Shown here: one piece after another, positions 1 to 64,000 of the stretch
Layout of the letters: each line of letters starts with the position of its first letter
Position numbering within the stretch: the stretch's first letter is position 1
Virus record (IMG/VR): IMGVR_UViG_3300008120_000061
Location: 1-64,000 of that record
Direction: 5' to 3' (one strand)
Source of the DNA: a virus
DNA: 64,000 bases
Notes under the pieces: model-generated
Databases searched by the model: none
The model's input: only the letters and a program-made list of their open reading frames with translations
Told to the model about the DNA's origin: nothing
Program-made: the position numbers and the translations under genes

Positions 1-579
1 ACTTCTGTTGAAAGAATTGTTGAAGAATTTAAACAAATACATAAAAAGAACAAAGTAGTGGTATTTCAGCCTTATGGAAGTACTATGTCAATTTCCAACA
101 ATAGACCGTATGATATTTCTAATAGAAGTTTAGACGTTGACGACTATTTAAAGATCGGAAAGTTTTTAAACGATAAAGACTGTCTAATCTTCTTCTTTGG
201 TAACAGAGAACTCAAACATCCTGGAGATAACTTTAGTGCAGATCTAACTAACTTTAACCCTGAGCTAAGAATGTACATGTCGTTAATAAGTGAATGTGAT
301 TACTTTGTAGGATGCGACAGTGTAGGTCAGCATATGGCTAGAGCGTTTGACAAACCTGGCTCTATATTCATGGGTAGTACGTTTGAAAAGAATGTAAGTT
401 ATCCAGATCATTTTAAGTTTTTTAGAAAACAAGGGCAAACTCCAGTTTATAGTCCTATTCGTCTTGGTGGAGTAGAATCAGACTTTACAGATAGATTGAA
501 CGACGGGATCATGAACTTTTCTGCTAATGAAATCAACGAGTTTTGCCAGATAATACTTAAAGACATATATGATGAATAG
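1..579 (+). CDS. Glycosyltransferase, GT9/heptosyltransferase-like (GT-B C-terminal half; 5' partial)
   Basis: Frame open from base 1; VVFQPYGS and FVGCDSVGQHMARAFDKP match the GT9-type DS(G/V)xxHxAxA motif; upstream of hldD/hldC. Confidence 0.65.
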   Translation, partial: TSVERIVEEFKQIHKKNKVVVFQPYGSTMSISNNRPYDISNRSLDVDDYLKIGKFLNDKDCLIFFFGNRELKHPGDNFSADLTNFNPELRMYMSLISECDYFVGCDSVGQHMARAFDKPGSIFMGSTFEKNVSYPDHFKFFRKQGQTPVYSPIRLGGVESDFTDRLNDGIMNFSANEINEFCQIILKDIYDE

Positions 580-590
580 TGAGAAGATAA

Positions 591-1136
591 ATGACTAATA
601 CAAATTTTTCTGTAAATCGATCTGTAATTAATTATATACATGCAAGAGACTACTTTCCAAAAGATGAAGTAGAACAGCTTCGCCCACTTGTACAAGACGT
701 GCACTGGGTAGATAAAAAGTTTGGTAAAGAGATGGCACACTTCAATCTCATCTTTAACGATATTGATCTTGTAATCGGTAAGATGGTTGGCGATATAGTT
801 GAGATAGACAGACCCTCATCAGGAACTCTTCGTAGAACAATAAATGAAGTAATACACTTCGAAGATTTTGAAGACTTAAATGATTGGAGATTTGTTGTTT
901 CACTTGAAGAAAATGAATTTAAGACATATATACACAAAGATGGGTATAAAAGCGTTCTTGATTTTATTAAAGATGAACAGAGTCAAGATAAAGAGCTCGA
1001 TTATATCAATAAAGATGATTGGGAAGTAGAAACATCAATAAAAATGAAACCAAACGATGTTTTATTCTATCGTCCATGGATATTCCACTCATTTCAAGAT
1101 GGCATACTCCATTACTACAAGCTAAAAGTGTTGTGA
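591..1136 (+). CDS. Putative 2OG-Fe(II) oxygenase-like protein (DUF6445-like)
   Basis: IHFED (HxD/E-like) and C-terminal MKPNDVLFYRPWIFHS pattern of phage DSBH oxygenases. Confidence 0.45.
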   Translation: MTNTNFSVNRSVINYIHARDYFPKDEVEQLRPLVQDVHWVDKKFGKEMAHFNLIFNDIDLVIGKMVGDIVEIDRPSSGTLRRTINEVIHFEDFEDLNDWRFVVSLEENEFKTYIHKDGYKSVLDFIKDEQSQDKELDYINKDDWEVETSIKMKPNDVLFYRPWIFHSFQDGILHYYKLKVL

Positions 1137-1138
1137 AA

Positions 1139-1888
1139 ATGAAAATATTAGTTACTGGTGCAAGCGGGTTCATAGGTCAGAATTTAGTAAAAAAACTACC
1201 AACTGATTGGGATATAATTAAGTTTGATATTAAAGATTATCCAGATACTCGTCCAAAGCATTTAAGCTTTAACAATATCAATTGGGTCATACACTTAGGA
1301 GCGTTAAGTTCTACCACCGAAAAAGATGCTAAAAGAGTGATGGATTTAAATCTTGCGTGGTCTATAGAACTTGCAGAGGAATGTGAAAAACATAATGTAA
1401 ACCTACAATGGTCTTCATCCGCGTCTGTATATGGAAATAAATATAAATGTGCAGTTGATGAAAATAAAGCTGCACAACCTCTCAATCTATACGCTATGAG
1501 CAAATATTTTTTTGAAGAGTATATGAAACTAAAATCTTATGAATTTACATGGCAAGGATTTCGTTATTTCAACGTATATGGACCACATGAAGAACATAAG
1601 GGATCTCAGGCAAGTCCTTATACTCAATTTTCAAAACAAGCTAGTGAGACTGGTGTTATTCGAGTGTTCGAAGGCTCTGAGAATTATAAAAGAGACTTTG
1701 TGCATGTTGATTATGTAGTAGATACTCATGTTAAGATGATACAAAAAAAAGAAAGTGGAATTTTTAATTTAGGAACTGGGTCTACTCGTAGTTTTCTTGA
1801 TGTGGCTAAAGAAATTGCTACTATCCACAATGCTAGAATTGAGACGATACCGTTTCCTGAAATAATATATAGAACTAGGTTAAAATAG
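1139..1888 (+). CDS. hldD: ADP-L-glycero-D-manno-heptose 6-epimerase; C-terminus appears shortened
   Basis: TGASGFIG, SSSASVYG, PLNLYAMSK (YxxxK), FRYFNVYGPHEEHKGSQAS, FEGSENYKRDFVHV; start reassigned to ATG 1139 (or GTG 1133). Confidence 0.88.
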   Translation: MKILVTGASGFIGQNLVKKLPTDWDIIKFDIKDYPDTRPKHLSFNNINWVIHLGALSSTTEKDAKRVMDLNLAWSIELAEECEKHNVNLQWSSSASVYGNKYKCAVDENKAAQPLNLYAMSKYFFEEYMKLKSYEFTWQGFRYFNVYGPHEEHKGSQASPYTQFSKQASETGVIRVFEGSENYKRDFVHVDYVVDTHVKMIQKKESGIFNLGTGSTRSFLDVAKEIATIHNARIETIPFPEIIYRTRLK

Positions 1889-1951
1889 TCTGTAATTGAT
1901 GATTATCTATCAATATAGTAACTCATGTCCACTACTTTTTTAAAAATTATT

Positions 1952-1980
1952 TTGACTAAACAATATAAATTAGTTAAAAT
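1952..1980 (+). promoter_or_regulatory. Sigma70-type promoter
   Basis: TTGACT-17 nt-TAAAAT with A/T-rich upstream tract. Confidence 0.75.
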
Positions 1981-2015
1981 TATTATAAGGGTAAAGCACC
2001 CAGCGAGAGAATATA

Positions 2016-2432
2016 ATGACCAAAGTTTTTGTTAACGGCACTTTTGATATTATACATTCTGGTCATCTATACTTATTAAGCTACGCTAAAAGGTTAGGTG
2101 ACCATTTACTTGTAGCGCTAGATAGTGACGACAGAATTCGATCTAAAAAAGGCGATTCTCGACCTGTAAATAATGCAAATACTAGAATCCATATTATGTC
2201 TAGTTTTAAATTTGTTGATGGCGTTAACATGTTTAATAGCGACGATGAATTAGTTCGTATTATACAAAACTACTCTCCTGATATAATGGTGGTCGGATCT
2301 GATTGGCGCAATAAACCAGTTATAGGCAGTGAATACGCAAAACAGTTAATATTCTTTGATAGAATAGAAGATTTATCTACTACTAATACGTTAAATAAGT
2401 ACTTGAGTAGTATAAGAGAGAATAATATATGA
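2016..2432 (+). CDS. hldC: Heptose-1-phosphate nucleotidyltransferase (HldE domain II / HldC / RfaE2)
   Basis: NGTFDIIHSGH (HIGH motif), LVALDSD, KGDSRPVN, VVGSDW, C-terminal STT. Confidence 0.8.
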   Translation: MTKVFVNGTFDIIHSGHLYLLSYAKRLGDHLLVALDSDDRIRSKKGDSRPVNNANTRIHIMSSFKFVDGVNMFNSDDELVRIIQNYSPDIMVVGSDWRNKPVIGSEYAKQLIFFDRIEDLSTTNTLNKYLSSIRENNI

Positions 2433-5032
2433 GTAATACCTTTTCAACTCCTTCAGTAGTTACTACTATATCACAAAGTAGATTAGACTATAACGAGGCT
2501 TTGTTATCACTACTACAAAATTTTGCTAGTGCTGGACAGCCTTCTGGCGCAGAAATAAATTCTGATGGAACTACTGGACTGCGTACCGGTATGTTCTGGT
2601 ATAAAAGCGGAGCTGATACTGCTGACGGTCAAGGCCGTATGCTAGTATACAATGGTGCAGAATTTACTAGAAACGGTTTAGCAGTTTATAAAATGCCTAG
2701 TTTAGTTGCCGCTAATGCGGCAGCAGTAGCTACTAAAATTTCTTACGGCGAACTAGTATCTGTAGGTAGTGACGCACTGTATATGGTAAATGCTGCTAAT
2801 AACGGCGTATTTCAAGTTGGTGGAGATGCTATAACTCTTTCTGGTTTGACATCTGGTCAATTTGTTCGTACAGATACAAGCTCTACTATAACAGGCAATG
2901 TAACTTTTAGTGGGACTGGTTTTGTTAAACTGCCTCTAGGTAACGATTCTCAGCGACCTGGAACTCCTGCTCCTGGTATGCTTAGATTTAGTAATACTAG
3001 TGGGTCTTTTGAAGGTTATGACGGAACTGAGTGGGGTGAAATTGGCGGTGGCGGAGCATTTACAGATGACGGCACCTATGTGTTCTATACCGGCTCAGCT
3101 AACGTAGGTATAGGAGTTGCAGCACCGCAAGCTAATCTTCATATTAAAGGCACTGGAAATGTGCTAAGACTTGAAACTGGTACACTAACTGATGCTAATG
3201 GTGTAGCTATTAGATTTCAACAAAGTGATACTACTATTACAAATGGACAAGGTTATGGAGCTATTGAATGGTCTGGCGCCGATACAGGTAATGATGGAGT
3301 TCGTGGTTATATAAAAGGAGTTGCTGAAGGCGATACTGGCGAGTTTGCAGTTAGAATAGGTACTCAATCATCAGGTGCTAGTGCTCCAACCGATAGAATT
3401 ACTGTAGACAGTGCTGGCAGGGTAGGTATTGGTACAGTCTCACCAAACGTAACACTACAAGTAGCTGGTAACGTTCATTTATCTGGAGGTGATGCTACAA
3501 TATTCAATAGAAGCAATAATTATTTAGCTTTAGGAGCTAACAATATTGAGGCTATTAGAATACTTCCTAATACTAATATTGGCATAGGAGTTACAGCTCC
3601 GACTGCCAATCTTCATATTGCCGGTACAGGTTCTGTACTTAAGTTACAAACTGCCACAGCTACTGATAGCACTGGAGTTAGTTTACAGTTAGTTCAAACT
3701 GACACTACTATAATTTCTGGTCAAGGATATGGTGGAGTTGAATGGTTTGGTCTTGACGCATCTGGTACTGGAGTGCGCGGTTATGTAAAAGGCTTTGCAG
3801 AAGGCGATAGCGGAGAGTTTGGTATTAGGATTGCTACACAAGCTACTGGTATTAGTTCTCCTGTAGATCGAGTTTATGTATCTAATACAGGTAGCGTTGG
3901 TATAGGAGTTGCTGCTCCAACGTCTACACTAGATGTAAATGGCGCTGTTACTGCCTTGTTATATTCTGGAGATGGTGGAGGTTTAAGCAATCTAGTAAAT
4001 GCTTATGCTAATGACGGAGTTACGCTAGCAACTGCACGCGGTAATGACCATGCAACGCTACTTAGTGCTCAGTCTAATGACTATGCTACTTATCTTACTC
4101 TTTCAGCTAACGATGGAGTTACGATAGCAACTGCACGAGGAAACGACCATACCACACTTCTTAGTGCTCAGTCTAATGACTTTGCTACCTTTAACTTTGC
4201 TAGATCTAATGACTACGCTACTTTGCTTAGCGCTCAAAGCAATGACGGAGCTACCTTACTTACAGCTCGTTCTAATGATTGGGCTACGCTACTATCAGCT
4301 CAAAGCAATGATGGAGCTACACTACTAACAGCACGCTCTAACGACTGGGCTACCTATACCACATTAGCTGCTAACGATTATAACACTTTATTAAGTGCAT
4401 ACAGCAATGATTTAGTTACTCTAAATTCAGCTCGTGCTAACGATTTAGTTACTTTTAACTCAGCTCGTGCTAATGACTATAGTACATATACCACTTTAGT
4501 AACTACTATAAATGATTTAGATGCTAGATTCTTGCGTAGTAATGCAGCGGCTATTAAAGCTACTGGTGATCTAAAACTAAATGATAACATTCAGCTTAAT
4601 ATAGGTACTGATAACGACGTTGAACATTATTTTAATGGAACTGATTATTATACTGATATTAATGTAGGAGCTAATTGGTTCTTAAGAGATGGTGATAGCG
4701 CTAATGCTACACGATTTACTTTTGATATAGATACCGGTAACTTTACTGCTACAGGGGATGTAGCAGCATTCTCAGATGCTAGACTAAAATCAAATATACA
4801 CACATATCAAAACGCTTTAGCTACTGTACAACAACTACGAGGAGTTAGGTATGAAAGAAATAACAAATTTAATATTGGTGTTATAGCTCAAGAAGTTCAG
4901 GCTATCCTACCTGAAGTAGTTAATACTGATAATGAATACTTAGCTGTAGCCTATGGAAATATCATTGCAGTATTAATTGAAGCAATAAAAGAACTAAGCT
5001 TAAAGATTGAAAAGTTAGAAAAAGGTAAGTAA
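2429..5032 (+). CDS. Tail fibre with C-terminal peptidase S74 intramolecular chaperone
   Basis: GMLRFSN..FEGYDG..W, VGIG...P repeats, AFSDARLKSNI cleavage motif, GVIAQEV, terminal coiled coil. Confidence 0.85.
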   Translation: MSNTFSTPSVVTTISQSRLDYNEALLSLLQNFASAGQPSGAEINSDGTTGLRTGMFWYKSGADTADGQGRMLVYNGAEFTRNGLAVYKMPSLVAANAAAVATKISYGELVSVGSDALYMVNAANNGVFQVGGDAITLSGLTSGQFVRTDTSSTITGNVTFSGTGFVKLPLGNDSQRPGTPAPGMLRFSNTSGSFEGYDGTEWGEIGGGGAFTDDGTYVFYTGSANVGIGVAAPQANLHIKGTGNVLRLETGTLTDANGVAIRFQQSDTTITNGQGYGAIEWSGADTGNDGVRGYIKGVAEGDTGEFAVRIGTQSSGASAPTDRITVDSAGRVGIGTVSPNVTLQVAGNVHLSGGDATIFNRSNNYLALGANNIEAIRILPNTNIGIGVTAPTANLHIAGTGSVLKLQTATATDSTGVSLQLVQTDTTIISGQGYGGVEWFGLDASGTGVRGYVKGFAEGDSGEFGIRIATQATGISSPVDRVYVSNTGSVGIGVAAPTSTLDVNGAVTALLYSGDGGGLSNLVNAYANDGVTLATARGNDHATLLSAQSNDYATYLTLSANDGVTIATARGNDHTTLLSAQSNDFATFNFARSNDYATLLSAQSNDGATLLTARSNDWATLLSAQSNDGATLLTARSNDWATYTTLAANDYNTLLSAYSNDLVTLNSARANDLVTFNSARANDYSTYTTLVTTINDLDARFLRSNAAAIKATGDLKLNDNIQLNIGTDNDVEHYFNGTDYYTDINVGANWFLRDGDSANATRFTFDIDTGNFTATGDVAAFSDARLKSNIHTYQNALATVQQLRGVRYERNNKFNIGVIAQEVQAILPEVVNTDNEYLAVAYGNIIAVLIEAIKELSLKIEKLEKGK
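4007..4501 (+). repeat. 15 tandem 33-nt (11-aa) repeats, [SAG]NDxxTxxxxx
   Basis: ANDGVTLATAR/GNDHATLLSAQ/SNDYATYLTLS ... ANDYSTYTTLV, counted in the translation. Confidence 0.9.
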
Positions 5033-5034
5033 TA

Positions 5035-6633
5035 ATGGTTTTACAAGCAAGCGGGCTAATAAGCTTATCAAATATAAAATCAGAATTTAATGGTATAGAC
5101 CCTGTAGAGCTTAGCGATTACTATAGAGGAGGCGTATATGTACCAGATCTTCCTTTGAATGCTAACGTACCTACGAGTGGCACTATTAACGTACGAAATT
5201 TTTATGGATCTACACTATCTACATTCAATATTAGTCCTAATGTTAGCACCGTAAACGAAGGGGAAACTGTAAGATTTAATGTAACTAGCACTAATTTTTC
5301 TGGCACGCTATACTGGTCTATATTGGGCGGCGTTACAAATTCGGATTTTAGTAGTCCAGCAAGTGCTGTAACCTCTGGTGGAACTCTAACTATTTCTGAA
5401 AATTCAGGACTGCTAGATCTTACTACTAGCTCTGATAGAACTACAGAAGGTTCCGAATCTTTCTCTGTGCGTTTAAAAGCTCTTTCTACATCCGGCCCAG
5501 TAGTAACTCAATCTTCCAACGTATTTATAAACGATACTAGCTTAAATCCGTTCTATGTAACTCTGGCAACAAGCCAATCACCTATAATAGGTCCAAATAG
5601 TGTTAACTTTACACTTATTGGTAATAGTATTCCAAACGGTAGAACTGTTGGATATACTATAACTGGAATACGAATTCCTAATGATACTAATGCAGCATCA
5701 TTGTCAGGTACATTTACTATGTCTAGTAATACAGCTACAGTATCTCTGCCTTTAAATAGTATTATGGGAGAACTGTTTGTAGTAGATATTAACCCGTTGG
5801 CAGATGTTCAATCATATGATGCTAATATTAGTTTACAGACTACTAGAATACCAAGAAGACAACAGTTTCAGAATATATCAAATAGCCAGTTCGTATATAT
5901 GTTTTGGAAACCAGATGGTACTAGCTTATTCTTAGCTAACACTCTTAAAGATAGCGTTGATCAGTATAACCTGTCAAGACCTTTCGATACAACAAGCGCT
6001 ACTATAACTACAGCTAATGCTAAAGCTTTACCCAGTGCTATTACTGCTCCGTTAGGTATGTATATATCTAGCGGCGGTACTAATCTACTTATTATGGATT
6101 CTGTAGATAAACGAATATATAGAATGTCCATAGGCACTGCATGGAATATAAGCACACTTAGTGCTACTACCTTTGCATCTCCTGTACTTCCTTTAGTTAC
6201 CTATAGAGGCTTAGAGTTAAGCGCTAATGGTATTCTTTATTTTGTTTGTGCAGTATCTACTGGAAGTGTTAATGTATTTAAAGGTACTACAGCGTTTAGA
6301 CCAGATACTATGAGTACTACTCTTATAGAAGACTTTAACCCTCCTGAACCCAGTACACCCACTAGCATAAGATTCAATAGCACAGGTACAGCAATGTATT
6401 TAGCTGATCAAAGTCCTAATGTAAGTTTTTATACTTTAAGTACTCCTTATACCTTAAGTACTGCTACTCTTGTACACACCCAGAGCTTTAGTGCCTTTGC
6501 AGGTGGCTTACAAATTTCAGACGTATATTGGAATAACGTAATATCTAGAACTGCAACGATTACTACAGCCCTTTCAGATTCTGGTGGTACTAGTACTGGA
6601 CCTAAGAGCAATTCTGTCGTTATTACAATATAA
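5035..6633 (+). CDS. Putative fibre-tip adhesin / receptor-binding protein (fibre-docking N-terminus, Calx-beta-like domain, probable beta-propeller)
   Basis: SGLISLSNIKSEF..LSDYYRGG..PTSGTINVRNFYG; VNEGETVRF..TTEGSESF; WKPDGTSLF and FNSTGTAMY blade-like repeats; follows the S74 fibre. Confidence 0.6.
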   Translation: MVLQASGLISLSNIKSEFNGIDPVELSDYYRGGVYVPDLPLNANVPTSGTINVRNFYGSTLSTFNISPNVSTVNEGETVRFNVTSTNFSGTLYWSILGGVTNSDFSSPASAVTSGGTLTISENSGLLDLTTSSDRTTEGSESFSVRLKALSTSGPVVTQSSNVFINDTSLNPFYVTLATSQSPIIGPNSVNFTLIGNSIPNGRTVGYTITGIRIPNDTNAASLSGTFTMSSNTATVSLPLNSIMGELFVVDINPLADVQSYDANISLQTTRIPRRQQFQNISNSQFVYMFWKPDGTSLFLANTLKDSVDQYNLSRPFDTTSATITTANAKALPSAITAPLGMYISSGGTNLLIMDSVDKRIYRMSIGTAWNISTLSATTFASPVLPLVTYRGLELSANGILYFVCAVSTGSVNVFKGTTAFRPDTMSTTLIEDFNPPEPSTPTSIRFNSTGTAMYLADQSPNVSFYTLSTPYTLSTATLVHTQSFSAFAGGLQISDVYWNNVISRTATITTALSDSGGTSTGPKSNSVVITI

Positions 6634-6642
6634 AGGAATACA

Positions 6643-7926
6643 ATGACTAACAATTATTTTAAGGTACCAGTAGACAAACTAGTATCACGACTACCCGATA
6701 AGTACGGATTTAAAGAGCTTAACATTAGCCAACAAGCTATGATGGATGGTCTTTCAACTAAACGAAACTGGGTTCATATATCAGCTCGTCGTACTGGTAA
6801 GTCTAGTGGTGCTGCTGTGCTAGCGCTAGCAAAACTGCTAGAGCCTAACCAGCAAGTAATTGTTGTTGCGCCTGACTTTAACCTTAGCTCTATTATTTGG
6901 GATTTTACTACCGAATTGATTGAAGCGTTTAATATTGAAACAAAGCGTTTCAATCTAAAAGATCGTGTTGTAAAACTTGTAAATGATAGCACTCTAAGAC
7001 TGCTGTCAGCTAATAATAGAAGCTCACTAGTTGGTCGTGCTGCTAACTTACTAATTGTAGACGAAGCTGCACTTATTCCAGACGATGAATATTTTACTAG
7101 AGATCTTCGCCCTGCGCTATCAACCTTCCCAGATTCTCGTGCACTATTTATTTCTACTCCTCGAGGTAAGGAAAACTATCTATATAACTACTATTTACGC
7201 GGTCAAGATGAAAGCTTTCCTGAATGGGGTAGCGGACTATTTCCTTGGCACGCTAATCCTAGACTTACACAAGAAGATATTGAGCAGGCTAGACGAGCTA
7301 TTCCTGAATCGCTATTCAGACAAGAATATTATTGCGAATGGGCTACTTTTGAAGGTCAGATTTATAAACTAGACGAAAATGACCATCTAAAAGATCTTAC
7401 TAGTGAATCAGCTGCTTTCAAAATTACTCCAGGTGATTCTCGATTTACATTTATAGCAGGTCTTGACATGGGGTATAGAGACGCTACAGCCTTTGTAGTA
7501 TTAGCTACTGATGGCAGTACATGGTTTGTTGTAGATGAATATATTGCTGAAGAGGGCACTACTAGTCAACATGCGGAAGTAATTAAGTCTATGGTTGAGT
7601 TATGGGATATCGAAAATATATTTATTGACTCTGCTGCCCAACAAACTAAAGCAGATTTAGTATACGATTATGATATTGCTTGTGAAAATGCTATTAAAAG
7701 TGTTAATGACGGTATAGCTCATGTGCAAAGTCTTATTGAACAAGATAAAATTATATTTGATATTGGTAATGCCTCTCACACCTTTAAAAGTATGACAGCT
7801 TATCGCTGGAATTCTAGAACTGAAAAGTCAAAACCTGTTCACGATTGGACTTCTCACTGCTGTGATGCTGTGCGCTATGCTATATATACATACACTAAAA
7901 ATAGTGCTATTAGTATCTATGCCTAG
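6643..7926 (+). CDS. terL: Terminase large subunit (T5-like)
   Basis: Walker A SARRTGKS, Walker B LLIVDEAA, ISTPRG, GLDMG, HCCDAVRY. Confidence 0.95.
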   Translation: MTNNYFKVPVDKLVSRLPDKYGFKELNISQQAMMDGLSTKRNWVHISARRTGKSSGAAVLALAKLLEPNQQVIVVAPDFNLSSIIWDFTTELIEAFNIETKRFNLKDRVVKLVNDSTLRLLSANNRSSLVGRAANLLIVDEAALIPDDEYFTRDLRPALSTFPDSRALFISTPRGKENYLYNYYLRGQDESFPEWGSGLFPWHANPRLTQEDIEQARRAIPESLFRQEYYCEWATFEGQIYKLDENDHLKDLTSESAAFKITPGDSRFTFIAGLDMGYRDATAFVVLATDGSTWFVVDEYIAEEGTTSQHAEVIKSMVELWDIENIFIDSAAQQTKADLVYDYDIACENAIKSVNDGIAHVQSLIEQDKIIFDIGNASHTFKSMTAYRWNSRTEKSKPVHDWTSHCCDAVRYAIYTYTKNSAISIYA

Positions 7927-7955
7927 GTATTAACATATTTCAAAAATAAAATATT

Positions 7956-7984
7956 TTGACTATTCCGAACATTAGACTTATAAT
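7956..7984 (+). promoter_or_regulatory. Sigma70-type promoter for the head operon
   Basis: TTGACT-17 nt-TATAAT, A-rich upstream. Confidence 0.85.
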
Positions 7985-8013
7985 AAATTAAGAAAATTAA
8001 AAGTGATACTCTT

Positions 8014-8394
8014 ATGTCAGATTTGAAACGTCTTCCCGTTAAATACTTACGAGACTACATAAAAAAAGATTATAAAATACGTGATAAATGTTTTATATGC
8101 GGTTCTGTTTCTGACTTAGAACTCCACCACCTATACAGTGTTAGTGAATTGTTCGAGAGATGGTGTATAAAAAATAAAGTAAAGTCTGTTGACTCTATAG
8201 ATACTATGCTAACTTTGCGAGTTTCTTTTGCCGAAGATTGTAAGGAAGAATTAAGTAGCGAAAATCTGTATACACTATGTACGTCACATCATAAACGATT
8301 ACATTTTTTATTTGGTAAAAGCTATTCTAATTATACTGCTCTTAAAGTAAAAGATTGGCTTATCAAACAAAAAGATACTATGGAGATACAGTAA
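8014..8394 (+). CDS. HNH endonuclease, T5-type nicking/packaging nuclease
   Basis: CFICG..LELHH..LCTSHHKRLH; lies between terL and portal as in T5. Confidence 0.8.
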   Translation: MSDLKRLPVKYLRDYIKKDYKIRDKCFICGSVSDLELHHLYSVSELFERWCIKNKVKSVDSIDTMLTLRVSFAEDCKEELSSENLYTLCTSHHKRLHFLFGKSYSNYTALKVKDWLIKQKDTMEIQ

Positions 8395-9642
8395 ATGGCA
8401 AGAGGCCCACTAGGTTGGATTGTAGAAAAGTTAAATCCTGTTCAGCCCTACATACAAAGTAGACAACCTTTTGCTATGCCTGAGTCTAATGTAGACTTTA
8501 GAGCTGCATACGATCAAATAGAAGTAGTACACCGCGCAGTAGACATGGTTGTTAGTGCATGTGTGGAAATACCTTTTGATATTGCAGGCGAAGGTCCGAT
8601 TAAAAAAATAAGCAAGCTACTTAACGACAGACCTAATCCTTTTGAAGATAGAGTTAAGCTGCTAAGAAGAGCATATTTTGATTTACTAATGGACGGTAAT
8701 GCTTTCTTTTACTATGATGGCACACACATATATGTTCTTCCAGCTAACGATGTTCAAGTTGTATCAGATCCAAAAACTTTTATTAAAGGATATACATTCT
8801 TAATTCATGGCGGTGGTTTATCATCTTATAATTCTGGGCGACAGTCAAAAGAGACTGTGATAGAATTTGGCGCTAACGAAATAATTCACATCAAAGAAGA
8901 TAACGACGAAAGTATTTTTAGAGGCAAATCTAGAATAAAAAGCATAGGAAATATAATTAATATTTATAATGCTTTGTTAAAGTTTCAACGTCAATTCTTT
9001 AAGAATAACGCAGTACCTGGAGTGGTATTAACCACAGAAGCTGTTTTAAATACTAAAATAAAAGAAAGACTACTTCAAAGCTGGAGAAATTCTTACGCTA
9101 CTATATTTGAAGGCGCTAGAAGTCCAGCTATTTTAGATGGCGGTCTTAAAATAGATAAGTTTAGCGAAATAAACTTTCAAAGTTTAGATTTCGAAGCAAG
9201 CATAGAAAGACTTGAGCAAGATATGGCCAAAGCAATTGGCGTACCTTATGTGTTAATGAAGAGTGGTAATAACGCCAACATAGCCGCTAATCAAGTTTTA
9301 TTTTATGAGCATACCGTACTTCCTATAGTACTTATGTTTGCCAGTGCTTTTGCACACTACTTTAACTCTGTTAGAATAAATCCAGATAGAACTGTAATCA
9401 CTGCTTTACAACCAGACTTGAGAACTCAAAGTCAATATTATGTAAGTTTAGTTAATGCAGGTATTATATCAGCTGATGAAGCAAGATTAAAGCTTGGGTT
9501 TAGTACTTTAAACACACCAGAAACTTCTAATATCAGAGTACCACAAAACATAACTGGAAGCGCTGTTCAACCTGATACAGGCGGTAGACCTACTAATGAA
9601 GAAGTAGATACACTACCTGAAGACAGTGTTTCTATTAACTAA
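8395..9642 (+). CDS. Portal protein (HK97 family)
   Basis: PNPFE, LLMDGNAF, EIIHIK, FFKNNAVPG, AIGVP, GIISADEARLKLG. Confidence 0.95.
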   Translation: MARGPLGWIVEKLNPVQPYIQSRQPFAMPESNVDFRAAYDQIEVVHRAVDMVVSACVEIPFDIAGEGPIKKISKLLNDRPNPFEDRVKLLRRAYFDLLMDGNAFFYYDGTHIYVLPANDVQVVSDPKTFIKGYTFLIHGGGLSSYNSGRQSKETVIEFGANEIIHIKEDNDESIFRGKSRIKSIGNIINIYNALLKFQRQFFKNNAVPGVVLTTEAVLNTKIKERLLQSWRNSYATIFEGARSPAILDGGLKIDKFSEINFQSLDFEASIERLEQDMAKAIGVPYVLMKSGNNANIAANQVLFYEHTVLPIVLMFASAFAHYFNSVRINPDRTVITALQPDLRTQSQYYVSLVNAGIISADEARLKLGFSTLNTPETSNIRVPQNITGSAVQPDTGGRPTNEEVDTLPEDSVSIN

Positions 9643-9655
9643 GGAGCAAGCAAAT

Positions 9656-12229
9656 ATGGATAAAACATTTTTTATCACTACAGATGACATTCAAAAGAGT
9701 GCCAAAAGTAGTGACAAAACTTTAAGAATTGCTGGCTACGCTAATACAACTAGTAAAGATAGATCTGGAGATATTGTACTACCAGAAGCTTGGGCTAAAG
9801 GTGTAGAAAACTTCCGCAGAAATCCTATTTTACTTTATCAGCACGATCACGGTAAACCTATCGGTAGAGTTAGTGCTGTTACAGTAGATAAAAAAGGTAT
9901 TTTTGTTGAAGCTAGTATTAGTGAGGCTGCAGAACGTCAACACGGAGTTAAAACTCTTATTAATGATGGCGTGTTAAAAAGTTTTAGTGTTGGTTTCAGA
10001 ATTAAGGATGCTAAATATGATAAATTAGCTGATACTTTCTATATCAAAGATGTAGAGCTATTAGAAATTTCTGTAGTTAGTGTTCCTGCAAACCAAAATT
10101 CTTTATTCTCTGTACGCAAAACTTTTGAAGACGAAGCAGACTATGCTAAATTCAAAGATCAATTTGCAGACGATAATAAAGCCTCAGTAGAAGAATCAGC
10201 TGTTAAAGAGCTTGAAGCTACTGAAATCAAAGCCGCAGAAGATGAAGCTGAAGAAGAGTCTACCTTTGTAGAATCTGATCCTATGAAGCTAATTCCTTTT
10301 GTAAACCTTTTAAATGCAGACACTTCTAAAATCACAACTAAATCTTTTGTAGTTATTGATAAAGTTCGTTATAAAACTTCAGAAATTGCTACTGCAGAGA
10401 GCCCAGAATTTACTTTTGAAGAGTGTGACATATCAGGAAATCTAACTGGAAAATCTATTAAAGTACCAGCTATCGATATCACTGTTATTAATGCTTGGGA
10501 TCTTGAAAAAGAATACGATATACTATTAAATATTACTAAAACACAAACACTAAACGACGAAGAGAAAGTTAGAGTAATTGGTAAGTTTAAAACTCTTATT
10601 AATTCAAATGAGCTAGATCTTATTCAATTAAAGAATGATTCCGAACTAGCTTCAAATGCAAAGCTACAAAGAGCTTTAAATGATTCTATCAATCTCATGA
10701 GTCAAAATTATACTGAATGGAATGACTCTCATTTCAACTTAGCTTACAAAAGCTGTATGGTTATTGAGACGCTAAAGCAGATCCCGGCGGATAGTAACAG
10801 GGATCTAATGCTAAAAGTATATGGCCATAATATACAAAACACTCTAGAGGAGAAAAGAACTATGACTACTGAAAATGTAGGTGAACCAATGAAGATCGAT
10901 ACAAAATCTACTGCAACTGAATCAGTTGCTAGAGTATCAGAACCTCGCGTAGCCCAACTAGTTGAAAAAGCTGGTGAGGCTATCATCAAAGCAGAAGCTG
11001 CTGAGTATAGAGCTCAAGAAACAAACTCTGCTCCAGATCCTCGCGTTATGGAAGAACTAGCTGAACTTAAAGGTCAACTAAAAGCTTATCGCGAGCAAGT
11101 AGGTGCAATGCAAACAAGCAAAATGCACTATCAGGAAAGCACTAGAACTAATGCTCAGTTCTCTGACGCAGAAAAGTCTAATGCAGTGTTCCTAGCACGC
11201 GCCCTAAACAAGCGTGACATGTTTGACACTAGACTAGGTGATCGTATGAAAGCTGTTCTAACTGACGGCAATCTAAACGAAGCATTTAGCACTAACGTGT
11301 ACAACGAAATGCAACAACAACTAGTTATTGCTCCAATGTTTAACCGCATTGATGTAAATAGCAAAGACTTCCGTATTCCAGTAGCCGACGAAGACGGTTC
11401 AGATTTCGTAGCACAATTCCCAAGCGGTTCATTCGCAGCAGGAGTTAACGATTCTACTACTGTACCAACATCTCGTCAAGCTCAAATTGGTGCTGTAACT
11501 CTAAGCCCTAAAAAGTTCATGGTTGCGACACACATTGCCAAAGACGAAGAAGAAGATACAATTCTTCCACTTATCGACTTCCTACGCCAAGCTGCTACTC
11601 GTCGCTTAGCTCGTGGTATCGACAAGGCTCTTCTACGTGGTAACGGCTCTCTAAGCGCATTCTCTGCTTCTAACACTCTAACTGCAGCTGGAGCATATCC
11701 ATCTGTTATTAAGGGTCTTGTAGAGCACGCTGCTGCTGTTAACGCTCTAGTTACTAAAACCGGAACAACAATTGATAAAGCAGATCCAGGTGATATCGCT
11801 GCTGCTCGCCTAACTCTAGGTAAGTACGGTCTATCTCTAGGTTCTAACCTAGCATATGTTACTTCTGTAGAAGGTTATAATAACCTAGTAACTAACACTG
11901 ATTTCCAAACTGTAGATAAGTTCGGTGCTCAAGCTACTTACCTAACTGGTAGCGTAGGTGCTGTATACGGTATTCCAATTTTCATCTCTGAATTCATGGA
12001 CACCGCTTCTGCAGCTGACTCTAACCTAGGTATCCTAGTTTATAAGCCAGGATTCATTATCGGTGAGCGTCGTTCAATGGAAATTGAAAGCGAATACCTA
12101 CCACAACAACAAGTAACTGCAATGTACCTAAGCACTCGTATGGACTTCCAAGCCTTAACAACTGTTTCACAGGCTGCATTAAGTGCTCGTTATTCTTACG
12201 CAGGTCTAATTACTACTGCAAGCTCATAA
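9656..12229 (+). CDS. Prohead protease fused in-frame to major capsid protein
   Basis: SD AAGGAG before ATG 9656; IAGYA..DRSGDIV..LYQHD..PIG..SFSVGF..LLEISVVSVPAN protease, then HK97-fold capsid with no stop. Confidence 0.9.
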   Translation: MDKTFFITTDDIQKSAKSSDKTLRIAGYANTTSKDRSGDIVLPEAWAKGVENFRRNPILLYQHDHGKPIGRVSAVTVDKKGIFVEASISEAAERQHGVKTLINDGVLKSFSVGFRIKDAKYDKLADTFYIKDVELLEISVVSVPANQNSLFSVRKTFEDEADYAKFKDQFADDNKASVEESAVKELEATEIKAAEDEAEEESTFVESDPMKLIPFVNLLNADTSKITTKSFVVIDKVRYKTSEIATAESPEFTFEECDISGNLTGKSIKVPAIDITVINAWDLEKEYDILLNITKTQTLNDEEKVRVIGKFKTLINSNELDLIQLKNDSELASNAKLQRALNDSINLMSQNYTEWNDSHFNLAYKSCMVIETLKQIPADSNRDLMLKVYGHNIQNTLEEKRTMTTENVGEPMKIDTKSTATESVARVSEPRVAQLVEKAGEAIIKAEAAEYRAQETNSAPDPRVMEELAELKGQLKAYREQVGAMQTSKMHYQESTRTNAQFSDAEKSNAVFLARALNKRDMFDTRLGDRMKAVLTDGNLNEAFSTNVYNEMQQQLVIAPMFNRIDVNSKDFRIPVADEDGSDFVAQFPSGSFAAGVNDSTTVPTSRQAQIGAVTLSPKKFMVATHIAKDEEEDTILPLIDFLRQAATRRLARGIDKALLRGNGSLSAFSASNTLTAAGAYPSVIKGLVEHAAAVNALVTKTGTTIDKADPGDIAAARLTLGKYGLSLGSNLAYVTSVEGYNNLVTNTDFQTVDKFGAQATYLTGSVGAVYGIPIFISEFMDTASAADSNLGILVYKPGFIIGERRSMEIESEYLPQQQVTAMYLSTRMDFQALTTVSQAALSARYSYAGLITTASS
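10862..12229 (+). CDS. Major capsid protein from an internal in-frame start (455 aa)
   Basis: GAGGAG 10847-10852, 9 nt before in-frame ATG 10862; length close to T5 pb8; coiled-coil delta-like N-terminus. Confidence 0.75.
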   Translation: MTTENVGEPMKIDTKSTATESVARVSEPRVAQLVEKAGEAIIKAEAAEYRAQETNSAPDPRVMEELAELKGQLKAYREQVGAMQTSKMHYQESTRTNAQFSDAEKSNAVFLARALNKRDMFDTRLGDRMKAVLTDGNLNEAFSTNVYNEMQQQLVIAPMFNRIDVNSKDFRIPVADEDGSDFVAQFPSGSFAAGVNDSTTVPTSRQAQIGAVTLSPKKFMVATHIAKDEEEDTILPLIDFLRQAATRRLARGIDKALLRGNGSLSAFSASNTLTAAGAYPSVIKGLVEHAAAVNALVTKTGTTIDKADPGDIAAARLTLGKYGLSLGSNLAYVTSVEGYNNLVTNTDFQTVDKFGAQATYLTGSVGAVYGIPIFISEFMDTASAADSNLGILVYKPGFIIGERRSMEIESEYLPQQQVTAMYLSTRMDFQALTTVSQAALSARYSYAGLITTASS

Positions 12230-12261
12230 TATACAATGTATATAATACGCTAACAAAAGGT

Positions 12262-12290
12262 GGGGGAGGGCTGAGCCCTCCCCCTATTTA
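12262..12290 (+). terminator. GC-rich hairpin after the capsid gene (weak U tract; terminator or stabiliser)
   Basis: GGGGAGGGC-TGA-GCCCTCCCC followed by TATTTACT. Confidence 0.6.
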
Positions 12291-12304
12291 CTATCGGGAT
12301 ACTC

Positions 12305-13021
12305 ATGCTTAAACATCATATATGCCATATCCACTGCTTAGATCATCCTAGTGTATTTAAAGTAGTATCATATGCTGCTAAATATAAAAAACTATTTAAC
12401 GGCGTAAAAATTGCCACTCTAATAAAAGTAACTCCAGAATCTGATATTTACGAAAGAGTGTATTCTATATTAACAAAGCTAGGATACGAAATTGTTACAG
12501 TACAGAATACACCTCTTAGAGAGGTAGGTCATTTTTTTAATACTAGCCTACCTATATTACTATCTAAAACATCAGAAGGGGTAGTATATTACAACCATTC
12601 TAAAGGTATTTCATATCATCCAGATTCAGAAGACGGCATAGCCACTACTCTTTGGACAGATGTTTTATATCACTACACGCTAGATTGCGCTGATAAATTT
12701 CCTTTTGAAGATAAACGATATAAAACTTTTGGATCTTGTATTATTAAAAATAAAAACTTTCTAGAGCCAAAGACTCTAGGTGAAGAGTATAGCTACTTAG
12801 GAACATTTTTCTGGATCAAGATAGAAGATCTAGCTACTAAGAAGTTTAACCCAGAACTATCTGTATTTTACCTAGAGGCTCTGCCGGGCTTAGTTAGTAA
12901 GAGCACTCAGGCTTTTAATTTGGGTCCAACCTTTAGTAAATTTGAAAGCCCATATAAGTTAGAATCTTGGGAGAAGAAAGGTATAAATTTTGGATTTCCA
13001 AACAAAAATAATGCTAATTGA
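12305..13021 (+). CDS. Putative glycosyltransferase-like protein (RgpF/rhamnan synthesis F-like)
   Basis: REVGH, YYNHSKG and GTFFWIK motifs, as in YxHxKG...G(N/T)F(W/F)W viral glycan proteins. Confidence 0.45.
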   Translation: MLKHHICHIHCLDHPSVFKVVSYAAKYKKLFNGVKIATLIKVTPESDIYERVYSILTKLGYEIVTVQNTPLREVGHFFNTSLPILLSKTSEGVVYYNHSKGISYHPDSEDGIATTLWTDVLYHYTLDCADKFPFEDKRYKTFGSCIIKNKNFLEPKTLGEEYSYLGTFFWIKIEDLATKKFNPELSVFYLEALPGLVSKSTQAFNLGPTFSKFESPYKLESWEKKGINFGFPNKNNAN

Positions 13022-13274
13022 AATGGCTAGACTCCAGTATATCACTTTTGATATGGAGTTTAGAGAATACACTTCCACAGGTAACTCTTTTAGTGGCGCT
13101 TATAACTTTTTTAGTTTAGAAGATATAGAGGCTCACAAAGAGAAGTCTGAAAGATATAAACAGATAGAAGCTTGGAATATAAAACATGCTAGCTTTAGGG
13201 ATGCGTCCCCAATAAGACTTACTACGCATTCTATAGTGAAGAATTTGGAGAAATTAGATGGCGAACTTAGTTAG
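12990..13274 (+). CDS. Hypothetical protein
   Basis: Fills the gap and overlaps both neighbours; start uncertain. Confidence 0.55.
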   Translation: MDFQTKIMLIEMARLQYITFDMEFREYTSTGNSFSGAYNFFSLEDIEAHKEKSERYKQIEAWNIKHASFRDASPIRLTTHSIVKNLEKLDGELS

Positions 13275-14526
13275 TTTAGCAGAAATAAAAGACTTTTTAG
13301 TAATAAAAGTTATTAATACCGATGAAGATGGTCGTTTAGCTAATATTGCTACCCAAGTTAGTTCTCTAGTAGAGTCTTATTGTGGAAGAATATTTGCAGC
13401 AAATAATTATACAGAATACTTTGATGGCGGAATATCATCAGTATTTGTGGCTTACCCACCTCTAAATAGGGTAGATGAAGTATCACATTTTGATGGAAAA
13501 GACTATGTAATTTTAGGCGGGCCAGGAGTTAATGGTGAGCCTATAATAACAGATGGCACTTCTCATAGCATTACTAATGTGGGAAATCCCGTACTAAGTA
13601 CTCGCGTTAAAAAGTTTAATAGATCTAGTTTAAAGTTAGACGGTAGTAGTTATGTCCAGACAGATTCTACAGAAGATTGGAACTTTGGAGTTGATCCTTT
13701 TACTATAGAAACGCAAGTTAGACTTGATAATGTTGCCTCGTCACATACTATAGCTTCTAGCGGGTTAATAGCTAATAATAGTCATTGGCAGTTTGAAGTT
13801 GATTTAATAAATGGCGCTCAATTTAGAGTTATAGAAAATAACATTGTAAAGATAAATGTTTCTCAAGGTTCTAATACAGGGTATAGTGCCAATCAATTCT
13901 ACCATATGGCAATAGTTAGAGACAACACTACAATTAAAATATATAGAAATGGAACTAGCATAGCATCGTTAACCACAGCTAACTCAATACCTAATTTTAA
14001 TAATGGCATATTTGTTGGTAGCGGCACACATAGTTTGACTGGATATCTAGACGATTTTAAGATTAGCCATATAGCAGAATATACCTCTAACTTTACTGCT
14101 CCTACATACCCTACTAGAATAGACGAAAATACTAAACTAATGCTTCGTTTTGATGGGGCGAATAACACAAATGTTATAGCTGATGTATCTAGACGAGTTA
14201 ATCAGTTTAGTTTCTATCCAGTAACTGGTGAAATAACTTTTAATACTGGAAATGGCGGCGGAACAGAAGCGCTTGGATTCTTTAGGCCTCTTAAGTTTTA
14301 TAACTATCCTAAAGGAGTTAAAGTTACTTATAATGGGGGATACACTACAATACCTAGCGATTTAAAGCTAGCTACGCTTGAAATGGTAAAAGTTATATAT
14401 AAAGGCAGATCGGGTAGCGAGAGTGTTAGAATGCAGGGAGAAGATATTAGCAGCCATAAGCTGTCACTAGATGGGTTCCCGCCACAAGTTAGAAGAGTTT
14501 TAAATCTATACAGGTTGATTGAATAA
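13258..14526 (+). CDS. Head-tail connector / head completion protein (T5 p144-like) with inserted LamG/ConA-like domain
   Basis: LVSLAEIKDFL..VESYCGR..EYFDG and VKVTYNGGY..IPSDLKLA..FPPQVRRVLNLYR flank FTIETQVR..FYHMAIVR..IYRNG..GYLDDFKIS. Confidence 0.8.
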   Translation: MANLVSLAEIKDFLVIKVINTDEDGRLANIATQVSSLVESYCGRIFAANNYTEYFDGGISSVFVAYPPLNRVDEVSHFDGKDYVILGGPGVNGEPIITDGTSHSITNVGNPVLSTRVKKFNRSSLKLDGSSYVQTDSTEDWNFGVDPFTIETQVRLDNVASSHTIASSGLIANNSHWQFEVDLINGAQFRVIENNIVKINVSQGSNTGYSANQFYHMAIVRDNTTIKIYRNGTSIASLTTANSIPNFNNGIFVGSGTHSLTGYLDDFKISHIAEYTSNFTAPTYPTRIDENTKLMLRFDGANNTNVIADVSRRVNQFSFYPVTGEITFNTGNGGGTEALGFFRPLKFYNYPKGVKVTYNGGYTTIPSDLKLATLEMVKVIYKGRSGSESVRMQGEDISSHKLSLDGFPPQVRRVLNLYRLIE

Positions 14527-15749
14527 TGTCTAATATTAGATTATCTGTACTTTCATTTAATAAAAATCCCGCACTATTACGCGTTTATCAATCTTATATA
14601 GAAGCTGCAGATGAAACATCTAGAAATAGATTACAACAAAAACTAGAGCGAGTAATAGGTGATAAGTTATACGGTGCTAAAAAAGTAGCAGGAAATCCAA
14701 GGCTAATACCAGACTGGTATATTGATCAAAGTGACGCCGCTCTAGAAATTACTAATAAACTTGGGATATTTGAGAGAGATGCTAAATCAGGTATACTAGA
14801 AATTGAAGCCAAACTCCAAAGAAGACTTACAGAATCTAGAACCACTACTACTATCGGTTCAGGAGTACTAAATAATAGTATTATAAATGAGATACTACAA
14901 AATAAAGGTCAAGTAACTACTAACAACGTAGAGCAAAAGATATTTAGGCAACTACGAAGAATTAAGTCTGGTACTAATCTATTTAATTTCTTAGCTAAAA
15001 ATGCAGTTTCTACTATACACGAACCTGCATATCAAAAATCAAAAAACTTAACTATCCTGTCTAAAACGTCTGGTAGCTTATTAGCTTATCAAATATATTT
15101 TCCAAGAGCTAAATTTAAAGCTCCTATCTTCGGTAGTTCTATTGGCTCTGATGGCACTATTAGTTACTTTTTACAAACTAGTTTTGAAAAACAACTTGTA
15201 GCCGCAGCTTCCAAAGCTATGATGGCTGTTGATGTAGAAATTATACGCGAGCAACAAGATCTTGCTAAAACTATAAAACCTACAGATATAAGCTTTAGTA
15301 AGCCAGCTAAAGGTAGAAAAACTAAACCAACTGAAACTATTGACATGATATATTATTCTACTAATAGTATACCTATGTCTAGAGGTATTCCTAAAGCGTC
15401 TGTCAATCTTCGATTGCCCGCAGATATTGAAGATAAAGACTTTGACACTCCTAGAGACTCAGTACTTGATATAACTAGAGCAGTACAAGCTAAAGTAAGA
15501 AGTAGAATGAGACGTGGAGTAGGTAAACCTCGCCCTCCTAAGCTATATGAACGTACCGGAACTTTTAGAGGAAGTATTCGTGCTCATTTTGTTGAGCGTC
15601 AAAATACTGTAGACTATTCTTATATACCTTATTACGATAGACTAGAACGTTCCGGCTATCAGGTTAATAGACTAGTAGAAGATTCTATTAGATCGGTAGT
15701 TCAAGCCAAGTTTAAACAACAGGCAACAACTAGAAGAATAAATCTTTAA
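14526..15749 (+). CDS. Tail completion / neck protein (T5 p143-like)
   Basis: C-terminal LYERTGTFRGSI..YSYIPYY..RLVEDSIR; gene order. Confidence 0.6.
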   Translation: MSNIRLSVLSFNKNPALLRVYQSYIEAADETSRNRLQQKLERVIGDKLYGAKKVAGNPRLIPDWYIDQSDAALEITNKLGIFERDAKSGILEIEAKLQRRLTESRTTTTIGSGVLNNSIINEILQNKGQVTTNNVEQKIFRQLRRIKSGTNLFNFLAKNAVSTIHEPAYQKSKNLTILSKTSGSLLAYQIYFPRAKFKAPIFGSSIGSDGTISYFLQTSFEKQLVAAASKAMMAVDVEIIREQQDLAKTIKPTDISFSKPAKGRKTKPTETIDMIYYSTNSIPMSRGIPKASVNLRLPADIEDKDFDTPRDSVLDITRAVQAKVRSRMRRGVGKPRPPKLYERTGTFRGSIRAHFVERQNTVDYSYIPYYDRLERSGYQVNRLVEDSIRSVVQAKFKQQATTRRINL

Positions 15750-15760
15750 AAAATTAAAAT

Positions 15761-15789
15761 TTGCCAATTATAGTTCTGCGTGCTATACT
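15761..15789 (+). promoter_or_regulatory. Sigma70-type promoter with extended -10
   Basis: TTGCCA-17 nt-TATACT, with TGn before the -10. Confidence 0.75.
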
Positions 15790-15806
15790 TAAGAAAGAAT
15801 AGAGAG

Positions 15807-16256
15807 ATGTCCAATCGTTCCGATATAAATGACTTTATCGTAAGCCAATTACGAAATATAAACGGTAGAACGTCTCCGTACGATTCTACATACAATTTTA
15901 AGACGTCTTTACATGAAAATGTATACAGAGGAATTCGATTCTTAGATGAGATAAACGATTTCCCTTCTATATATGTATCTACAGGACGAGAAGTAAGAAA
16001 GTTTAATACTCAAGGAAATATAGAGGCTAGGGTAGAAACAACATTACGCTGTTACTTGTATGGAGATGATACAGTTAATCAAATTAACGATCTGATCCAA
16101 GACATAGAACACGTTATTTATAATTTAAAGTTTCAACCATCTCTACAAGTATTTGATGTTAGCATTACTACAGCTTTAACAGACTCTGGGTTGCTAATAC
16201 CATATGGAATGGCCGAGATATTTCTTAGTACTCGTTTTGAAATTTTTAAAATCTAA
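15807..16256 (+). CDS. Tail terminator (T5 p142-like)
   Basis: NVYRGIRFLDEINDFPSI..LIQDIEHVI..DSGLLIPYGMAEI; start moved to ATG 15807, downstream of the promoter. Confidence 0.8.
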   Translation: MSNRSDINDFIVSQLRNINGRTSPYDSTYNFKTSLHENVYRGIRFLDEINDFPSIYVSTGREVRKFNTQGNIEARVETTLRCYLYGDDTVNQINDLIQDIEHVIYNLKFQPSLQVFDVSITTALTDSGLLIPYGMAEIFLSTRFEIFKI

Positions 16257-16270
16257 AGGAGAAAGCTAAA

Positions 16271-17545
16271 ATGGCTTCATCACTAAACCTTCAAAGAAAC
16301 TCTGAAGTTTACATGTCTACCGTCGACCTAGCCGGTGGAGATACAGGCTCAGATATGACACCTACAAATACCTGGAGAATAGAAGTACTCGCCGGTTATG
16401 CAGCAAGTCAATCAGCGGCTACACAAGATATTACATCACTGGAAAGTGGTCTAACTCCTGACCGCGGTACCCAGCGCTTTAACACTGCAATCAATCCAAC
16501 TGAGTGGAGTTTCCAGACCTACTTACGCCCAACTGGAGTTACAAATACTAGCGGAGGCACAAACGTAGACCCTACAGGTAACTCACAGCCACTAGCAGAC
16601 TGGTTCTTATGGCAGGCACTTCTATCTAATACTGCATACTCAGCAGGAACAGGAGCTTCTTCAGTTCTGCAGTCTGTATGGCAGACTAATGGAAAATTTG
16701 CTCTAGTAGCTCGTGCAGCATCAGGTAATACTCGTGCCCACACTTCTAACATGGCTCGCGCAACAGAATATAATATGTACCTAAAAATGGATAACGTAGT
16801 ATATCAAGTTCAAAACGCTACTGTTAATGAAGCTTCTATTGATGCCGCCATTGACTCTATCGCTATGACCAGCTGGAGCGGTTTTGGTACTGATTTTATC
16901 GAACTAACAAGTACCGCACGTAACGACTTTATTGACGTTGTTGGTGGAGTTAAGAATGATGGAAGTTCTGTAACAGCAACTCCATCAGTTGACTCTAATA
17001 CACAAGCTTCTGCATATCACAGTTATGCAAGATATAACGTTGCTGGAACTACAACTACAAGCGCATTCATTCAGAACCGTTTAAGTGCTATTGAAGTAAC
17101 CCACACACCAGCAGGTCAAGCTTCAGATACTTACACATTCCCAGTAACTGGACTAGGATTTACATATTCTAACGCACTAACTTATCTAACTCCAGAAGAA
17201 CTAGCTGCTCTAAATACTCCAATCAGTCAGTTTACTGGATCTAGAACTATCACAGGTAACTTTACTGCTTACCTACGTTCTGGAGATGATGAAAGTGCTC
17301 AGTTCCTACGTAATATCTCTAACGATTCTAGAACAAGTATCGCACAAGCAAGTACTGCTAACCTAAAGATTGGTGGTTCTACAGCTCCGTTCGTTGCGGC
17401 TTACATGCCTGCTACTCAGTTCAACTTCCCAACTCACACTGTGGAAGATATCATTGGTATCTCTGTAGAATTCTTAGCTCAAGAACCTACAGCTAGTCGT
17501 GGTACTGGTAGCGAATTAACACTAGTTGTTTCTGCCGCATCTTAA
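16271..17545 (+). CDS. Major tail tube protein (T5 pb6-like, no obvious C-terminal Ig domain)
   Basis: LQRNSEVY, RFNTAINPTEWSFQTYLRP, FIQNRLS, TYLTPEEL, FTGSRTITGNFTAYL. Confidence 0.9.
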   Translation: MASSLNLQRNSEVYMSTVDLAGGDTGSDMTPTNTWRIEVLAGYAASQSAATQDITSLESGLTPDRGTQRFNTAINPTEWSFQTYLRPTGVTNTSGGTNVDPTGNSQPLADWFLWQALLSNTAYSAGTGASSVLQSVWQTNGKFALVARAASGNTRAHTSNMARATEYNMYLKMDNVVYQVQNATVNEASIDAAIDSIAMTSWSGFGTDFIELTSTARNDFIDVVGGVKNDGSSVTATPSVDSNTQASAYHSYARYNVAGTTTTSAFIQNRLSAIEVTHTPAGQASDTYTFPVTGLGFTYSNALTYLTPEELAALNTPISQFTGSRTITGNFTAYLRSGDDESAQFLRNISNDSRTSIAQASTANLKIGGSTAPFVAAYMPATQFNFPTHTVEDIIGISVEFLAQEPTASRGTGSELTLVVSAAS

Positions 17546-17552
17546 TAATTGA

Positions 17553-17667
17553 ATAAACTACGCTTGAGGGGGCGTAGTTTATAAAAATGCAGTTGGGTAG
17601 CTACCTCAGCAAGCTATTAGATCTCCCCTCACTAATAGTAAGTTGGATATGGTAGCTACCCTTTTTT
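17553..17667 (+). ncRNA. Putative structured cis RNA: two hairpins with complementary loops, ending in a U tract
   Basis: Stem 17553-63/17572-82 with loop TTGAGGGG; outer stem 17595-605/17651-61; inner stem 17614-20/17632-38 with loop ATCTCCCCTCA; T6 at 17662-67. Confidence 0.6.
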
Positions 17668-17689
17668 ATAATAGAAATGAGAGGAAAAT

Positions 17690-18121
17690 ATGAGTTTAAT
17701 TAAAAATTTAATGGTAACAGAAAAGGTTACCGAAGTAGAGTTTCCAGATATTGACGGATTTGTAGTTCATGTTAACTATGTTGGCCGTGACAAAATGATG
17801 AAAATTCGTAATAGCGCACTAGTATATAAGTTTAATAAGCGTACTCGCCAGCGTGAAGAAGAAGTAGATAATGATAAGTTCCTAGAAGCTTATACTGAAG
17901 CTACTATTAAAGGTTGGAAAGGTCTAACTGTAAAAGGACTAAGCCAGCTTATTCCAGTAGACACTTCTAAAATGGATGCTAGTAAAGAAATTCCTTACAC
18001 TCCAGAAGACGCTCTTGACCTAGTTAAAAACTCTACTATTTTTGATCAATTTATCACTGACACGCTAAATGATTTTGATAACTTTGAACAAACTAGAAAA
18101 GAAACTCAAGAAAAAAACTAA
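17690..18121 (+). CDS. Tail assembly chaperone (gpG-like)
   Basis: EVEFPDIDGF..IKGWKGL; between tube and tape measure; ends at a slippery site. Confidence 0.85.
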   Translation: MSLIKNLMVTEKVTEVEFPDIDGFVVHVNYVGRDKMMKIRNSALVYKFNKRTRQREEEVDNDKFLEAYTEATIKGWKGLTVKGLSQLIPVDTSKMDASKEIPYTPEDALDLVKNSTIFDQFITDTLNDFDNFEQTRKETQEKN

Positions 18122-18157
18122 AAGACTTCCTCCGCAATCAACTTCATGGCGGAGGGA
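18112..18157 (+). other. Programmed -1 frameshift signal
   Basis: A AAA AAC at 18112-18, 8-nt spacer, hairpin TTCCTCCGC/GCGGAGGGA; -1 frame is open into the next ORF. Confidence 0.85.
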
Positions 18158-18489
18158 TGTCAGCTGACCAATACTACGCTATGTGTGAACAAATGGGGTG
18201 GGAGCCAAGAGAAGATGAAATACCAAAAGATATTGGCTCTCTCCCATTTAATAGTCAACTAGCTGTTTTATTTTTAAACCTACTTCCAGATCGTTGGGAT
18301 ACTACTGGTGGTGGATGGTTAGGAAAAGATTTTGCACCCTTAGAAGCTTTTATGAACATACATGAGGCGCAAGATAGAAAAGAAATCCTTGATTTAATAC
18401 TAATAGCTCATAGCGTACTAGCTGAACACTATAATCAGCAAAAGAAAGCTAGAGATTCTGCAGGTAAGAACAAGGCAAGAGTGAGATAA
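18118..18489 (+). CDS. Tail assembly chaperone frameshift extension (gpT-like)
   Basis: -1 frame LKDFLRNQLHGGGMSADQYYAMCEQMGWEP..LPDRWD..WLGKD. Confidence 0.8.
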   Translation, partial: LKDFLRNQLHGGGMSADQYYAMCEQMGWEPREDEIPKDIGSLPFNSQLAVLFLNLLPDRWDTTGGGWLGKDFAPLEAFMNIHEAQDRKEILDLILIAHSVLAEHYNQQKKARDSAGKNKARVR

Positions 18490-18492
18490 GGT

Positions 18493-21400
18493 TTGGCTTT
18501 AATTAAGAATATAATTCAGACCCAGTTTACTAGTACTGGATCTGGCGCAGTAAATAAACAAGTAGAAACTTTAAATAAAAATCAAACCCGCCTAGCACAG
18601 AGTAGTGCTAGCGCGGGTCGCTCTTTTGCTGCGCAATCACAAGGTTTAGGTGGTTTAGTTGGTGCCTATGCTGGTGCTGCTGCAACTACATTTGCCCTAC
18701 AACAAGCCTTCTCAAAATTAGCTGCTGCTGCTCGTGCTGAACAAACTCTAGAAGGTCTTAAAAGCTTAGCCACTGCTAGCGGTGAGTCTAGTTCTATCTT
18801 GCTTAAAAATGTTCGTGAAATAACTAAAAACCAATTAACACTTGCAGAAGCCGCACAACAAATTAACCTTAGCTTAAGTGCTGGTTTTGACCAAAGACAA
18901 ATTGAAGGACTAGCTACTGTAGCTATAAAAGCGTCACGCGCGTTAGGACGTGATTTAACTGACGCTTATACTCGTGTTATTCGCGGTTCAGCTAAGTTGG
19001 AAACAGAACTCTTAGACGAACTTGGTATTTATACTAAAATTGGACCATCTACTCGTGCTTATGCTGCTGCCTTAAATAGATCAGCAGAATCATTAACAGA
19101 ATTTGAACGTCGTCAAGCATTTGTTAATAGCGTTATTGCAGAAGGAAATAGAAAATTCTCTTCTATAAATACTACTATACCAACTTCCGCAGAAAGGCTA
19201 GAAGCTTTTGGCGTTAAGATTGTTGATGTAGCTACGCAAATGGGTATTCTCTTAGCTAACTATCTAGCTCCATTGGCTGACTTCTTAACAAATAATTTTG
19301 CGGGTAGCTTAGCTGCAGTAGGTACACTGCTTGCTTTAATTTCTAAGACAGCCGTAGGCGCTTTAGGTTCGGCTATAGGTAAATTAGAAACTAAAATTGA
19401 ATCTTTTACTAGTAAAACTAGTGGTTGGCTAGCTAAAAATGGTGGGGACTGGCAAGGGTATTCAAAAAAAGCTCAGGAAGCTATGCAAAGCGTAAATACT
19501 CAAATGCGTGGATTAAACAAAGCAGAGCAAAGCCAACTTTCTGCCTTACGTGAAACTTCTAAACAACGCGCACTAACAAGTTCCGAGCTAAAATCTGCCA
19601 ATGACATTTTGAAAAAAAGAGAAGATAGTTTAACTACCCTGACAGCTACTCAGACAAAAGAATTAGCGGTTCTTACGGCTTCACGAGCGGCAGGCAAGCT
19701 ATCACAAGACCAAACTAAAGCTCTAGATACTACTATAAATAATTTAACTAAAAGACTCGAAATAAACCAGGCTATACTTGCTAGTACAACTGCTCAAACT
19801 AAACTTTTTGGAGCTGCCCAAGCTGCTACCGGGGCTAGAATAGCAGCAGTTACTGCTACAGTTGCTTCAGGATTTAGTACTTTAGTAGTAGGAACAGTAA
19901 GTGCTGGTAGAGCTTTACTTGGTCTAACATCAGGTTTTCTTGGGGTTGTGTCAATTGCATCTTTAGTTGGTAGTTCTATTGCCGGATTAATGGGTAAACA
20001 AGAAGCTTATAACGCCTTACTAAAAGAAGGGGCACTAGCTTTAGGAGCATTCTTTAATCCTGGGGCTGGAAATAGTACTCAGGAATCTTTTAATGCATTA
20101 GCTGCTGCTGCCCTAGAAGATATGTCTAAAGTAGACGCTACACTAAGAGACATAGATACTTTTAAGATTAAAGATAAAGTTTTTGGTATAAGCGTTGATG
20201 TAGAAAAAACAAAAGAAGACTTAGTACGCGAAGTTGGAGCTATTTTTGAAGAAGTAGCAAAAGACGGACAAAAGACTTTTACAGAGAGTTTTGCTTCTGG
20301 TAGTGCTGCTACAGGCGGATTATTAGGTTATATTTTTGGAGGTTCTATTATTAGAGGGATTGCCTCTTTTGTAACAGCTAGAGGATTAACAATGCTTGGC
20401 GGAGCGCTTGGTACTGCTTTTGGGGGTCCTATTGGTACTGCTGTTGGTGCGGCTATAGGTGCAGCAGCAGGTGCTGCTTTTGAGTACTATTTCTCAAAAA
20501 GCTTAGACGATTTAGATCCTCAGGCTTTAGAAGATGCACTAATTACTGTTGGTAGAAGGGTTTATAATGACCCTGAAGCATTTGCAGGTATAAATGAGAC
20601 ACTAGCACAAGCTCTATATAAAATAGAAGAACAATACGGAGCATTAGCAGAAGCTTCTTTTGCAGGTAGAGAATATTATAGAATTATGGTACAAGTGGCG
20701 GAAGCCATTGGAGACTCTTCTAACAACCTAGAAATATTAACTGATCTATCAAAAGCTTTAGGAATTTCTATTGTAGATTTAAAAAAGAATTTTACCGATC
20801 TAACAAGCGGCAATGGCAACATTCAACTTATACCTAAATTAGATATACCAGATATTAGCCTACCTGCGTTAACTATTACTATACAAGATGAAAAAGCTGT
20901 ATTAAGTAGACTAGCTACAATTAGTGATATTGCAAATGAGTTAGCGTCAAGCTATTTTATAACTCCTGAACAAACTAACTCAGTTTTAACGTTATCAAAT
21001 GCTATTGGTGATTTGGCTGCTATAACTCAAACAGCTAGTACAGACATATTACTAGCTAATAATAATTTACAATCTTTTCGTAACGCTGTTGATGATGGGT
21101 CTATAACCTTAGAGAAATTTGCGGAAAATGAAGCAGCTGTATCTAAGAGTTTAATTAGAGCCGGTGCCGCATTAGATGTTGCTAAAGATAAATTAGCCGA
21201 ATTAAAAGATCAAAGAGCTGCCGCTGAAGAACTTGGTATACCAACACAATTATTAGAAATACTTAATGAGGAAATTAGGTTACAGTCAAGTATAGTAGCA
21301 GAAATATCTAAAGGTATTGGTGCTACTCAAGAAAGACTTGGAATACTACTAACAGAGTCCCAGGCTCTTAGAGATCAGTTAAAGATTAAAGAGAACATAA

Positions 21401-24400
21401 CAACACTATTTGATGCAGAATTAAAAACTAAATTAGATCTTCTTGCTGTAGATCAGGCTAGTGGAGCTTTAGCTGCTACTTCTTTTGAAAAAGATTTGGC
21501 AAGAGCTGCTTTTTTACAAGATATATTAGAAAAAAATAAGGAGTCATATGACGCTAGACTTAAGTTCGAAACTGATGTAAACGAAGTACTAAAGGCCGCC
21601 GGTAAGGATCAATTAGGATTACAATCTGAAATATTCTCACTAGTTGGTAATACTGGACAAGCTCGTTTAGCTGAGATAGACGCAGCCTACGGGTTAAATG
21701 GTGCATTATCTAGCCTTAATACCCTTTCTTCAGATGCATCTGAAGAAGCTAATAACTACAATGACGCATTGAAAGTTGTTAAGGTAACTGCTCTAGAAAT
21801 ATATGAGGCACTACGTAAAGGCACTGAAGAATTTGATAAACAACTTAAGCAAGTAGAAAGAGATATTTCTGAATTTGTAGCTGAAGATAGAATAGTAAAA
21901 CTAAGATTAGAAGCTGAAACCCTAAACTTAAATTATGAAGCTGTACAAGCGCAATTAGATGCACAGATAGCTTCTCTACAGTCTCAAATAGATATAGTTG
22001 AGGCATTAGCAGATTTAGATAATTTTGCTACTGTAGACTCTATTGTGGCCGAGGTTAACGCTGCTCTAGCAAATACTAAAGTTCAAGTTGAGGTACCGAA
22101 AGAACTTCAAAATTTAAGCGCAGTAGAAGCAGCTAAAACTGTAACACAAAAGCAATATGAAATATTAGCTTTACAAATTGATGCAGAAAACAAGCGCTAC
22201 TTAAATGAACTTCAAAATATAGCTATTGAAAAAGATATATTAAAACAAGAATACGCTCTAGAAGTGTCTAGAAGAGAAGCCGAGAAACAATCTAGATTAG
22301 CAGAGATAGAAGTTCAAAGAAATAATTTAACAGCCTTAGCTAGTACCTATGTTAAAAGTCTAACACAGCAAGAAGGCATAAATCAAATTTTAGTAGAAGG
22401 CTTAGCTAGAGTATTTTCTGAAGGAGCTTCTAGAATAGCTCTTGCAGTGGGCGCTGCGGCTCCTCCTGGTATAGCTGTTCCTAAAATGGGGCTGGGTGAG
22501 GCCGCAATAGCAGAAAATATTACAGCAGCTGCAAAGGCTTATGCTCCAGCATTTGATAAATTAACATCATCTATTGAAGATTTTTATTCTAAAACTGCCT
22601 ATGCAGCTGCAGAGAATCATGCGACAGCATTAGATAATTTTGACGAGCAAGCAGATGCTGCTGCAGCTGCTCATGCAGCTAACCTAGAAGGTTTTAGAAA
22701 CGATGGTATAGCAATTGGTATTGCTGGTCGTCAAGCATTAAAAACTATTGCAGATGAAAATGCTAAACAAGCCGAAGACGATGCAAAAAAGCGTGCCGAA
22801 GCTTTAGAAGAAATGCAAAAGATTATAAATGAAACCGGAGAAAAGATAAAAGAACTCACTAAGCAATTAGCTCAGCAAATTTTAGATACTCTTGGAGGAG
22901 TTGTTACTTCTGTTATGCAGAAAAAAGTTGATCTTTTAGCTGCTCAAGAAACTATGATTTCAGATACATTAAGTCTTATATCTGCTAAAACAGAAGAGGC
23001 AAGTAATAAGTTACAACAAACTTTAGAAAAAGAAAACTCACTAAGAGAAGAGGTCGCCTCTAAGACTGAGGCTGTAAATAAATCTTATACTGATTTTATT
23101 GACGCTTTAGTAAGCAGTGACGGTAAAATACAAGAATCAGGTAAGGAATATGTTTCAAGACTATTAGAACAAAAAAATTCTATAATGGAATTGAATAAAG
23201 CAGGATCTGCTAGAATAGCTCAAGAAGGAGCTGCCAAAACTCTAGAAGAAATGAAAATAGATTTAGAGAAGCGTTTAGAAGAAGTAACTGCTAATCGCAT
23301 TAAAGCAGACGAAAAACTACAAAAGACACAAGAAACTTTATCAGTTTTGAGTGATCTACTTAATAGTAAATTTACTCAAATGACATCTACCATAACTCAA
23401 CTTTCTCAAGCTATAGGAGCTTTTAATTCTATGGGTGGAGTAGGTGGTGCTGCTGGGATCGGTTTTCAACCGATTGTAAATAAATTTGCTGACGCAGTTA
23501 AGCAGTTTAATAAAGCTGCCGAAACAGCGGGTACAGCCTCTAAACAAAGTACTGAAGCAAGTACCAATATTGCAGGCGCAGGTAAGAACATAGCAACAGC
23601 GTTTAATCAAAATGTTGTTAAAGCTATGGACCTATTTGGTGCGGCTTTAGATGGTTTTAATCTTGGATCAATGATAGGGCAGCTAACTGGTGATATGGGT
23701 ATGGGAAGTTCTATAGGCGGCGCTATTGGCGGCATAGTATCTGCTATACCAGCCTTTAGTAATGCAATAGCTGGAGCAATAACTGGTGCTCTTGGAAAAG
23801 GATTTTTTGCCACAGCATTAGGTGCGGCAATCCCAGTATTAGGTCCTATCATAGGCGCTTTACTAGGTGGGTTATTTAGTAAAAAACCTAGAGGACAAGC
23901 TCAGGGCACATTAACTTCTGAAGGCTTTGAAACTACTAGTATGTCAGGTAGAAAAATAGATGTTAAAGCTTTAGCTAGTATAGCTGAAGCGTCTCTTACT
24001 GGGGTAATATCTTCTTTAGCAGCTGCAGGCATATCGTTTTCTGACACTGTTAATACAAGCATTAGCTATTATAAAAAAGGAATTAACGGTGCAACCTTAG
24101 AATTTGCTAACGGTTTTAAAGCATCGTTTGAGGGTGGTACTGCCGAACAGGCTGGAAAATTCTTTGTAGATTCTTTCTTTCAGGGATTAAGGATTGGCAG
24201 CTTAACTATTGACGAATCTATGCCGGCAGCCGATAGAATCCAAGCTGCTATAGATAGATTTGCAACTCTAGCAGACGTAGCTGAAAAAACAGCTGAAAGA
24301 CTTGATAAAGCTATTCAATTTGCTTCTGAATTTGATACTTCATTAGCAGAACTAAGCGGTACTGGTTCTTCAGTTGCACAAATATTTAAAGCTATAAATA

Positions 24401-27400
24401 ATGCTGCATTAGCTAATGCAAATAATGTAGGTAGATACTATTCTGATTTCTTAGCAGACACTAAAGAAGTATTTGGTGAAGCTAGTTCTGAGTACGAAGA
24501 AGCATATAATTCTGTAGTAGATAATGCTTTAGCTCAAATAGGTTTGGCTAAGGACTTAGAAGGTAATATTATTTCTGTTGCAGAAGCAATGAAAGGTTTA
24601 GCTATTGCTAACATACAAGCTTTTAGCACTGTACTTGAAGAATTAGAAATACCTGATGTAGATACTATTATTACTCAAGCTATAAATGCTAAATTAACTA
24701 CTTTAGTAACTGACGTTGGGGATGCTTTATCTAGCAGTATAGAGAAATTAAAAGAACCAACATATGCTGCTGCATTTGAGCTTAGAGATATGCTGGAAGA
24801 AAGTGCTGCTAGAATATCCGACTTACAAGGTATCTATGACCAACTTAATAAGGAAATTGGAGAAGGCACAAATGTAAATGCTGATATAGTTACAGGCGCC
24901 GCAGATAATATTGCTAAAGCTACAGAATTAGCTGCCTTGCAAGTTGACGCCTACATAAATACTCTTGATAAATCTGGCCTAAAAGCTATCATTACTAATG
25001 AAGCATGGGGTAACGCGGCGGCACTAGCTGCCGCGGAAACTCGTTTAGCTACTATACTAGAGTATGAGCGTATCCAAGCTATAGTAAAATTTGTAGAGGT
25101 TAGCAGAAATTTTAGAAAGAAATTAGCTGAAATATCAGGCCAAATGGTAGACATTTCAAAGATACCTATTTCATTTACTGCCATAACTGATGTTATGAAA
25201 GCATTTGACCAACAAGTAAGTACTAGCTTAACTAATAGTTTTACAGGTTTTCTTAATAGTATAGGTAAGGGAGAAGACATTACAACTAACTTCGAAGATG
25301 CTATAACTCTACTAAATGATAATTTTATTAGTGGTGAATTAGATAGTATTGCGTATGCAAATGGTCTTGAAATGCTACAAGAAGTATCGGTTTCTGTGTT
25401 AGAAGAAATTAAATCTATGGTAGACGAATATGAGTCTCTATTAAATCAAATTGCAAACTCCTATACTGACTCAAAAAATACTGTTATATCAGCCATTCAA
25501 CAATTAGGTGAAGATCTTATATCTTTAACTCAAAACATAACAGACCAAACTTCAGAGATTTTAGGTATTTATGACGATACTCTAGCTAGCGTAGCGGAAT
25601 CAGGAAATGAATTATTTGATTTACGTGACACAGCTAAAGAAGCATTTTCTACTGCAGCTAAAGCTGTTGCAGAATTTGAAAAGAGTAATAAACTTAGTGG
25701 AAAATCTTCTGCAGCACTACGTGGAGAAATTGTAAGTGTACAGTCACAATTAGATCAGTTATTAGCTGGAGGATCTTTAGATTTTGCTGGATTTGCACAG
25801 TTTACAGAATTAAGCGCTAAGCAAAATGCCTTAAAGAAAGAACTTAAATCACTTGTCACTGTTGAAGCTGAATATGAAGCTTTACTAGCTACTAGAAGTA
25901 GTAGTCAAGAAGATTTAGCATTCGTAGAAGCTACTCTAGCTACGTTAAATGATGAACTAATAGATACTCGTGTAAAAGAATCAGATATAATTAAAAAAAC
26001 TAAAGATTCAACACAAACTTTTCTAGAATCACAACAGGATCTAAGAACAATAACAGAACTTCTTTCAGAGTCTAATTTTAATTTAAATCAGGTTAGAATT
26101 GATGAAGAGTCTGTGATAAATAGAATGAGAGCTGCGTTAAACGAGTTTAATAGAGATACTACATCTTTAACAGAAATACTAACTGTTGTAGGAGGCGTAG
26201 CTGGTGCTGCACTAAGAGATTCATTTATTGAGGCAGCTAGACAAAATGCTGAAATTATGTTTGCAAGTTTAGCTGATCCAATAAGAAATCAAGAAGTAGC
26301 CACAGCTGTACAAGGAGCTTCTGATGCTTTTACACAACTTGAAAATTTAATAGGTAATATAGCTTCTTATTTCCAACCAGCAAATGCTATATCTCAAAGT
26401 TTAATAACTGTTAGTAATGCTAGCATAGCGCTAACTGATAGATTTGAAGAATTTAGTGATGACTTAGTAAGATATTTAGATCAAGAAGGACTTTCTCAAT
26501 TTTATGGTCAAGGTGGAATATTCTCACAATTTAGGGATTCCCTACTTACTACTCTACAAACAGATGGATTTGACGTTCTAACTGCTTCTGGCGGGCCTAT
26601 GGAATCATTTAACCTAAACTTAATGACCATAGGTACTGCTATAAATACTCTAACACAATCTGGAAATTTCTTAAATGTAAGTATACAAGCGGTTGAAACT
26701 TCTTTTGGTAATTTAATTTCTGCTGTAGGTACAGACCTAGAAGGATTAACTAGTGCTTTTGTAGGCCTTTCAGTAGTTAATCAAACAATTGGAGATATAG
26801 AAACTGCTGCACTACAACTTATATTAGAAGATGTTGGACAAATTGGAATAGCTATGGATAGTCTCGGCAATTTAGATGTAAATTTAGATGCATTTACATC
26901 TTTAGACGAGCTGTACGGATCTATACTAGTAGTAGAATCAACATTAAATAATATAAATTTTGAAGTAGCTGCAACAAGTGCTGTTAATTCTATAACTAGT
27001 GCTATAGAAGTAGTTAATAGCAGTATACAGGAAATAAATATTGACCCTGCAACACAGAATATAATAGGACAAGTAAATTCTTTTGTTACTGCTATTAATA
27101 GTACTTTACAAGCAGTTAATATAAATGTAGATACTACAGGAATTGTTAATTCTGTAACTACTGCTCTAAGCACTCTTAATAGCACGTTACAAGCAGTTAA
27201 TATAAACGTGTCTGCTACCAGTGCTGTTAATTCTATAACTACTGCCATAAGTACTATTGATAGCACTTTACAAGCAGTTAACGTTCAAGTAGGCACTACA
27301 GGGTTTGTTAACTCTATAAACACTGCCATAAGTACTATTAATAGCACTTTACAAGCAGTTAATATTAGCACGGCTGCAACAAGTGCTGTTAATTCTGTAA

Positions 27401-30192
27401 CTACTGCCATAAGTACTATTGGTAGCACTTTACAAGCAGTTAATATAAACGTGGCTGCTGCCAGTGCTGTTAATTCTATAACTACTGCCATAAGTACTAT
27501 TGATAGCACTTTACAAGCAGTTAATATAAACGTGGCTGCTGCCAGTGCTGTTAATTCTATAACTACAGCTATAGGGGTGGTCAATAGTGCCATAGAAGAG
27601 TTAAATATTGATGCAGTATCAAGTTGGGTGTTAGGCCAGATAAGTACTTTTATTAGCGCTATCAACAGTGATCTACCTGATACTAATATTAGTGTTAGGG
27701 CTAATCAAATTATAGGGCAAATTGTTACTGTTATTAGTGCTTTAGACTCTGGCATATCTAATATAAATTTTGATGTAACACTCGGATCAGCTGTTCAAGA
27801 GATTATAAATATACAAACTACTATTAATAGCGCATTAAATGGTATAACTTTTGGTGTTAGTATAGCTAATATTAATTCTACAATAGCAAGTATACCAACA
27901 TCTATTAACACTCAATTAAATGGCGTAAATTTTACTGCTAGTGTAACTAGTCTTAATGCTAGAATAAGTAGTATGCAGACATCTATCAATACTCAATTAG
28001 ATGCAGCAACTTTTGCTACTAATATAGATAACTTAATATCTAGAATAACGGGTATAAGAACAGCTATTACTACTCAATTAGACGCTACAACTTTTTCTCC
28101 TAACGTACCTAACTTAGTATCTAGAATAAATCAGATTGGAGTTCTTACAAATACTGGACTAGACGCTGTCAACTTTACAACTAGTACAACTAACTTTGTT
28201 AACAGAATAAATGGAGTAGGGTCTGCCATAAATACCTCGTTAAACGCTTCAACTTTAACAAATATAAAAGAAACTTTTGATGCGCTATTAGCTGTATTCG
28301 ACACAGGAGCAAATACTTCTATATCAAACTTTAAGACATCTATTGATGCTTTTAAAGACTTAACCCTTCAAATAAATAGCGTGACTGGTTTAGCCGCTCA
28401 AATTAATGCTTTATCTAATCCTACTACAGGAGCTACTGCGACTCTTATTACTAGATTTAAAGATTTACAAACACAAATTCAAACGTTAACAGGTACTACT
28501 GGAGTAGAGGCTCTAAGAACTCAAATAACCAAGATAGCAACAGATTTAGCTACTGCATGGGGTAAGGTAAAATTAGAAGTTGATAAGTTAGATACTGATA
28601 TTAGTGTTACTGTGGCTAGTACTCTTTCTAGTACTGATTCAGCTACTCTAAAGAGAATTGCTGATAATTCTGGTAAGGCTAAAGTTCTAGATAAGTCAGG
28701 TTTAAAATATACAACAGTTGCGTTAGCTGAAGGGGGTCCAGTATCTGGCCCAGGTACTAGTACTAGTGATTCTATCCCTGCAAGACTATCTGACGGAGAA
28801 TATGTTATCAAGGCTTCTTCAGCTAAAATTATAGGTAAAGATATTCTATCTATGATAAACTCTGGAGCTAGTATGGAAGAAATTTTTTCTAAATTAGGTA
28901 GATACAACGATACAATGGTGGCACATATAACACCAGAAGAAGCTGAGATGCTAAAACGTGCTGGTGGTAGCGGTACTAGAAACCCTCGTACTGGTCTATA
29001 TGAATTTTTCAATCCTGAAGCAGGTGCTTTAGTATATGGTGGACTATTTGATGCAGAAGAAAAAGCTTACCTAAATACTGCATATGGCACAGATGCAAAT
29101 GCGGCTAATACTATGTATAAAGATGGTGCGCATTTCGGAGCTGTAGCTTCACTTGCTAACAGTAAGAACAGTTATCAACGTGGATTCTTCACAGTAAACC
29201 CTCTTGCAAAAGATTACGGTCTTAAGACTGAAGATCTGTTTGATAGTACTGGGTGGGCTACCGAAAGAAAAAGAATAAACGCAGTACATATGGGTTTAAA
29301 TGATATGAGAAATGCTAGAGAAAAGAATTTAATTGGTGAGTTAACTTCTGGATATGGTGGTAAAATTGAAAAGAAGAAGAAAAACTGGCTTAATGCAATA
29401 TTGGGAGCAATTGTCGGAGCTATTTTAGCAGTTGTTACCGGTGGTCTTAGTCTAGTTGCTGGAGCTGCTTTAGGCGGAGCCGCCGGCCTTGCACTAACTA
29501 ATAACAAGCTATCTGTAGGCGCTGTGGCGGACGGCGTAACTGCTGGATATAAGGATAGCAATAACTACAGTGTTGACGCAGACAGAGCTAATAAAGTACT
29601 TGCAGAAGGTAAGCTACTTAAACAATTTGATAGATCCAGTAATTTAAATCTTAGATCTCCTGCAGTGGGCAATAGTGCTCTAGGTTCTGGAGACGATAGT
29701 ACTAGCCAAGATTATTTTGCAAAGACAGTAGATAAACTGAATAGCATAGATCCTCTTTTCTTTGATTTTTATATGTTAGGGGATGCTAAACGTGCTCAAG
29801 CTGCTAAAACAATATATGGTAATATAAGTGCCTACGATAAAATAACTAGTGATAATCGCGCTTATGGTGGTCTAGTAACAAAATCTGCACAAAAAGGTAT
29901 GCTAGGTAAGAGAGACTCCGTCTCTGCAATGTTAGAGCCTGGAGAGTTTATACTTCGTAAACCTATAGTAGAAAAACTTGGTATAGATACCCTAAACAAA
30001 ATAAATGCTGGAAGCGGGGATTTTGGTGGGGATGTAAATGTAGAAGTTAATATTACTAATAATGGAACTCCTGTTAACGCTATTGCAACACCTGTAGTAA
30101 GACGTGAAAACGAAAAGATTATTGTTGATGTTATACTTGAAGATATTAGAACTAACGGACCTATTCGTCAACAAATTAGGAGTATAAGATAA
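18493..30192 (+). CDS. Tape measure protein, 3899 aa
   Basis: T5 pb2-like N-terminus (GLVGAYAG..ELLDELGI), long Ala-rich coiled coil, Gly-rich hydrophobic segments, C-terminal GGPVSGPGTSTSDSIPARLSDGEYV. Confidence 0.92.
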   Translation: MALIKNIIQTQFTSTGSGAVNKQVETLNKNQTRLAQSSASAGRSFAAQSQGLGGLVGAYAGAAATTFALQQAFSKLAAAARAEQTLEGLKSLATASGESSSILLKNVREITKNQLTLAEAAQQINLSLSAGFDQRQIEGLATVAIKASRALGRDLTDAYTRVIRGSAKLETELLDELGIYTKIGPSTRAYAAALNRSAESLTEFERRQAFVNSVIAEGNRKFSSINTTIPTSAERLEAFGVKIVDVATQMGILLANYLAPLADFLTNNFAGSLAAVGTLLALISKTAVGALGSAIGKLETKIESFTSKTSGWLAKNGGDWQGYSKKAQEAMQSVNTQMRGLNKAEQSQLSALRETSKQRALTSSELKSANDILKKREDSLTTLTATQTKELAVLTASRAAGKLSQDQTKALDTTINNLTKRLEINQAILASTTAQTKLFGAAQAATGARIAAVTATVASGFSTLVVGTVSAGRALLGLTSGFLGVVSIASLVGSSIAGLMGKQEAYNALLKEGALALGAFFNPGAGNSTQESFNALAAAALEDMSKVDATLRDIDTFKIKDKVFGISVDVEKTKEDLVREVGAIFEEVAKDGQKTFTESFASGSAATGGLLGYIFGGSIIRGIASFVTARGLTMLGGALGTAFGGPIGTAVGAAIGAAAGAAFEYYFSKSLDDLDPQALEDALITVGRRVYNDPEAFAGINETLAQALYKIEEQYGALAEASFAGREYYRIMVQVAEAIGDSSNNLEILTDLSKALGISIVDLKKNFTDLTSGNGNIQLIPKLDIPDISLPALTITIQDEKAVLSRLATISDIANELASSYFITPEQTNSVLTLSNAIGDLAAITQTASTDILLANNNLQSFRNAVDDGSITLEKFAENEAAVSKSLIRAGAALDVAKDKLAELKDQRAAAEELGIPTQLLEILNEEIRLQSSIVAEISKGIGATQERLGILLTESQALRDQLKIKENITTLFDAELKTKLDLLAVDQASGALAATSFEKDLARAAFLQDILEKNKESYDARLKFETDVNEVLKAAGKDQLGLQSEIFSLVGNTGQARLAEIDAAYGLNGALSSLNTLSSDASEEANNYNDALKVVKVTALEIYEALRKGTEEFDKQLKQVERDISEFVAEDRIVKLRLEAETLNLNYEAVQAQLDAQIASLQSQIDIVEALADLDNFATVDSIVAEVNAALANTKVQVEVPKELQNLSAVEAAKTVTQKQYEILALQIDAENKRYLNELQNIAIEKDILKQEYALEVSRREAEKQSRLAEIEVQRNNLTALASTYVKSLTQQEGINQILVEGLARVFSEGASRIALAVGAAAPPGIAVPKMGLGEAAIAENITAAAKAYAPAFDKLTSSIEDFYSKTAYAAAENHATALDNFDEQADAAAAAHAANLEGFRNDGIAIGIAGRQALKTIADENAKQAEDDAKKRAEALEEMQKIINETGEKIKELTKQLAQQILDTLGGVVTSVMQKKVDLLAAQETMISDTLSLISAKTEEASNKLQQTLEKENSLREEVASKTEAVNKSYTDFIDALVSSDGKIQESGKEYVSRLLEQKNSIMELNKAGSARIAQEGAAKTLEEMKIDLEKRLEEVTANRIKADEKLQKTQETLSVLSDLLNSKFTQMTSTITQLSQAIGAFNSMGGVGGAAGIGFQPIVNKFADAVKQFNKAAETAGTASKQSTEASTNIAGAGKNIATAFNQNVVKAMDLFGAALDGFNLGSMIGQLTGDMGMGSSIGGAIGGIVSAIPAFSNAIAGAITGALGKGFFATALGAAIPVLGPIIGALLGGLFSKKPRGQAQGTLTSEGFETTSMSGRKIDVKALASIAEASLTGVISSLAAAGISFSDTVNTSISYYKKGINGATLEFANGFKASFEGGTAEQAGKFFVDSFFQGLRIGSLTIDESMPAADRIQAAIDRFATLADVAEKTAERLDKAIQFASEFDTSLAELSGTGSSVAQIFKAINNAALANANNVGRYYSDFLADTKEVFGEASSEYEEAYNSVVDNALAQIGLAKDLEGNIISVAEAMKGLAIANIQAFSTVLEELEIPDVDTIITQAINAKLTTLVTDVGDALSSSIEKLKEPTYAAAFELRDMLEESAARISDLQGIYDQLNKEIGEGTNVNADIVTGAADNIAKATELAALQVDAYINTLDKSGLKAIITNEAWGNAAALAAAETRLATILEYERIQAIVKFVEVSRNFRKKLAEISGQMVDISKIPISFTAITDVMKAFDQQVSTSLTNSFTGFLNSIGKGEDITTNFEDAITLLNDNFISGELDSIAYANGLEMLQEVSVSVLEEIKSMVDEYESLLNQIANSYTDSKNTVISAIQQLGEDLISLTQNITDQTSEILGIYDDTLASVAESGNELFDLRDTAKEAFSTAAKAVAEFEKSNKLSGKSSAALRGEIVSVQSQLDQLLAGGSLDFAGFAQFTELSAKQNALKKELKSLVTVEAEYEALLATRSSSQEDLAFVEATLATLNDELIDTRVKESDIIKKTKDSTQTFLESQQDLRTITELLSESNFNLNQVRIDEESVINRMRAALNEFNRDTTSLTEILTVVGGVAGAALRDSFIEAARQNAEIMFASLADPIRNQEVATAVQGASDAFTQLENLIGNIASYFQPANAISQSLITVSNASIALTDRFEEFSDDLVRYLDQEGLSQFYGQGGIFSQFRDSLLTTLQTDGFDVLTASGGPMESFNLNLMTIGTAINTLTQSGNFLNVSIQAVETSFGNLISAVGTDLEGLTSAFVGLSVVNQTIGDIETAALQLILEDVGQIGIAMDSLGNLDVNLDAFTSLDELYGSILVVESTLNNINFEVAATSAVNSITSAIEVVNSSIQEINIDPATQNIIGQVNSFVTAINSTLQAVNINVDTTGIVNSVTTALSTLNSTLQAVNINVSATSAVNSITTAISTIDSTLQAVNVQVGTTGFVNSINTAISTINSTLQAVNISTAATSAVNSVTTAISTIGSTLQAVNINVAAASAVNSITTAISTIDSTLQAVNINVAAASAVNSITTAIGVVNSAIEELNIDAVSSWVLGQISTFISAINSDLPDTNISVRANQIIGQIVTVISALDSGISNINFDVTLGSAVQEIINIQTTINSALNGITFGVSIANINSTIASIPTSINTQLNGVNFTASVTSLNARISSMQTSINTQLDAATFATNIDNLISRITGIRTAITTQLDATTFSPNVPNLVSRINQIGVLTNTGLDAVNFTTSTTNFVNRINGVGSAINTSLNASTLTNIKETFDALLAVFDTGANTSISNFKTSIDAFKDLTLQINSVTGLAAQINALSNPTTGATATLITRFKDLQTQIQTLTGTTGVEALRTQITKIATDLATAWGKVKLEVDKLDTDISVTVASTLSSTDSATLKRIADNSGKAKVLDKSGLKYTTVALAEGGPVSGPGTSTSDSIPARLSDGEYVIKASSAKIIGKDILSMINSGASMEEIFSKLGRYNDTMVAHITPEEAEMLKRAGGSGTRNPRTGLYEFFNPEAGALVYGGLFDAEEKAYLNTAYGTDANAANTMYKDGAHFGAVASLANSKNSYQRGFFTVNPLAKDYGLKTEDLFDSTGWATERKRINAVHMGLNDMRNAREKNLIGELTSGYGGKIEKKKKNWLNAILGAIVGAILAVVTGGLSLVAGAALGGAAGLALTNNKLSVGAVADGVTAGYKDSNNYSVDADRANKVLAEGKLLKQFDRSSNLNLRSPAVGNSALGSGDDSTSQDYFAKTVDKLNSIDPLFFDFYMLGDAKRAQAAKTIYGNISAYDKITSDNRAYGGLVTKSAQKGMLGKRDSVSAMLEPGEFILRKPIVEKLGIDTLNKINAGSGDFGGDVNVEVNITNNGTPVNAIATPVVRRENEKIIVDVILEDIRTNGPIRQQIRSIR
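27106..27591 (+). repeat. About six tandem 81-nt (27-aa) repeats in the tape measure, with degenerate flanking copies
   Basis: TTACAAGCAGTTAA recurs at 27106, 27187, 27268, 27349, 27430, 27511; unit LQAVNINVAAASAVNSITTAISTIDST. Confidence 0.92.
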
Positions 30193-30602
30193 TGACCGCC
30201 TTTCCTACGAATGCTACATATACCTATAATGCTATAGTTTATTCTATGGTTAACAGACGACCTGATAGAAACTATGTGTATGTTCAGTCATTTGATAATG
30301 CCATTTTTACATCTCAGGGCGGGTATGAACGTAGAAGACAAATATCTCGTAGACGCAAACGTACTTTTAACTTTGTATTCAACAATATTAGAGGAGTTTA
30401 TAAAGAGGCAATAGAAAATTTTTATAATTCTAGGGGAGGAACCTACGAATCTTTTGAATTTGATTTGTCATATGCAGGGCAATCTGGTACAATGATATCA
30501 AGATTTAGTGGGGACTTAAATATTACTCAAGTAATTGCAACAGATAACCCACTTACTGATATTTACAACGTAACTTTTACAATACAGGAAGTATTTTCAT
30601 AA
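30192..30602 (+). CDS. Distal tail protein (lambda gpM/DUF2460-like)
   Basis: SQGGYERR..IENFYNSRGGTYESF..SRFSGD; follows the tape measure. Confidence 0.75.
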   Translation: MTAFPTNATYTYNAIVYSMVNRRPDRNYVYVQSFDNAIFTSQGGYERRRQISRRRKRTFNFVFNNIRGVYKEAIENFYNSRGGTYESFEFDLSYAGQSGTMISRFSGDLNITQVIATDNPLTDIYNVTFTIQEVFS

Positions 30603-32338
30603 TGTCTACAAGAGCGTATGACTATATAGTACAACTATCAGATACTGCCAACTTTTCAGTTGGAAATATTGTTATAGGTCAGTCCAGCAATACTGTAGGC
30701 GAAATTATAGCTATAGAGTCTGCTAATCTTAAGATTAGACTTAGCAACGTATACTTAGAGTTTATTAACGGTGAAAGGTTAATTAGCAATTCTGCTATAT
30801 TATACTCTCAGAACACTTTTATAGATCATTCTGCTAGCATTAATGGAAGTATAAATGTATTTGCTACTCCTACTTCAGTAGATTTAAGCGATACTATAAC
30901 TGTGTATGTAGACGGTTTAGTAGCTCCTAGAGATAGTTATAGCAGTAATTCATCAGCAATACAGTTTCTACCGTTAGAAGTTATAGCTAATACTCAAAGT
31001 GGATTTACTGATTTTGTTGTATATCCAACAACCGCAGTAACATCGCTATTTGTACAGGTAGTACGCGGCAACATTGAATCTGCACATTTTGTAGCTTCTA
31101 ATATAGTATCTTATGTAGAAACAGCTAACTCAGTTATAACTGGTATATTTAATACACCGTATATTGCAGAAAAGAATTCTTTTGAACAAACCCCCCTAGT
31201 AAAACTATACTCTATATATTATCCTGGAGAGTGGTATCCTAAAAATGCTAATGGTAATCCATCTAATTCAGGAGATACCTTTCCTTGGCCTCACGGCTTT
31301 CCGTTGCGATATGCAGAAGTAGTGGGCGAGACTTATAGTGATTTTAACTATTCAGTTATTTTTGGTGGCAATAGTTATAAAGTTACTGCACTAGAGAGTG
31401 GAGACATTAGTACAGACAGTTCTGGTCAAATTAGTGAAATATCTTTATCTATTTCTAACTTTGATGGGTACATGGCTAGTTTAGTTGATAATGCTAATGT
31501 AGCTGGATTTAATTCTACAAATGCTACAATTGCATATATTAACGGTGAAGTAGTACAGAATATAGACCCTAGAACAGTACCGTCTAATGTGCATTATAAT
31601 TCTTCAGTAGCTGCTTCTAGAGGGGTTAACGCTGCTCACACATATGAAACAACTGCAGCTACAGGTGCTACTTGGATACCGTTTAAAAGTGACTCTAGAG
31701 ATCTGCTAGGAGCTATAGTAGAAATCAAACTTACTTATGCTAAGTTTCTAGACTATTGGCCTGAGTATTCTGTAGTAAAATCTGCTAACGTATCAGAAAA
31801 TAGTATAACAGTATATTCTACGGGGCCCTATAGAGTTGGTGATATCATAACTTCTAATGCAAAGATTGGTTTTTCTACAGTTATATCGTCTATTGACGGT
31901 AATAAACTATTTTGCACCACAGATGATTTAGTAGACTCTGTGTCAGGTCATAAGATTTATATAATTAACCATGAAGCAGATAAAAATGCTTATGTAGAAC
32001 ATGCTTTTATTATTAATAGATTAGATGAGTTAGATGAACTAAAAGCTAATTTTAATATTAGCAATTGGTTACAGTATTTTAAAAACTCAGCTCCTAGAAA
32101 AAAGTTTTTTATTACTACATGCCCCTTTAGATATAAAGGAGAAGACTGTAAGTATCCAGCTAATGGAAGCGGTACTATAGTTGGATCAAATCCGCCATTA
32201 ACTGCTAACGGATATTTTACTATTAATAATGTGTCTACTGGTAATTTATCAGAAGATATTTGTGCAAAGACTTTAACAGCTTGTTCACTACGTAAAAACT
32301 TAATTAACTTTGGAGGCTTTCCAGGTGCATCCACTTAA
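30602..32338 (+). CDS. Tail tip protein, lambda gpL-like with extra domains
   Basis: C-terminal TCPFRYKGEDCKY..DICAKTLTAC..NFGGFPG (4-Cys Fe-S-type motif); LSISNFDG, DLLGAIV. Confidence 0.8.
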   Translation: MSTRAYDYIVQLSDTANFSVGNIVIGQSSNTVGEIIAIESANLKIRLSNVYLEFINGERLISNSAILYSQNTFIDHSASINGSINVFATPTSVDLSDTITVYVDGLVAPRDSYSSNSSAIQFLPLEVIANTQSGFTDFVVYPTTAVTSLFVQVVRGNIESAHFVASNIVSYVETANSVITGIFNTPYIAEKNSFEQTPLVKLYSIYYPGEWYPKNANGNPSNSGDTFPWPHGFPLRYAEVVGETYSDFNYSVIFGGNSYKVTALESGDISTDSSGQISEISLSISNFDGYMASLVDNANVAGFNSTNATIAYINGEVVQNIDPRTVPSNVHYNSSVAASRGVNAAHTYETTAATGATWIPFKSDSRDLLGAIVEIKLTYAKFLDYWPEYSVVKSANVSENSITVYSTGPYRVGDIITSNAKIGFSTVISSIDGNKLFCTTDDLVDSVSGHKIYIINHEADKNAYVEHAFIINRLDELDELKANFNISNWLQYFKNSAPRKKFFITTCPFRYKGEDCKYPANGSGTIVGSNPPLTANGYFTINNVSTGNLSEDICAKTLTACSLRKNLINFGGFPGAST

Positions 32339-32699
32339 TTTTAATAAGCTTGAGTCTGATATGCAATCTCACTCTATTAGAGAATATCCTAAAGAAGCTT
32401 GCGGTATTATAACTAAAGGTTTTGAATATATACCTTGTAAGAATATAAGTAATAGACCTAAAACTAGTTTTGTTATAGATCCACTAGCAATACTACAACA
32501 TGAAGATGATATATGGGGATTCTACCACTCCCATCCAGGAAGTACAGATCCAATACCTAGTAAAAGAGATGTTAGTAGTACTGTGTTTTCAGAATATAAA
32601 TTCTTAGTTGGGTTTGCTAATAACACATACATATACTGGTTAAATGATAGTTCTGAACTATCCTTTGAGAGATTTAATGAAAGTCACTGTAAAATTTAG
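32325..32699 (+). CDS. Tail tip assembly protein, gpK-like (JAB/MPN domain only)
   Basis: YPKEACG, CKNIS, YHSHP..PSKRD; GTG start 8 nt after GGAGG. Confidence 0.8.
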   Translation: MHPLNFNKLESDMQSHSIREYPKEACGIITKGFEYIPCKNISNRPKTSFVIDPLAILQHEDDIWGFYHSHPGSTDPIPSKRDVSSTVFSEYKFLVGFANNTYIYWLNDSSELSFERFNESHCKI

Positions 32700-33297
32700 T
32701 AAAACACTACAAAGCTATACTAACTGCAATGAAATAACTATAGATGTTTTTTCTTATAGAGATGTGCTATCTGCTTGTATAAATTTACTTCCTCTATTTA
32801 AACAACATATATTCTCAGCTAATTTATACTCTCAGCTAACTTTAGTTGACGGGGATAAGTATATTAGAAACTTTGAACTAGACTTCAAGCCTAGAACAGA
32901 CAGCATATATTTAATACCTACTATTTCTGGCGGTGTATCTACTGGTTTTGATAGTTTAGGTAATCTAAATGTGTTTTACGGGTCTTCTAGCCCAGTTAGT
33001 AATCAAGTTATTGCGTTACGTGGTATTGATAAGCGTATTAGAGATTCTGTACTATTTGGTAAATCTTCTACTGCTTTTGACATATCTCAACGAAAAGTTA
33101 ATAGAGAAAATGGTGTGTTAGAAAACTCAGAAGATCCTTCGAAAGGTTTTGGTTCTTTAGCTACTATGGATGCAGCTGGAAAAGCTATACCGTTACACTT
33201 TGGAATGGTTAGAACTTCAGGAGTGCTAATAAATCAGTATATTAAGCACATACAAAGAGGTGGAGTAGATACTGTTAGAGTGGCTGATTATATATGA
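32677..33297 (+). CDS. Tail assembly protein, gpI-like
   Basis: Ubiquitin-like N-terminus ending IPTISGG; C-terminal FGSL..GKAIPLHFG..SGVLI. Confidence 0.7.
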   Translation: MKVTVKFSKTLQSYTNCNEITIDVFSYRDVLSACINLLPLFKQHIFSANLYSQLTLVDGDKYIRNFELDFKPRTDSIYLIPTISGGVSTGFDSLGNLNVFYGSSSPVSNQVIALRGIDKRIRDSVLFGKSSTAFDISQRKVNRENGVLENSEDPSKGFGSLATMDAAGKAIPLHFGMVRTSGVLINQYIKHIQRGGVDTVRVADYI

Positions 33298-35852
33298 ATA
33301 AAAAGTATTTTTACTTAAATAACAAACTAGTTCCTTTTATCGCTGGAGGAGTAGAATCAGTAGGTTCCACTCTTACAGTAGATTTTGATGGTAGTTTTAG
33401 CTATAACCCTAATACCTCTAAAAGTACAGATATACTTTATATGCAATTAGCTCTGGGTGAAGGTCCTATTTACAGAATTAATCCTAACGGCCCGCAAGAT
33501 ATAGAAATTGACGGTAAGTATATAGATGATCTAGTAGACTTTGCTACCAACAACACCAGACCAGAAATATTTGCAGCAAGATACGCTACTGGTACAGCTA
33601 CACAAACAGCTATGCCTTCTTTTTCAGAAGATATTGTAACTCCTGTTAGATTTGTAAGTCCAGTAATATTAAAAAGCGGTATATCAACCTTTGCTGGTAC
33701 TTCAGCACCGCCTTCTACCAATATACTATTTTATCCTTCTAATTCATCTGAAGGACTAACCCCAATAGACTCTATTAAGGTAAAATTTAATGTACTAGGT
33801 CTAAGAACTGAATTCAATGGTGGTAATGAGCCAGCTCAACTATCAGTCGTAGGGTTAATTCATGATTTTGCAGAAACCTCAAACTTAAATAATTATATAG
33901 TCGGCAGTGGTTTGTTAATAAATAGTATTGTTAATGATAGTATGGCTGCTGAGTTAGAACTTAAAATACCAGAAAATAAACGTTCTAACGATGGTTACAA
34001 TATATCTATTCTTAAGCTATCAGAAGATATAGCAGAAACAGGGTATGTATCTGAAGTTGAAGTTATAGGTTTTGACGAGATAAGAAAGCAAATTCACTCA
34101 TACCCAAAAACTGCTATAGCAGGATACGCAGTTAAATCTTCAGACTTTAGAACAGAATCTCTTCCTATTTATACTAGCTTAGTTAAAGGTATGATTGTAG
34201 ATGTACCCTCTAATTATAATCAACCTATTTTAGCTAGTGGAGAAGTAGACTGGAGACAAATTGAAGTTCCTAGCACAGGGGCATTTAGTGCTGCAGTGTC
34301 AGGATACAGATTACAAAAAACTGGATCTCAGTTGTTAACATCACCAGATATTAATATTTATGATGGTATATGGGATGGAACTTATAAAAAAGACTGGACT
34401 GAAAATAGAGTATGGATAATTAGACACCTACTAGTTAATATACTAGGAGTCCCAGAATCTTCTATAGATAAGTATAATTTTTATAACGCAGCACAATATG
34501 TAGATGCTGTAGACTCTCATACAGGTAATTTTGTAGGCGTAACTGGCTTTTCTGATGGATCTTTTAGATATAAACCTAATGGGTATCAAACTGAAATAGA
34601 GAATGCGCTATTAGGTCTTCCAGAAGGTACTGAAATTAAAGAAAGACGTTTTGTATGCGGATTATCTATTACAGACGAAACACCTGTTATAGATATTATA
34701 ACTTCTTTAGCAGCCAGTATGAGAGCTGTATTTAGTAACACAGGTAATAAGATTAGACTTATTGTAGATAAAGCAAATTCTCTACCAGTAGCTTTATTTA
34801 ATGAGACTAATATTGAAGCTGGTTCGTTAAAAATATCTGGGGTTAGATCAGAAGACGTGCCTACAGGGGTTGAAGTATCTTATATAGACTTTTTAAATCA
34901 TTTTGAGAAGGAAACTGTAGTTCTTGATAGCTCTGAAGTTTCTGAATTTGAAGAGACTAATAGAATATCTATAGATGTATCTGGTTGCACTAGAAAAAGT
35001 GAAGCCTTAAGATTTGCTCAATACGCATTAGATTCTGCTAGAAAGCTTAAAAGAAAAATGCAGTTTACTGCTTTTGCTGATGCGTCTGATTTAGAAGTTG
35101 GAGATATTATTGCTGTATCTCATACTATTTCTGGAGTATCTTACGGGTATGGCGGTTTAGTTTTAGCTAACTCAGCTGTAGCTTCTTCTAATGCTTATCT
35201 AGAGCATATTACAAGCCCTGCCATATCTGATAGTGTATTTACTGCAAACACTAATCCTATAGTGCTTAAAATATTTAAACAAGTTAGCAATAACTTAGAT
35301 TATTATATTGTAAATAATAGTTCTTATAACTTAGTGGAAACAGGTAATACTTCATCTGGAATAGACTTAATAGATGTTAATATAGTTAGTAAACTTAATA
35401 TGTTAACTAAAACTTTTGAGGCTAATACTGCTTTTTCAACTATAACAGCTCCTACTAGGGGCGATCTATGGGCACTGGGAGAAATAGACCCATCTAATAT
35501 TTATAATGATAGTAGCTTTAAATTATTCAGAGTAGAATCTATAAGTATAAGTAATGATGGCAAGACTTCTTTAGTTGTAACAGAATATAACTCTTCTGTA
35601 ATAGCTGACTCAGATTTAGCAGCTAAGAATGTAATAACTCAAAGAAGAAGTAATTTAAACTACGTTACTCCGCCACCACCACTACTTTCTTTAAGGTCTA
35701 TACCCTCAAAAACTAATGAGGGTGTAATAAATTACAACTTACTTCTCAATGCATTAGTAAACACTACTAATTATAATGTTCCAACAACGACTGTAGTAAG
35801 TTATGGTACTATAGCTGTGGTCATAGAAATTGGCTCTTTTCAGATTATATAG
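33294..35852 (+). CDS. Tail tip hub / central fibre, gpJ-like N-terminal part
   Basis: LGEGPI, SYPKTA, VPSNYN, WDGTYKKDWTEN, IDKYNFY, RRF, LFNETNI, GCTRKSEALR, LEVGDII. Confidence 0.88.
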   Translation: MNKKYFYLNNKLVPFIAGGVESVGSTLTVDFDGSFSYNPNTSKSTDILYMQLALGEGPIYRINPNGPQDIEIDGKYIDDLVDFATNNTRPEIFAARYATGTATQTAMPSFSEDIVTPVRFVSPVILKSGISTFAGTSAPPSTNILFYPSNSSEGLTPIDSIKVKFNVLGLRTEFNGGNEPAQLSVVGLIHDFAETSNLNNYIVGSGLLINSIVNDSMAAELELKIPENKRSNDGYNISILKLSEDIAETGYVSEVEVIGFDEIRKQIHSYPKTAIAGYAVKSSDFRTESLPIYTSLVKGMIVDVPSNYNQPILASGEVDWRQIEVPSTGAFSAAVSGYRLQKTGSQLLTSPDINIYDGIWDGTYKKDWTENRVWIIRHLLVNILGVPESSIDKYNFYNAAQYVDAVDSHTGNFVGVTGFSDGSFRYKPNGYQTEIENALLGLPEGTEIKERRFVCGLSITDETPVIDIITSLAASMRAVFSNTGNKIRLIVDKANSLPVALFNETNIEAGSLKISGVRSEDVPTGVEVSYIDFLNHFEKETVVLDSSEVSEFEETNRISIDVSGCTRKSEALRFAQYALDSARKLKRKMQFTAFADASDLEVGDIIAVSHTISGVSYGYGGLVLANSAVASSNAYLEHITSPAISDSVFTANTNPIVLKIFKQVSNNLDYYIVNNSSYNLVETGNTSSGIDLIDVNIVSKLNMLTKTFEANTAFSTITAPTRGDLWALGEIDPSNIYNDSSFKLFRVESISISNDGKTSLVVTEYNSSVIADSDLAAKNVITQRRSNLNYVTPPPPLLSLRSIPSKTNEGVINYNLLLNALVNTTNYNVPTTTVVSYGTIAVVIEIGSFQII

Positions 35853-35862
35853 GAGTATAAAT

Positions 35863-38800
35863 ATGGCTATATATAAAATTAACACAAGCAATACTAGTTT
35901 TTTAACTACAGGAGAGGAACTTGTTTACGCAGGTAAAAATGGGTTTACTACAACTTTAGGGGCTATTCCAGTTCTGTGCAATTCTTATACGGCTAATGCT
36001 TCTAGTATTGTTCTTAGTGTACCTAATATACATCTACTTCAAGATGATAACTATGCTACTCATATTTTAGCGGTTCCAGCTTTAGAGGGTATAGCCACTA
36101 CATACATTAAAGCTCCTATACTACAGTATGCTGTCAGCACAATTCAAGAAGGTTCTGTAGGATTTACAAATCAAGACTCTACTATAAGTTTAGATATTAA
36201 AAACTATAATATAACTGCAAATACTATAACAGTTTCTAACAAGCCTTATGGGGAATCTTCCCTTGTTAGTACAATATTACCTACACCTCCTTTTTATATT
36301 ACTGCTTATCAAACTCTTACTACTAATAATTTTTCAAATAGAACAGCTTATATATCTGGATCTACTAGGCCAATTAAAAGAACAAATAATGTAGAAGGGG
36401 TAACAGGTACATATTCTGCCAATCTAGGAATAACTCCTAGAAGTAGAAATACTATTAAAGTTTATTTAGATGATAATCAAACTGATAACTTCAATCTTGT
36501 AAATGATAACGTAAGTATATCACTCGATGGTACTACTAGTGAAATAAAAACTGTAGTAGAGCTATACACTGTACCAGCTATAGAATTAAAGGATTTAGTA
36601 TCTCTAACTGTTTTTAATAACTTATATTCAGTTACTAATACTAGCTATATTAGTAATGATGCGTTATACAATGCCAACTTAACTAATAACAACTTTTATA
36701 AAATTAAATTTAATAGAGAATTTTCAGCTAACGTAGGTGGGCTATATCTATTAAATGTGAGCCCTGATTTAACAGGTACTGTAGGTAATTTAACTTCTAA
36801 CTCTTTTACTGTAGACTCTTCTTCCGCTTATCCTTACTCTTATAGTTTATCCAATAATAATATTTACTATCTATATCAGAAAAGCAAAGTTAGATATACT
36901 ACTGCAAGACTTGATGAATTTGGTAGATTACAGGGCACACAACCAGCTACATATATAGTAGAAGCTACTAATATAAATAGATATAACAGATCTAGCAATT
37001 CTATAAGAAAAGTTATAGAGGTAGAACCACTAAACGCTTCCAAAATAGGTAATATAACCATAACAGAATCTATTGTTATAGATACTTCTGGCGGTGCGTC
37101 TATTAATATAACTGCAACATTCCCAACAATACTTGGGAGAGATATAACATCTTATGAGATTAAATATAGAGTTACTTCAGCAGAGGGTGAGGTACTTCCT
37201 GGCGGTATAGCTTCTATACCTCACGACGAATCTATTACTAATATTTCTTATACTATAAATGGACTTCCTAGAGGCAGAACAGCTGGTGGTAACACTGTAG
37301 AAATAACTATAACTCCAATGATTGGATTGTTTAGAGGATTTCCTAAAAGAGTAACTCATTTTATTATAGGTAAACAAGGCAGACCTTCTGGAGTTCAAAA
37401 TCTAAATGTAGCCCAACAAGGACTTTTCTTACTATTCTCTTGGCAGTTCCAGTTAACTACAGAAGGGTACATTCTAGATCTAGATACCAAAGAAGTTGAA
37501 ATTAGGCAATATCCAGGTTTAGTAGATGTAACTTCTACACAGTCTATAGCCGCAGCGTGGGGTTTTTCTATTGTGGTAGCTAGAGTAGCTTTCCCTAATA
37601 CTTCTTATACCCTACCTATTAGTAGCTTTGGACCTTATACTTATCTACTTAGAGTTAGAGATACTAGCGATATAGAAAGTATTGATATTGGAGCTTCAGC
37701 TCTTAGCACTGTTAGACCTTCTACTGTTAGAGTTATCAAATCTTACAATGAAGCAGATCCTTCTACTTCCTATATCACCCAAGATAATGTATCATTCCCT
37801 ACTTCCAATGATTATCCAGAGTTGTCTTTTACTAGTTTTAGTGAATCAATTAATGGTGGCTTAGTTTTAAGTGATAGTTCAAATACAGATAATGCTAATG
37901 GCAGTGCTACAGGATTTTCTCTGTACAGTAATACAAGCTACCTAACTACGTCTACTAATGATTTTACAGAATATATAACCCCTATCAGAGATATGGGCGA
38001 AGTTGTAAGGGCTACTGTTAGAATAGCTCCTATTATAGCCGCGTCAACTCCTGGTATTACATATGGAACATTTTTTACCACTGTAGTATCTGGAGTTACT
38101 GATTTTCATGGTTCTGCAGGGTTATCACCTAGTGCTAATGTATTAGTAGATAACGCTTTTGGAGGCATAGGCTCTATACTAGGATTCAATAATGCTCAAG
38201 CAGCGCCTGTAACCTATAGTAGTACTCAAAAAACTCTTGTAAGTGGCAGTGCTTTGGGAAATGTCTATGCTATACGAAATGTAGGTCAATTTACTGATGA
38301 TGTGTCTAACGCTAATAGTTTTGCACTAATAGCAGGAGTTATTAATGCTAATGCTATAGCATTAGGCGAAGTATACTTTGCCAATGGCAGGCCTTCAGGA
38401 TCTAATAGTTTTGGTAATGTTACTATAGCAGGTAATTCATATGCTTTAATTAACTTATTGCAGTACGGAGATCCAGAAGCTACTGTTACATTCTTAGGCG
38501 AAGAAAGAAGCATATTACAAAACGTTTTTGTTAGATATGCAACTTCTAACGTATACTATGCTGCCAATGCTAATGGTGTTGTGGGATACCCAGGTCACGG
38601 TAATGTAAATGGCAATACTTTTACTGGTGCCGCTAATAATGTTGAATTTGGTTGGAAAAATTATGTTCCTGGTGCTTCTGATTTTCAATATTTCCAAATA
38701 AAACTTCAATTAATTAACTCAGAACCTGAGCAAGCTGAACTCATACTACAAGATCTAAAATATGAAGTAGATACTGAGCAAAAAACTATTAGACAAAAAC

Positions 38801-39018
38801 TTCAGATTACGTCAGTAGCGGGAGTAGTGTTTGACTATTCTTATGCTAATTTTTATGAAATACCTGAAATATCTGCTATAGTAGTTGATTCAGCTATATC
38901 ACAATTCGCTCAAGTTTATGACGTAACAAAAACAAGTTGCAATATTAAAGCTCTAATTTCATCAAATGGAAACTTTAGTGATAATGCTACAATCAGCGTT
39001 ATGGCTGTAGGAGGATAA
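35863..39018 (+). CDS. Central tail fibre / spike, FN3-containing (gpJ C-terminal or T5 pb4-like)
   Basis: SD AGGAG; FN3-like SYEIKYR, GKQGRPSGVQNL, YLLRVRDTS; C-terminal FQYFQIKL..FYEIPEI. Confidence 0.65.
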   Translation: MAIYKINTSNTSFLTTGEELVYAGKNGFTTTLGAIPVLCNSYTANASSIVLSVPNIHLLQDDNYATHILAVPALEGIATTYIKAPILQYAVSTIQEGSVGFTNQDSTISLDIKNYNITANTITVSNKPYGESSLVSTILPTPPFYITAYQTLTTNNFSNRTAYISGSTRPIKRTNNVEGVTGTYSANLGITPRSRNTIKVYLDDNQTDNFNLVNDNVSISLDGTTSEIKTVVELYTVPAIELKDLVSLTVFNNLYSVTNTSYISNDALYNANLTNNNFYKIKFNREFSANVGGLYLLNVSPDLTGTVGNLTSNSFTVDSSSAYPYSYSLSNNNIYYLYQKSKVRYTTARLDEFGRLQGTQPATYIVEATNINRYNRSSNSIRKVIEVEPLNASKIGNITITESIVIDTSGGASINITATFPTILGRDITSYEIKYRVTSAEGEVLPGGIASIPHDESITNISYTINGLPRGRTAGGNTVEITITPMIGLFRGFPKRVTHFIIGKQGRPSGVQNLNVAQQGLFLLFSWQFQLTTEGYILDLDTKEVEIRQYPGLVDVTSTQSIAAAWGFSIVVARVAFPNTSYTLPISSFGPYTYLLRVRDTSDIESIDIGASALSTVRPSTVRVIKSYNEADPSTSYITQDNVSFPTSNDYPELSFTSFSESINGGLVLSDSSNTDNANGSATGFSLYSNTSYLTTSTNDFTEYITPIRDMGEVVRATVRIAPIIAASTPGITYGTFFTTVVSGVTDFHGSAGLSPSANVLVDNAFGGIGSILGFNNAQAAPVTYSSTQKTLVSGSALGNVYAIRNVGQFTDDVSNANSFALIAGVINANAIALGEVYFANGRPSGSNSFGNVTIAGNSYALINLLQYGDPEATVTFLGEERSILQNVFVRYATSNVYYAANANGVVGYPGHGNVNGNTFTGAANNVEFGWKNYVPGASDFQYFQIKLQLINSEPEQAELILQDLKYEVDTEQKTIRQKLQITSVAGVVFDYSYANFYEIPEISAIVVDSAISQFAQVYDVTKTSCNIKALISSNGNFSDNATISVMAVGG

Positions 39019-39378
39019 ATGAATAAAATTATATTATACGCTATAATAGTATCTGCTGCTGTAGGGTACTTTATTTATACTCAAACTCGTATGCAATCAC
39101 TAGTAAAAACCAATGCTAATTTATCTACAAGTCTAGAGGCTAGTGAAAGCAATATGAATAATTATAAAGAAGCTATAGACAGACAACAAAAGCTACTAGG
39201 CGAAGTAAGCACAGCTAAAGCTGCGGCTGAACAGCAAGCAAAAGACGCACTAAAAGCTATGGAAGAAAATAATTTAGGATACTTAAGTGAGCAAAAACCT
39301 GAATTAATAGAAAAAGCAATAAATAGAGGTACTAAGAATGTATTTAAAGAAATTGAAACTATTACTGGCGGTCAGTAG
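39019..39378 (+). CDS. Inner-membrane spanin (Rz-like)
   Basis: N-terminal TM helix, coiled coil, KPELIEKAINRGT; overlaps a lipoprotein gene. Confidence 0.75.
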   Translation: MNKIILYAIIVSAAVGYFIYTQTRMQSLVKTNANLSTSLEASESNMNNYKEAIDRQQKLLGEVSTAKAAAEQQAKDALKAMEENNLGYLSEQKPELIEKAINRGTKNVFKEIETITGGQ

Positions 39379-39673
39379 TACTATACTGTTAGCTGGATGT
39401 GTTGGCGGGTCAGAGCCTCCTAAGGTTTTACCAGTACCTGACGCTCCACCAATAATAGCACCAGAAAAACCCAGAGCAGTAACTACTAAACCCGTAAGCT
39501 TTTTAGTTATAACACAAAATAACTTAGACAAATTAAAAAGTGAGCCAGTGTGGTATGCTATTACTCCTGGCAGTTATGAAAACTTAGCTTTTAACACCCA
39601 AGAAATGCTAAGATTTATTAAGCAGCAAAAAACTATTATACAATATTACGAAGGCGCTACTGCACCAAAATAA
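39338..39673 (+). CDS. Outer-membrane spanin (Rz1-like lipoprotein)
   Basis: Lipobox LLAGC, Pro-rich linker, YENLAFN..LRFIKQQK..YYE. Confidence 0.8.
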   Translation: MYLKKLKLLLAVSSTILLAGCVGGSEPPKVLPVPDAPPIIAPEKPRAVTTKPVSFLVITQNNLDKLKSEPVWYAITPGSYENLAFNTQEMLRFIKQQKTIIQYYEGATAPK

Positions 39674-39688
39674 TTGTAAAAAATTAAA

Positions 39689-39716
39689 TTGACTTAGATA
39701 TTCGATATGCTATAAT
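39689..39716 (+). promoter_or_regulatory. Sigma70-type promoter with extended -10
   Basis: TTGACT-16 nt-TATAAT with TGC before the -10. Confidence 0.75.
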
Positions 39717-39738
39717 GTATATATAAGGAGTAAATCCG

Positions 39739-39936
39739 ATGATTAAAAAGAAAAATCTTATATTTCTGCCTAATACTGGTGACGAGCAATATTACCCTGT
39801 TGATAAACAAGGAGTAGATGAAACGTTACTTAAATTATCAAGCGCAGATCACCCAAATGTCAATTCTCTAGACTACATACCTGTTAGACATGAGAGTAGA
39901 GGCATGATACCTATAAAAAATAAACCAAAACGCTAA
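39739..39936 (+). CDS. Hypothetical protein
   Basis: SD AAGGAG downstream of the promoter. Confidence 0.65.
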   Translation: MIKKKNLIFLPNTGDEQYYPVDKQGVDETLLKLSSADHPNVNSLDYIPVRHESRGMIPIKNKPKR

Positions 39937-39950
39937 TTAGGAGATAACAT

Positions 39951-40271
39951 ATGGCAAAATTGCAAAATATGGCTGGCGCAGATAATACTATTTCTGGAAA
40001 CCCATCTGAGTACTACACTCAGGCTTCTGGTGAGGGACTAGTTAGTCCTATTATCGCTCCAATGCCAACAGCTGGCGGAACACCTGCGATGCGCGGAGTT
40101 AAGGTAAACTATCCAAACTCTAATGAAGCCGGAATTCGTGGTTCTATCAATGATGGAGCAACTGTATCTGGTGGAGTAAAGGGTAAGAAAGTAACTTCAG
40201 GAGCTCCTATGAGACACCCTGTAAACGGTACTAATCCAGCAAAGCCTGTTCAACGCAAAGGCAAAAGATAA
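39951..40271 (+). CDS. Hypothetical Gly/Pro-rich protein with basic C-terminus
   Basis: SD AGGAG; ends at the terminator. Confidence 0.75.
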   Translation: MAKLQNMAGADNTISGNPSEYYTQASGEGLVSPIIAPMPTAGGTPAMRGVKVNYPNSNEAGIRGSINDGATVSGGVKGKKVTSGAPMRHPVNGTNPAKPVQRKGKR

Positions 40272-40274
40272 AAT

Positions 40275-40302
40275 AAAAACCCCGGAATTTCCGGGGTTTT
40301 TT
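40275..40302. terminator. Bidirectional rho-independent terminator between the convergent arms
   Basis: AAAAACCCCGGA-ATT-TCCGGGGTTTTTT. Confidence 0.92.
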
Positions 40303-40303
40303 A

Positions 40304-40654
40304 TTAGAACTTCTCTCGCTCAGAAAAGAACCAACATTTATAGTAGTTTTCTAATTCCGCATAACTACCAAAATACGCTGCTCCTTTAAATATCGAGGGA
40401 GATTTTTTAGTTTGATACTGGACGATTAGTCTGCGCTGCCATTCAGGATTAAGTATTACCGGTTTAACACTTTCTTTATGTTCTCTTAGTAGCTCTATAG
40501 CTTTAGCAGTCCAAGGGCAGTTTTCAATGCCAATAACTGTCCATACAGCAGTATCATCTACGTTTCTAATTCTTTCTTCTTTTAGTTCCTGTTTAACTAC
40601 AGGTTTAGCCGTTACATTAGTTGTAGCGGTTTTTGTATTTGCACTAGTTGTCAT
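40304..40654 (-). CDS. Glutaredoxin-like protein (CPWT active site)
   Basis: IENCPWTAKAIELL..SPSIF..YFGSYAEL. Confidence 0.6.
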   Translation of the reverse strand: MTTSANTKTATTNVTAKPVVKQELKEERIRNVDDTAVWTVIGIENCPWTAKAIELLREHKESVKPVILNPEWQRRLIVQYQTKKSPSIFKGAAYFGSYAELENYYKCWFFSEREKF

Positions 40655-41351
40655 TTTGTTTTTCCTTATTGTTAATAGTAGTTGCTAAAGGGAAAATTTT
40701 AGAAATAGCTTTACCAATCTCTTTTGCAATTAGCATGTGTTCTTTTTGCGTTCCGTTTGCTGAACGAAGTTCAATGTAATGAATCCACGAACGAATAGTT
40801 CCTTGCATGTATAGACGACTTACAGTATTACCTTCTGGAAGTACCACACGAGCTTGTTCCTTGGCAATTCCAATTTCTGCACTTAAAGCCCAATCATATG
40901 CTTCTTTAGCTGCTTTAATTACTGCCTCTTGTCTACGACGCCACTCTCTATCAATATCTCTATAATATTCTCGAGTTAAATCCAACTCAACTGAATCTTG
41001 ACGATTAGTCGGATGCTGGAGACGCGCTTCACGGATAACAAACGACTCGCCAAGAGCATCAACTTCTTTATATCGCTGGCTAAACTCTTGAAAGGAGAAT
41101 GAACGGTGACGTAACATTTGTCGAGCGATATCGCGAGTAGTTTCAATCTCCATAGTTGCACTAACCATTTCAAAAGGTGACCAGTGCTGATGTTTGATTA
41201 GATATCTTAGCAAACGATCTGAGCTATCAAACTGTTTCTGAAATTGAGGATTTGATACTTTAGCGCAATACGCAATAATATCTTGAATATCCTCAAGCCC
41301 TTCAATTTCGCTTTCGATTGGTTGGCTACATGCAAATAGTTTAACTTTCAT
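40644..41351 (-). CDS. thyX: Flavin-dependent thymidylate synthase
   Basis: HWSPFE, RHRSFSFQEFSQRY, KEQARVVLP, TQKEH. Confidence 0.96.
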   Translation of the reverse strand: MKVKLFACSQPIESEIEGLEDIQDIIAYCAKVSNPQFQKQFDSSDRLLRYLIKHQHWSPFEMVSATMEIETTRDIARQMLRHRSFSFQEFSQRYKEVDALGESFVIREARLQHPTNRQDSVELDLTREYYRDIDREWRRRQEAVIKAAKEAYDWALSAEIGIAKEQARVVLPEGNTVSRLYMQGTIRSWIHYIELRSANGTQKEHMLIAKEIGKAISKIFPLATTINNKEKQNDN

Positions 41352-41353
41352 TA

Positions 41354-42211
41354 TTACCCTTTTACAGCTTTATCCAACATGTCAATAATAAGATCTTGTT
41401 TTTCAACTGATCTCAACACGTCTTCAATATAGTCTAATAGATTAATTAGTTTCTCATTTCTAGTTAGTGTGTCTACGCTTTTGTTTAGATTTTGAATATA
41501 CTTAGCTTTTCCAACAATAGGTAAACTGTTAATCAGATTATCTAGCGTTTTGTATTCTTTTACTAAGGCAATGCTACGCTTAGGACCAATCCCTTCTACC
41601 CCACTAATATTATCGCCAGAATCGCCTTCAATAATTCGAGCCATAGCGTATTCACGAGGTGTTAGTTCAAAATTATCTAGTAAATACTGTAAATCAATCT
41701 CTTTTCTAGAATACATATTAAAAATGCTTACATCTTCTTTAATAAGCTGGTACAAATCCCTATCACTAGAAACAATCCAAGTGTGTGAGTATTTACTATT
41801 AAGATTTTTAGAAAAGTAAGCAATTAGATCGTCTGCTTCAATGCCTTTAAACTTAAAGTGTTCGAATGGCAGAGCGTCAATAGTATCAGATAAACAGTTA
41901 AAGAACTCTGTAAAGCGTTCTTGATCTTCTTCACTACGTTCTACTTTTCTGTTAGCTTTGTATTCTGGAAATAGATTTTTTCTATATGCAGAAGCGCCTG
42001 AGTCAAAACAGCAAATAATGCGTTTAGCTTCATAACTTTTACCAAGGCTAGTAACAGTTCTAATATAATCTTCTGTAAAATTATTATAATTCTTACGTTG
42101 TAAATATCTAAATGCTAGATTTACTCCGTCAATAAGCAATAGATTATTAGCATTTTCTACAGCTTTTTTAGCTTGCGTTAGTTCTGCAAGATCATCCCAA
42201 TTTGTTACCAC
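41354..42211 (-). CDS. 5'-3' flap endonuclease (T5 D15-like)
   Basis: LLIDG, PEYKANR, EADDLI, SSDRDLYQL, GDSGDNISGVEGIGPK. Confidence 0.93.
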   Translation of the reverse strand: MVTNWDDLAELTQAKKAVENANNLLLIDGVNLAFRYLQRKNYNNFTEDYIRTVTSLGKSYEAKRIICCFDSGASAYRKNLFPEYKANRKVERSEEDQERFTEFFNCLSDTIDALPFEHFKFKGIEADDLIAYFSKNLNSKYSHTWIVSSDRDLYQLIKEDVSIFNMYSRKEIDLQYLLDNFELTPREYAMARIIEGDSGDNISGVEGIGPKRSIALVKEYKTLDNLINSLPIVGKAKYIQNLNKSVDTLTRNEKLINLLDYIEDVLRSVEKQDLIIDMLDKAVKG

Positions 42212-42242
42212 AATATTCCTCTTAAATTAATTATCATATGTA

Positions 42243-42271
42243 ATATTATCATATAAACTAGCGAGTAGCAA
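42243..42271 (-). promoter_or_regulatory. Sigma70-type promoter
   Basis: TTGCTA-17 nt-TAATAT on the - strand. Confidence 0.65.
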
Positions 42272-42277
42272 GAATAA

Positions 42278-42730
42278 TTATGAATTGCCTTTAAGCTTTA
42301 TCTGAGCTTTAGGAATCCAATCATCTAATAAACCCATTTTAAATTCACAATCTGCACTCTTTATAAATAGATAATTGTTTATTTTAATATCATCATCTAT
42401 CCAACATACATAGTTCTTGCTTCTATCCCATCTATATATTAGTAGTGGTAACTTTTTCATTACAGCAGCTTCTCTAGTAGTTTGTCTCCAAAAATCTAGC
42501 AGTAGCGAGCTTTTAGCTGTTAGAACGTTATTCCAAGGCACTTCTTTGTGGTGCTTAGCTTCTATACACCAAGGAAAATCAGGTTTCCAAGGTGCATAAA
42601 CATCACCTTTTAAATAAGAAAGAGCGCCCGATAAAGGCACTCTTTCAAATTGTGTTTTAAAAGCATCTGTGAATATATCTCTTACAACATATTCATAAGT
42701 CCTGCCCTTAGTTTTACTTAAATTTGACAT
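42278..42730 (-). CDS. Holliday junction resolvase-like nuclease (T5 D14-like)
   Basis: SKTKGRTYE, FERVPLSGA, KGDV, CIEAKH. Confidence 0.85.
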   Translation of the reverse strand: MSNLSKTKGRTYEYVVRDIFTDAFKTQFERVPLSGALSYLKGDVYAPWKPDFPWCIEAKHHKEVPWNNVLTAKSSLLLDFWRQTTREAAVMKKLPLLIYRWDRSKNYVCWIDDDIKINNYLFIKSADCEFKMGLLDDWIPKAQIKLKGNS

Positions 42731-42748
42731 AAATTACTCCTTAGCTTA

Positions 42749-42777
42749 AAGATAGCAATTTATAAGCTAAGAGTCAA
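42749..42777 (-). promoter_or_regulatory. Sigma70-type promoter
   Basis: TTGACT-17 nt-TATCTT with TGn. Confidence 0.7.
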
Positions 42778-42786
42778 AAAAGTTTT

Positions 42787-43014
42787 TTAAATAGTTTGCT
42801 CAAAGTATTTTACTAAATCGTCATATCCGCCAATACGAACATCTCCAAGATATATTTGAGGAACTGTTTTTACTTCTGGATACCTAGCAAGCAGTTCGAG
42901 CCTGAGTTCTGGAGTTTCAATGTTTTTCTCTAGAAACTCAATACTCTTACTGCTTAGTAGTTGTTTTGCTTTTACACAATATGAGCAAGTGCTTTTTGTA
43001 TAAACTGTAAACAT
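42787..43014 (-). CDS. Glutaredoxin
   Basis: CSYC, TVPQI, IGGYDDL; directly after nrdJ. Confidence 0.92.
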   Translation of the reverse strand: MFTVYTKSTCSYCVKAKQLLSSKSIEFLEKNIETPELRLELLARYPEVKTVPQIYLGDVRIGGYDDLVKYFEQTI

Positions 43015-43017
43015 AGT

Positions 43018-45141
43018 TTAGATAGCGCAACCTGTGCTATCACAGAACTTATTAGCATTAGCATCTTCACCTTCCGCAGTTAGGGTGCTAAAGTCTAGAG
43101 GCAATAGAGTTGCGGCATAAGCTTCAATTTCTTCTCTAGGAGTAGAAATATATGGAGCTTGTGCATAACCATGATCGCTAAGCGGTAGTAAGCTAACTCC
43201 TTTTAGCTGCTTGTCAAAACAACTTAAAGCTCTAGCAATTTGAGACTTTTCATGTTCTCTAAAAGTGATAGTAATACTTACTTGGTTATCACTCCACTCA
43301 CGCTGTAGATCAACAGCATTAGCAAATTGTTCCCAAATACTAACATCTTTATTGCTGATAGTACCTTTTTCATGTAGAACTGGGAAGTAAACTATAGAAG
43401 TTCTTGTAGGATCGCTAACTGCTGGTTCAATTCTGTAGTTAGCAGCTTGCATAATTGGTAGCAGTTCGCTTGTGTTAGAAACTCTAACTGTTCTATAGTA
43501 GCTTTCTGCTTCTGCGTGGTGAATACCAGGTAAAGCTCCTGCTACTAACGAAACTGTTCCACTTGGCTTTACGCTAGTCTTCTTAACAGAAAGAGGACTG
43601 CCTAGCCATTCAGAATACTTCTGATCTAAGTAGTTAACATAGTTGTAAGCTCTGTCACAGAATTCGTCTAGATACTTACGTCTTCCAAACTTTAGAATTG
43701 CTTCTTGAATACCGCTCTGAGAAGTGCCAATTCTACGATTACGCTTAATAACGTCATTAGTTTCTCTCCAGTGAGTAGGAACTAATGTAACTGTTTTAGC
43801 GTATAGATATGCAAATTTTAGAGTACGCTGGAAGTCCCAATAATCATTATGTTTTGCTGGGTAGGTTTCAACTAAGCAGCATAGTTCGTATGGCTCTAGT
43901 GACTGTTCTAAGCAAGGATTACCTCCGCGAACTCTGCTATCTTTCCAGTCAGCTGGATCTTTCATGCGTCCGTAAGCTTGCATATTTTCTAACCATGCAA
44001 ATCCTGGCTCACCATTTACAGCAATGCTTTCAGCTGGTGCAGTATAATCCATACCTACTTTTGCAAATAGAGAGTTGTTAGATGCCCAACGCCATCCGCC
44101 GAACTTGTATGCCCAAATCTTATCCGAGTATTTTTTAGCGATTACAGCTCTTGAGTTCCAATCACTGTTATAAGTGTTATAATCTTCTTCGTTAAGCTCT
44201 TTTAGCTCAATAGGTGCTATGGAACCAGTTTCAACTCCAAACTGTTGCCAGTCTTTCATCTTAGTAAATTCTTCATCTTCAGGTTCGCCAAATGCAATTT
44301 CTGCTGTACGACGAACGTTACCCGCTACTACAATTTTACCAATAATGTTCATAATATCAGTAATATCTACAGAGGTTAGTAGTGGATTATCACTTACAGC
44401 ACGCTTTTCTAGTACATCACGAATACCATTAAATCCTTGTACTAGCGGTTCTGGTCCAGAAGCTACACCACCAAATCCCTTAATAGGTTCGCCATAAGCA
44501 CGAACTAAGCTAGTATCAGGAATTACAGGATTAGAACCTTCTTCCAAGTAAGAATCGATTAAGCAAGAAATTAGCTCTACCCAGCCTTCACGACTATCTT
44601 CTACAGTAATAAGTTCTGCATCGCCCTGCGGCACATAAGAAGCTACTTTACCTGCTCCTTTAGTATCAAAACCTACCCCAACTCCAACCATGCTCATATC
44701 CATTAAGAATGCGAATGGTTTAGATAGTTCTGCATCAATATTTTCAGTACTAACAAAAGCACAGTTATTTAGGCAAGCTCCGCCTTTTTCCCACACAAAG
44801 TCAGTACCCATCATCCATAGTCCGCGACCTGGAGGAGTCCATTTAAATGTGTATAGTCTAGTAGCTGCTTCTTCTGCTAGTTTATGGCCGCGCTTTTCAT
44901 CCCAAGTATGACCAGAAGTTAATGAGTGTGTTTTTAAAATAGAAAACATACCTTCAATAACGCGTACTACGCACTCTGACCATGTTTCTAGTTTACCGTT
45001 ATCCTTTTTTCTTGCATACGTTCTGTAGTATGTAAAAGCAGATAAACCGCCGTAGCCCCAGCTTACCGGAGTGTTATATAGTTCATCCTTAAAGTTTTGT
45101 TTTAGTTGGAATTTAATTGGATTTTTTCCAATAGTAATCAT
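43018..45141 (-). CDS. nrdJ: Class II (adenosylcobalamin-dependent) ribonucleotide reductase, monomeric type
   Basis: PPGRGLW, LNNC, GVGVGFD, VVAGNVRRTA, GEPG, NPCLEQ, CCLVE, VKPSGTVS, C-terminal CDSTGC. Confidence 0.95.
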   Translation of the reverse strand: MITIGKNPIKFQLKQNFKDELYNTPVSWGYGGLSAFTYYRTYARKKDNGKLETWSECVVRVIEGMFSILKTHSLTSGHTWDEKRGHKLAEEAATRLYTFKWTPPGRGLWMMGTDFVWEKGGACLNNCAFVSTENIDAELSKPFAFLMDMSMVGVGVGFDTKGAGKVASYVPQGDAELITVEDSREGWVELISCLIDSYLEEGSNPVIPDTSLVRAYGEPIKGFGGVASGPEPLVQGFNGIRDVLEKRAVSDNPLLTSVDITDIMNIIGKIVVAGNVRRTAEIAFGEPEDEEFTKMKDWQQFGVETGSIAPIELKELNEEDYNTYNSDWNSRAVIAKKYSDKIWAYKFGGWRWASNNSLFAKVGMDYTAPAESIAVNGEPGFAWLENMQAYGRMKDPADWKDSRVRGGNPCLEQSLEPYELCCLVETYPAKHNDYWDFQRTLKFAYLYAKTVTLVPTHWRETNDVIKRNRRIGTSQSGIQEAILKFGRRKYLDEFCDRAYNYVNYLDQKYSEWLGSPLSVKKTSVKPSGTVSLVAGALPGIHHAEAESYYRTVRVSNTSELLPIMQAANYRIEPAVSDPTRTSIVYFPVLHEKGTISNKDVSIWEQFANAVDLQREWSDNQVSITITFREHEKSQIARALSCFDKQLKGVSLLPLSDHGYAQAPYISTPREEIEAYAATLLPLDFSTLTAEGEDANANKFCDSTGCAI

Positions 45142-45160
45142 TTAGTTTCTCCTTACGCAT

Positions 45161-45194
45161 AAAAGAATCTATCCGCCCCCTCAAGAGCGGATAG
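45161..45194 (-). terminator. Hairpin overlapping the D13 stop codon, upstream of nrdJ (possible attenuator)
   Basis: CTATCCGC-TCTTGAGGGG-GCGGATAG then ATTCTTTT. Confidence 0.55.
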
Positions 45195-47010
45195 TGCTTA
45201 TATTATTTGTTTTCTCAATCTCTATCCGTGGTATTAGAGGGTGAGAGTAGTCATGTGATATTAAAAACACATTTAAGTCTTTTTCTTCTTGTAGCACCTC
45301 GAAAAGACGTTCTTTACCAGTTTCGTCTAGTACGCCTGTTATTTCGTCTAGAAATAGTAGGTTTATACTTTTTCCACCTATTTTTGAAAGTGTACCTCTA
45401 ACAGCTAACAATACAGAAGTTTGTACTCTAGAAAATTCTCCGCCTGAAAGAGACTCTATACTAACTTCTTCACCGTTATTAATTACTACAATGTTTAACT
45501 TATCACCTGTTAGTCTAAATAGGACTTGAAACTGTCCATCGCTTAGAAGCGCTAGATAATAATTAATACTCTCTTCAAGTTGTTTAGCCACATTTTCAAG
45601 TTTGTAGGCAACTATTCCAGAAGTAGAGAAAGCTTTTCTTAATATAGTTAAGTTACTTATCTCTTCTTGAATAATAACTATATCATTTTTTATTAGCTCT
45701 TGTCTAGCTTTAAAATCTCTAATTTGCTCTTTTAGGGCATCTATCTTAGCATTTCTGATTTTTACGCTATCGTTGTAAGTTATAGCTTCGTCTCTAGTTT
45801 TCTTTTGAGATTCGTATTTATTTTTTAACTCTCTTAACTTATTTGATATATTATTAAAATCTGGATATTCTTTAGGTATGCTAATATCAATCAACTGAGA
45901 TAGCTGAGTGAATCTATCTATAGCCTTTTGATTATCGTCATAAGCTTTTTTCTCTGCCTTATTCTTAGTTACTTTAGAGTTTAGTCTTTCAATTACTTTA
46001 TTTCTAGCAATCATGGACGTATCTAAGTCAGCTATTTCAGCAGCTAGTGCAGCGCTTAACTGAGTAGCCTTAGAGTTATCAATTGCTTGTTTACACGCGT
46101 AGCAATGGTCAGACGTATCTAAAGCTTTAATATCCTTTACAGCTTTGGCTTTTTGCGATTCTTCTTTATATACTAAGCTTTTTTCTTCTTCTAAAACTTT
46201 TACAATCTCAGTATCTAGCTCTGTATAAGTCATACCAATATCAAACTTTAAAACTTGTTGTTCTTGTATATACAGATTATTTTTATCAATTTTAGTGCAT
46301 ATAGACTTTTGTTCATTAATTTCGGATTGTAACTTATCTATTTCAGGTAATATTGATTCATCTAAGTTTGGAACTTCAATCAACTCAGCTCTTTCGGGCA
46401 ATTGATTCTGAGATAGGAACTGTTGAACGGTCTTAAGTTCGCCATTCTTACCAGCTAGTTCTTTTTCTTTAGCGCTGTTAAGAGTTTTTAGATTATCACC
46501 AATATCTAAGTACTTAGATAGATTAAATAGATTAACTAAGAATTTTTTTCTATTCGTATCCGTAGCTTTTAGAAATTCTAATAAATCAGTGCTACTTTGA
46601 TATGTTAGTTGACTGAACGTTTCAAAATCTCTACCAATCGAATTAGATAGTTCTTTGTATGTATCTAAGACTTTATGCTCACTAACATCTCCCCCATTTT
46701 TTATAATAGATACTTTAGTAGATGCACCCTGTCTTTTAGAAGTCAATTCGTATTCGTCACTATCAATACTAAATACAAGCTTAGCTTCCCAGGTCTTTGC
46801 ATTATTGTATTTATTCAATATATCAGACTTCTTTAAACCTTTTACATTTTTATTGTACAGTAGTTCTTGAATTATTAATGCTAGAGAGCTTTTACCGCTG
46901 CCGTTAGGAGCGGCTAATTGTGTTATTTTATTTTGATTTAGTATTAGTTTATTATTAGGACCATAACTAAACATATTACTAAATTCTAGTGTCTTTAATA
47001 CTACGCCCAT
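45181..47010 (-). CDS. SbcC/Rad50-like recombination ATPase (T5 D13-like)
   Basis: APNGSGKS, zinc hook CYAC, LSGGE, LLFLDE, ISH. Confidence 0.92.
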   Translation of the reverse strand: MGVVLKTLEFSNMFSYGPNNKLILNQNKITQLAAPNGSGKSSLALIIQELLYNKNVKGLKKSDILNKYNNAKTWEAKLVFSIDSDEYELTSKRQGASTKVSIIKNGGDVSEHKVLDTYKELSNSIGRDFETFSQLTYQSSTDLLEFLKATDTNRKKFLVNLFNLSKYLDIGDNLKTLNSAKEKELAGKNGELKTVQQFLSQNQLPERAELIEVPNLDESILPEIDKLQSEINEQKSICTKIDKNNLYIQEQQVLKFDIGMTYTELDTEIVKVLEEEKSLVYKEESQKAKAVKDIKALDTSDHCYACKQAIDNSKATQLSAALAAEIADLDTSMIARNKVIERLNSKVTKNKAEKKAYDDNQKAIDRFTQLSQLIDISIPKEYPDFNNISNKLRELKNKYESQKKTRDEAITYNDSVKIRNAKIDALKEQIRDFKARQELIKNDIVIIQEEISNLTILRKAFSTSGIVAYKLENVAKQLEESINYYLALLSDGQFQVLFRLTGDKLNIVVINNGEEVSIESLSGGEFSRVQTSVLLAVRGTLSKIGGKSINLLFLDEITGVLDETGKERLFEVLQEEKDLNVFLISHDYSHPLIPRIEIEKTNNISTIRS

Positions 47011-47969
47011 TATTTTATACCTAATTTAGAGAATAGCTCAAGTACGCTATTTTTATTGTCTACTTTAATAAAATCTAAATACAAACTAAGCTCTTCTAAT
47101 AATGATTTATCAGTTAAGTCTAACACAGAGTTTTCTGAAGGCTTATCTGCAATCTTTTTATCAAGCAGTTCATGATTTTTAATTTTACTTAGATTATCTA
47201 TTGTACCAGTAACTTCATAGACGACATGGTGAAACTTATCTGCTACTAGTTCAGTTGAGACATCTACTGTTTTTCTTATAAGCTTAGGTAGTTCTAAATC
47301 TACAAATTCAATAGAATAGTTTTTATCGTCTATATAGTTTATAATATTTACACCATACGCTCTACTGGCATCCCTATCAAATGTTGTATTAACAGGGCTC
47401 CCAGAATAGTACACATTATAATCTTTATACCTATGATTAAAATGCAAATCGCCTAATAGTGTTAATGGCCAAGGCTTCAACTTATCAAAATCAAATTCTG
47501 CAGTGATGTGTGGAGGAACTTCTCCGCGAATATGAGTTATAAGTATATCGCCTTCTACATATGTAGGAATATTACCTACTTGCATTTCTCCATAAGGAAA
47601 CAGCTGAAAGCCTTGACCATTAATTACTGTTCTAGCGTTTTTTGTGTGTAGTATGAAGTTATTATTGTTAATAGCATTTTCAGTTTCAAAGTGTTCTAAA
47701 AATGTATTACCTTTTGTAGACGCTTCATGATTACCTGGTATTGCTAAAGTAGGCTTTGTAACAGAGTTAGCATAGCTTAGAAATACACATATTTCATCTG
47801 TCTCTGGTTTTTTGTCAAATATATCCCCAGCTAGAACAACAACATCACAGTCTTGTTCTAGTTCTAACAGTTTCTGAAATAGTGCATTGAATCTATTTAA
47901 TTGCCACTCATACGGAATCTTCTTTTTGTGAAGATTTATATGAATATCTGCTACATGTAGTATTTTCAT
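47010..47969 (-). CDS. SbcD/Mre11-like nuclease (T5 D12-like)
   Basis: ADIH, AGDIFD, GNHE, THIRGEVPPH, GDLH, YSGSP. Confidence 0.92.
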   Translation of the reverse strand: MKILHVADIHINLHKKKIPYEWQLNRFNALFQKLLELEQDCDVVVLAGDIFDKKPETDEICVFLSYANSVTKPTLAIPGNHEASTKGNTFLEHFETENAINNNNFILHTKNARTVINGQGFQLFPYGEMQVGNIPTYVEGDILITHIRGEVPPHITAEFDFDKLKPWPLTLLGDLHFNHRYKDYNVYYSGSPVNTTFDRDASRAYGVNIINYIDDKNYSIEFVDLELPKLIRKTVDVSTELVADKFHHVVYEVTGTIDNLSKIKNHELLDKKIADKPSENSVLDLTDKSLLEELSLYLDFIKVDNKNSVLELFSKLGIK

Positions 47970-48862
47970 TATGCCCTTTGCAATATGTTTGCTAGATTAC
48001 CTTCAAATGTATAACTACCTACGTGATTTAGTTTAGTATTTGGGTCTACCCAAATCTCTCCGCCCATACGTTGCCATCTACGGCAGAACGCATAGTCTTC
48101 TGATAGATAGCGCCTATCAGTAGGATCAATTTCAGTATCCCAGAAAGCATAGCAATGTGGGTTAAACTTTGGATCAATAGATGAGTCGTTTTTATAATGA
48201 AGATCTGGATATTCTTTTACCATGCGTTCAATAACTTCGCGCTTTACGATAAAGAAACCGGTAGAAGCATCTAAAACTTCTACAGCACCCATATGAGTTC
48301 TTACTCGTCTGGTTTCAGGATCAGCTTTTAGATTGATAGCATAATCAGCACCATAAGTAGCTATCTGATCAGTTTTTCCTGATTGTACTGCGTTTTGAAC
48401 TTGACCCCAGTTTATTGTTTTCTTAGGGTATGCTCCTGCAATAATATCTTTATCCATAGCAAGCATTCTAATAACTGCATCAGGATCAAATTCGATATCA
48501 GCATCAATAAACATTAGATGAGTGCAGCTTCTATCTTCTAAGAACATAGCTGTTAGAATATTTCTAGCACGAGTTACTAGACTCTCATTTCTTAATGTGG
48601 TAATTCTAAAACGAATTCCATGCTGCATAAGAACTTGAGACATTCTGAACATACTTAAAAAGTATTGGTCAGTTACAGCTCCACCATAGCATGGAGTTGC
48701 AAAAAAGATATTCATTTTCCTTAAAAAATTCATATCAATAGTTACTTTATCCCCATCAATAGAGCTAAATCCAGCAGGTAGCTGGTTAGTATCAGACGGA
48801 GTAGTCGGGGCTCTTTCAAGCCCCGAATTTGCTGCTAAATCTTTTAAGGATTTCTTACTCAT
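47969..48862 (-). CDS. GT-A fold glycosyltransferase (GT2/Anp1-like)
   Basis: ATPCYGG, ESLVTRARN, MFIDADI (DxD), YLSEDYAFC, LNHVG. Confidence 0.75.
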   Translation of the reverse strand: MSKKSLKDLAANSGLERAPTTPSDTNQLPAGFSSIDGDKVTIDMNFLRKMNIFFATPCYGGAVTDQYFLSMFRMSQVLMQHGIRFRITTLRNESLVTRARNILTAMFLEDRSCTHLMFIDADIEFDPDAVIRMLAMDKDIIAGAYPKKTINWGQVQNAVQSGKTDQIATYGADYAINLKADPETRRVRTHMGAVEVLDASTGFFIVKREVIERMVKEYPDLHYKNDSSIDPKFNPHCYAFWDTEIDPTDRRYLSEDYAFCRRWQRMGGEIWVDPNTKLNHVGSYTFEGNLANILQRA

Positions 48863-49512
48863 AGATCTTCCATTCCCTCAGTGCTATTAAGATCTCCTGC
48901 AACTTCTTCTGTGAAGTAAGTAGTGTTCTTCAGTAGCCATTCTTTTTGTTCTTCGTAAGTTTGGCGCTTGAAAATAGTATCAAGGCTAAACAGTTCCATA
49001 TCTTTTTCATCTTTAGTCAAGGGTATGGTATTGCGACTAGGCATAACTGTATATTTTACGTTTTGTGGTTGTGGCCCAGTTTTTTCACGTTTAATCGTAA
49101 TATCGTAGCCATTATCAGGATCAGCAGGGCTACCATAGTCGGGGTTTGTAGCATAGTCTACCAATTGCTTATAGATAGTAGTTTTAAGATCCAATAGCTT
49201 AGGCTTGCCATCTTTTCTGTCGATTACGTTACAGATATAAGCAAATTGAGGCTTTTCTGAGTAGATATAATCAGGCAATTCTTTAATAGGATCTCTGCTA
49301 GAATTAAATTGCTCAGTCTCTCTATCGAAGCTCAAGCATTCAAGAGGATATTTTTTACCTTCATTTGTTACTACCCAATAAACATAACGAGGCATAACAG
49401 GTCCGACGAATCGTACTCTTGTTTCAGCTCCGTCAATACGAATTCTTTCAATATCGCGTGAGTTGTTAGATTGTGCTTGTGGTTTTTTAAGTTGTGTCCA
49501 GTCTCTTCCCAT
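48859..49512 (-). CDS. ssDNA-binding / recombination protein (T5 D11-like)
   Basis: RVRFVGPVMPRYVYWV, ECLSFDRETEQF, REKTGPQPQNVKY, acidic tail. Confidence 0.88.
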   Translation of the reverse strand: MGRDWTQLKKPQAQSNNSRDIERIRIDGAETRVRFVGPVMPRYVYWVVTNEGKKYPLECLSFDRETEQFNSSRDPIKELPDYIYSEKPQFAYICNVIDRKDGKPKLLDLKTTIYKQLVDYATNPDYGSPADPDNGYDITIKREKTGPQPQNVKYTVMPSRNTIPLTKDEKDMELFSLDTIFKRQTYEEQKEWLLKNTTYFTEEVAGDLNSTEGMEDL

Positions 49513-49514
49513 AT

Positions 49515-49946
49515 TTAGTTCTCCAGTGGAAATGTGATTTTATCTTTGATTTTTCTTATCAAAGGGTTTGTGTGGTATTGTGGTTCTACGTAGTGTTCAG
49601 GTATCCAGTTGTTTTTATTTACTATAGATCTCTGACTTAAAATATATAAATAATCGCTTTTTTCTTTAGCTGTAAATCTCATGTGTAAAAAAGAACAATC
49701 ACGTATATAGCTTTGTGGTTCAATTGTTTTGTAGTGAGAGAATACTCCAGTCCTATAAACTCCTATATATCCATAGTTAACCAAAGTACTCGGCATTTTA
49801 GTTAGTATTAGCTTTTTGCGTAATAACTCTAAACTACCAGATAATTGTTTTTTAGTTCCTATACATAGGGCGAATATCAGAATAAGCTGCGATTCTGGTA
49901 CTGTTGTTATAGAGTTTATCTCACACCAATTGTATTGTACTACCAT
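49515..49946 (-). CDS. Hypothetical protein at the T5 D10-D11 position
   Basis: Gene order; EPQSY, YILSQR, NPLI. Confidence 0.65.
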   Translation of the reverse strand: MVVQYNWCEINSITTVPESQLILIFALCIGTKKQLSGSLELLRKKLILTKMPSTLVNYGYIGVYRTGVFSHYKTIEPQSYIRDCSFLHMRFTAKEKSDYLYILSQRSIVNKNNWIPEHYVEPQYHTNPLIRKIKDKITFPLEN

Positions 49947-49973
49947 AATATAATTTTAAATAGCATTAGTCAA
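49945..49973 (-). promoter_or_regulatory. Sigma70-type promoter overlapping the adjacent start codon
   Basis: TTGACT-17 nt-TATTAT. Confidence 0.5.
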
Positions 49974-51642
49974 TATTAAAGTCACTATTAAATACTGTTT
50001 TAATTTCCTGACCTAATTGCTCAAATACTGAATTCCAATCTCTTAATTGTTTTTGTCTAATATTAGTAATAGATGGATACCAAGGGCTATCTTTTCTATC
50101 TAATAGCCATCTCCAATCAGGAGAGAAGGCGTGAAGTACGAATGTCTTAAGATTGGCGCTTCCTGCTAAATGAGCTATCATAGAATCTACAGTGACTATT
50201 ATCTTACATCTTTTTAGCAATACTAGAGTATCATCTAAATAATTTAGCTTATCACTGTGATAGTCTACATTTGGCAGCTTATTTATGTTTTCATCTTTAT
50301 CTAACTGTAGATTTAAAAACTTTAAGTTACTATGTTTAGTAATAAACTGTTCTATTAGCTGGGTAGGCACAGATCTGTTTATATCATTATGATGCGCTTT
50401 AGATCCTTGCCATAGTATACCAATATCATAGGTAGGTATTAACATCATATCACTGCTAATTTTATGTTCCTTAAAATTAGGTACAGCAGGGATAGTGTCA
50501 AGATTAGTTCTAAAAATTCTAGGTAAACTCATAAAAGATACTTTATAGGCATACTTAGAATAATCATTCTTATGCCATCCTCTAACATACGAGTCAGATA
50601 CGTAATCTTTATAGTTATTATGTAGAAACTCTCTAAAAGATTTTGGTTCAGACGTAGAGTCTTCCCATTTTTCATATTGATTAGCGATAACTTCTATATC
50701 AATGTTTGATGCTCTAGAATGTACTAATGGTAAATATCTTGAGAACTGCAACAAGTCGCCTAGCCCTTGTTCTTGATACACTAACAGCTTCTTATCTTCC
50801 GGTAGCTTTTCACCATTCCAATTAGGTATATTATAGTTTTTTAGTCCTTGAAATTGCTTAGTATTTAGTCTAAACTCACAAAGTCTCCAACCTTTTTGAA
50901 AATCACCTTTTAGCAGTTGTAACATACCTTCTTGATATAGAGAATCCATCACTACTTCATAGTCTTCTGATTTTTGAGCTTTTTGTGCGGCAATTATTGC
51001 TTCGTCAATTTTCAGTAAACTAGAATAGGCAGAGGCTAAGTTTTTATTAATTAAGGGATCACCCAGGTCAAACTCTTCAGCAGCTACTAATAGTGATACT
51101 GCTTCTGAATAGTTATGAGTAGATAACAGACTAGCACCCCACCCTGTTAATATATCTATTAACATACGTATATGCTCTTCTGAACTATTAAATTCAGCTT
51201 TTAGTAAATTATACGCTTTAGAAAAGTTATCAGTTGCTTTAAGTTGCTTACTAATATTACCTTTATACTTTTTACTTAGTACTAGTGCATAAGTTAGATA
51301 GTTTTGAGGTTTCTTAGAATTAAGTAGTAACAGTTGTTCTGCACATTCTTCTGCCTTACTAAACTCTCCAATTTCTAAATAGCTAGAAGCTAACCCAGTT
51401 ATTGCATCTTCATTTAACGGGTTCTTAATTAGGGACTGCTCAAAGCAGCTTATAGCCTTTACATGATCGTTCATAGCTTGAGCTTTCCAGCCTTTTAAAA
51501 AGAAAGAAAAATAGTGAATGCCACTCAGTTTTCTCTTAGTTAAATTAATAGCTTTATCGAAGCAACCGGTAGTAGCTAGGTCAATTGCAGCATTGATAGT
51601 TTCTAGTTCTCTAGTATTTCGTAATTTTGTTTTCTGTACCAT
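49966..51642 (-). CDS. TPR-repeat GT-B glycosyltransferase (GT9/FlmG-like)
   Basis: N-terminal TPRs; EQGLGDLLQFSRY, MSLP, GILWQGS, VDSMIAHLAG, DWRW..SPWYPS. Confidence 0.85.
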   Translation of the reverse strand: MVQKTKLRNTRELETINAAIDLATTGCFDKAINLTKRKLSGIHYFSFFLKGWKAQAMNDHVKAISCFEQSLIKNPLNEDAITGLASSYLEIGEFSKAEECAEQLLLLNSKKPQNYLTYALVLSKKYKGNISKQLKATDNFSKAYNLLKAEFNSSEEHIRMLIDILTGWGASLLSTHNYSEAVSLLVAAEEFDLGDPLINKNLASAYSSLLKIDEAIIAAQKAQKSEDYEVVMDSLYQEGMLQLLKGDFQKGWRLCEFRLNTKQFQGLKNYNIPNWNGEKLPEDKKLLVYQEQGLGDLLQFSRYLPLVHSRASNIDIEVIANQYEKWEDSTSEPKSFREFLHNNYKDYVSDSYVRGWHKNDYSKYAYKVSFMSLPRIFRTNLDTIPAVPNFKEHKISSDMMLIPTYDIGILWQGSKAHHNDINRSVPTQLIEQFITKHSNLKFLNLQLDKDENINKLPNVDYHSDKLNYLDDTLVLLKRCKIIVTVDSMIAHLAGSANLKTFVLHAFSPDWRWLLDRKDSPWYPSITNIRQKQLRDWNSVFEQLGQEIKTVFNSDFNID

Positions 51643-52913
51643 TCTAATCTGCCCTGTTGCTGATTATATACTATAGGGCCTGTTAGCCAAAAGTCTATAA
51701 TTAATGGATCTTTTTTATCTGGATGCCTTCTTAGAATACGCCCAATTCTTTGTTCTAGCTTTGCATAGTTATTTCCAGGGCAAGTGAACATAAGAGTATC
51801 TAATCTATGGCAACTAATACCTTCATCAAATATTTTTGTAGATAGTATGGCAGAATACTTAGTTCCTGCATTTTTTAGTATATCTTCTCTTTGAGCGTTC
51901 TTAGTACTACCAACTAATAATACACTATTAGGAATTCTAGACTGCAAATCTTCTAACATTTCTATGCGCTCACTTAATATAAGAGGGCATCTACCATGCG
52001 CTATTTTATCTCTTGCTACTTGAGCTATTAAATCTAAATAAGAAGTAGTCTTTGCTAGTTTAGTTAGTTGCCTAGTCCAGTCTCTGTTTGGATTTATTAC
52101 TCTAAAAGGTACTTGAGTTTGTACTAATTGTACTGATGCTGATAGCTTATCTACATTCTCTGCAATTATTCTATTTGGTCCGAAAAAGTCCGGTAATATA
52201 ATATGTAAGCCGTCTTTTCTAGTAGGAGTAGCACTTAGTGCAATCTTTACACGAGCATTTACCCCGTTTACAGCTCTGCTAAATGTTTCTGCTGGACACA
52301 AATGAGCTTCATCTACAAACAACACTTCAAACTGATCTAATACTTTATCTAGTCTAGTAAGCAAAGACTTATATATTGCTATTGTTATAGGCTTTATTGA
52401 TTCTTTACCGTCACCTATAAAACCTACTTCATCAACGTCTATCAATTCTTTTATAGCATCTAACCATTGGTATGCTAATAGTTTAGTATGACATATTATA
52501 ATAGTAGGTTTTTTATAATTCCCAATAAGATAAGTTCCTAAATAAGTCTTACCCCAGCCACAATCAGCTTTAATTAATCCGCTGTAAAGCTTGTTATTTT
52601 GTAATAGCTTATCTGCAACAGATTGTTGCTCAGCTCTTAGCCCACCTTTAAATGACCAGCTCTGTTTATCCGTGTTAGCTCTTAGATCTTCTAACTCTAG
52701 TATCTCTAGCTTATGCCAAGATCCACTGGGAACGCTACACATTCCAGTTTCTTCATCATACTCTAATGTAGAATAAAAGGTATCACCTAAATTATAGTTA
52801 AATAATACATATCTAAAGTCTTGAAAAGGAATATCTAATATATCGTCTCTATTAAAGTATATCTTATCAGAAATTGTAGCTTTACGTATTTTATATTTTA
52901 TCTTACTGTTCAT
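51603..52913 (-). CDS. SF2 helicase (T5 D10-like)
   Basis: CGWGKT, DEAH, SATPTRKDG, EGIS, QRIGRILR. Confidence 0.92.
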   Translation of the reverse strand: MNSKIKYKIRKATISDKIYFNRDDILDIPFQDFRYVLFNYNLGDTFYSTLEYDEETGMCSVPSGSWHKLEILELEDLRANTDKQSWSFKGGLRAEQQSVADKLLQNNKLYSGLIKADCGWGKTYLGTYLIGNYKKPTIIICHTKLLAYQWLDAIKELIDVDEVGFIGDGKESIKPITIAIYKSLLTRLDKVLDQFEVLFVDEAHLCPAETFSRAVNGVNARVKIALSATPTRKDGLHIILPDFFGPNRIIAENVDKLSASVQLVQTQVPFRVINPNRDWTRQLTKLAKTTSYLDLIAQVARDKIAHGRCPLILSERIEMLEDLQSRIPNSVLLVGSTKNAQREDILKNAGTKYSAILSTKIFDEGISCHRLDTLMFTCPGNNYAKLEQRIGRILRRHPDKKDPLIIDFWLTGPIVYNQQQGRLEWYRKQNYEILEN

Positions 52914-53419
52914 TATATATTTATTTCAGTAACATCCATTTTAAATGGTGTTACTTTGTATATCACCCATACTTTATCAATTTTTACTATTGTTAAATGT
53001 TGATTTAGTAGTTCTTTGCTATCAATTAGTTTTATAGGTAGTTCGAACGGATAGCTAACCGTAGGAACCCATACTGCATTTTTACTTACTTTAATTATTG
53101 GTAAGCTTTTAGATATAAATTTTTGTTTCTTACTTACGTCATATATCTTAGCTTTTGAATCTATCAGCCATTTTACAGGCTTATTAATCACATGAGTTAG
53201 ATTTAGACAGGTAGCATCAAAATTTATTTCATCAGACTTTACAGATAGATAGCGTTCTAGTACAGTCTTATTTCTGTCAAATCTGTCTATTATGTACCAG
53301 TCGTGAAATTCTCTTTTTTGTATTTGTATTGTATCAGTACCTATTTTATAATCAAAAGGTACTGAATACAATGCAAAAGCAGGAAACTTTATTCCATAAA
53401 ATTTACTTAGGTAACTCAT
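52913..53419 (-). CDS. T5-like hypothetical protein (between pol and D10)
   Basis: IKFPAFAL, IIDR, LIDSKAKI; gene order. Confidence 0.7.
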   Translation of the reverse strand: MSYLSKFYGIKFPAFALYSVPFDYKIGTDTIQIQKREFHDWYIIDRFDRNKTVLERYLSVKSDEINFDATCLNLTHVINKPVKWLIDSKAKIYDVSKKQKFISKSLPIIKVSKNAVWVPTVSYPFELPIKLIDSKELLNQHLTIVKIDKVWVIYKVTPFKMDVTEINI

Positions 53420-55649
53420 ATTTACTTAATTCACCCCAAGAAGGGCCAGCTTCCACGTCTACGACAATTGGGCATCCTGTAATAAATACACCTCTGTCTT
53501 TTTGTAGATTGGTTACTAGTGTCTTGGCATATAAAGGCAATAGCTCATTCTTAACTTCAGCAACTACTGAGTCATGCACAGTAGCAAAAAGCTTAATATC
53601 ATCTTGAAGTTTATTCTCTTTTACCCAGTTTACAGTGTCAATCAACCCATAAATGTTAATATCGCTGGCAACACTCTGAATTAAGAAGTTTAGACCGCTG
53701 CGAGCGGCGTGAGCGGCAACGCCTTTATTATCAGATCCTACTTCTGGAAGTCTACGCTTTCTGCCGAATGCGCTATAAATAAAGTAGTTTGTTTCAATTG
53801 TAGAAAGACATGCGTCAATCCACTTGCGAAGGCTACTAGCTTCTCTAAAATACTTCTTAATAAAGTCTTTGGCTTCTTCCATAGTGATATTAGCAGTTTC
53901 ACTAATTTTAGAAGGACCAGCACCATACAAAATACCGAATGTAATAGCTTTAGAATACTGTCTCAAATCTGGATACAGATCTTTTACTTCGCCTACCGCA
54001 CAATCTAGCTTAAACATATTTTTAGCTACATAAGAGTGGAAGTCTAGTTTTTGAATAAAAGCCTGTTGTAGAAACTTATCGTTAGACAGTGCAGCTGCAA
54101 CATACACTTCGGCAGTACCTAAGTCGGCTTGAACAATACTATATCCTTCTCTAGCCTTAAAGATCTTTTTGATACCAGCATCTTTATCTCTAGGAAGATT
54201 CTGATAGTTAAGAACACCACTAGAACTTAAACGTCCAGAAGTAGTACCAGTAAGGTTAAAGCTCGAACGTAGACGAGAGTCGTTGTCCACTCCATCTTTA
54301 ATGTTTTTTAGATAGGTTTGACTTAGTTTAACTTTTTTACGAAGATCTAGAATTGCATCAGTAATAGGATGTTTAAGTTGTTCAAGTACTTCTGCGTCAG
54401 TACTAAAAGCACCTGTATCAGTCTTCTTAATAGGCTTTAGTTTTAGAATATCGAACAGCACTTGTCTGAGGTGGTACACACTATTAGGATTAAAAGTTTT
54501 ACCAGTAATCTCTTCAAACTCTTGAATAGCAGGATCAAATGCTAATTCATTCATAGTCTCTTCAATATCAATTCTATAATCTTGAATAAGATCGTCTAGA
54601 ATATCAATGCTAATAGGGCCACCATTCGACTCTAAGTGAATGATAGACATGATAGCAGGTTTCAGAAGATCATTATACAACGTAACAAAATTAGGATTCT
54701 TATCAATTATAGGCTTGAACTTTTTATATAGCTGCATAGTACCATCACCATCCTTACAGCCATAAGGTGCAAGAATTTCTGGCGGTAACATGCCATAGTT
54801 AAAATCTTCTAGTTTAACTTTGTGCTGTCTAGCCCAAGCTTTCTTATAATCATCTAGCTCTTTTTCATAGTCGCCTAGATCAGTATATTTCATAGCAAGT
54901 TGCTTAAGACCGTGAGTACCTACACTTTCGTCTAAGCAGTAATGCATTAACATGGTGTCTTCGAAGTCTGGAAACTCAAAACCATATTCATACCCAATAA
55001 ATTGAATATCGAACTTTGCGTTGTGAAAAACACACTTAGTGGTTTTGAAAAGTTCTTCAAACTCATCATAGTAATGCTCAATAATATGGGCGTCAGCATA
55101 TACGCCTTCATGAGGCGCTGTACTAAATACAAATCCTAGAATATTACCCTTTCTAGGGGATAGACTAGATGTTTCAGTATCGACAGAGATAACATCTGCT
55201 TGTTGTAGCTTTTTTAAGTAGGGCAGAAAATCTATTTCGTCTGTATAATGAGTATAAGACTTATTATGCACTAAAGGTTGCTCACCAGAAACAATACTGT
55301 TGAGCTTAGCAAAAGCTTTCTTAATATCATCCGCATACTGTGGCTTAATAAATACCATTCCAGGATCTAGAATAGGAATAAACTTTTCATTAAGTACGTG
55401 ACCATTATATTTCATAATACCTGTGACACCACAAGCATACTTTAGAGAGTCTCCGCCTACAGGGCAAATAATATCATACTGCTCAAAAATAGACATATCT
55501 AAATCTACGTCTTTTTTGAGAATTTTTTCTTTGGGTTCCGAACTTAGATAAACAACGTCAAATTTAATTTTATTGTTATATTCTTTTAAAACAGTTGGTA
55601 CAGCATTTTTTAATGGGGAAGGTAAGACTAGTAGAAATTTGTGTGTCAT
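53403..55649 (-). CDS. polA: Family A DNA polymerase with 3'-5' exonuclease
   Basis: VDTETSS, HNAKFD, TGAFSTD, TTSGRLSS, ADLGTAEV, SKAITFGILYG, VHDS. Confidence 0.96.
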   Translation of the reverse strand: MTHKFLLVLPSPLKNAVPTVLKEYNNKIKFDVVYLSSEPKEKILKKDVDLDMSIFEQYDIICPVGGDSLKYACGVTGIMKYNGHVLNEKFIPILDPGMVFIKPQYADDIKKAFAKLNSIVSGEQPLVHNKSYTHYTDEIDFLPYLKKLQQADVISVDTETSSLSPRKGNILGFVFSTAPHEGVYADAHIIEHYYDEFEELFKTTKCVFHNAKFDIQFIGYEYGFEFPDFEDTMLMHYCLDESVGTHGLKQLAMKYTDLGDYEKELDDYKKAWARQHKVKLEDFNYGMLPPEILAPYGCKDGDGTMQLYKKFKPIIDKNPNFVTLYNDLLKPAIMSIIHLESNGGPISIDILDDLIQDYRIDIEETMNELAFDPAIQEFEEITGKTFNPNSVYHLRQVLFDILKLKPIKKTDTGAFSTDAEVLEQLKHPITDAILDLRKKVKLSQTYLKNIKDGVDNDSRLRSSFNLTGTTSGRLSSSGVLNYQNLPRDKDAGIKKIFKAREGYSIVQADLGTAEVYVAAALSNDKFLQQAFIQKLDFHSYVAKNMFKLDCAVGEVKDLYPDLRQYSKAITFGILYGAGPSKISETANITMEEAKDFIKKYFREASSLRKWIDACLSTIETNYFIYSAFGRKRRLPEVGSDNKGVAAHAARSGLNFLIQSVASDINIYGLIDTVNWVKENKLQDDIKLFATVHDSVVAEVKNELLPLYAKTLVTNLQKDRGVFITGCPIVVDVEAGPSWGELSKYELPK

Positions 55650-55684
55650 GAGTTCTCTTTGTGGTTATGTGTAACATATTAGTT

Positions 55685-55713
55685 ATAATATTACAGATTT
55701 AAGCATTCGTCAA
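55685..55713 (-). promoter_or_regulatory. Sigma70-type promoter for pol
   Basis: TTGACG-17 nt-TATTAT. Confidence 0.75.
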
Positions 55714-56601
55714 ATATAAATTATCTTCAATATTGCCTAAAAAGTGTTCAGCTATTTCTTTATTGAAACTACCTGGATCTAAACCATCAGTAAGAACAAT
55801 ATTATTGGTTTCTATATTTCTTTGTTCTAGTAGCTTTTCAATCTTAGCTGCCGCTTGTTTACCCGCAGAGTCGCCATCCATTAGTATGGTGACTTTTCTA
55901 CATCCATATTCATCTAGTAGTTTAGCCTTTTGAGCTGTAAAGTTTTGGGTGCCAAAGATACATAGGCTATTTGTATATCCTAAATCATGCAGTTTTAGCA
56001 CATCAAATAATCCTTCTACTAAGATTACATGTGAGAAGTCCGCTATTCTATCTAAGGGAAATAGAATATCACTCACAGATACTCCGGCTGGTTTTCTTAA
56101 ATATTTAGGCATACTAATAGAGCTGCTAAGAACTTTGTATCTGCCTTCTATGAATTTTAGTTTTTTGTGTTGATATATAGGTATGCAAGCATAATCACTC
56201 AACCCATTAGAGTCTGTGAAGAAAGCTCCAAAGTCTTTTAGAGTTTTTGCTCTAATACCTTTAAAATCATGACTCAAAGCAATTGTTGGCTCAGGCAGCC
56301 TAACCTCTCCTTGATATCTGATGTTATCTAGTTTATTCTTTAGCTTTTTTATTTTAAAAGACATTTTAGATGCAATTTGAAATGTGCTTTTAATTCCTAG
56401 CCCTTCCAAGAATTGTTGAGTATTTCCTCTATGTCCACATGCAAAGCAATGAAATACATTCTTTTCTAGATTTAGAGAAAGACTAGGATTAGAATCGACG
56501 TGCAAACCACTAAAACATCTTACAGTTAGTTCAGTAGGCTTATTAGGATTAACAACATAATCAATGCTGTTATCCTTTAGCACGTCTTCCATATTATCCA
56601 T
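55699..56601 (-). CDS. DNA primase (zinc finger + TOPRIM)
   Basis: CFSGLHVDSNPS..HCFACG; VEGLFD; MDGDSAG; DPG. Confidence 0.92.
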   Translation of the reverse strand: MDNMEDVLKDNSIDYVVNPNKPTELTVRCFSGLHVDSNPSLSLNLEKNVFHCFACGHRGNTQQFLEGLGIKSTFQIASKMSFKIKKLKNKLDNIRYQGEVRLPEPTIALSHDFKGIRAKTLKDFGAFFTDSNGLSDYACIPIYQHKKLKFIEGRYKVLSSSISMPKYLRKPAGVSVSDILFPLDRIADFSHVILVEGLFDVLKLHDLGYTNSLCIFGTQNFTAQKAKLLDEYGCRKVTILMDGDSAGKQAAAKIEKLLEQRNIETNNIVLTDGLDPGSFNKEIAEHFLGNIEDNLYLTNA

Positions 56602-56971
56602 TCTGATTATCTCCAGGCATCACTCTAAAGTTATCTTCTGCTGAATCTGCAGTACTAACTTCAATAATCTCACTATCATCTTCTAAAGCTATTAGCTGAT
56701 GCACTTGTAGAGGCATAATTCTGATAGAATCTCCAGTGCGAAGAGTCTGCTCAATGATACTGCCATTTTCAGTATTAATAAGTTTTAATGTGAATAATCC
56801 TTTTTGCACATACCATGTTTCATCTTTTTTATGGTGAAAGTGCATTGAAAACTTATTCCCAACTTTGTTAAAGTGAAGTATCTTTCCACAATATAAATCA
56901 TTAGTGGCAAAGATATACTCATACCCCCATCCCTTAGGAATATGACCGCTAAACCTCGTTACGCTTGACAT
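56594..56971 (-). CDS. Cupin, sugar-phosphate isomerase-like
   Basis: PKGWGYE, SMHFHHKKDETWYV, VHQL, EVST. Confidence 0.75.
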   Translation of the reverse strand: MSSVTRFSGHIPKGWGYEYIFATNDLYCGKILHFNKVGNKFSMHFHHKKDETWYVQKGLFTLKLINTENGSIIEQTLRTGDSIRIMPLQVHQLIALEDDSEIIEVSTADSAEDNFRVMPGDNQNG

Positions 56972-57818
56972 AAGCTGTTCCTTTCTTTGTTACAGCTATT
57001 GCAGATACTTTAGTAGCAAATTCAATAGCTTTGTTTATCGTATTATTTTCATATAAAGAAGATGCCAGTGCTGCTAGAAAACTATCTCCAGCTCCCGTAA
57101 CATCTATTGCTTTAACAGAAAATGCAGAATACTCTTTATATAATCCTTTTTTAGTGGCAGTTACGCAACCCTCAGATCCTTTAGTTACTATGAGATTATC
57201 TACATTTAGTGCCTTTGCTGACTCTATTAGTAATTCTCTTGTAATAGTTGTTTCATTTGTCCAATCTAAAAATTCTTTTAAATTAGGTTTAAGTACGAAT
57301 GTATTTTTATATTTATCTAGATCTTTCTTAGGGTCTACTAATACTGGAATCTTTAATTCTACAGCAGCTTTAATAATACCATTAGGATTTATAATACTAC
57401 CCTTATTATAATCGCTTAGAACTATTATACTAGGTCTATTTTCTAGTACTTTATTAGCTAGTTGATTAGTATCACATTTTATGCTATCATCATAGTCTAT
57501 TCTAGATATATAAGCTCCATTACTATACAGTCTTACTTTAGTAATATCACTATCTGCATAATTTACTACGCTATCATAAGTTAACTGTTCTTCTTCTAAT
57601 AGCTTTGCTAAGATAGATTTATTACTAGTAAGGGCAGTAAATAGTTTTACCGGACTTCCTAAGTATTTTATGTTTAAAGCTGTATTACCAGCTCCACCTA
57701 GTTTATTTATAGTTTCATATACACTAACTACCGGGGCAGTATCGCACTCAGGAGACATACGAACACTGCTACCCAGCAGATATTTATCTAACATAATATC
57801 TCCAATAACTGCTATCAC
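56949..57818 (-). CDS. hldA: Heptose-7-phosphate kinase (HldE domain I / HldA / RfaE1; PfkB family)
   Basis: VIGDIMLDKY..RMSPE..PV, LGGAGN, LSDYNKG, VDPK, KPNLKEF, DVTGAGD; GTG start overlaps the helicase stop. Confidence 0.88.
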   Translation of the reverse strand: MIAVIGDIMLDKYLLGSSVRMSPECDTAPVVSVYETINKLGGAGNTALNIKYLGSPVKLFTALTSNKSILAKLLEEEQLTYDSVVNYADSDITKVRLYSNGAYISRIDYDDSIKCDTNQLANKVLENRPSIIVLSDYNKGSIINPNGIIKAAVELKIPVLVDPKKDLDKYKNTFVLKPNLKEFLDWTNETTITRELLIESAKALNVDNLIVTKGSEGCVTATKKGLYKEYSAFSVKAIDVTGAGDSFLAALASSLYENNTINKAIEFATKVSAIAVTKKGTAYVKRNEV

Positions 57819-59191
57819 CCTAGATCACCTGCAAATTCTTTCTCATCATTTCCATATTTATTTAGTATCTTACCTTCTATAACTTTACTGCTTTCAGGTA
57901 CGATTTTTAGACATTCCCAATCCATGTGTACATTAAACTTCATGGATTTACCGTTACGAATCTTAGTAATTTCAAAAGGTAGAATACTTGGATCTTCGTT
58001 TAAATCTGCTGGCGTAAATCTAAAGCTGCGATCCGCAGAGTCAAGAACCCCTTTAGCAAATCTAGCTTCACCGCTAGCATCAATCTGATACGGAGAAACC
58101 ATCATAACTTTATACTTACGGCTAAGAGTTTTTAACTGGTCAGCAATGGCGATCTGGGATTTCCAATCCATTCTATCTTCTACTTTAACAATGTTAAGAT
58201 AGTCGATTACGCACATTTTTACATCATACTTTTTAGTCATAAGATTTAGATAGTGGTCAATCTTAGCTAAAGATAGATTAACATCATCTACAATATGGAA
58301 ACGCTTATCTTTAAACTTAGCTTTACCAGTTTTCAGCCCATAGTCAAACTCTTTTAGATTACCAGTTTTTAACAGATTAGCATACAGATCAGAAGCTTCT
58401 TCTGTAGCCTCATAGAATGTATCTAGTTTAGTTTTAGCTAACAACAGCTTATCAGTATTTGTTAGCTCGTTTTTAATGAATTTCATAAACGACACACCAG
58501 ACAGCATACTCATTAGTCGATAGTACACTTCAACATAACGCATCTCAATACTCATAAAGAGTACTGAGTTATTATTGCTTTCAAACTGATGTTTAGCTGT
58601 ATTGAGTGTGATAATAGACTTACCACTACCCCTACGACCTCCAAACATTATAAGCTCTTCTAAACCAAATCCACCGTTAGTAGCGTCGTACTCAGTAGAC
58701 AAGCCACTTGAATACATAATAAATTGTTCTTCACCTAAGAAAGAATCAATTGTTGCAACGTCAAATAGTTCCTCGCCTTCTGGCAGGAACTTATGTAGTT
58801 CTAGAATATGATTTTGTATACTATCAATTATTTCAATACGTTCTAGGTGTTCGAGCTGATCCATAAACTTATCTAGCCAGTTTATAGTTTCTTCCCTAAT
58901 AAAATAGTCTTGTAATTGGTCTGCAATAAATTGACTAGATAGATACTGTTCTTCAGGAGTATCTACATAGATCTGAGAAGATAAGTAGTCTTTAATATTC
59001 TCAATCTTCTGAGACTCGTAAAACTCTTGCATAGTGGGTATGCGCATATTCTTTTCGTAAAATTTAACAATCTTACGAAATATGATTAGATTAGTGTCGT
59101 TAAAAAACTTACTAACTAGCTTGTTATAAAAATCTGTACTCTGCGTAGACAATAACCTACGCAGAGCAATTTTTTGTATATCTACAGTCAT
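57815..59191 (-). CDS. Replicative DnaB-like helicase (T5 D6-like)
   Basis: GGRRGSGKS, SIEM, IDYLN, PYQIDASGEARFAKGVLDSAD, TKIRN. Confidence 0.92.
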   Translation of the reverse strand: MTVDIQKIALRRLLSTQSTDFYNKLVSKFFNDTNLIIFRKIVKFYEKNMRIPTMQEFYESQKIENIKDYLSSQIYVDTPEEQYLSSQFIADQLQDYFIREETINWLDKFMDQLEHLERIEIIDSIQNHILELHKFLPEGEELFDVATIDSFLGEEQFIMYSSGLSTEYDATNGGFGLEELIMFGGRRGSGKSIITLNTAKHQFESNNNSVLFMSIEMRYVEVYYRLMSMLSGVSFMKFIKNELTNTDKLLLAKTKLDTFYEATEEASDLYANLLKTGNLKEFDYGLKTGKAKFKDKRFHIVDDVNLSLAKIDHYLNLMTKKYDVKMCVIDYLNIVKVEDRMDWKSQIAIADQLKTLSRKYKVMMVSPYQIDASGEARFAKGVLDSADRSFRFTPADLNEDPSILPFEITKIRNGKSMKFNVHMDWECLKIVPESSKVIEGKILNKYGNDEKEFAGDLG

Positions 59192-59955
59192 TATTTATTT
59201 ACCACAGGAAATAGCTCTGCTCTGGGAACGAACAGCTTTCTAAACGAGAATTCACTTTCAATCCATACTTCATACGTTTCTCTACCTGTCTCCTCAATTA
59301 ATGTTTCTACTCTTTTTACATGATTTTTTAGCGACTCTAGCTTCCAGCTAGAACCATCTTCTAGCTCCCAATAAATTTGATAATGAATATCAAGCATAGG
59401 CTCATTAAATCTACCGCCCTCTTTCCAAGGAAGTAGCTCAATCCAACGTTGTCTACCTTGTCTAAGAGACTCTGCGTATTCTTCATCAAATACTTTTAGA
59501 ATACTTACAAATGAGTTTTCTGGGCCAGAAAAAGCTCTGTCACCTACTTTAAACTTAATGTCTAGATCTTGAACAATATGTTCTGTTTTAGCTTCTGCAT
59601 TTTTACCTCTAGCTCTTAACGGAACATTAGCTTCCATAAGAACTTTTTTAACTCTAGGTGCAGAAATAAAATAAAGCTTGGCGATAGCTGACTGAGCTTC
59701 GCCATTTAAATAAGACTTAATTATTTCTTTCTTAGTAGCTTCTGTTATTTCAGCGTTTTTTGCTTTCTCTTTGAGCTGCTTTTCACGCTCTTCTTTAGCT
59801 TTAAAATCTTCAATTATTTTATTTAGTCGTGTAGTATTATAATTGATCCCAAGAAAATCACACACAAACTTTTTAGTTTTACCTGTTTTAATATACCATA
59901 TAGCATTTCTAATTTTAGCTTCAGGTATCTCCTCTGTAGTAAGTTTTCGAGCCAT
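59191..59955 (-). CDS. T5-like HTH DNA-binding protein
   Basis: TKKFVCDFLGINYNTTRL and YLNGEAQSAIAKLYFIS HTH-like segments. Confidence 0.55.
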   Translation of the reverse strand: MARKLTTEEIPEAKIRNAIWYIKTGKTKKFVCDFLGINYNTTRLNKIIEDFKAKEEREKQLKEKAKNAEITEATKKEIIKSYLNGEAQSAIAKLYFISAPRVKKVLMEANVPLRARGKNAEAKTEHIVQDLDIKFKVGDRAFSGPENSFVSILKVFDEEYAESLRQGRQRWIELLPWKEGGRFNEPMLDIHYQIYWELEDGSSWKLESLKNHVKRVETLIEETGRETYEVWIESEFSFRKLFVPRAELFPVVNK

Positions 59956-60727
59956 CTATTAATCCTTCAATAGAGTTAAAGTTTTTTATATCTTTATCAT
60001 ACACAACTAGTAAGTTTTTGCCAATTACTTTATTAATATTAATCTTTCTTTCTAAGTTGTCTAAGTAACTTTTACTAGTGCCACCTGCTATTTCTATATA
60101 AACATTTAAGTCTGTTAGGTAAAAATCATATAGTAACTTATAAGGGTTTGGGTATCTAGGTTCATAAATATAAGACACTTTATTACATAAAAATTTATTT
60201 ATAAATTCAAACTCTAAAAGACTTCTACAGTTATTACCATCATCTGCTTGCACGCTTATGCCGTATAGGTTAGTATTTGGATCGTAACCAGCACTTTCAA
60301 TAGCTAAATTCCACGTTTTAAATACTCTTATAAAAGGATTAACACTAGGGTATATACTTTTACTATCATTAAACTCTCTATTAGTAGGAATACGATCATT
60401 ATCTACTACAAAATCATTTATTACACTAATTAGTTCTTCTTTTTTCCATTCTTTAGGTGGGTTTGGTATTACTATATCAAATTTTTTAAAATGATTTCTA
60501 ATGTAAGTCATAGTGCTTTTTAGGTTTGGATACTTGTACCTAATAAAGCTACTAGAATATCCTTTTAAAAATTCTGTAAAGTGTATAGCACCTTCCATAC
60601 TATCAATAAAGTATTCACCTGTTTTCATATGACAGTTTTTTGCATGTTTAGCTACGTGGTGCCAATCAGGAAAATTATATCTTTTTAGACTATTAGTGGT
60701 TATATTGCAGTAAGGACATTTAAACAT
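59921..60727 (-). mobile_element. Free-standing homing endonuclease-like gene (Zn finger + associated repeat + PD-(D/E)XK-type domain)
   Basis: CPYC..H..C; WKKEEL..RIPT..PS..F.TWN.AI..AG; RSLLE..YE..YDFYL..YIEIAG; very AT-rich; own promoter. Confidence 0.65.
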
Positions 60728-60758
60728 TTCTTACACCTTTTTTATATTTGAATACTTT

Positions 60759-60787
60759 ATAATAACGCACAATACAAAGTATGTCAA
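60759..60787 (-). promoter_or_regulatory. Sigma70-type promoter
   Basis: TTGACA-17 nt-TATTAT. Confidence 0.8.
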
Positions 60788-60801
60788 TGTAAATTTTATA
60801 T

Positions 60802-60830
60802 AAAAAAGCCCACCATAAATTAATGATGGG
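60802..60830 (-). terminator. Rho-independent terminator
   Basis: CCCATCAT-TAATTT-ATGGTGGG-C-TTTTTT. Confidence 0.7.
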
Positions 60831-60833
60831 TTA

Positions 60834-60862
60834 ACTGTAACAAATATTTGGTTAATAGTCAA
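60834..60862 (-). promoter_or_regulatory. Sigma70-type promoter with predicted start inside the terminator stem
   Basis: TTGACT-17 nt-TACAGT with TGn. Confidence 0.6.
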
Positions 60863-60871
60863 GACAAATTT

Positions 60872-61192
60872 TTAATTAATTACTACCTTTTCAGGACCTA
60901 TTCCATATATGTCTAGGACTAACTCGCGTAACAAACCTGTTTTTGTATATATAGCTGTATAGTTTTTATTTATTAGCGGATTAACTCTGTACAATTTTTC
61001 AGTAGCAAAACTAGCTTTATAGCTATGTCTAAGCTCTATTATATGCTCAGGTTCTTTATCAGAAAGATCTCCGTAAAAACGACTAATTAGAGCTGAGACA
61101 TACTTGTCTAGCTCGTCATAAGATAGTTGTAAAATAAAATCTAATGTACTGTCGTCTAAGTCGTATAAATACAGTGCGGAGTCTTGATTCAA
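60872..61192 (-). CDS. Hypothetical protein (probable TTG start at 61192)
   Basis: The longer listed ORF overlaps D5 and a hairpin; LNQDSALYLY... is the plausible product. Confidence 0.6.
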   Translation of the reverse strand: MNQDSALYLYDLDDSTLDFILQLSYDELDKYVSALISRFYGDLSDKEPEHIIELRHSYKASFATEKLYRVNPLINKNYTAIYTKTGLLRELVLDIYGIGPEKVVIN

Positions 61193-61207
61193 TATGTTTC
61201 TCAAGGC

Positions 61208-61231
61208 AAGGGCGGCATTTCTGCCGCCCTT
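61208..61231 (-). terminator. GAAA-tetraloop hairpin after D5 (stabiliser or weak terminator)
   Basis: AAGGGCGGCA-GAAA-TGCCGCCCTT, no long U tract. Confidence 0.65.
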
Positions 61232-61241
61232 TAGGTTAAGA

Positions 61242-61928
61242 TCACTCTTTAGCTGCTTTTGGAGTGTAGTCAGTTGCAGAAAGACCGCGACGGCTAAGAA
61301 CAGTCTTAACACCACGATCGGTCTTGCCGTAGTGCTCAGCAAGCTCTGCTACAGTCATACGAGTAGCAAGTTCTTCGATCCCCTCATAAGAATCACTACG
61401 TGCAACTTTCTTGTCACGCTGAGGTGCTTTAAGTTGCATAGAAAGAAGCTTTCCACGAATGCTCTGAACGCTCTTACCAAGAGCATCTGCAATATCTTCA
61501 ATGAAAGAGCCGCTGTTAGCCATTTCAGCAATTTTAGTTTCTTCGGCTTCGCTATAAGTGCGAGGAGCTGCTTTCTTATCGGCTGGCTTAATAGAGCCAG
61601 TCATTTCAAGGCTAAGAGCCTTACCATTAATTTGACGTGCATTAAACTTACCGTCGGCAACGCGCTCAGCGATTTCCTCAGCAGTGTATGCACCATCATT
61701 TGCTTCCAAGAAGTCACGAAGTTCATTCGTTTCTTCGTCAGAGAAGGTTGGAGCTGCTTTAGGCTTGTGCGGAACGTCAAAACCTTGCTTGCGCAATTTT
61801 GCAGTTACGCTACGACGCGGGAATTCAAACTCATCGCAGAGCTGAGAGATAATATCTTCAGTCACCCCGCTTCCGCAAAGCTCTTCCATGCGAGCTACCA
61901 TTTCTTCTGTATATTCAAATTTAGCCAT
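61242..61928 (-). CDS. DNA-binding protein (T5 D5-like)
   Basis: RSVTAKLRKQGFDV, INGKALSLEMT, TYSEAEE, SIRGKLLS, RGVKTVLSRRGL..DY. Confidence 0.85.
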   Translation of the reverse strand: MAKFEYTEEMVARMEELCGSGVTEDIISQLCDEFEFPRRSVTAKLRKQGFDVPHKPKAAPTFSDEETNELRDFLEANDGAYTAEEIAERVADGKFNARQINGKALSLEMTGSIKPADKKAAPRTYSEAEETKIAEMANSGSFIEDIADALGKSVQSIRGKLLSMQLKAPQRDKKVARSDSYEGIEELATRMTVAELAEHYGKTDRGVKTVLSRRGLSATDYTPKAAKE

Positions 61929-62002
61929 ATTCTGTTTCCTCTTTATAATAATATGTATTTTTGGTTGGTTGTCATTATGTTGTTTTTCTCAACAACTAAA
62001 GT

Positions 62003-62031
62003 ATCTTAACAAACTTTTTTATGACAAGCAA
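62003..62031 (-). promoter_or_regulatory. Sigma70-type promoter for D5
   Basis: TTGCTT-17 nt-TAAGAT; leader starts with hairpin GTTGTT-GAGAAA-AACAAC. Confidence 0.7.
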
Positions 62032-62100
62032 GAGAAATATTACTTTTAGTCACTCTCGTCTTATATAGTCATTTGATACTTTTGTTATTTCGATAAAATA

Positions 62101-62129
62101 AATATAACTCTTTTCAACACGGTATGCAA
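62101..62129 (-). promoter_or_regulatory. Second, upstream sigma70-type promoter
   Basis: TTGCAT-17 nt-TATATT. Confidence 0.5.
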
Positions 62130-62137
62130 ATGTAATT

Positions 62138-62458
62138 TTACTTTAAATTACCGCTTTCCTGGATTTTAAGTTTTATGCCATCTACCACCTTCTCCAGGTT
62201 AGACTTTTTAGTAAGATTTAAGCCTTCAATTTCTATGCCTAGTATATTTTCTAGTTCAATAACCATACTCTTTACACTTCTTTTGCTAGTCTTTTCATCT
62301 TCTGGCTTTTTGTATATTTTTAGCTGTACTAACTTACTGATAATACTTCTAGTCTTTTTTCCAAAATGCTCTGCAATATCTTCTATATCTAGTTCATCTT
62401 CAGTGTATAGCTTGATTAGCTCTACTTCTTCTTCGTCATTCCAAGCTTTACCGTTCAT
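62138..62458 (-). CDS. Small HTH/Myb-like DNA-binding protein
   Basis: WNDEEE..IEDIAEHFGKKTRSIISKL. Confidence 0.65.
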   Translation of the reverse strand: MNGKAWNDEEEVELIKLYTEDELDIEDIAEHFGKKTRSIISKLVQLKIYKKPEDEKTSKRSVKSMVIELENILGIEIEGLNLTKKSNLEKVVDGIKLKIQESGNLK

Positions 62459-62763
62459 TTAATTTCTTCCTCGTCTGGTTTATTTACAATCCGATCTACT
62501 TTTTTTCTCCATAAATCAGTTATTAATTCTGATGCGTCACTTAGTAGATGCACCCAAGTATCTATATGCTCTTCAGTGACTGAAATTCCATTTGTAGTTC
62601 TTAACCACTCACCAGTATCCCCATCTTGATAATACTCTCTGGTGTGTACTCTAACTACCCCTCTCCACTTATTAACCGTAACCTTTATCGCTCTGTTCAC
62701 GCCTTTTTGTGGAGGTAAATCGCAAATAAATCCTAAATCATATTCTTCATCACTATCAGACAT
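62455..62763 (-). CDS. PC4-like ssDNA-binding protein
   Basis: VTVNKWRG..VHTREYYQD..GEWLRTTNGISV. Confidence 0.82.
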   Translation of the reverse strand: MSDSDEEYDLGFICDLPPQKGVNRAIKVTVNKWRGVVRVHTREYYQDGDTGEWLRTTNGISVTEEHIDTWVHLLSDASELITDLWRKKVDRIVNKPDEEEIK

Positions 62764-63874
62764 GCTTACTCCTAACTGTACTAGAAGCGTTTGAAATTTT
62801 AGTCACAACTTCATAGTACTTATTACCAACTTCCGTCCAAGTATTTAATAACGATGTATCTACTGATATAGTTTTTAAGTTATTAATAACATAGTGAAGT
62901 TGTTTAGCTAGATCATTTGCGTCTGGTTCTAGCACCCATTTATGACCGCCCATTTGTGTCATTGCGTCTTCTGCTTTTAGACCAAAAATTTCATACATAT
63001 TTACTATTCGTTTAGAGCTAGCAATCTTAAAGTCTTTTACAAACTCATCAGTAGGTCCGCCGAAAGTTACTATAGGTACACATCCACAGGCCATAGCTTC
63101 CTGTACGTGCATACCAAAACCTTCACCTCTATAAGGATGAACTAGTACGTGCGCTTGTTTGTATAGCGCAGCCATTTCTTCTTCACTTCTAACACTATCA
63201 TCATATATAATATCTGCACATTTAGTTTTGTATTGCAGCTTTACAATATCTTCTTGAGTGTTAGACGCTCCATAAACTTGTGGAGTATCTTTAATAATTA
63301 GTTGAACTGGTGTACCTTGTTTAGTTATTTGACTCCATACACTCAGTAGTATGTCTAATCCTTTTCTAAATTGGTGACAACCTACATACAGTACTGTAAT
63401 TTTAGTGTTGTCTTTAGTGTTTGGTTTATTAAATATATCTGGATTGTATCCATTAGGAATAGAGACTACTCTTTGAGGATTAATCCCACTATTTAAATAT
63501 ACTTCTCTTGTCCATTCACTAGGAGTTATTAGCAAATCTGCAAATGTCTCAAATTTGTATTGCCACTCAAAAGGAACAGCCATGTATTCCCAAGGCTGAA
63601 TAAAAACAATTTTTGTGTTATTACCAACGGGCCAACGCCACATTGGAGGATAGGTATGCCTAATCTGAACATCAACACTATCGAGTGGTTTATTAACCAA
63701 GCTAGATATAGTTTGAGCATCGATTTTAGATAACTTATGGTCTGATGAATAGGTGTCGAGCGCAGAAATTGATAAGTTAACTTTATCTTTAAGCTGCAAA
63801 GCAATATTTCTATTTACAATAGACAGTGAATGGTTGTCAAACACTTTGCCGATTAGTTCTACATTAATTGCCAT
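62756..63874 (-). CDS. GT4 (GT-B) glycosyltransferase
   Basis: RKGLDILL, HPYRGEGFGMHVQEAMACG (EX7E). Confidence 0.9.
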   Translation of the reverse strand: MAINVELIGKVFDNHSLSIVNRNIALQLKDKVNLSISALDTYSSDHKLSKIDAQTISSLVNKPLDSVDVQIRHTYPPMWRWPVGNNTKIVFIQPWEYMAVPFEWQYKFETFADLLITPSEWTREVYLNSGINPQRVVSIPNGYNPDIFNKPNTKDNTKITVLYVGCHQFRKGLDILLSVWSQITKQGTPVQLIIKDTPQVYGASNTQEDIVKLQYKTKCADIIYDDSVRSEEEMAALYKQAHVLVHPYRGEGFGMHVQEAMACGCVPIVTFGGPTDEFVKDFKIASSKRIVNMYEIFGLKAEDAMTQMGGHKWVLEPDANDLAKQLHYVINNLKTISVDTSLLNTWTEVGNKYYEVVTKISNASSTVRSKHV

Positions 63875-64000
63875 ATAACAGCCTCGCTTCTTGCTTACAA
63901 TAACTATTTAGTTCGTCTTTATGCACTAGCTTTAGTGTTGGCCATTGCGGACCCATATTACTAGTTTTAAAATTAATCATATCTCTATAGTTAGTAGCGT
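63864..64000 (-). CDS. C-terminal fragment of an upstream gene (5' partial)
   Basis: Open frame ..ATNYRDMINFKTSNMGPQWPTLKLVHKDELNSYCKQEARLLYGN*, overlapping the GT4 start. Confidence 0.6.
   Translation of the reverse strand, partial: ATNYRDMINFKTSNMGPQWPTLKLVHKDELNSYCKQEARLLYGN

Follow-up and report, generated by a model that had tools for sequence, protein, structure and literature searches.

A split heptose cassette and a large glycosyltransferase set in a freshwater siphophage distantly related to T5

Results

The heptose-type cassette and its carrier

The four heptose-pathway genes of the phage studied here, encoding HldA-, HldC- and HldD-like enzymes and a metal-binding cupin, represent, in split form, a cassette that is very common in aquatic viruses, and the system is therefore not peculiar to this phage. 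We consider it somewhat probable that this siphophage, distant from T5, uses the split cassette together with a large set of glycosyltransferases to make a glycan, for which the virion is the likeliest destination. An earlier sequence-only reading of the same DNA had missed the splitting of a common cassette, the putative role of the cupin, the truncation of HldD and the lack of support for one gene that it called RgpF-like.

The window analysed (the whole stretch of 64 kb) belongs to a 75.9-kb freshwater virus contig, ∼71% complete, and is part of a lytic siphophage distantly related to T5. TerL and PolA are ∼40% identical to their Demerecviridae counterparts, and a comparison with phage PSTCR5 showed the same gene order in the replication module as in T5-like phages, and a search for nucleotide-level matches gave none; the label 'T5-like' of the sequence-only reading thus holds at family distance only. 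Its statement that T5 has no such gene set agrees with our finding of an HldA homologue in no isolated T5-like phage. The contig was compared with its relatives G001, G002, G075 and G076; G000, G001 and G002 together span ∼108 kb, against an estimated genome of 107 kb. The close relative G002 encodes a phosphomannomutase and a UDP-glucose/GDP-mannose-type dehydrogenase, and given these two enzymes its cupin could be an ordinary phosphomannose isomerase (PMI).

When the cupin alignment was used as a query, at least 570 viral stretches gave a match, and the neighbours were examined in the best 80. In 74–75 of these 80 loci the cupin has HldA, HldC and HldD no more than 5 kb away; all four genes share a strand within 2.1–3.7 kb in 72, and the order HldA-HldC-HldD-cupin is found in 66. 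The cupin is an integral member of the cassette. In the cyanophages P-SSM2, S-CAM1 and S-SSM7 the cluster consists of HldC, HldA, a small HAD, the cupin and HldD, and annotations of heptose genes in cyanophages and in pelagimyophages (PMC7029224) go back years. In the present phage the set is divided into two pairs, HldD and HldC lying by a tail-fibre gene and HldA and the cupin inside the replication operon.

HldD and HldC at the tail-fibre end

The HldD-like SDR of the ADP-heptose 6-epimerase type (1139–1888, + strand) has TIGR02197 as its best family (210 bits, cut-off 274.6) and carries the YxxxK and HKGSQAS motifs. At 249 aa it is shorter than its homologues (266–272 aa) and is without their conserved LKGQYQxYTxAD tail. 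DNA homology to L264 ends at about position 1860, inside the gene, and comparison with L264/G075 shows that the region is a mosaic; the C-terminus was lost at a recombination junction. With HldD truncated and its region mosaic, the pathway may be decaying. Upstream, between HldD and a GT9-like gene, lies a 181-aa protein without assigned function (591–1136, + strand), for which Pfam, NCBIfam and PHROG searches gave no match; over 123 aa it shares 93% identity with a gene flanking the heptose cassette in L264/G075.

The HldC-like heptose-1-phosphate adenylyltransferase (2016–2432, + strand), with an HxGH motif, scores 110 bits against TIGR02199 (cut-off 181.5) and 70 bits against the glycerol-3-phosphate cytidylyltransferase family. 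Its stop overlaps by 4 nt the start of the gene for an 867-aa tail fibre protein (2429–5032, + strand), which has matches to numerous tail-fibre families of PHROG (best E 4e-29). Adjoining the fibre gene is a gene for a 532-aa protein (5035–6633, + strand) with 27% Ser+Thr, whose sole PHROG match is phrog_30374, of unknown function. Both proteins are candidate acceptors.

HldA and the cupin in the replication operon

The HldA-like heptose-7-phosphate kinase of the pfkB type (56949–57818, − strand) lies between the DnaB-like helicase and primase genes, overlaps its neighbours on both sides and has the GAGD motif. It scores 198 bits against TIGR02198 (cut-off 345), 124 against PfkB and 85 against ribokinase. 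Between two phages that are otherwise 85–95% identical, HldA is only 56% identical. Exact HldA matches occur in short contigs of river and estuary RNA libraries, a weak sign as DNA carry-over is possible. The profile searches thus bear out HldD, HldC and HldA as the sequence-only reading had placed them, and also its cupin, with TIGR02197, TIGR02199 and TIGR02198 the best family of the respective enzyme. As all three scores stay below the NCBI equivalog cut-offs, the substrate specificities are tentative.

The cupin (125 aa; 56594–56971, − strand) matches Cupin_2 above its cut-off (29.6 bits), and also Lyx_isomer (26.7) and MannoseP_isomer (18.9). Its metal ligands H43, H45, E50 and H90 are invariant among 32 sequences, and the AF2 model has a pLDDT of 94. 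Type-II PMI and D-lyxose isomerase, which it resembles, yield manno-configured aldoses. The fold search included the small T. kodakarensis PMI 7zvy among its matches and was unspecific, with quercetinase, the CapF epimerase cupin, KdgF and oxalate decarboxylase outranking the isomerases.

The sequence-only reading had noted GmhA and GmhB as missing from the window. In our profile searches neither was present in the whole 75.9-kb contig or in close relatives: GmhA was not found in G001, G002, G075 and G076, these genomes and G000 have no SIS domain, and a search of the phage for a phosphatase for the GmhB step found none. Among 36 cupin-bearing phage records one has a SIS-type GmhA, itself a weak match. 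From its fold family and its company in the cassette, the cupin, a candidate sedoheptulose-7-phosphate isomerase, probably stands in for GmhA and is the best candidate for this 'missing' step; only with the cupin as isomerase does the cyanophage cluster supply five genes for five steps. We found no paper proposing a viral cupin as a substitute for GmhA.

The same genes might be mosaic leftovers that no longer work, or might serve another sugar nucleotide, the cupin being a plain PMI and the kinase and nucleotidyltransferase acting on another sugar phosphate. The HldD truncation, the split cassette with its divergent HldA, scores that are all below cut-off and the two sugar enzymes of G002 are consistent with this. 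However, the HldA, HldC and cupin genes are intact, carry their catalytic motifs and have been retained by every relative seen; by a clear margin the best matches are to the heptose families (198 bits versus 85 for HldA, 110 versus 70 for HldC); three GT9-like genes lie in the same genome; and the RNA-library matches, weak as they are, point the same way. We regard a non-working or differently directed system as unlikely. The sequence-only claim that the phage makes its own activated heptose survives in part: most of an ADP-heptose-type pathway is encoded, but HldD is truncated and GmhA and GmhB are absent.

Glycosyltransferases

The phage encodes ∼8 sugar-transferring enzymes, three of them GT9-like. 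The first (1–579, + strand) is cut at its 5′ end by the contig start, leaving the C-terminal 192 aa; it matches phrog_8954 (E 1.4e-39) and reaches 16.5 bits against PF01075 (cut-off 22). It does not show the GD motif that classical GT9 enzymes carry near their N-terminus, which counts against the proposed role. It is 38–39% identical to P-SSM2 gp307 and S-CAM1 gp222, both in cyanophage heptose clusters. L174, a full-length protein 40% identical to it, has the GT9 fold, with 3tov, TibC, WaaC and WaaF as top Foldseek matches. The cassette is also carried by 23 of the 26 phage records that hold the phrog_8954 family, and in cyanophages the two co-occur, with the GT9-like gene among tail-fibre genes.

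The second is a 558-aa TPR–GT9-like fusion (TPR_2 and TPR_1; 49966–51642, − strand) inserted after the helicase gene. It has a GLGD motif and a weak match to WaaF (1psw); its C-terminal 304 aa have 4612 homologues, and most of those listed combine PF01075 with TPR. For the third (genome 65551–66531), Atlas features and structure indicate a GT9-like protein.

A GT-A-fold glycosyltransferase-like gene (47969–48862, − strand) is an insertion that separates the SSB gene from the Mre11-like gene, at a position where PSTCR5 has no such gene. It scores 21 bits against PF03452 (Anp1), below cut-off, has DAD and EDY motifs, and some of its 6914 homologues are named 'GT2 family glycosyltransferase' by JGI. 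The GT4 glycosyltransferase (62756–63874, − strand; PF00534 67.9 bits, PF20706 35.2 bits) is the last gene of a sugar cluster that runs past the window to genome position 69338 and there includes GT2-like, GT-A-like and GT9-like (Atlas) genes, a GalE-like SDR and two methyltransferases. The 3′ end of a GT2-like gene falls in the window (63864–64000, − strand; whole gene, genome 63864–64697); it scores 22.5 bits against PF13704, below cut-off, and is 88% identical in G002.

The GT9-like fragment, the TPR fusion, the GT-A-like gene and the GT4 had all been recognized in the sequence-only reading. Its RgpF-like gene (12305–13021) is not supported: Pfam, NCBIfam and PHROG searches were all empty, and the Atlas neighbours are viral DUF8361 proteins.

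The placement of HldA, the cupin, the TPR–GT9 fusion and the GT-A-like gene in the replication operon would also suit DNA hypermodification, with heptose or a larger glycan on a modified base evading restriction. There is a precedent from metagenomic phage gene clusters: in bioRxiv 10.1101/2023.12.21.572611, heptose and di-heptose are put on 5hmC through a phage cluster of a HAD/kinase fusion, a cytidylyltransferase and a GT-B enzyme, and phage DNA GT-A enzymes share the EDY motif. The GT4, moreover, is above the cut-off of PF20706, 'GT4 in conflict systems'. However, G000, G001 and G002 lack a ThyA-like hydroxymethylase (PF00303), a TET/JBP dioxygenase (PF12851) and a C5-cytosine methyltransferase (PF00145), and the ThyX encoded is an ordinary one. 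We know of no GT9 enzyme that acts on DNA, and consider DNA as the acceptor very improbable.

Acceptor of the glycan

Virion proteins, above all the tail fibres, are our best single guess for the acceptor, though we hold it at somewhat below even chance. The GT9-like gene adjoins tail-fibre or structural genes in P-SSM2, S-CAM1, G009 and all 80 IMG/VR loci, the latter probably being one lineage and not independent; its recurrence by fibre genes in unrelated phages supports this acceptor. The top fold matches include TibC, which O-heptosylates proteins, and the TPR fusion hints at interaction with a protein, not with a lipid. Tail proteins contain 25–35% Ser/Thr/Asn, compared with 15–20% in replication proteins; the richness stressed in the sequence-only reading is thus real but modest, and usual in fibres. 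That reading also placed pathway genes beside both fibre and capsid genes. The overlap of HldC with the tail-fibre start upholds the former, but with the capsid-side RgpF-like gene unsupported, one of its two positional arguments is gone. The fibre neighbourhood itself may be a hypervariable 'host recognition' region that collects accessory genes (PMC7029224).

The serious rival is remodelling of the host envelope, in which LPS core, O-chain or capsule would be altered during infection to block superinfection or the adsorption of progeny to debris. WaaC and WaaF are also among the top fold matches, and the known GT9 acceptors are LPS cores. The GT4/GT2/GT9/epimerase/methyltransferase cluster at genome 62.7–69.3 kb resembles an O-antigen cluster, and most sugar genes lie in the early replication operon. 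Envelope change is the usual reading for marine myophages, proposed for rfaE and glycosyltransferases of pelagimyophages, which have curli genes as G002 does (PMC7029224). On the other hand, an initiating transferase, flippase, polymerase or ABC exporter was not among the ORFs scanned, the TPR fusion points away from a lipid, and the genes linked to that of the tail fibre include HldC and a GT9-like one. Furthermore, GmhA is present in 14 of 61 sampled Cyanobiaceae genomes and missing from 47, yet cyanophages carry the cassette, which suggests hosts without a heptose use of their own. We hold the envelope possible but rather doubtful, and retain the virion as a tentative choice.

Discussion

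Proposed pathway and timing

In the pathway that we propose, the cupin would convert sedoheptulose-7-phosphate into D-glycero-D-manno-heptose-7-phosphate in place of GmhA, and HldA, assigned by family, would phosphorylate C1. As the phage lacks GmhB, a host phosphatase would remove the 7-phosphate, and HldC would then form ADP-D,D-heptose. HldD would epimerise this to the L,D form but may be impaired; without its conserved C-terminus, the donor may stay ADP-D,D-heptose. The three GT9-like enzymes would transfer the heptose, and the GT4 and GT2/GT-A enzymes, the GalE-like epimerase and the two methyltransferases would extend and cap the glycan.

The isomerase candidate, the kinase and most transferases lie within the T5-type replication (early) operon. 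In the late operon, the tail-fibre gene is linked with those for the adenylyltransferase and the epimerase and with one GT9-like gene. This placement suggests timing.

Comparison with known systems

With the bacterial ADP-L-glycero-beta-D-manno-heptose pathway (GmhA, HldA/HldE-I, GmhB, HldC/HldE-II, HldD) the phage set shares a pfkB-type kinase, an adenylyltransferase of the cytidylyltransferase fold, an SDR epimerase and GT9-like transferases. It differs in having neither a SIS-type GmhA nor GmhB and a cupin where an isomerase is needed, in its separate HldA and HldC genes, in its short, truncated HldD and in its division between two places. TibC/AAH, bacterial autotransporter heptosyltransferases that put heptose on protein serines, have the GT9-type GT-B fold in common with the phage family; TibC chains, whose donor is ADP-heptose (title of PDB 4rb4), take Foldseek ranks 3–10 at ∼12% sequence identity.

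Mycobacteriophage glycosyltransferases have been shown to decorate capsid and tail proteins (Freeman et al. 2023, cited in PMC12801897). Those phages have other transferase families and hosts and no heptose-type sugar-nucleotide genes, and for the present phage such decoration is a proposal from sequence. The heptosyl-5hmC clusters likewise combine a nucleotidyltransferase with a heptose-donor transferase near replication genes, but in bioRxiv 10.1101/2023.12.21.572611 they are always accompanied by a T4 beta-GT-like transferase and by the pair of enzymes that makes 5hmC, and our searches found no such gene in the present phage.

P-SSM2, S-CAM1 and S-SSM7 share homologous HldA, HldC, HldD, cupin and phrog_8954 GT9-like genes by tail-fibre genes, and pelagimyophages likewise carry glycosyltransferases (PMC7029224). 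Unlike these T4-like cyanophages, the present phage is a freshwater, T5-like siphophage, lacks the small HAD and a carbamoyltransferase, has an extra TPR–GT9 fusion and a second GT9-like gene, and distributes the cassette over early and late operons. Its gene set, split into two pairs, is thus one version of a set that many aquatic viruses have in common.

Heptose genes and the viral cassette

Searches with TIGR02197, TIGR02198 and TIGR02199 gave an HldD-like protein (1139–1888, plus strand; TIGR02197, 210 bits, cut-off 274.6; YxxxK and HKGS motifs), an HldA-like protein (56949–57818, minus strand; TIGR02198, 198 bits over the full length, cut-off 345; GAGD motif) and an HldC-like protein (2016–2432, plus strand; TIGR02199, 110 bits, cut-off 181.5; HxGH motif). 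For all three the heptose family was clearly the best NCBIfam match, and all three remained below the equivalog cut-offs. The HldA, HldC and HldD calls of the sequence-only reading are therefore backed by family and catalytic motifs, but not by equivalog scores, and HldD is incomplete. A cupin gene (56594–56971, minus strand) scores above the Cupin_2 cut-off and shows similarity to D-lyxose isomerase and to mannose-6-P isomerase of type II. The absence of GmhA and GmhB, noted earlier for the window, extends to the entire 75.9-kb contig, where neither PF13580 (SIS domain, GmhA) nor TIGR01656 (GmhB) matched at E ≤ 1; PF13580 also gave no match at E ≤ 0.1 in four viral relatives (G001, G002, G075 and G076).

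Using an alignment of the cupin, we matched at least 570 viral stretches and analysed the best 80. Within 5 kb of the cupin, these best 80 of at least 570 loci contained HldA in 75, HldC in 75 and HldD in 74 cases. All four genes lay on one strand within 2.1–3.7 kb in 72/80, and the order HldA–HldC–HldD–cupin was observed in 66/80. Cupin homologues also adjoin HldA in unrelated viral contigs, and in a giant-virus MAG the cupin precedes an HldA–HldC fusion. Among cultured phages the cupin was found in 36 records, all of cyanomyophages or marine single-cell viruses, and these are essentially the same phages as those with HldA. The clusters of P-SSM2, S-CAM1 and S-SSM7 comprise, in this order, a GT9-like gene, a carbamoyltransferase, HldC, HldA, a 107–114-aa protein, the cupin and HldD; a tail-fibre gene follows one or two genes later in P-SSM2 and S-CAM1, and a 'minor coat protein' gene with head–tail genes follows in S-SSM7.

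Homologues of all four cassette genes are present in the window, with identities to the cassette copies of 55–62% for the cupin, 37–49% for HldD in most loci, 33–52% for HldC and 28–35% for HldA. They are split into HldD and HldC (1139–2432, plus strand) and HldA and the cupin (56594–57818, minus strand), ~54 kb apart; with the two pairs on opposite strands, contiguity on one strand within ~2–4 kb was not found. We concluded that the phage has a copy of a widespread viral heptose cassette that has been split and partly eroded, and that this T5-type genome combines it with an unusually rich set of glycosyltransferases. The earlier description of a phage-encoded heptose and multi-glycosyltransferase system largely holds as an observation and its pathway assignment is reasonable; what it described is a copy of this cassette.

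Erosion and recombination

The erosion is seen in HldD. Viral HldD homologues are 266–272 aa long and end in a conserved C-terminal segment, ...PFP(D/E)xLKGQYQxYTxAD.... The LKGQYQxYTxAD part, present in 74 viral homologues, is missing from the window protein, which ends in PFPE followed by eight unrelated residues; HldD is thus incomplete both in this segment and in score (210 bits against a cut-off of 274.6). Its closest relative, at the G075 locus L264, is 81% identical and full length, and in the DNA alignment with L264 homology breaks abruptly at window position ~1860, which marks a recombination junction. In GalE-type epimerases the segment matching the lost C-terminus contacts the substrate nucleotide. 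The window HldD may be impaired, in which case the heptose donor may be ADP-D,D-heptose. That the genes are non-functional or make another sugar we consider improbable.

The region of orf591 (591–1136, plus strand) and HldD is mosaic. Compared with G075, orf591 and HldD are 93% and 81% identical, whereas identity drops sharply for the cupin (57%), HldC (56%) and HldA (31%); in G075 the first two genes are 4.6 kb apart. High identity to G075 and G076 was confined to these two genes. HldA (56949–57818) is just 56% identical to its counterpart in the close relative G002 (L003, 10001–10894), whose flanks are close (helicase 95%, cupin 84%, primase 88%); recombination seems to have replaced the HldA allele.

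Metatranscriptome contigs of 150–250 nt from river and estuary libraries align with stretches of the genes for primase, cupin, HldA and helicase in 55700–58200. Most are identical to the window, and two differ at 2–4 positions. They may reflect transcription or DNA carry-over, and offer a weak hint of presence.

The cupin as a candidate first enzyme

Residues H43, H45, E50 and H90 of the cupin are invariant in 32 sequences. Lyx_isomer (PF07385) scored 26.7 bits against a cut-off of 20.8, but no single stretch was significant alone; MannoseP_isomer (PF01050) reached 18.9 bits against a cut-off of 23.6, and a cupin homologue at another locus, L007, scored 35 bits with Lyx_isomer. Foldseek listed the isomerases 7nzp, 7zvy and 3mpb, ranked below quercetinase, CapF, KdgF and oxalate decarboxylase, and the fold search is too unspecific to give an activity. 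PDB sequence searches with the cupin, the TPR-linked glycosyltransferase (TPR-GT) and the GT-A protein returned marginal matches only. Like GmhA, PMI and lyxose isomerase convert ketoses to aldoses of the manno configuration. That the nearest families of the cupin share GmhA-type chemistry would support an isomerase role. An RmlC-type epimerase is not favoured, because the His/His/Glu/His metal site is invariant; it keeps some probability, because CapF, an epimerase cupin that binds Zn, is among the high-ranking fold matches.

The cyanophage clusters bear on the isomerase role. RefSeq names small proteins in P-SSM2 (L173, 4652–4996), S-CAM1 (L172, 4691–5014) and S-SSM7 (L175, 12055–12390) 'phosphoheptose isomerase'. 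Those of P-SSM2 (114 aa) and S-CAM1 (107 aa) contain a DxDGT motif, as in HAD phosphatases, and do not resemble real GmhA, and on these grounds we rejected a GmhA coexisting with the cupin. Since the small protein is HAD-like, the three clusters cover all five pathway steps with five genes only if the isomerase step falls to the cupin. The RefSeq labels 'phosphoheptose isomerase' for the small HAD protein and 'cysteine dioxygenase' for the cupin both look wrong. Our contig has neither a homologue of the cyanophage mini-HAD protein nor an ORF with the DxDGT motif.

Few phage records have a true SIS-type GmhA, and only one of these, a weak case, falls within the cupin set. We rejected a strictly complementary distribution of the two, because several viral contigs with HldA carry neither; these presumably depend on the host. 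GmhA was found in only 14 of the 61 sampled Cyanobiaceae genomes, and the first intermediate could therefore not come from many of these phages' hosts. Our literature search found no paper describing a cupin as a non-orthologous first enzyme of heptose synthesis. The present contig adds a case that lacks GmhA but has a conserved metal cupin, which supports such an enzyme; the candidate would be widespread in viruses, and homologues also occur in contigs assigned by binning to several lineages of bacteria and archaea.

The carrier phage

The window covers bases 1–64000 of one IMG/VR virus contig of 75,941 bp. The contig is linear with a completeness of 71% (CheckV), corresponding to a genome of ~107 kb, and no terminal repeat was found in it. 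Demerecviridae have genomes of ~110–120 kb with long terminal repeats. The GC content is ~35%. The plus strand from 1 to ~40 kb is a siphophage structural module, with tail fibre, TerL, portal and protease–capsid ORFs recognised by PHROG, and with tail terminator, major tail protein, two chaperones, and L-like and J-like proteins. A 3899-aa ORF (18493–30192, plus strand) occupies the tape-measure position between the two tail chaperone genes and the distal tail genes and has no convincing Pfam family. With ~1.5 Å for each residue, the tail would measure close to 0.6 µm; the ORF is about three times as long as the T5 tape measure protein pb2. A single 867-aa ORF (9626–12229, plus strand) combines prohead protease and major capsid protein, with PHROG protease families at residues 24–246 and capsid families at 306–843. 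From 40 to 69 kb the minus strand encodes proteins of nucleotide metabolism and replication, namely ThyX, FEN, class II RNR, Rad50/Mre11-like proteins, SSB, a helicase, PolA, primase and a DnaB-like helicase.

With the first 20 kb as query, no nucleotide-level relative was found among 50,697 phage records, and hence the phage has no close cultured relative in that set. TerL is 40–41% identical to that of T5-like vibriophages, and PolA is 39–42% identical to that of phages classified or sized like Demerecviridae, PSTCR5 being among those classified there. The gene order helicase, primase, PolA, hypothetical, helicase, SSB, Mre11, Rad50 is also shared with PSTCR5. Based on these identities and this order, 'T5-like' stands at family distance, but not at the nucleotide level. 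Freshwater metagenomes from 16 studies, among them lake and river samples, contain the same sequence. Proteins of G001 and G002 are 85–95% identical to those of the contig; these two relatives reach 31 kb beyond the contig end, as does G002 by itself, yet stop short of the structural/HldD end.

An ORF with an HNH_repeat domain, associated with homing endonucleases (59921–60727, minus strand), has no counterpart in the otherwise collinear G002 and is likely a mobile insertion. Two minus-strand genes directly downstream of the GT4 gene encode a protein with a PC4-like ssDNA-binding transcription-coactivator domain (62455–62763; 49% identical in G002) and a Myb-like DNA-binding protein (62138–62458; 95% identical in G002). 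Beyond the contig end, G002 locus L015 has CsgG, a curlin-repeat protein, a FecR-domain protein and a CHASE2-adenylate/guanylate cyclase in a row (8507–12954); curli genes were reported earlier in pelagimyophages (PMC7029224). G002 has two further groups of sugar or nucleotide genes. In the first, at the same locus, dUTPase/dCTP-deaminase-like, 2OG-Fe(II) oxygenase and cytidylyltransferase-like genes lie together (2490–4086); elsewhere this locus carries GT2, PhyH dioxygenase and polysaccharide deacetylase genes. In the second, at G002 locus L016, a eukaryotic-type phosphomannomutase adjoins a UDP-glucose/GDP-mannose dehydrogenase (7124–8607).

Placement of the inserted genes

Compared with PSTCR5, we observed three insertions in an otherwise identical order of replication genes: HldA with the cupin between helicase and primase, the TPR-GT9 gene after the second helicase, and the GT-A gene between SSB and Mre11. 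Starts and stops of the inserted genes overlap their neighbours. At the other site, the HldC stop overlaps the start of an 867-aa tail-fibre gene (2429–5032). A promoter and terminator scan of 1–7000 did not rise above shuffled controls, and no operon boundaries were drawn from it.

Under a T5-type programme, most transferases and the enzymes for steps one and two of the pathway would be early products, and one GT9-like enzyme and the enzymes for the final two steps would be produced along with the fibres; we infer this early/late division of the pathway genes from T5 biology. A cassette split and wired in this way into early and late transcription units would argue for service to the phage's own programme.

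Glycosyltransferases

The ORF at 1–579 corresponds to the C-terminal half of a protein of the phrog_8954 family and scored 16.5 bits with PF01075 (GT9) against a cut-off of 22. The Pfam gathering score of this family was reached neither by this ORF nor by the TPR protein, which had no direct match; P-SSM2 gp307 scored 15.4 bits, and the relative in G009 gave no match. We modelled a full-length relative, L174 (40% identical; pLDDT 78), and its top PDB matches were 3tov (Veillonella GT9), TibC, WaaC and WaaF, with E-values of 2e-8 to 1e-6 and TM ~0.5. In this model the family has a GT-B fold closest to solved GT9 structures. The earlier GT9-like call is thus sub-threshold by Pfam but supported by the fold of the relative. 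For the TPR-GT, the call lacks a direct PF01075 match, but the C-terminal 304 residues have 4612 homologues, and most of those listed join TPR repeats to PF01075. A third GT9-like gene lies outside the window (genome 65551–66531; Atlas TM 0.66–0.70 to GT9 clusters). The phrog_8954 GT9-like gene and the cassette occur together in 23 of 26 phage records, and this co-occurrence makes the GT9-like enzymes candidate users of ADP-heptose as donor.

The GT4 call is solid by Pfam. This gene heads a cluster running beyond the window to genome position 69338, with GT2-like, GT-A-like and the third GT9-like genes, a GalE-like SDR and two methyltransferases. The GT-A-like gene (47969–48862) has only weak similarities to Anp1, GlfT2 and A197, and falls in a metagenomic family that is very large and well conserved and bears the JGI label GT2. 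The 'RgpF-like' gene (12305–13021) was removed from the system: it has no family match in Pfam, NCBIfam or PHROG, and its Atlas neighbours are viral DUF8361 proteins.

Acceptor of the heptose

To our knowledge, phage heptose genes are usually classed as 'LPS auxiliary metabolic genes' without any test. The GT9-like gene adjoins tail-fibre or structural genes in the window phage, P-SSM2 and S-CAM1, and does so in 80/80 IMG/VR loci, which probably represent one lineage; in G009 it stands beside a gene for a tail-chaperone-domain protein. TPR repeats usually bind proteins, and TibC, which is among the best fold matches of the GT9-like family, is a protein heptosyltransferase. The recurrence of GT9 beside tail-fibre genes and the GT9–TPR fusion point to protein, possibly virion, heptosylation, and virion glycosylation has a precedent in mycobacteriophages, at least as cited in PMC12801897. 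Against this, fibre-gene regions of large myophages gather accessory genes generally (PMC7029224), and the Ser/Thr richness of the tail proteins, which the sequence-only reading had counted in favour of the virion, proved ordinary. In favour of that acceptor stand the gene neighbourhood, the TPR fusion and the TibC-like fold. We hold virion proteins as the acceptor tentatively, at somewhat less than an even chance.

Heptose on the host envelope is a reading that we consider somewhat less likely, though it deserves serious weight. GT9 enzymes normally act on LPS, the cluster at 62.7–69.3 kb resembles one for O-antigen synthesis, and pelagimyophage genes have been interpreted in this way in print (PMC7029224); however, the scanned ORFs included no genes for export or initiation. 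Heptose on DNA seems highly improbable: heptosyl-5hmC is documented for other phage clusters (bioRxiv 10.1101/2023.12.21.572611), but ThyA-like (PF00303), TET/JBP-like (PF12851) and C5-methyltransferase (PF00145) families were unmatched in the contig, G001 and G002, and a normal ThyX is present.

Virion glycosylation is the most interesting reading. In its full form, the phage would O-heptosylate its own tail fibres or virion proteins with self-made ADP-heptose from sedoheptulose-7-P, the cupin serving for GmhA and the labour being split between early and late. An early operon would provide precursor synthesis and a TPR-guided GT9 enzyme; the last activation step and another GT9 enzyme would come late, through co-translation with the fibre gene. 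This complete scheme we regard as possible but rather doubtful. If true, protein heptosylation, so far known only from bacterial autotransporter adhesins, would have its first case elsewhere, and the scheme could extend to many aquatic viruses carrying the cassette. Heptosylation of proteins or virions would have consequences for the stability of virions, for host recognition and for the recognition of phages themselves. Homologous genes are present in the cultured cyanophages P-SSM2 and S-CAM1, where the question is testable.

Relation to known systems

Phage DNA sugar-hypermodification clusters include an enzyme making 5hmC or 5hmU, and none was matched in the contig, G001 or G002. The present genome shows that the viral heptose cassette is not confined to large myophages: here it is carried by a T5-type siphophage, split between two sites.

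Follow-up and report, generated by a model that had tools for sequence, protein, structure and literature searches.

A conserved two-hairpin RNA with complementary loops at the tail tube/chaperone boundary of an uncultured phage clade

Long-tailed phages need hundreds of tube subunits and only a few chaperone and tape-measure molecules, and the genes for these proteins are adjacent. In the phage considered here the tape measure has 3899 aa, which makes the imbalance between tube and tape measure extreme, and the tube gene is followed by the widest intergenic gap of the tail-gene cluster (145 nt), with the chaperone gene on its other side. What does this gap contain, and could it influence the ratio of the proteins encoded on its two sides? 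The sequence that we analysed, referred to below as the window, is a stretch of 64,000 nt that makes up most of a 75.9-kb viral contig of IMG/VR (record IMGVR_UViG_3300008120_000061) and belongs to an uncultured freshwater T5-like phage. Its tube protein is about 30% identical to the tube proteins of the Demerecviridae, the cultured T5-like phages, and similarity to any cultured phage at the level of DNA is limited to a single segment of 65 nt. The DNA sequencing runs that contain the analysed stretch come from lake and other freshwater metagenomes and also include runs labelled 'fungus metagenome'; the RNA-library runs that contain it are riverine metatranscriptomes. Genes and RNA features of the region are collected in Table 1.

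Table 1 Tail genes and RNA features around the tube/chaperone gap. Positions are those of the window. H1 and H2 denote the two hairpins, P2a, P2b and P2c the outer, middle and apical stems of H2, and L1 and L2 the two loops.
Feature	Sequence	Position	Strand	Remarks
Tail terminator gene		15780–16256	+	Late gene
Tail tube (major tail protein) gene		16271–17545	+	ORF; PHROG phrog_3575, major tail protein, E 2e-47
H1 5' arm	ATAAACTACGC	17553–17563	+	11 bp with H1 3' arm; RNAfold
Loop 1 (L1)	TTGAGGGG	17564–17571	+	TGAGGGG at 17565–17571; invariant core GAGGGG at 17566–17571
H1 3' arm	GCGTAGTTTAT	17572–17582	+	Pairs with 17553–17563
A/U-rich linker		17583–17594	+	12 nt; family median 15
P2a 5' arm (H2 outer stem)	GGGTAGCTACC	17595–17605	+	11 bp; RNAfold, covariation
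P2b 5' arm (H2 middle stem)	TCAGC	17606–17610	+	5 bp with GTTGG at 17642–17646
Internal loop of H2	AA/AA	17611–17612 and 17640–17641	+	
P2c 5' arm (H2 apical stem)	GCTATTAG	17613–17620	+	8 bp
Loop 2 (L2)	ATCTCCCCTCA	17621–17631	+	CCCCTCA at 17625–17631; invariant core CCCCTC at 17625–17630
P2c 3' arm	CTAATAGT	17632–17639	+	
P2b 3' arm	GTTGG	17642–17646	+	Followed by 4-nt 3'-side bulge ATAT at 17647–17650
P2a 3' arm	GGTAGCTACCC	17651–17661	+	
U6 (T6) tract		17662–17667	+	Directly after P2a; intrinsic-terminator feature
Chaperone ribosome-binding region	TGAGAGGA	17678–17685	+	4 nt upstream of ATG 17690
Tail assembly chaperone gene, first ORF		17690–18121	+	phrog_313, E 1e-14
Tail assembly chaperone gene, second ORF		18157–18489	+	phrog_3914, E 1e-10
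Tape measure gene		18493–30192	+	ORF, 3899 aa

The gap is predicted to fold into two hairpins, of which the first, H1, begins after 7 nt from the tube stop codon. The first-pass annotation had described an 11-bp hairpin that displays TGAGGGG and a second, long hairpin that displays the complementary CCCCTCA and is followed by U6, and both are present at those positions. RNAfold of 17540–17700 returned exactly the helices of Table 1 with a free energy of -50.3 kcal/mol (z = -5.2), and none of 200 shuffled sequences folded as well. The first two bases of the H1 3' arm have alternative partners, as they can join either the H1 5' arm or bases on the 5' side of loop 2. In the 64-kb window the + strand has only two copies of GAGGGG and only four of CCCCTC, and by our own arithmetic the chance of finding 7 complementary bases between a loop of 8 nt and a loop of 11 nt is about 6e-4.

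We also considered whether hairpins with a GAGGGG loop form a recurrent motif, and rejected this as coincidence. The only other exact copy of TTGAGGGG in the window lies on the - strand at 45194–45169, in a hairpin loop located directly at a stop codon, with a U-rich tract following. The corresponding site in relatives of 85% identity has the sequence CTCTTGAGAGAG, its stem is longer and its loop is UGAG, and this hairpin is an ordinary terminator. A complete relative (G001) gave no further GAGGGG-loop hairpins.

Protein-guided searches of IMG/VR yielded about 340 relatives of the tube gene, and the loci of about 200 of them were fetched. A covariance model, denoted R1, was built only from the close relatives of the window and matched 85 of 89 and 72 of 84 loci, in every case directly 3' of the tube gene. 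The resulting 157 loci belong to an uncultured phage clade in which the identity of the tube protein ranges from 52 to 96%. Loci that R1 did not match were truncated contigs, losses to filtering that carry the element by pattern, or members of a clade of paralogues (L040 type). That the latter lack the element is uninformative, since one contig carries both types of gene. The arrangement recurs in all non-truncated orthologous loci that we examined, and the whole 75.9-kb genome contains one R1 copy, as does a complete relative of 117 kb. The distance from the tube stop codon to the start of H1 has a median of 5 nt across 92 variants (range -3 to 14). The family dimensions are about 9 bp for H1, about 15 nt for the linker, and about 24 bp over 67 nt for H2, whose 3'-side bulge is kept throughout. 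These dimensions together with the conserved bulge would let H1 lie alongside H2 and touch loop 2.

The fold is conserved in the relatives and the stem sequences are not. When 27 distinct relatives were folded independently, the same architecture was obtained from differing stems, as was also seen on inspection of the loci by eye. In the model-derived alignment of 54 distinct sequences, all 35 stem pairs have changes on both sides, and 94% of cells are standard pairs compared to 33–47% when the partner is slid by 1–3 columns; the covariation score of this alignment is 0.77 compared to 0.22 in shuffles. All 11 pairs of H1 show double changes, and so do all 11 pairs of P2a, where 99.8% of cells are paired. 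This alignment was fitted to the structure. However, two approaches agree with it, namely the single-sequence folds and RNAalifold, which was run on a MAFFT alignment blind to structure and recovered P2a with compensation in 10 of its 11 pairs. Furthermore, G.U pairs are abundant on the + strand, and in the same close-relative loci the model scores 16–27 bits on the minus strand compared to 105–147 bits on the + strand. The folded molecule is therefore RNA of the + strand, that is, the mRNA. We consider a new, conserved and strand-specific structured RNA at the tube/chaperone boundary to be firmly supported by these results.

Other candidates within the gap were rejected. A conserved promoter in the 3' half of H2 (-35 TTGGAT/TTGAAA, with -10 TATAAT past the U-tract) has its -10 box only in the subclade of the window, and its supposed -35 bases covary as the helix P2b. 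A leader ORF from the ATG at 17587 was rejected as well, its ATG not being conserved and having no SD at the proper spacing.

The element is absent from Rfam and from the cultured T5-like phages. In Rfam 15, window positions 17000–18300 gave only miRNA and snoRNA noise at E<=10 (21 bits against a gathering score of 70), and ten diverse members gave no match at E<=0.1, in agreement with the earlier remark that the element was not recognised as a known RNA family. In true T5-like phages of Vibrio, Serratia and Escherichia the gene after the tube gene abuts it, leaving no gap, and the model gives no match. Our literature searches found no description of the element. Riboswitch classes were also considered. 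No Rfam model of guanidine-II or cobalamin riboswitches matched, the loops are not ACGR, and there is no multi-helix junction. The nearest likeness is to cobalamin riboswitches, in which aptamer loop L5 and loop L13 of the expression platform, holding the RBS, form an intramolecular loop-loop helix, so that an upstream hairpin is joined to a regulatory hairpin beside an RBS or terminator. Unlike these, the element has neither a ligand-binding junction nor an Rfam match, it is intercistronic in a phage tail operon rather than in a 5' leader, and its SD is not part of the hairpin but has a mimic in the upstream loop.

Do the two loops pair with each other? In the window the predicted duplex between loops 1 and 2 is UGAGGGG/CCCCUCA, with 7 bp plus a terminal G.U and -13.6 kcal/mol. 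Counting at least 6 contiguous Watson-Crick bases as a kissing-loop interaction, the 6-nt core alone provides them in all variants. The first-pass annotation had made its reading depend on conservation of this complementarity in related phages, and we found the cores GAGGGG (loop 1) and CCCCTC (loop 2) to be the same in all of about 90 distinct elements, while every stem around them covaries and is, unlike the loop cores, almost free to vary.

Because the cores are invariant they give no direct covariation, and we therefore examined their flanks. The flank pairs x:y and x2:y2 are formed by bases 3' of the loop 1 core and 5' of the loop 2 core. They were counted with the invariant cores as anchors, as a MAFFT alignment of the segment from L1 to L2 set loop 2 out of register. 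The pair x:y is formed in 78 of 90 elements (G:C in 51, A:U in 14, G.U in 13) compared to a shuffle mean of 70.3, and x2:y2 is formed in 66 of 90 (A:U, C:G, U:A or G:C) compared to a shuffle mean of 36.6; none of 2000 shuffles reached the observed value for either pair. When independent pairs were taken from the tube-protein tree, compatible and opposite changes numbered about 4.5 and 0 for one flank pair (sign test, p ~0.06) and 4.8 and 0.5 for the other (p ~0.12). After this correction for phylogeny, with few independent events, the flank covariation is suggestive only. The other (5') flank is U:A in 76 of 90 elements and mismatched (A/G or A/A) in 12 of 90, in some clades.

The covarying flank bases also belong to the top of the H1 stem, so that loop 2 repeats, on its 5' side, the sequence at the top of the H1 5' arm. 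Two mutually exclusive pairings result, and in some clades up to 10–11 contiguous bases are complementary. In the minimum-energy fold of 67 of 92 variants, loop 1 closes to a GAGG tetraloop. Taken together, pairing of loops 1 and 2 with each other is well but not conclusively supported by the sequence comparison. Complete invariance exceeds what a mere loop-loop helix would need, and suggests that there may be an additional partner, for instance the ribosome, a protein or an RNase.

Loop 2 may also pair with the region where ribosomes bind in front of the chaperone gene. The SD of this gene is GAGGGG in most clades, the same as in loop 1 and fully complementary to loop 2. In the clade of the window it is GAGAGG, with a central A.C mismatch to loop 2. 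The pairing of loop 2 with this region at the cost of one mismatch, which had been suggested from the window alone, is predicted there with 6 of 7 bases and -8.2 kcal/mol, and the case for it is better in the relatives than in the window. At least 5 contiguous bases of the SD and loop 2 are complementary in 76 of 95 variants, with -10 to -15 kcal/mol. In three clades (L015, L017 and L080) the chaperone SD is AAAGG and has no complementarity to loop 2, and masking of the SD therefore cannot be universal. The usual SDs of the phage are GGAG or AGGAG, and among about 155 gene starts of the complete relative G001 a GAGGGG-type SD is found only at the chaperone gene. Against the canonical anti-SD, a motif taken from general knowledge that may differ from the sequence of the host, loop 1 gives -10.7 kcal/mol, the tube SD -8.7 and the chaperone SD -6.0. 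Loop 1 is a copy of the SD of most clades, and it pairs with loop 2 more strongly than the SD does. The invariance of the loops would be best explained by a chain of constraints that runs from rRNA to the SD, loop 2 and loop 1, or by an extra protein or ribosome partner; we cannot tell which.

H2 also carries features of an intrinsic terminator. In the window the 11-bp stem P2a has a GGG/CCC base and is followed by U6, and 83 of 95 variants have at least 5 U in the 8 nt after H2. The other 12 have a weak U-tract or none (L106 and L033, for example), which counts against termination as a universal function. All 12 keep the complementarity to the SD. Although about 2.4 variants without both features would be expected by chance, none was observed; this pattern is only suggestive. 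H2 is atypical as a terminator, because 44 nt, folded as P2b and P2c, separate the arms of P2a, and it does not have the form of a compact terminator. A consensus terminator scan of the window, which needs a loop of 3–8 nt, did not call H2.

Siphophage late gene clusters are delimited by stem-loop terminators, as in the annotation of SPP1 (PMC6316719). The element resembles such leaky late-gene terminators and 3' hairpins in that it follows a highly expressed structural gene, has a G+C-rich base and a U-tract, and presumably serves differential expression within one late operon. It differs from them in the hairpin itself, which has 67 nt, three helices and a conserved loop of 11 nt, and in the second hairpin with a complementary loop that always accompanies it. 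Moreover, its U-tract is dispensable in some clades, and its loops are invariant, a constancy that simple terminators do not need. The RNA-library contigs are assemblies, which cannot show transcript ends or levels: one of them (X15) spans the element from 17419 to 18335, with carry-over of DNA being possible, those from three other runs break at differing points inside or before the element, and none covers the tape-measure gene.

While the structure is well supported, its function is what we infer from the sequence. The best reading would be an intercistronic terminator or attenuator RNA with a kissing-loop fold and an anti-SD loop. We propose that this RNA of about 120 nt, with which the tube cistron ends, acts in cis and lowers the expression of the chaperone and tape measure relative to the tube, and we consider this proposal about equally likely to be right or wrong. 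Its mechanism may have three parts, given here in order of falling confidence, namely a kissing complex, a leaky terminator and masking of the SD. First, and with most confidence, the loops would kiss through 7–8 bp in the window and up to 10–11 bp in some clades, where the longer helix would form by opening the top of H1; the outcome would be a compact fold. Second, the G+C-rich base of H2 with its U6 may act as a leaky intrinsic terminator and as a protector of the 3' end, so that most transcripts would end after the tube gene. Third, on transcripts that read through, the C-rich loop 2 may pair with the unusual G-rich SD of the chaperone gene and damp its translation, and loop 1, as a copy of the SD, would compete for loop 2 in the manner of an anti-anti-SD. 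In the clade of the window the single mismatch would make masking of the SD weak, and the main contribution probably comes from the strong U6 terminator.

The same parts could also form a ribosome-actuated three-way switch that couples translation of the chaperone and tape measure to translation of the tube at a distance, which we regard as unlikely. With H1 closed, loop 1 would be partly buried, and loop 2 would be free to mask the chaperone SD, GAGGGG. H1 would be unzipped by a ribosome that terminates at the end of the tube gene, 1–14 nt upstream of the hairpin; the freed GAGGGG and the top of the 3' arm would then capture loop 2 in a helix of 9–11 bp, and this capture would expose the chaperone SD to a single round of initiation. 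Such a switch would place a constraint on four partners at once (rRNA, SD, loop 2 and loop 1), which would explain why the loop bases remain unchanged. Switches built from an SD, an anti-SD and an anti-anti-SD are known from the tac, ucb and fbi elements of hok mRNA, and long-range coupling from the Min Jou interaction between the coat and replicase genes of MS2. Like these, the element has three complementary segments that exclude one another in pairing, and the choice between the pairs could depend on translation of the upstream gene, because a ribosome at the stop codon of the tube gene would cover H1 with its footprint. Unlike them, it presents its partners in hairpin loops and not as linear segments.

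Among the alternatives to the attenuator reading, the element may be a terminator, a stabiliser of the mRNA 3' end or a processing site with no role in translation. The loops would then be recognition sites for a protein or nuclease, for instance a phage RNA-binding protein or RNase III, with the irregular helix of about 24 bp as the substrate of the latter, and it would be incidental that the chaperone SD looks like loop 1. The location of the element directly after the most abundantly needed tail gene and the G+C-rich base of P2a with the U-tract behind it are consistent with this, as is the invariance of every loop base, which would suit recognition by a protein better than simple pairing. 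The SD complementarity, in turn, is imperfect in the clade of the window and absent in L015, L017 and L080. T7-type RNase III processing hairpins (R1.1 and others) likewise lie between late genes of phages and are irregular helices of about 24 bp that an internal loop or bulge interrupts asymmetrically. H2 resembles them in its roughly 24 bp, its conserved 3' bulge and its AA/AA loop, and this geometry is compatible with a candidate RNase III site; the U-tract and the conserved complementary loops set it apart from the T7-type hairpins. However, a terminator or processing site without a role in translation leaves unexplained the exact complementarity of two conserved loops, the covariation of their flanks and the occurrence of a GAGGGG SD at the chaperone gene alone, and the U-tract is degenerate in 12 variants. 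We hold this alternative to be rather improbable.

It is distinctly less probable that the element handles ribosomes. Loop 1 would then act as a strong mimic of an SD and serve the chaperone gene as a standby or re-initiation site, capturing 30S subunits that are set free at the tube stop codon or that come from solution, and loop 2, as a mimic of the anti-SD, would gate this capture. Loop 1 does bind the canonical anti-SD better than the real SDs nearby, by the energies given above. The median distance of H1 from the stop codon means that a terminating ribosome must open H1, and folding of H2 would bring H1 near the chaperone start. Yet L1 is not followed by a start codon at the distance usual for an SD, and the chaperone RBS lies in unstructured, A-rich RNA, where no standby site is needed. 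The flank covariation, moreover, favours pairing of L1 with L2 over pairing with rRNA. We know of no precedent for ribosome standby in such a gene context.

A slightly more doubtful alternative is action in trans. Here the abundant terminated tube transcript, or a 3' UTR fragment of about 120 nt processed from it, would pair through its C-rich loop with the GAGGGG site of the chaperone RBS on other mRNAs, and the output of chaperone and tape measure would thereby be tied to the level of tube mRNA. Pairing of C-rich loops with SD regions is a known mode of repression (PMC2837412, PMC6486639). As in RNAIII of S. aureus (PMC2837412) and the mycobacterial 6C sRNA (PMC6486639), whose logic would be similar, the element has a C-rich apical loop in a terminator-type hairpin that is complementary to a G-rich SD. 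While RNAIII and 6C act in trans on many targets, each genome offers only one GAGGGG SD as target for the element, and it lies about 50 nt downstream in cis. The element also differs from both RNAs in its built-in decoy, loop 1, which is in the same molecule and would occupy loop 2.

Finally, readings at the level of DNA (an operator, promoter, origin or nick site, or a chance palindrome), to which the perfect palindrome GGTAGCTACC at 17596 and again at 17651 and the promoter-like TGGATA-17-TATAAT at 17644–17672 could point, are highly improbable and essentially excluded by the covariation pattern, as the palindrome and the -10 box are confined to the subclade of the window while the unrelated, non-palindromic stems of other clades still pair, and as the G.U pairs and the asymmetry of the model scores show RNA of the + strand.

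A conserved RNA device supported by covariation is located exactly at the boundary between genes whose products are needed in such unequal amounts. It offers a clean marker for an uncultured clade of freshwater and marine phages, and it is a candidate for a compact part to tune expression ratios in synthetic operons. For the phages themselves, the element would be a new and experimentally tractable case of RNA-based control of stoichiometry, in which a terminator, a kissing loop and a pair of SD mimic and anti-SD are apparently combined within about 120 nt.

First, among the sequences resembling loop 1 (the H1 loop of the RNA element, core GAGGGG), a hairpin on the minus strand was tried as a similar motif and rejected. 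Its loop, TCTTGAGGGG, contains the TGA stop codon of the ORF 45181..47010(-), and the hairpin is followed by ATTCTTTTAT. In relatives of 85% identity, the site reads CTCTTGAGAGAG, which gives an 11-bp stem with a UGAG loop. The hairpin is therefore an ordinary terminator, and its resemblance to loop 1 is coincidental. Another hairpin, having both GAGGG and CCCTC within its arms, sits in the 76-nt gap 3' of the 867-aa protease-capsid ORF and is probably the terminator of the capsid gene (please see the table).

Features of the window. Positions are those of the window.
Feature	Position	Strand	Description
Hairpin after capsid gene	12262-12284		perfect, 10 bp, G/C-rich; GGGGGAGGGC-TGA-GCCCTCCCCC
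Promoter-like sequence	17644-17672		sigma-70-like, TGGATA-17-TATAAT; overlaps H2 3' half and U-tract
Two chaperone ORFs	17690-18489		35-nt gap between them
GGAGG of second chaperone ORF	18151
Tape measure ORF	18493-30192		3899 aa
Hairpin resembling loop 1	45169-45194	-	stem CTATCCGC/GCGGATAG, loop TCTTGAGGGG

Within the subclade of the window, the promoter-like sequence overlapping H2, the second hairpin of the element, could still act on the chaperone genes as a weak promoter. Its -10 box is restricted to the closest relatives of the window, and the sequence is therefore not a feature of the family. A gap separates the two chaperone ORFs downstream, and a GGAGG of its own serves the second, an arrangement that differs from the usual overlapping -1 frameshift pair.

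Two tube-like genes were found on the single contig IMGVR_UViG_3300046806_000035 (33.8 kb; relative loci L144 and L146/L113). One copy, at ~1.8-5.6 kb, is of the L040 type, the clade without the RNA element, and is directly followed by another gene; the orthologue of the window tube gene, at ~28.7-32.9 kb, has the RNA element after it. Either this genome has two paralogous tube genes, or the contig was assembled as a chimera.

In public runs, DNA near-identical to positions 15700-19200 was found, across several studies, in lake and other freshwater metagenomes and in runs labelled 'fungus metagenome', and also in six riverine metatranscriptome libraries. The phage is therefore widespread in fresh water, although many IMG/VR contigs of its broader clade come from elsewhere.

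The tape measure is about three times as long as pb2 of T5. Such a length implies that the tail is very long and that the ratio of tube protein to tape measure is unusually high, which makes the putative attenuator upstream more relevant.
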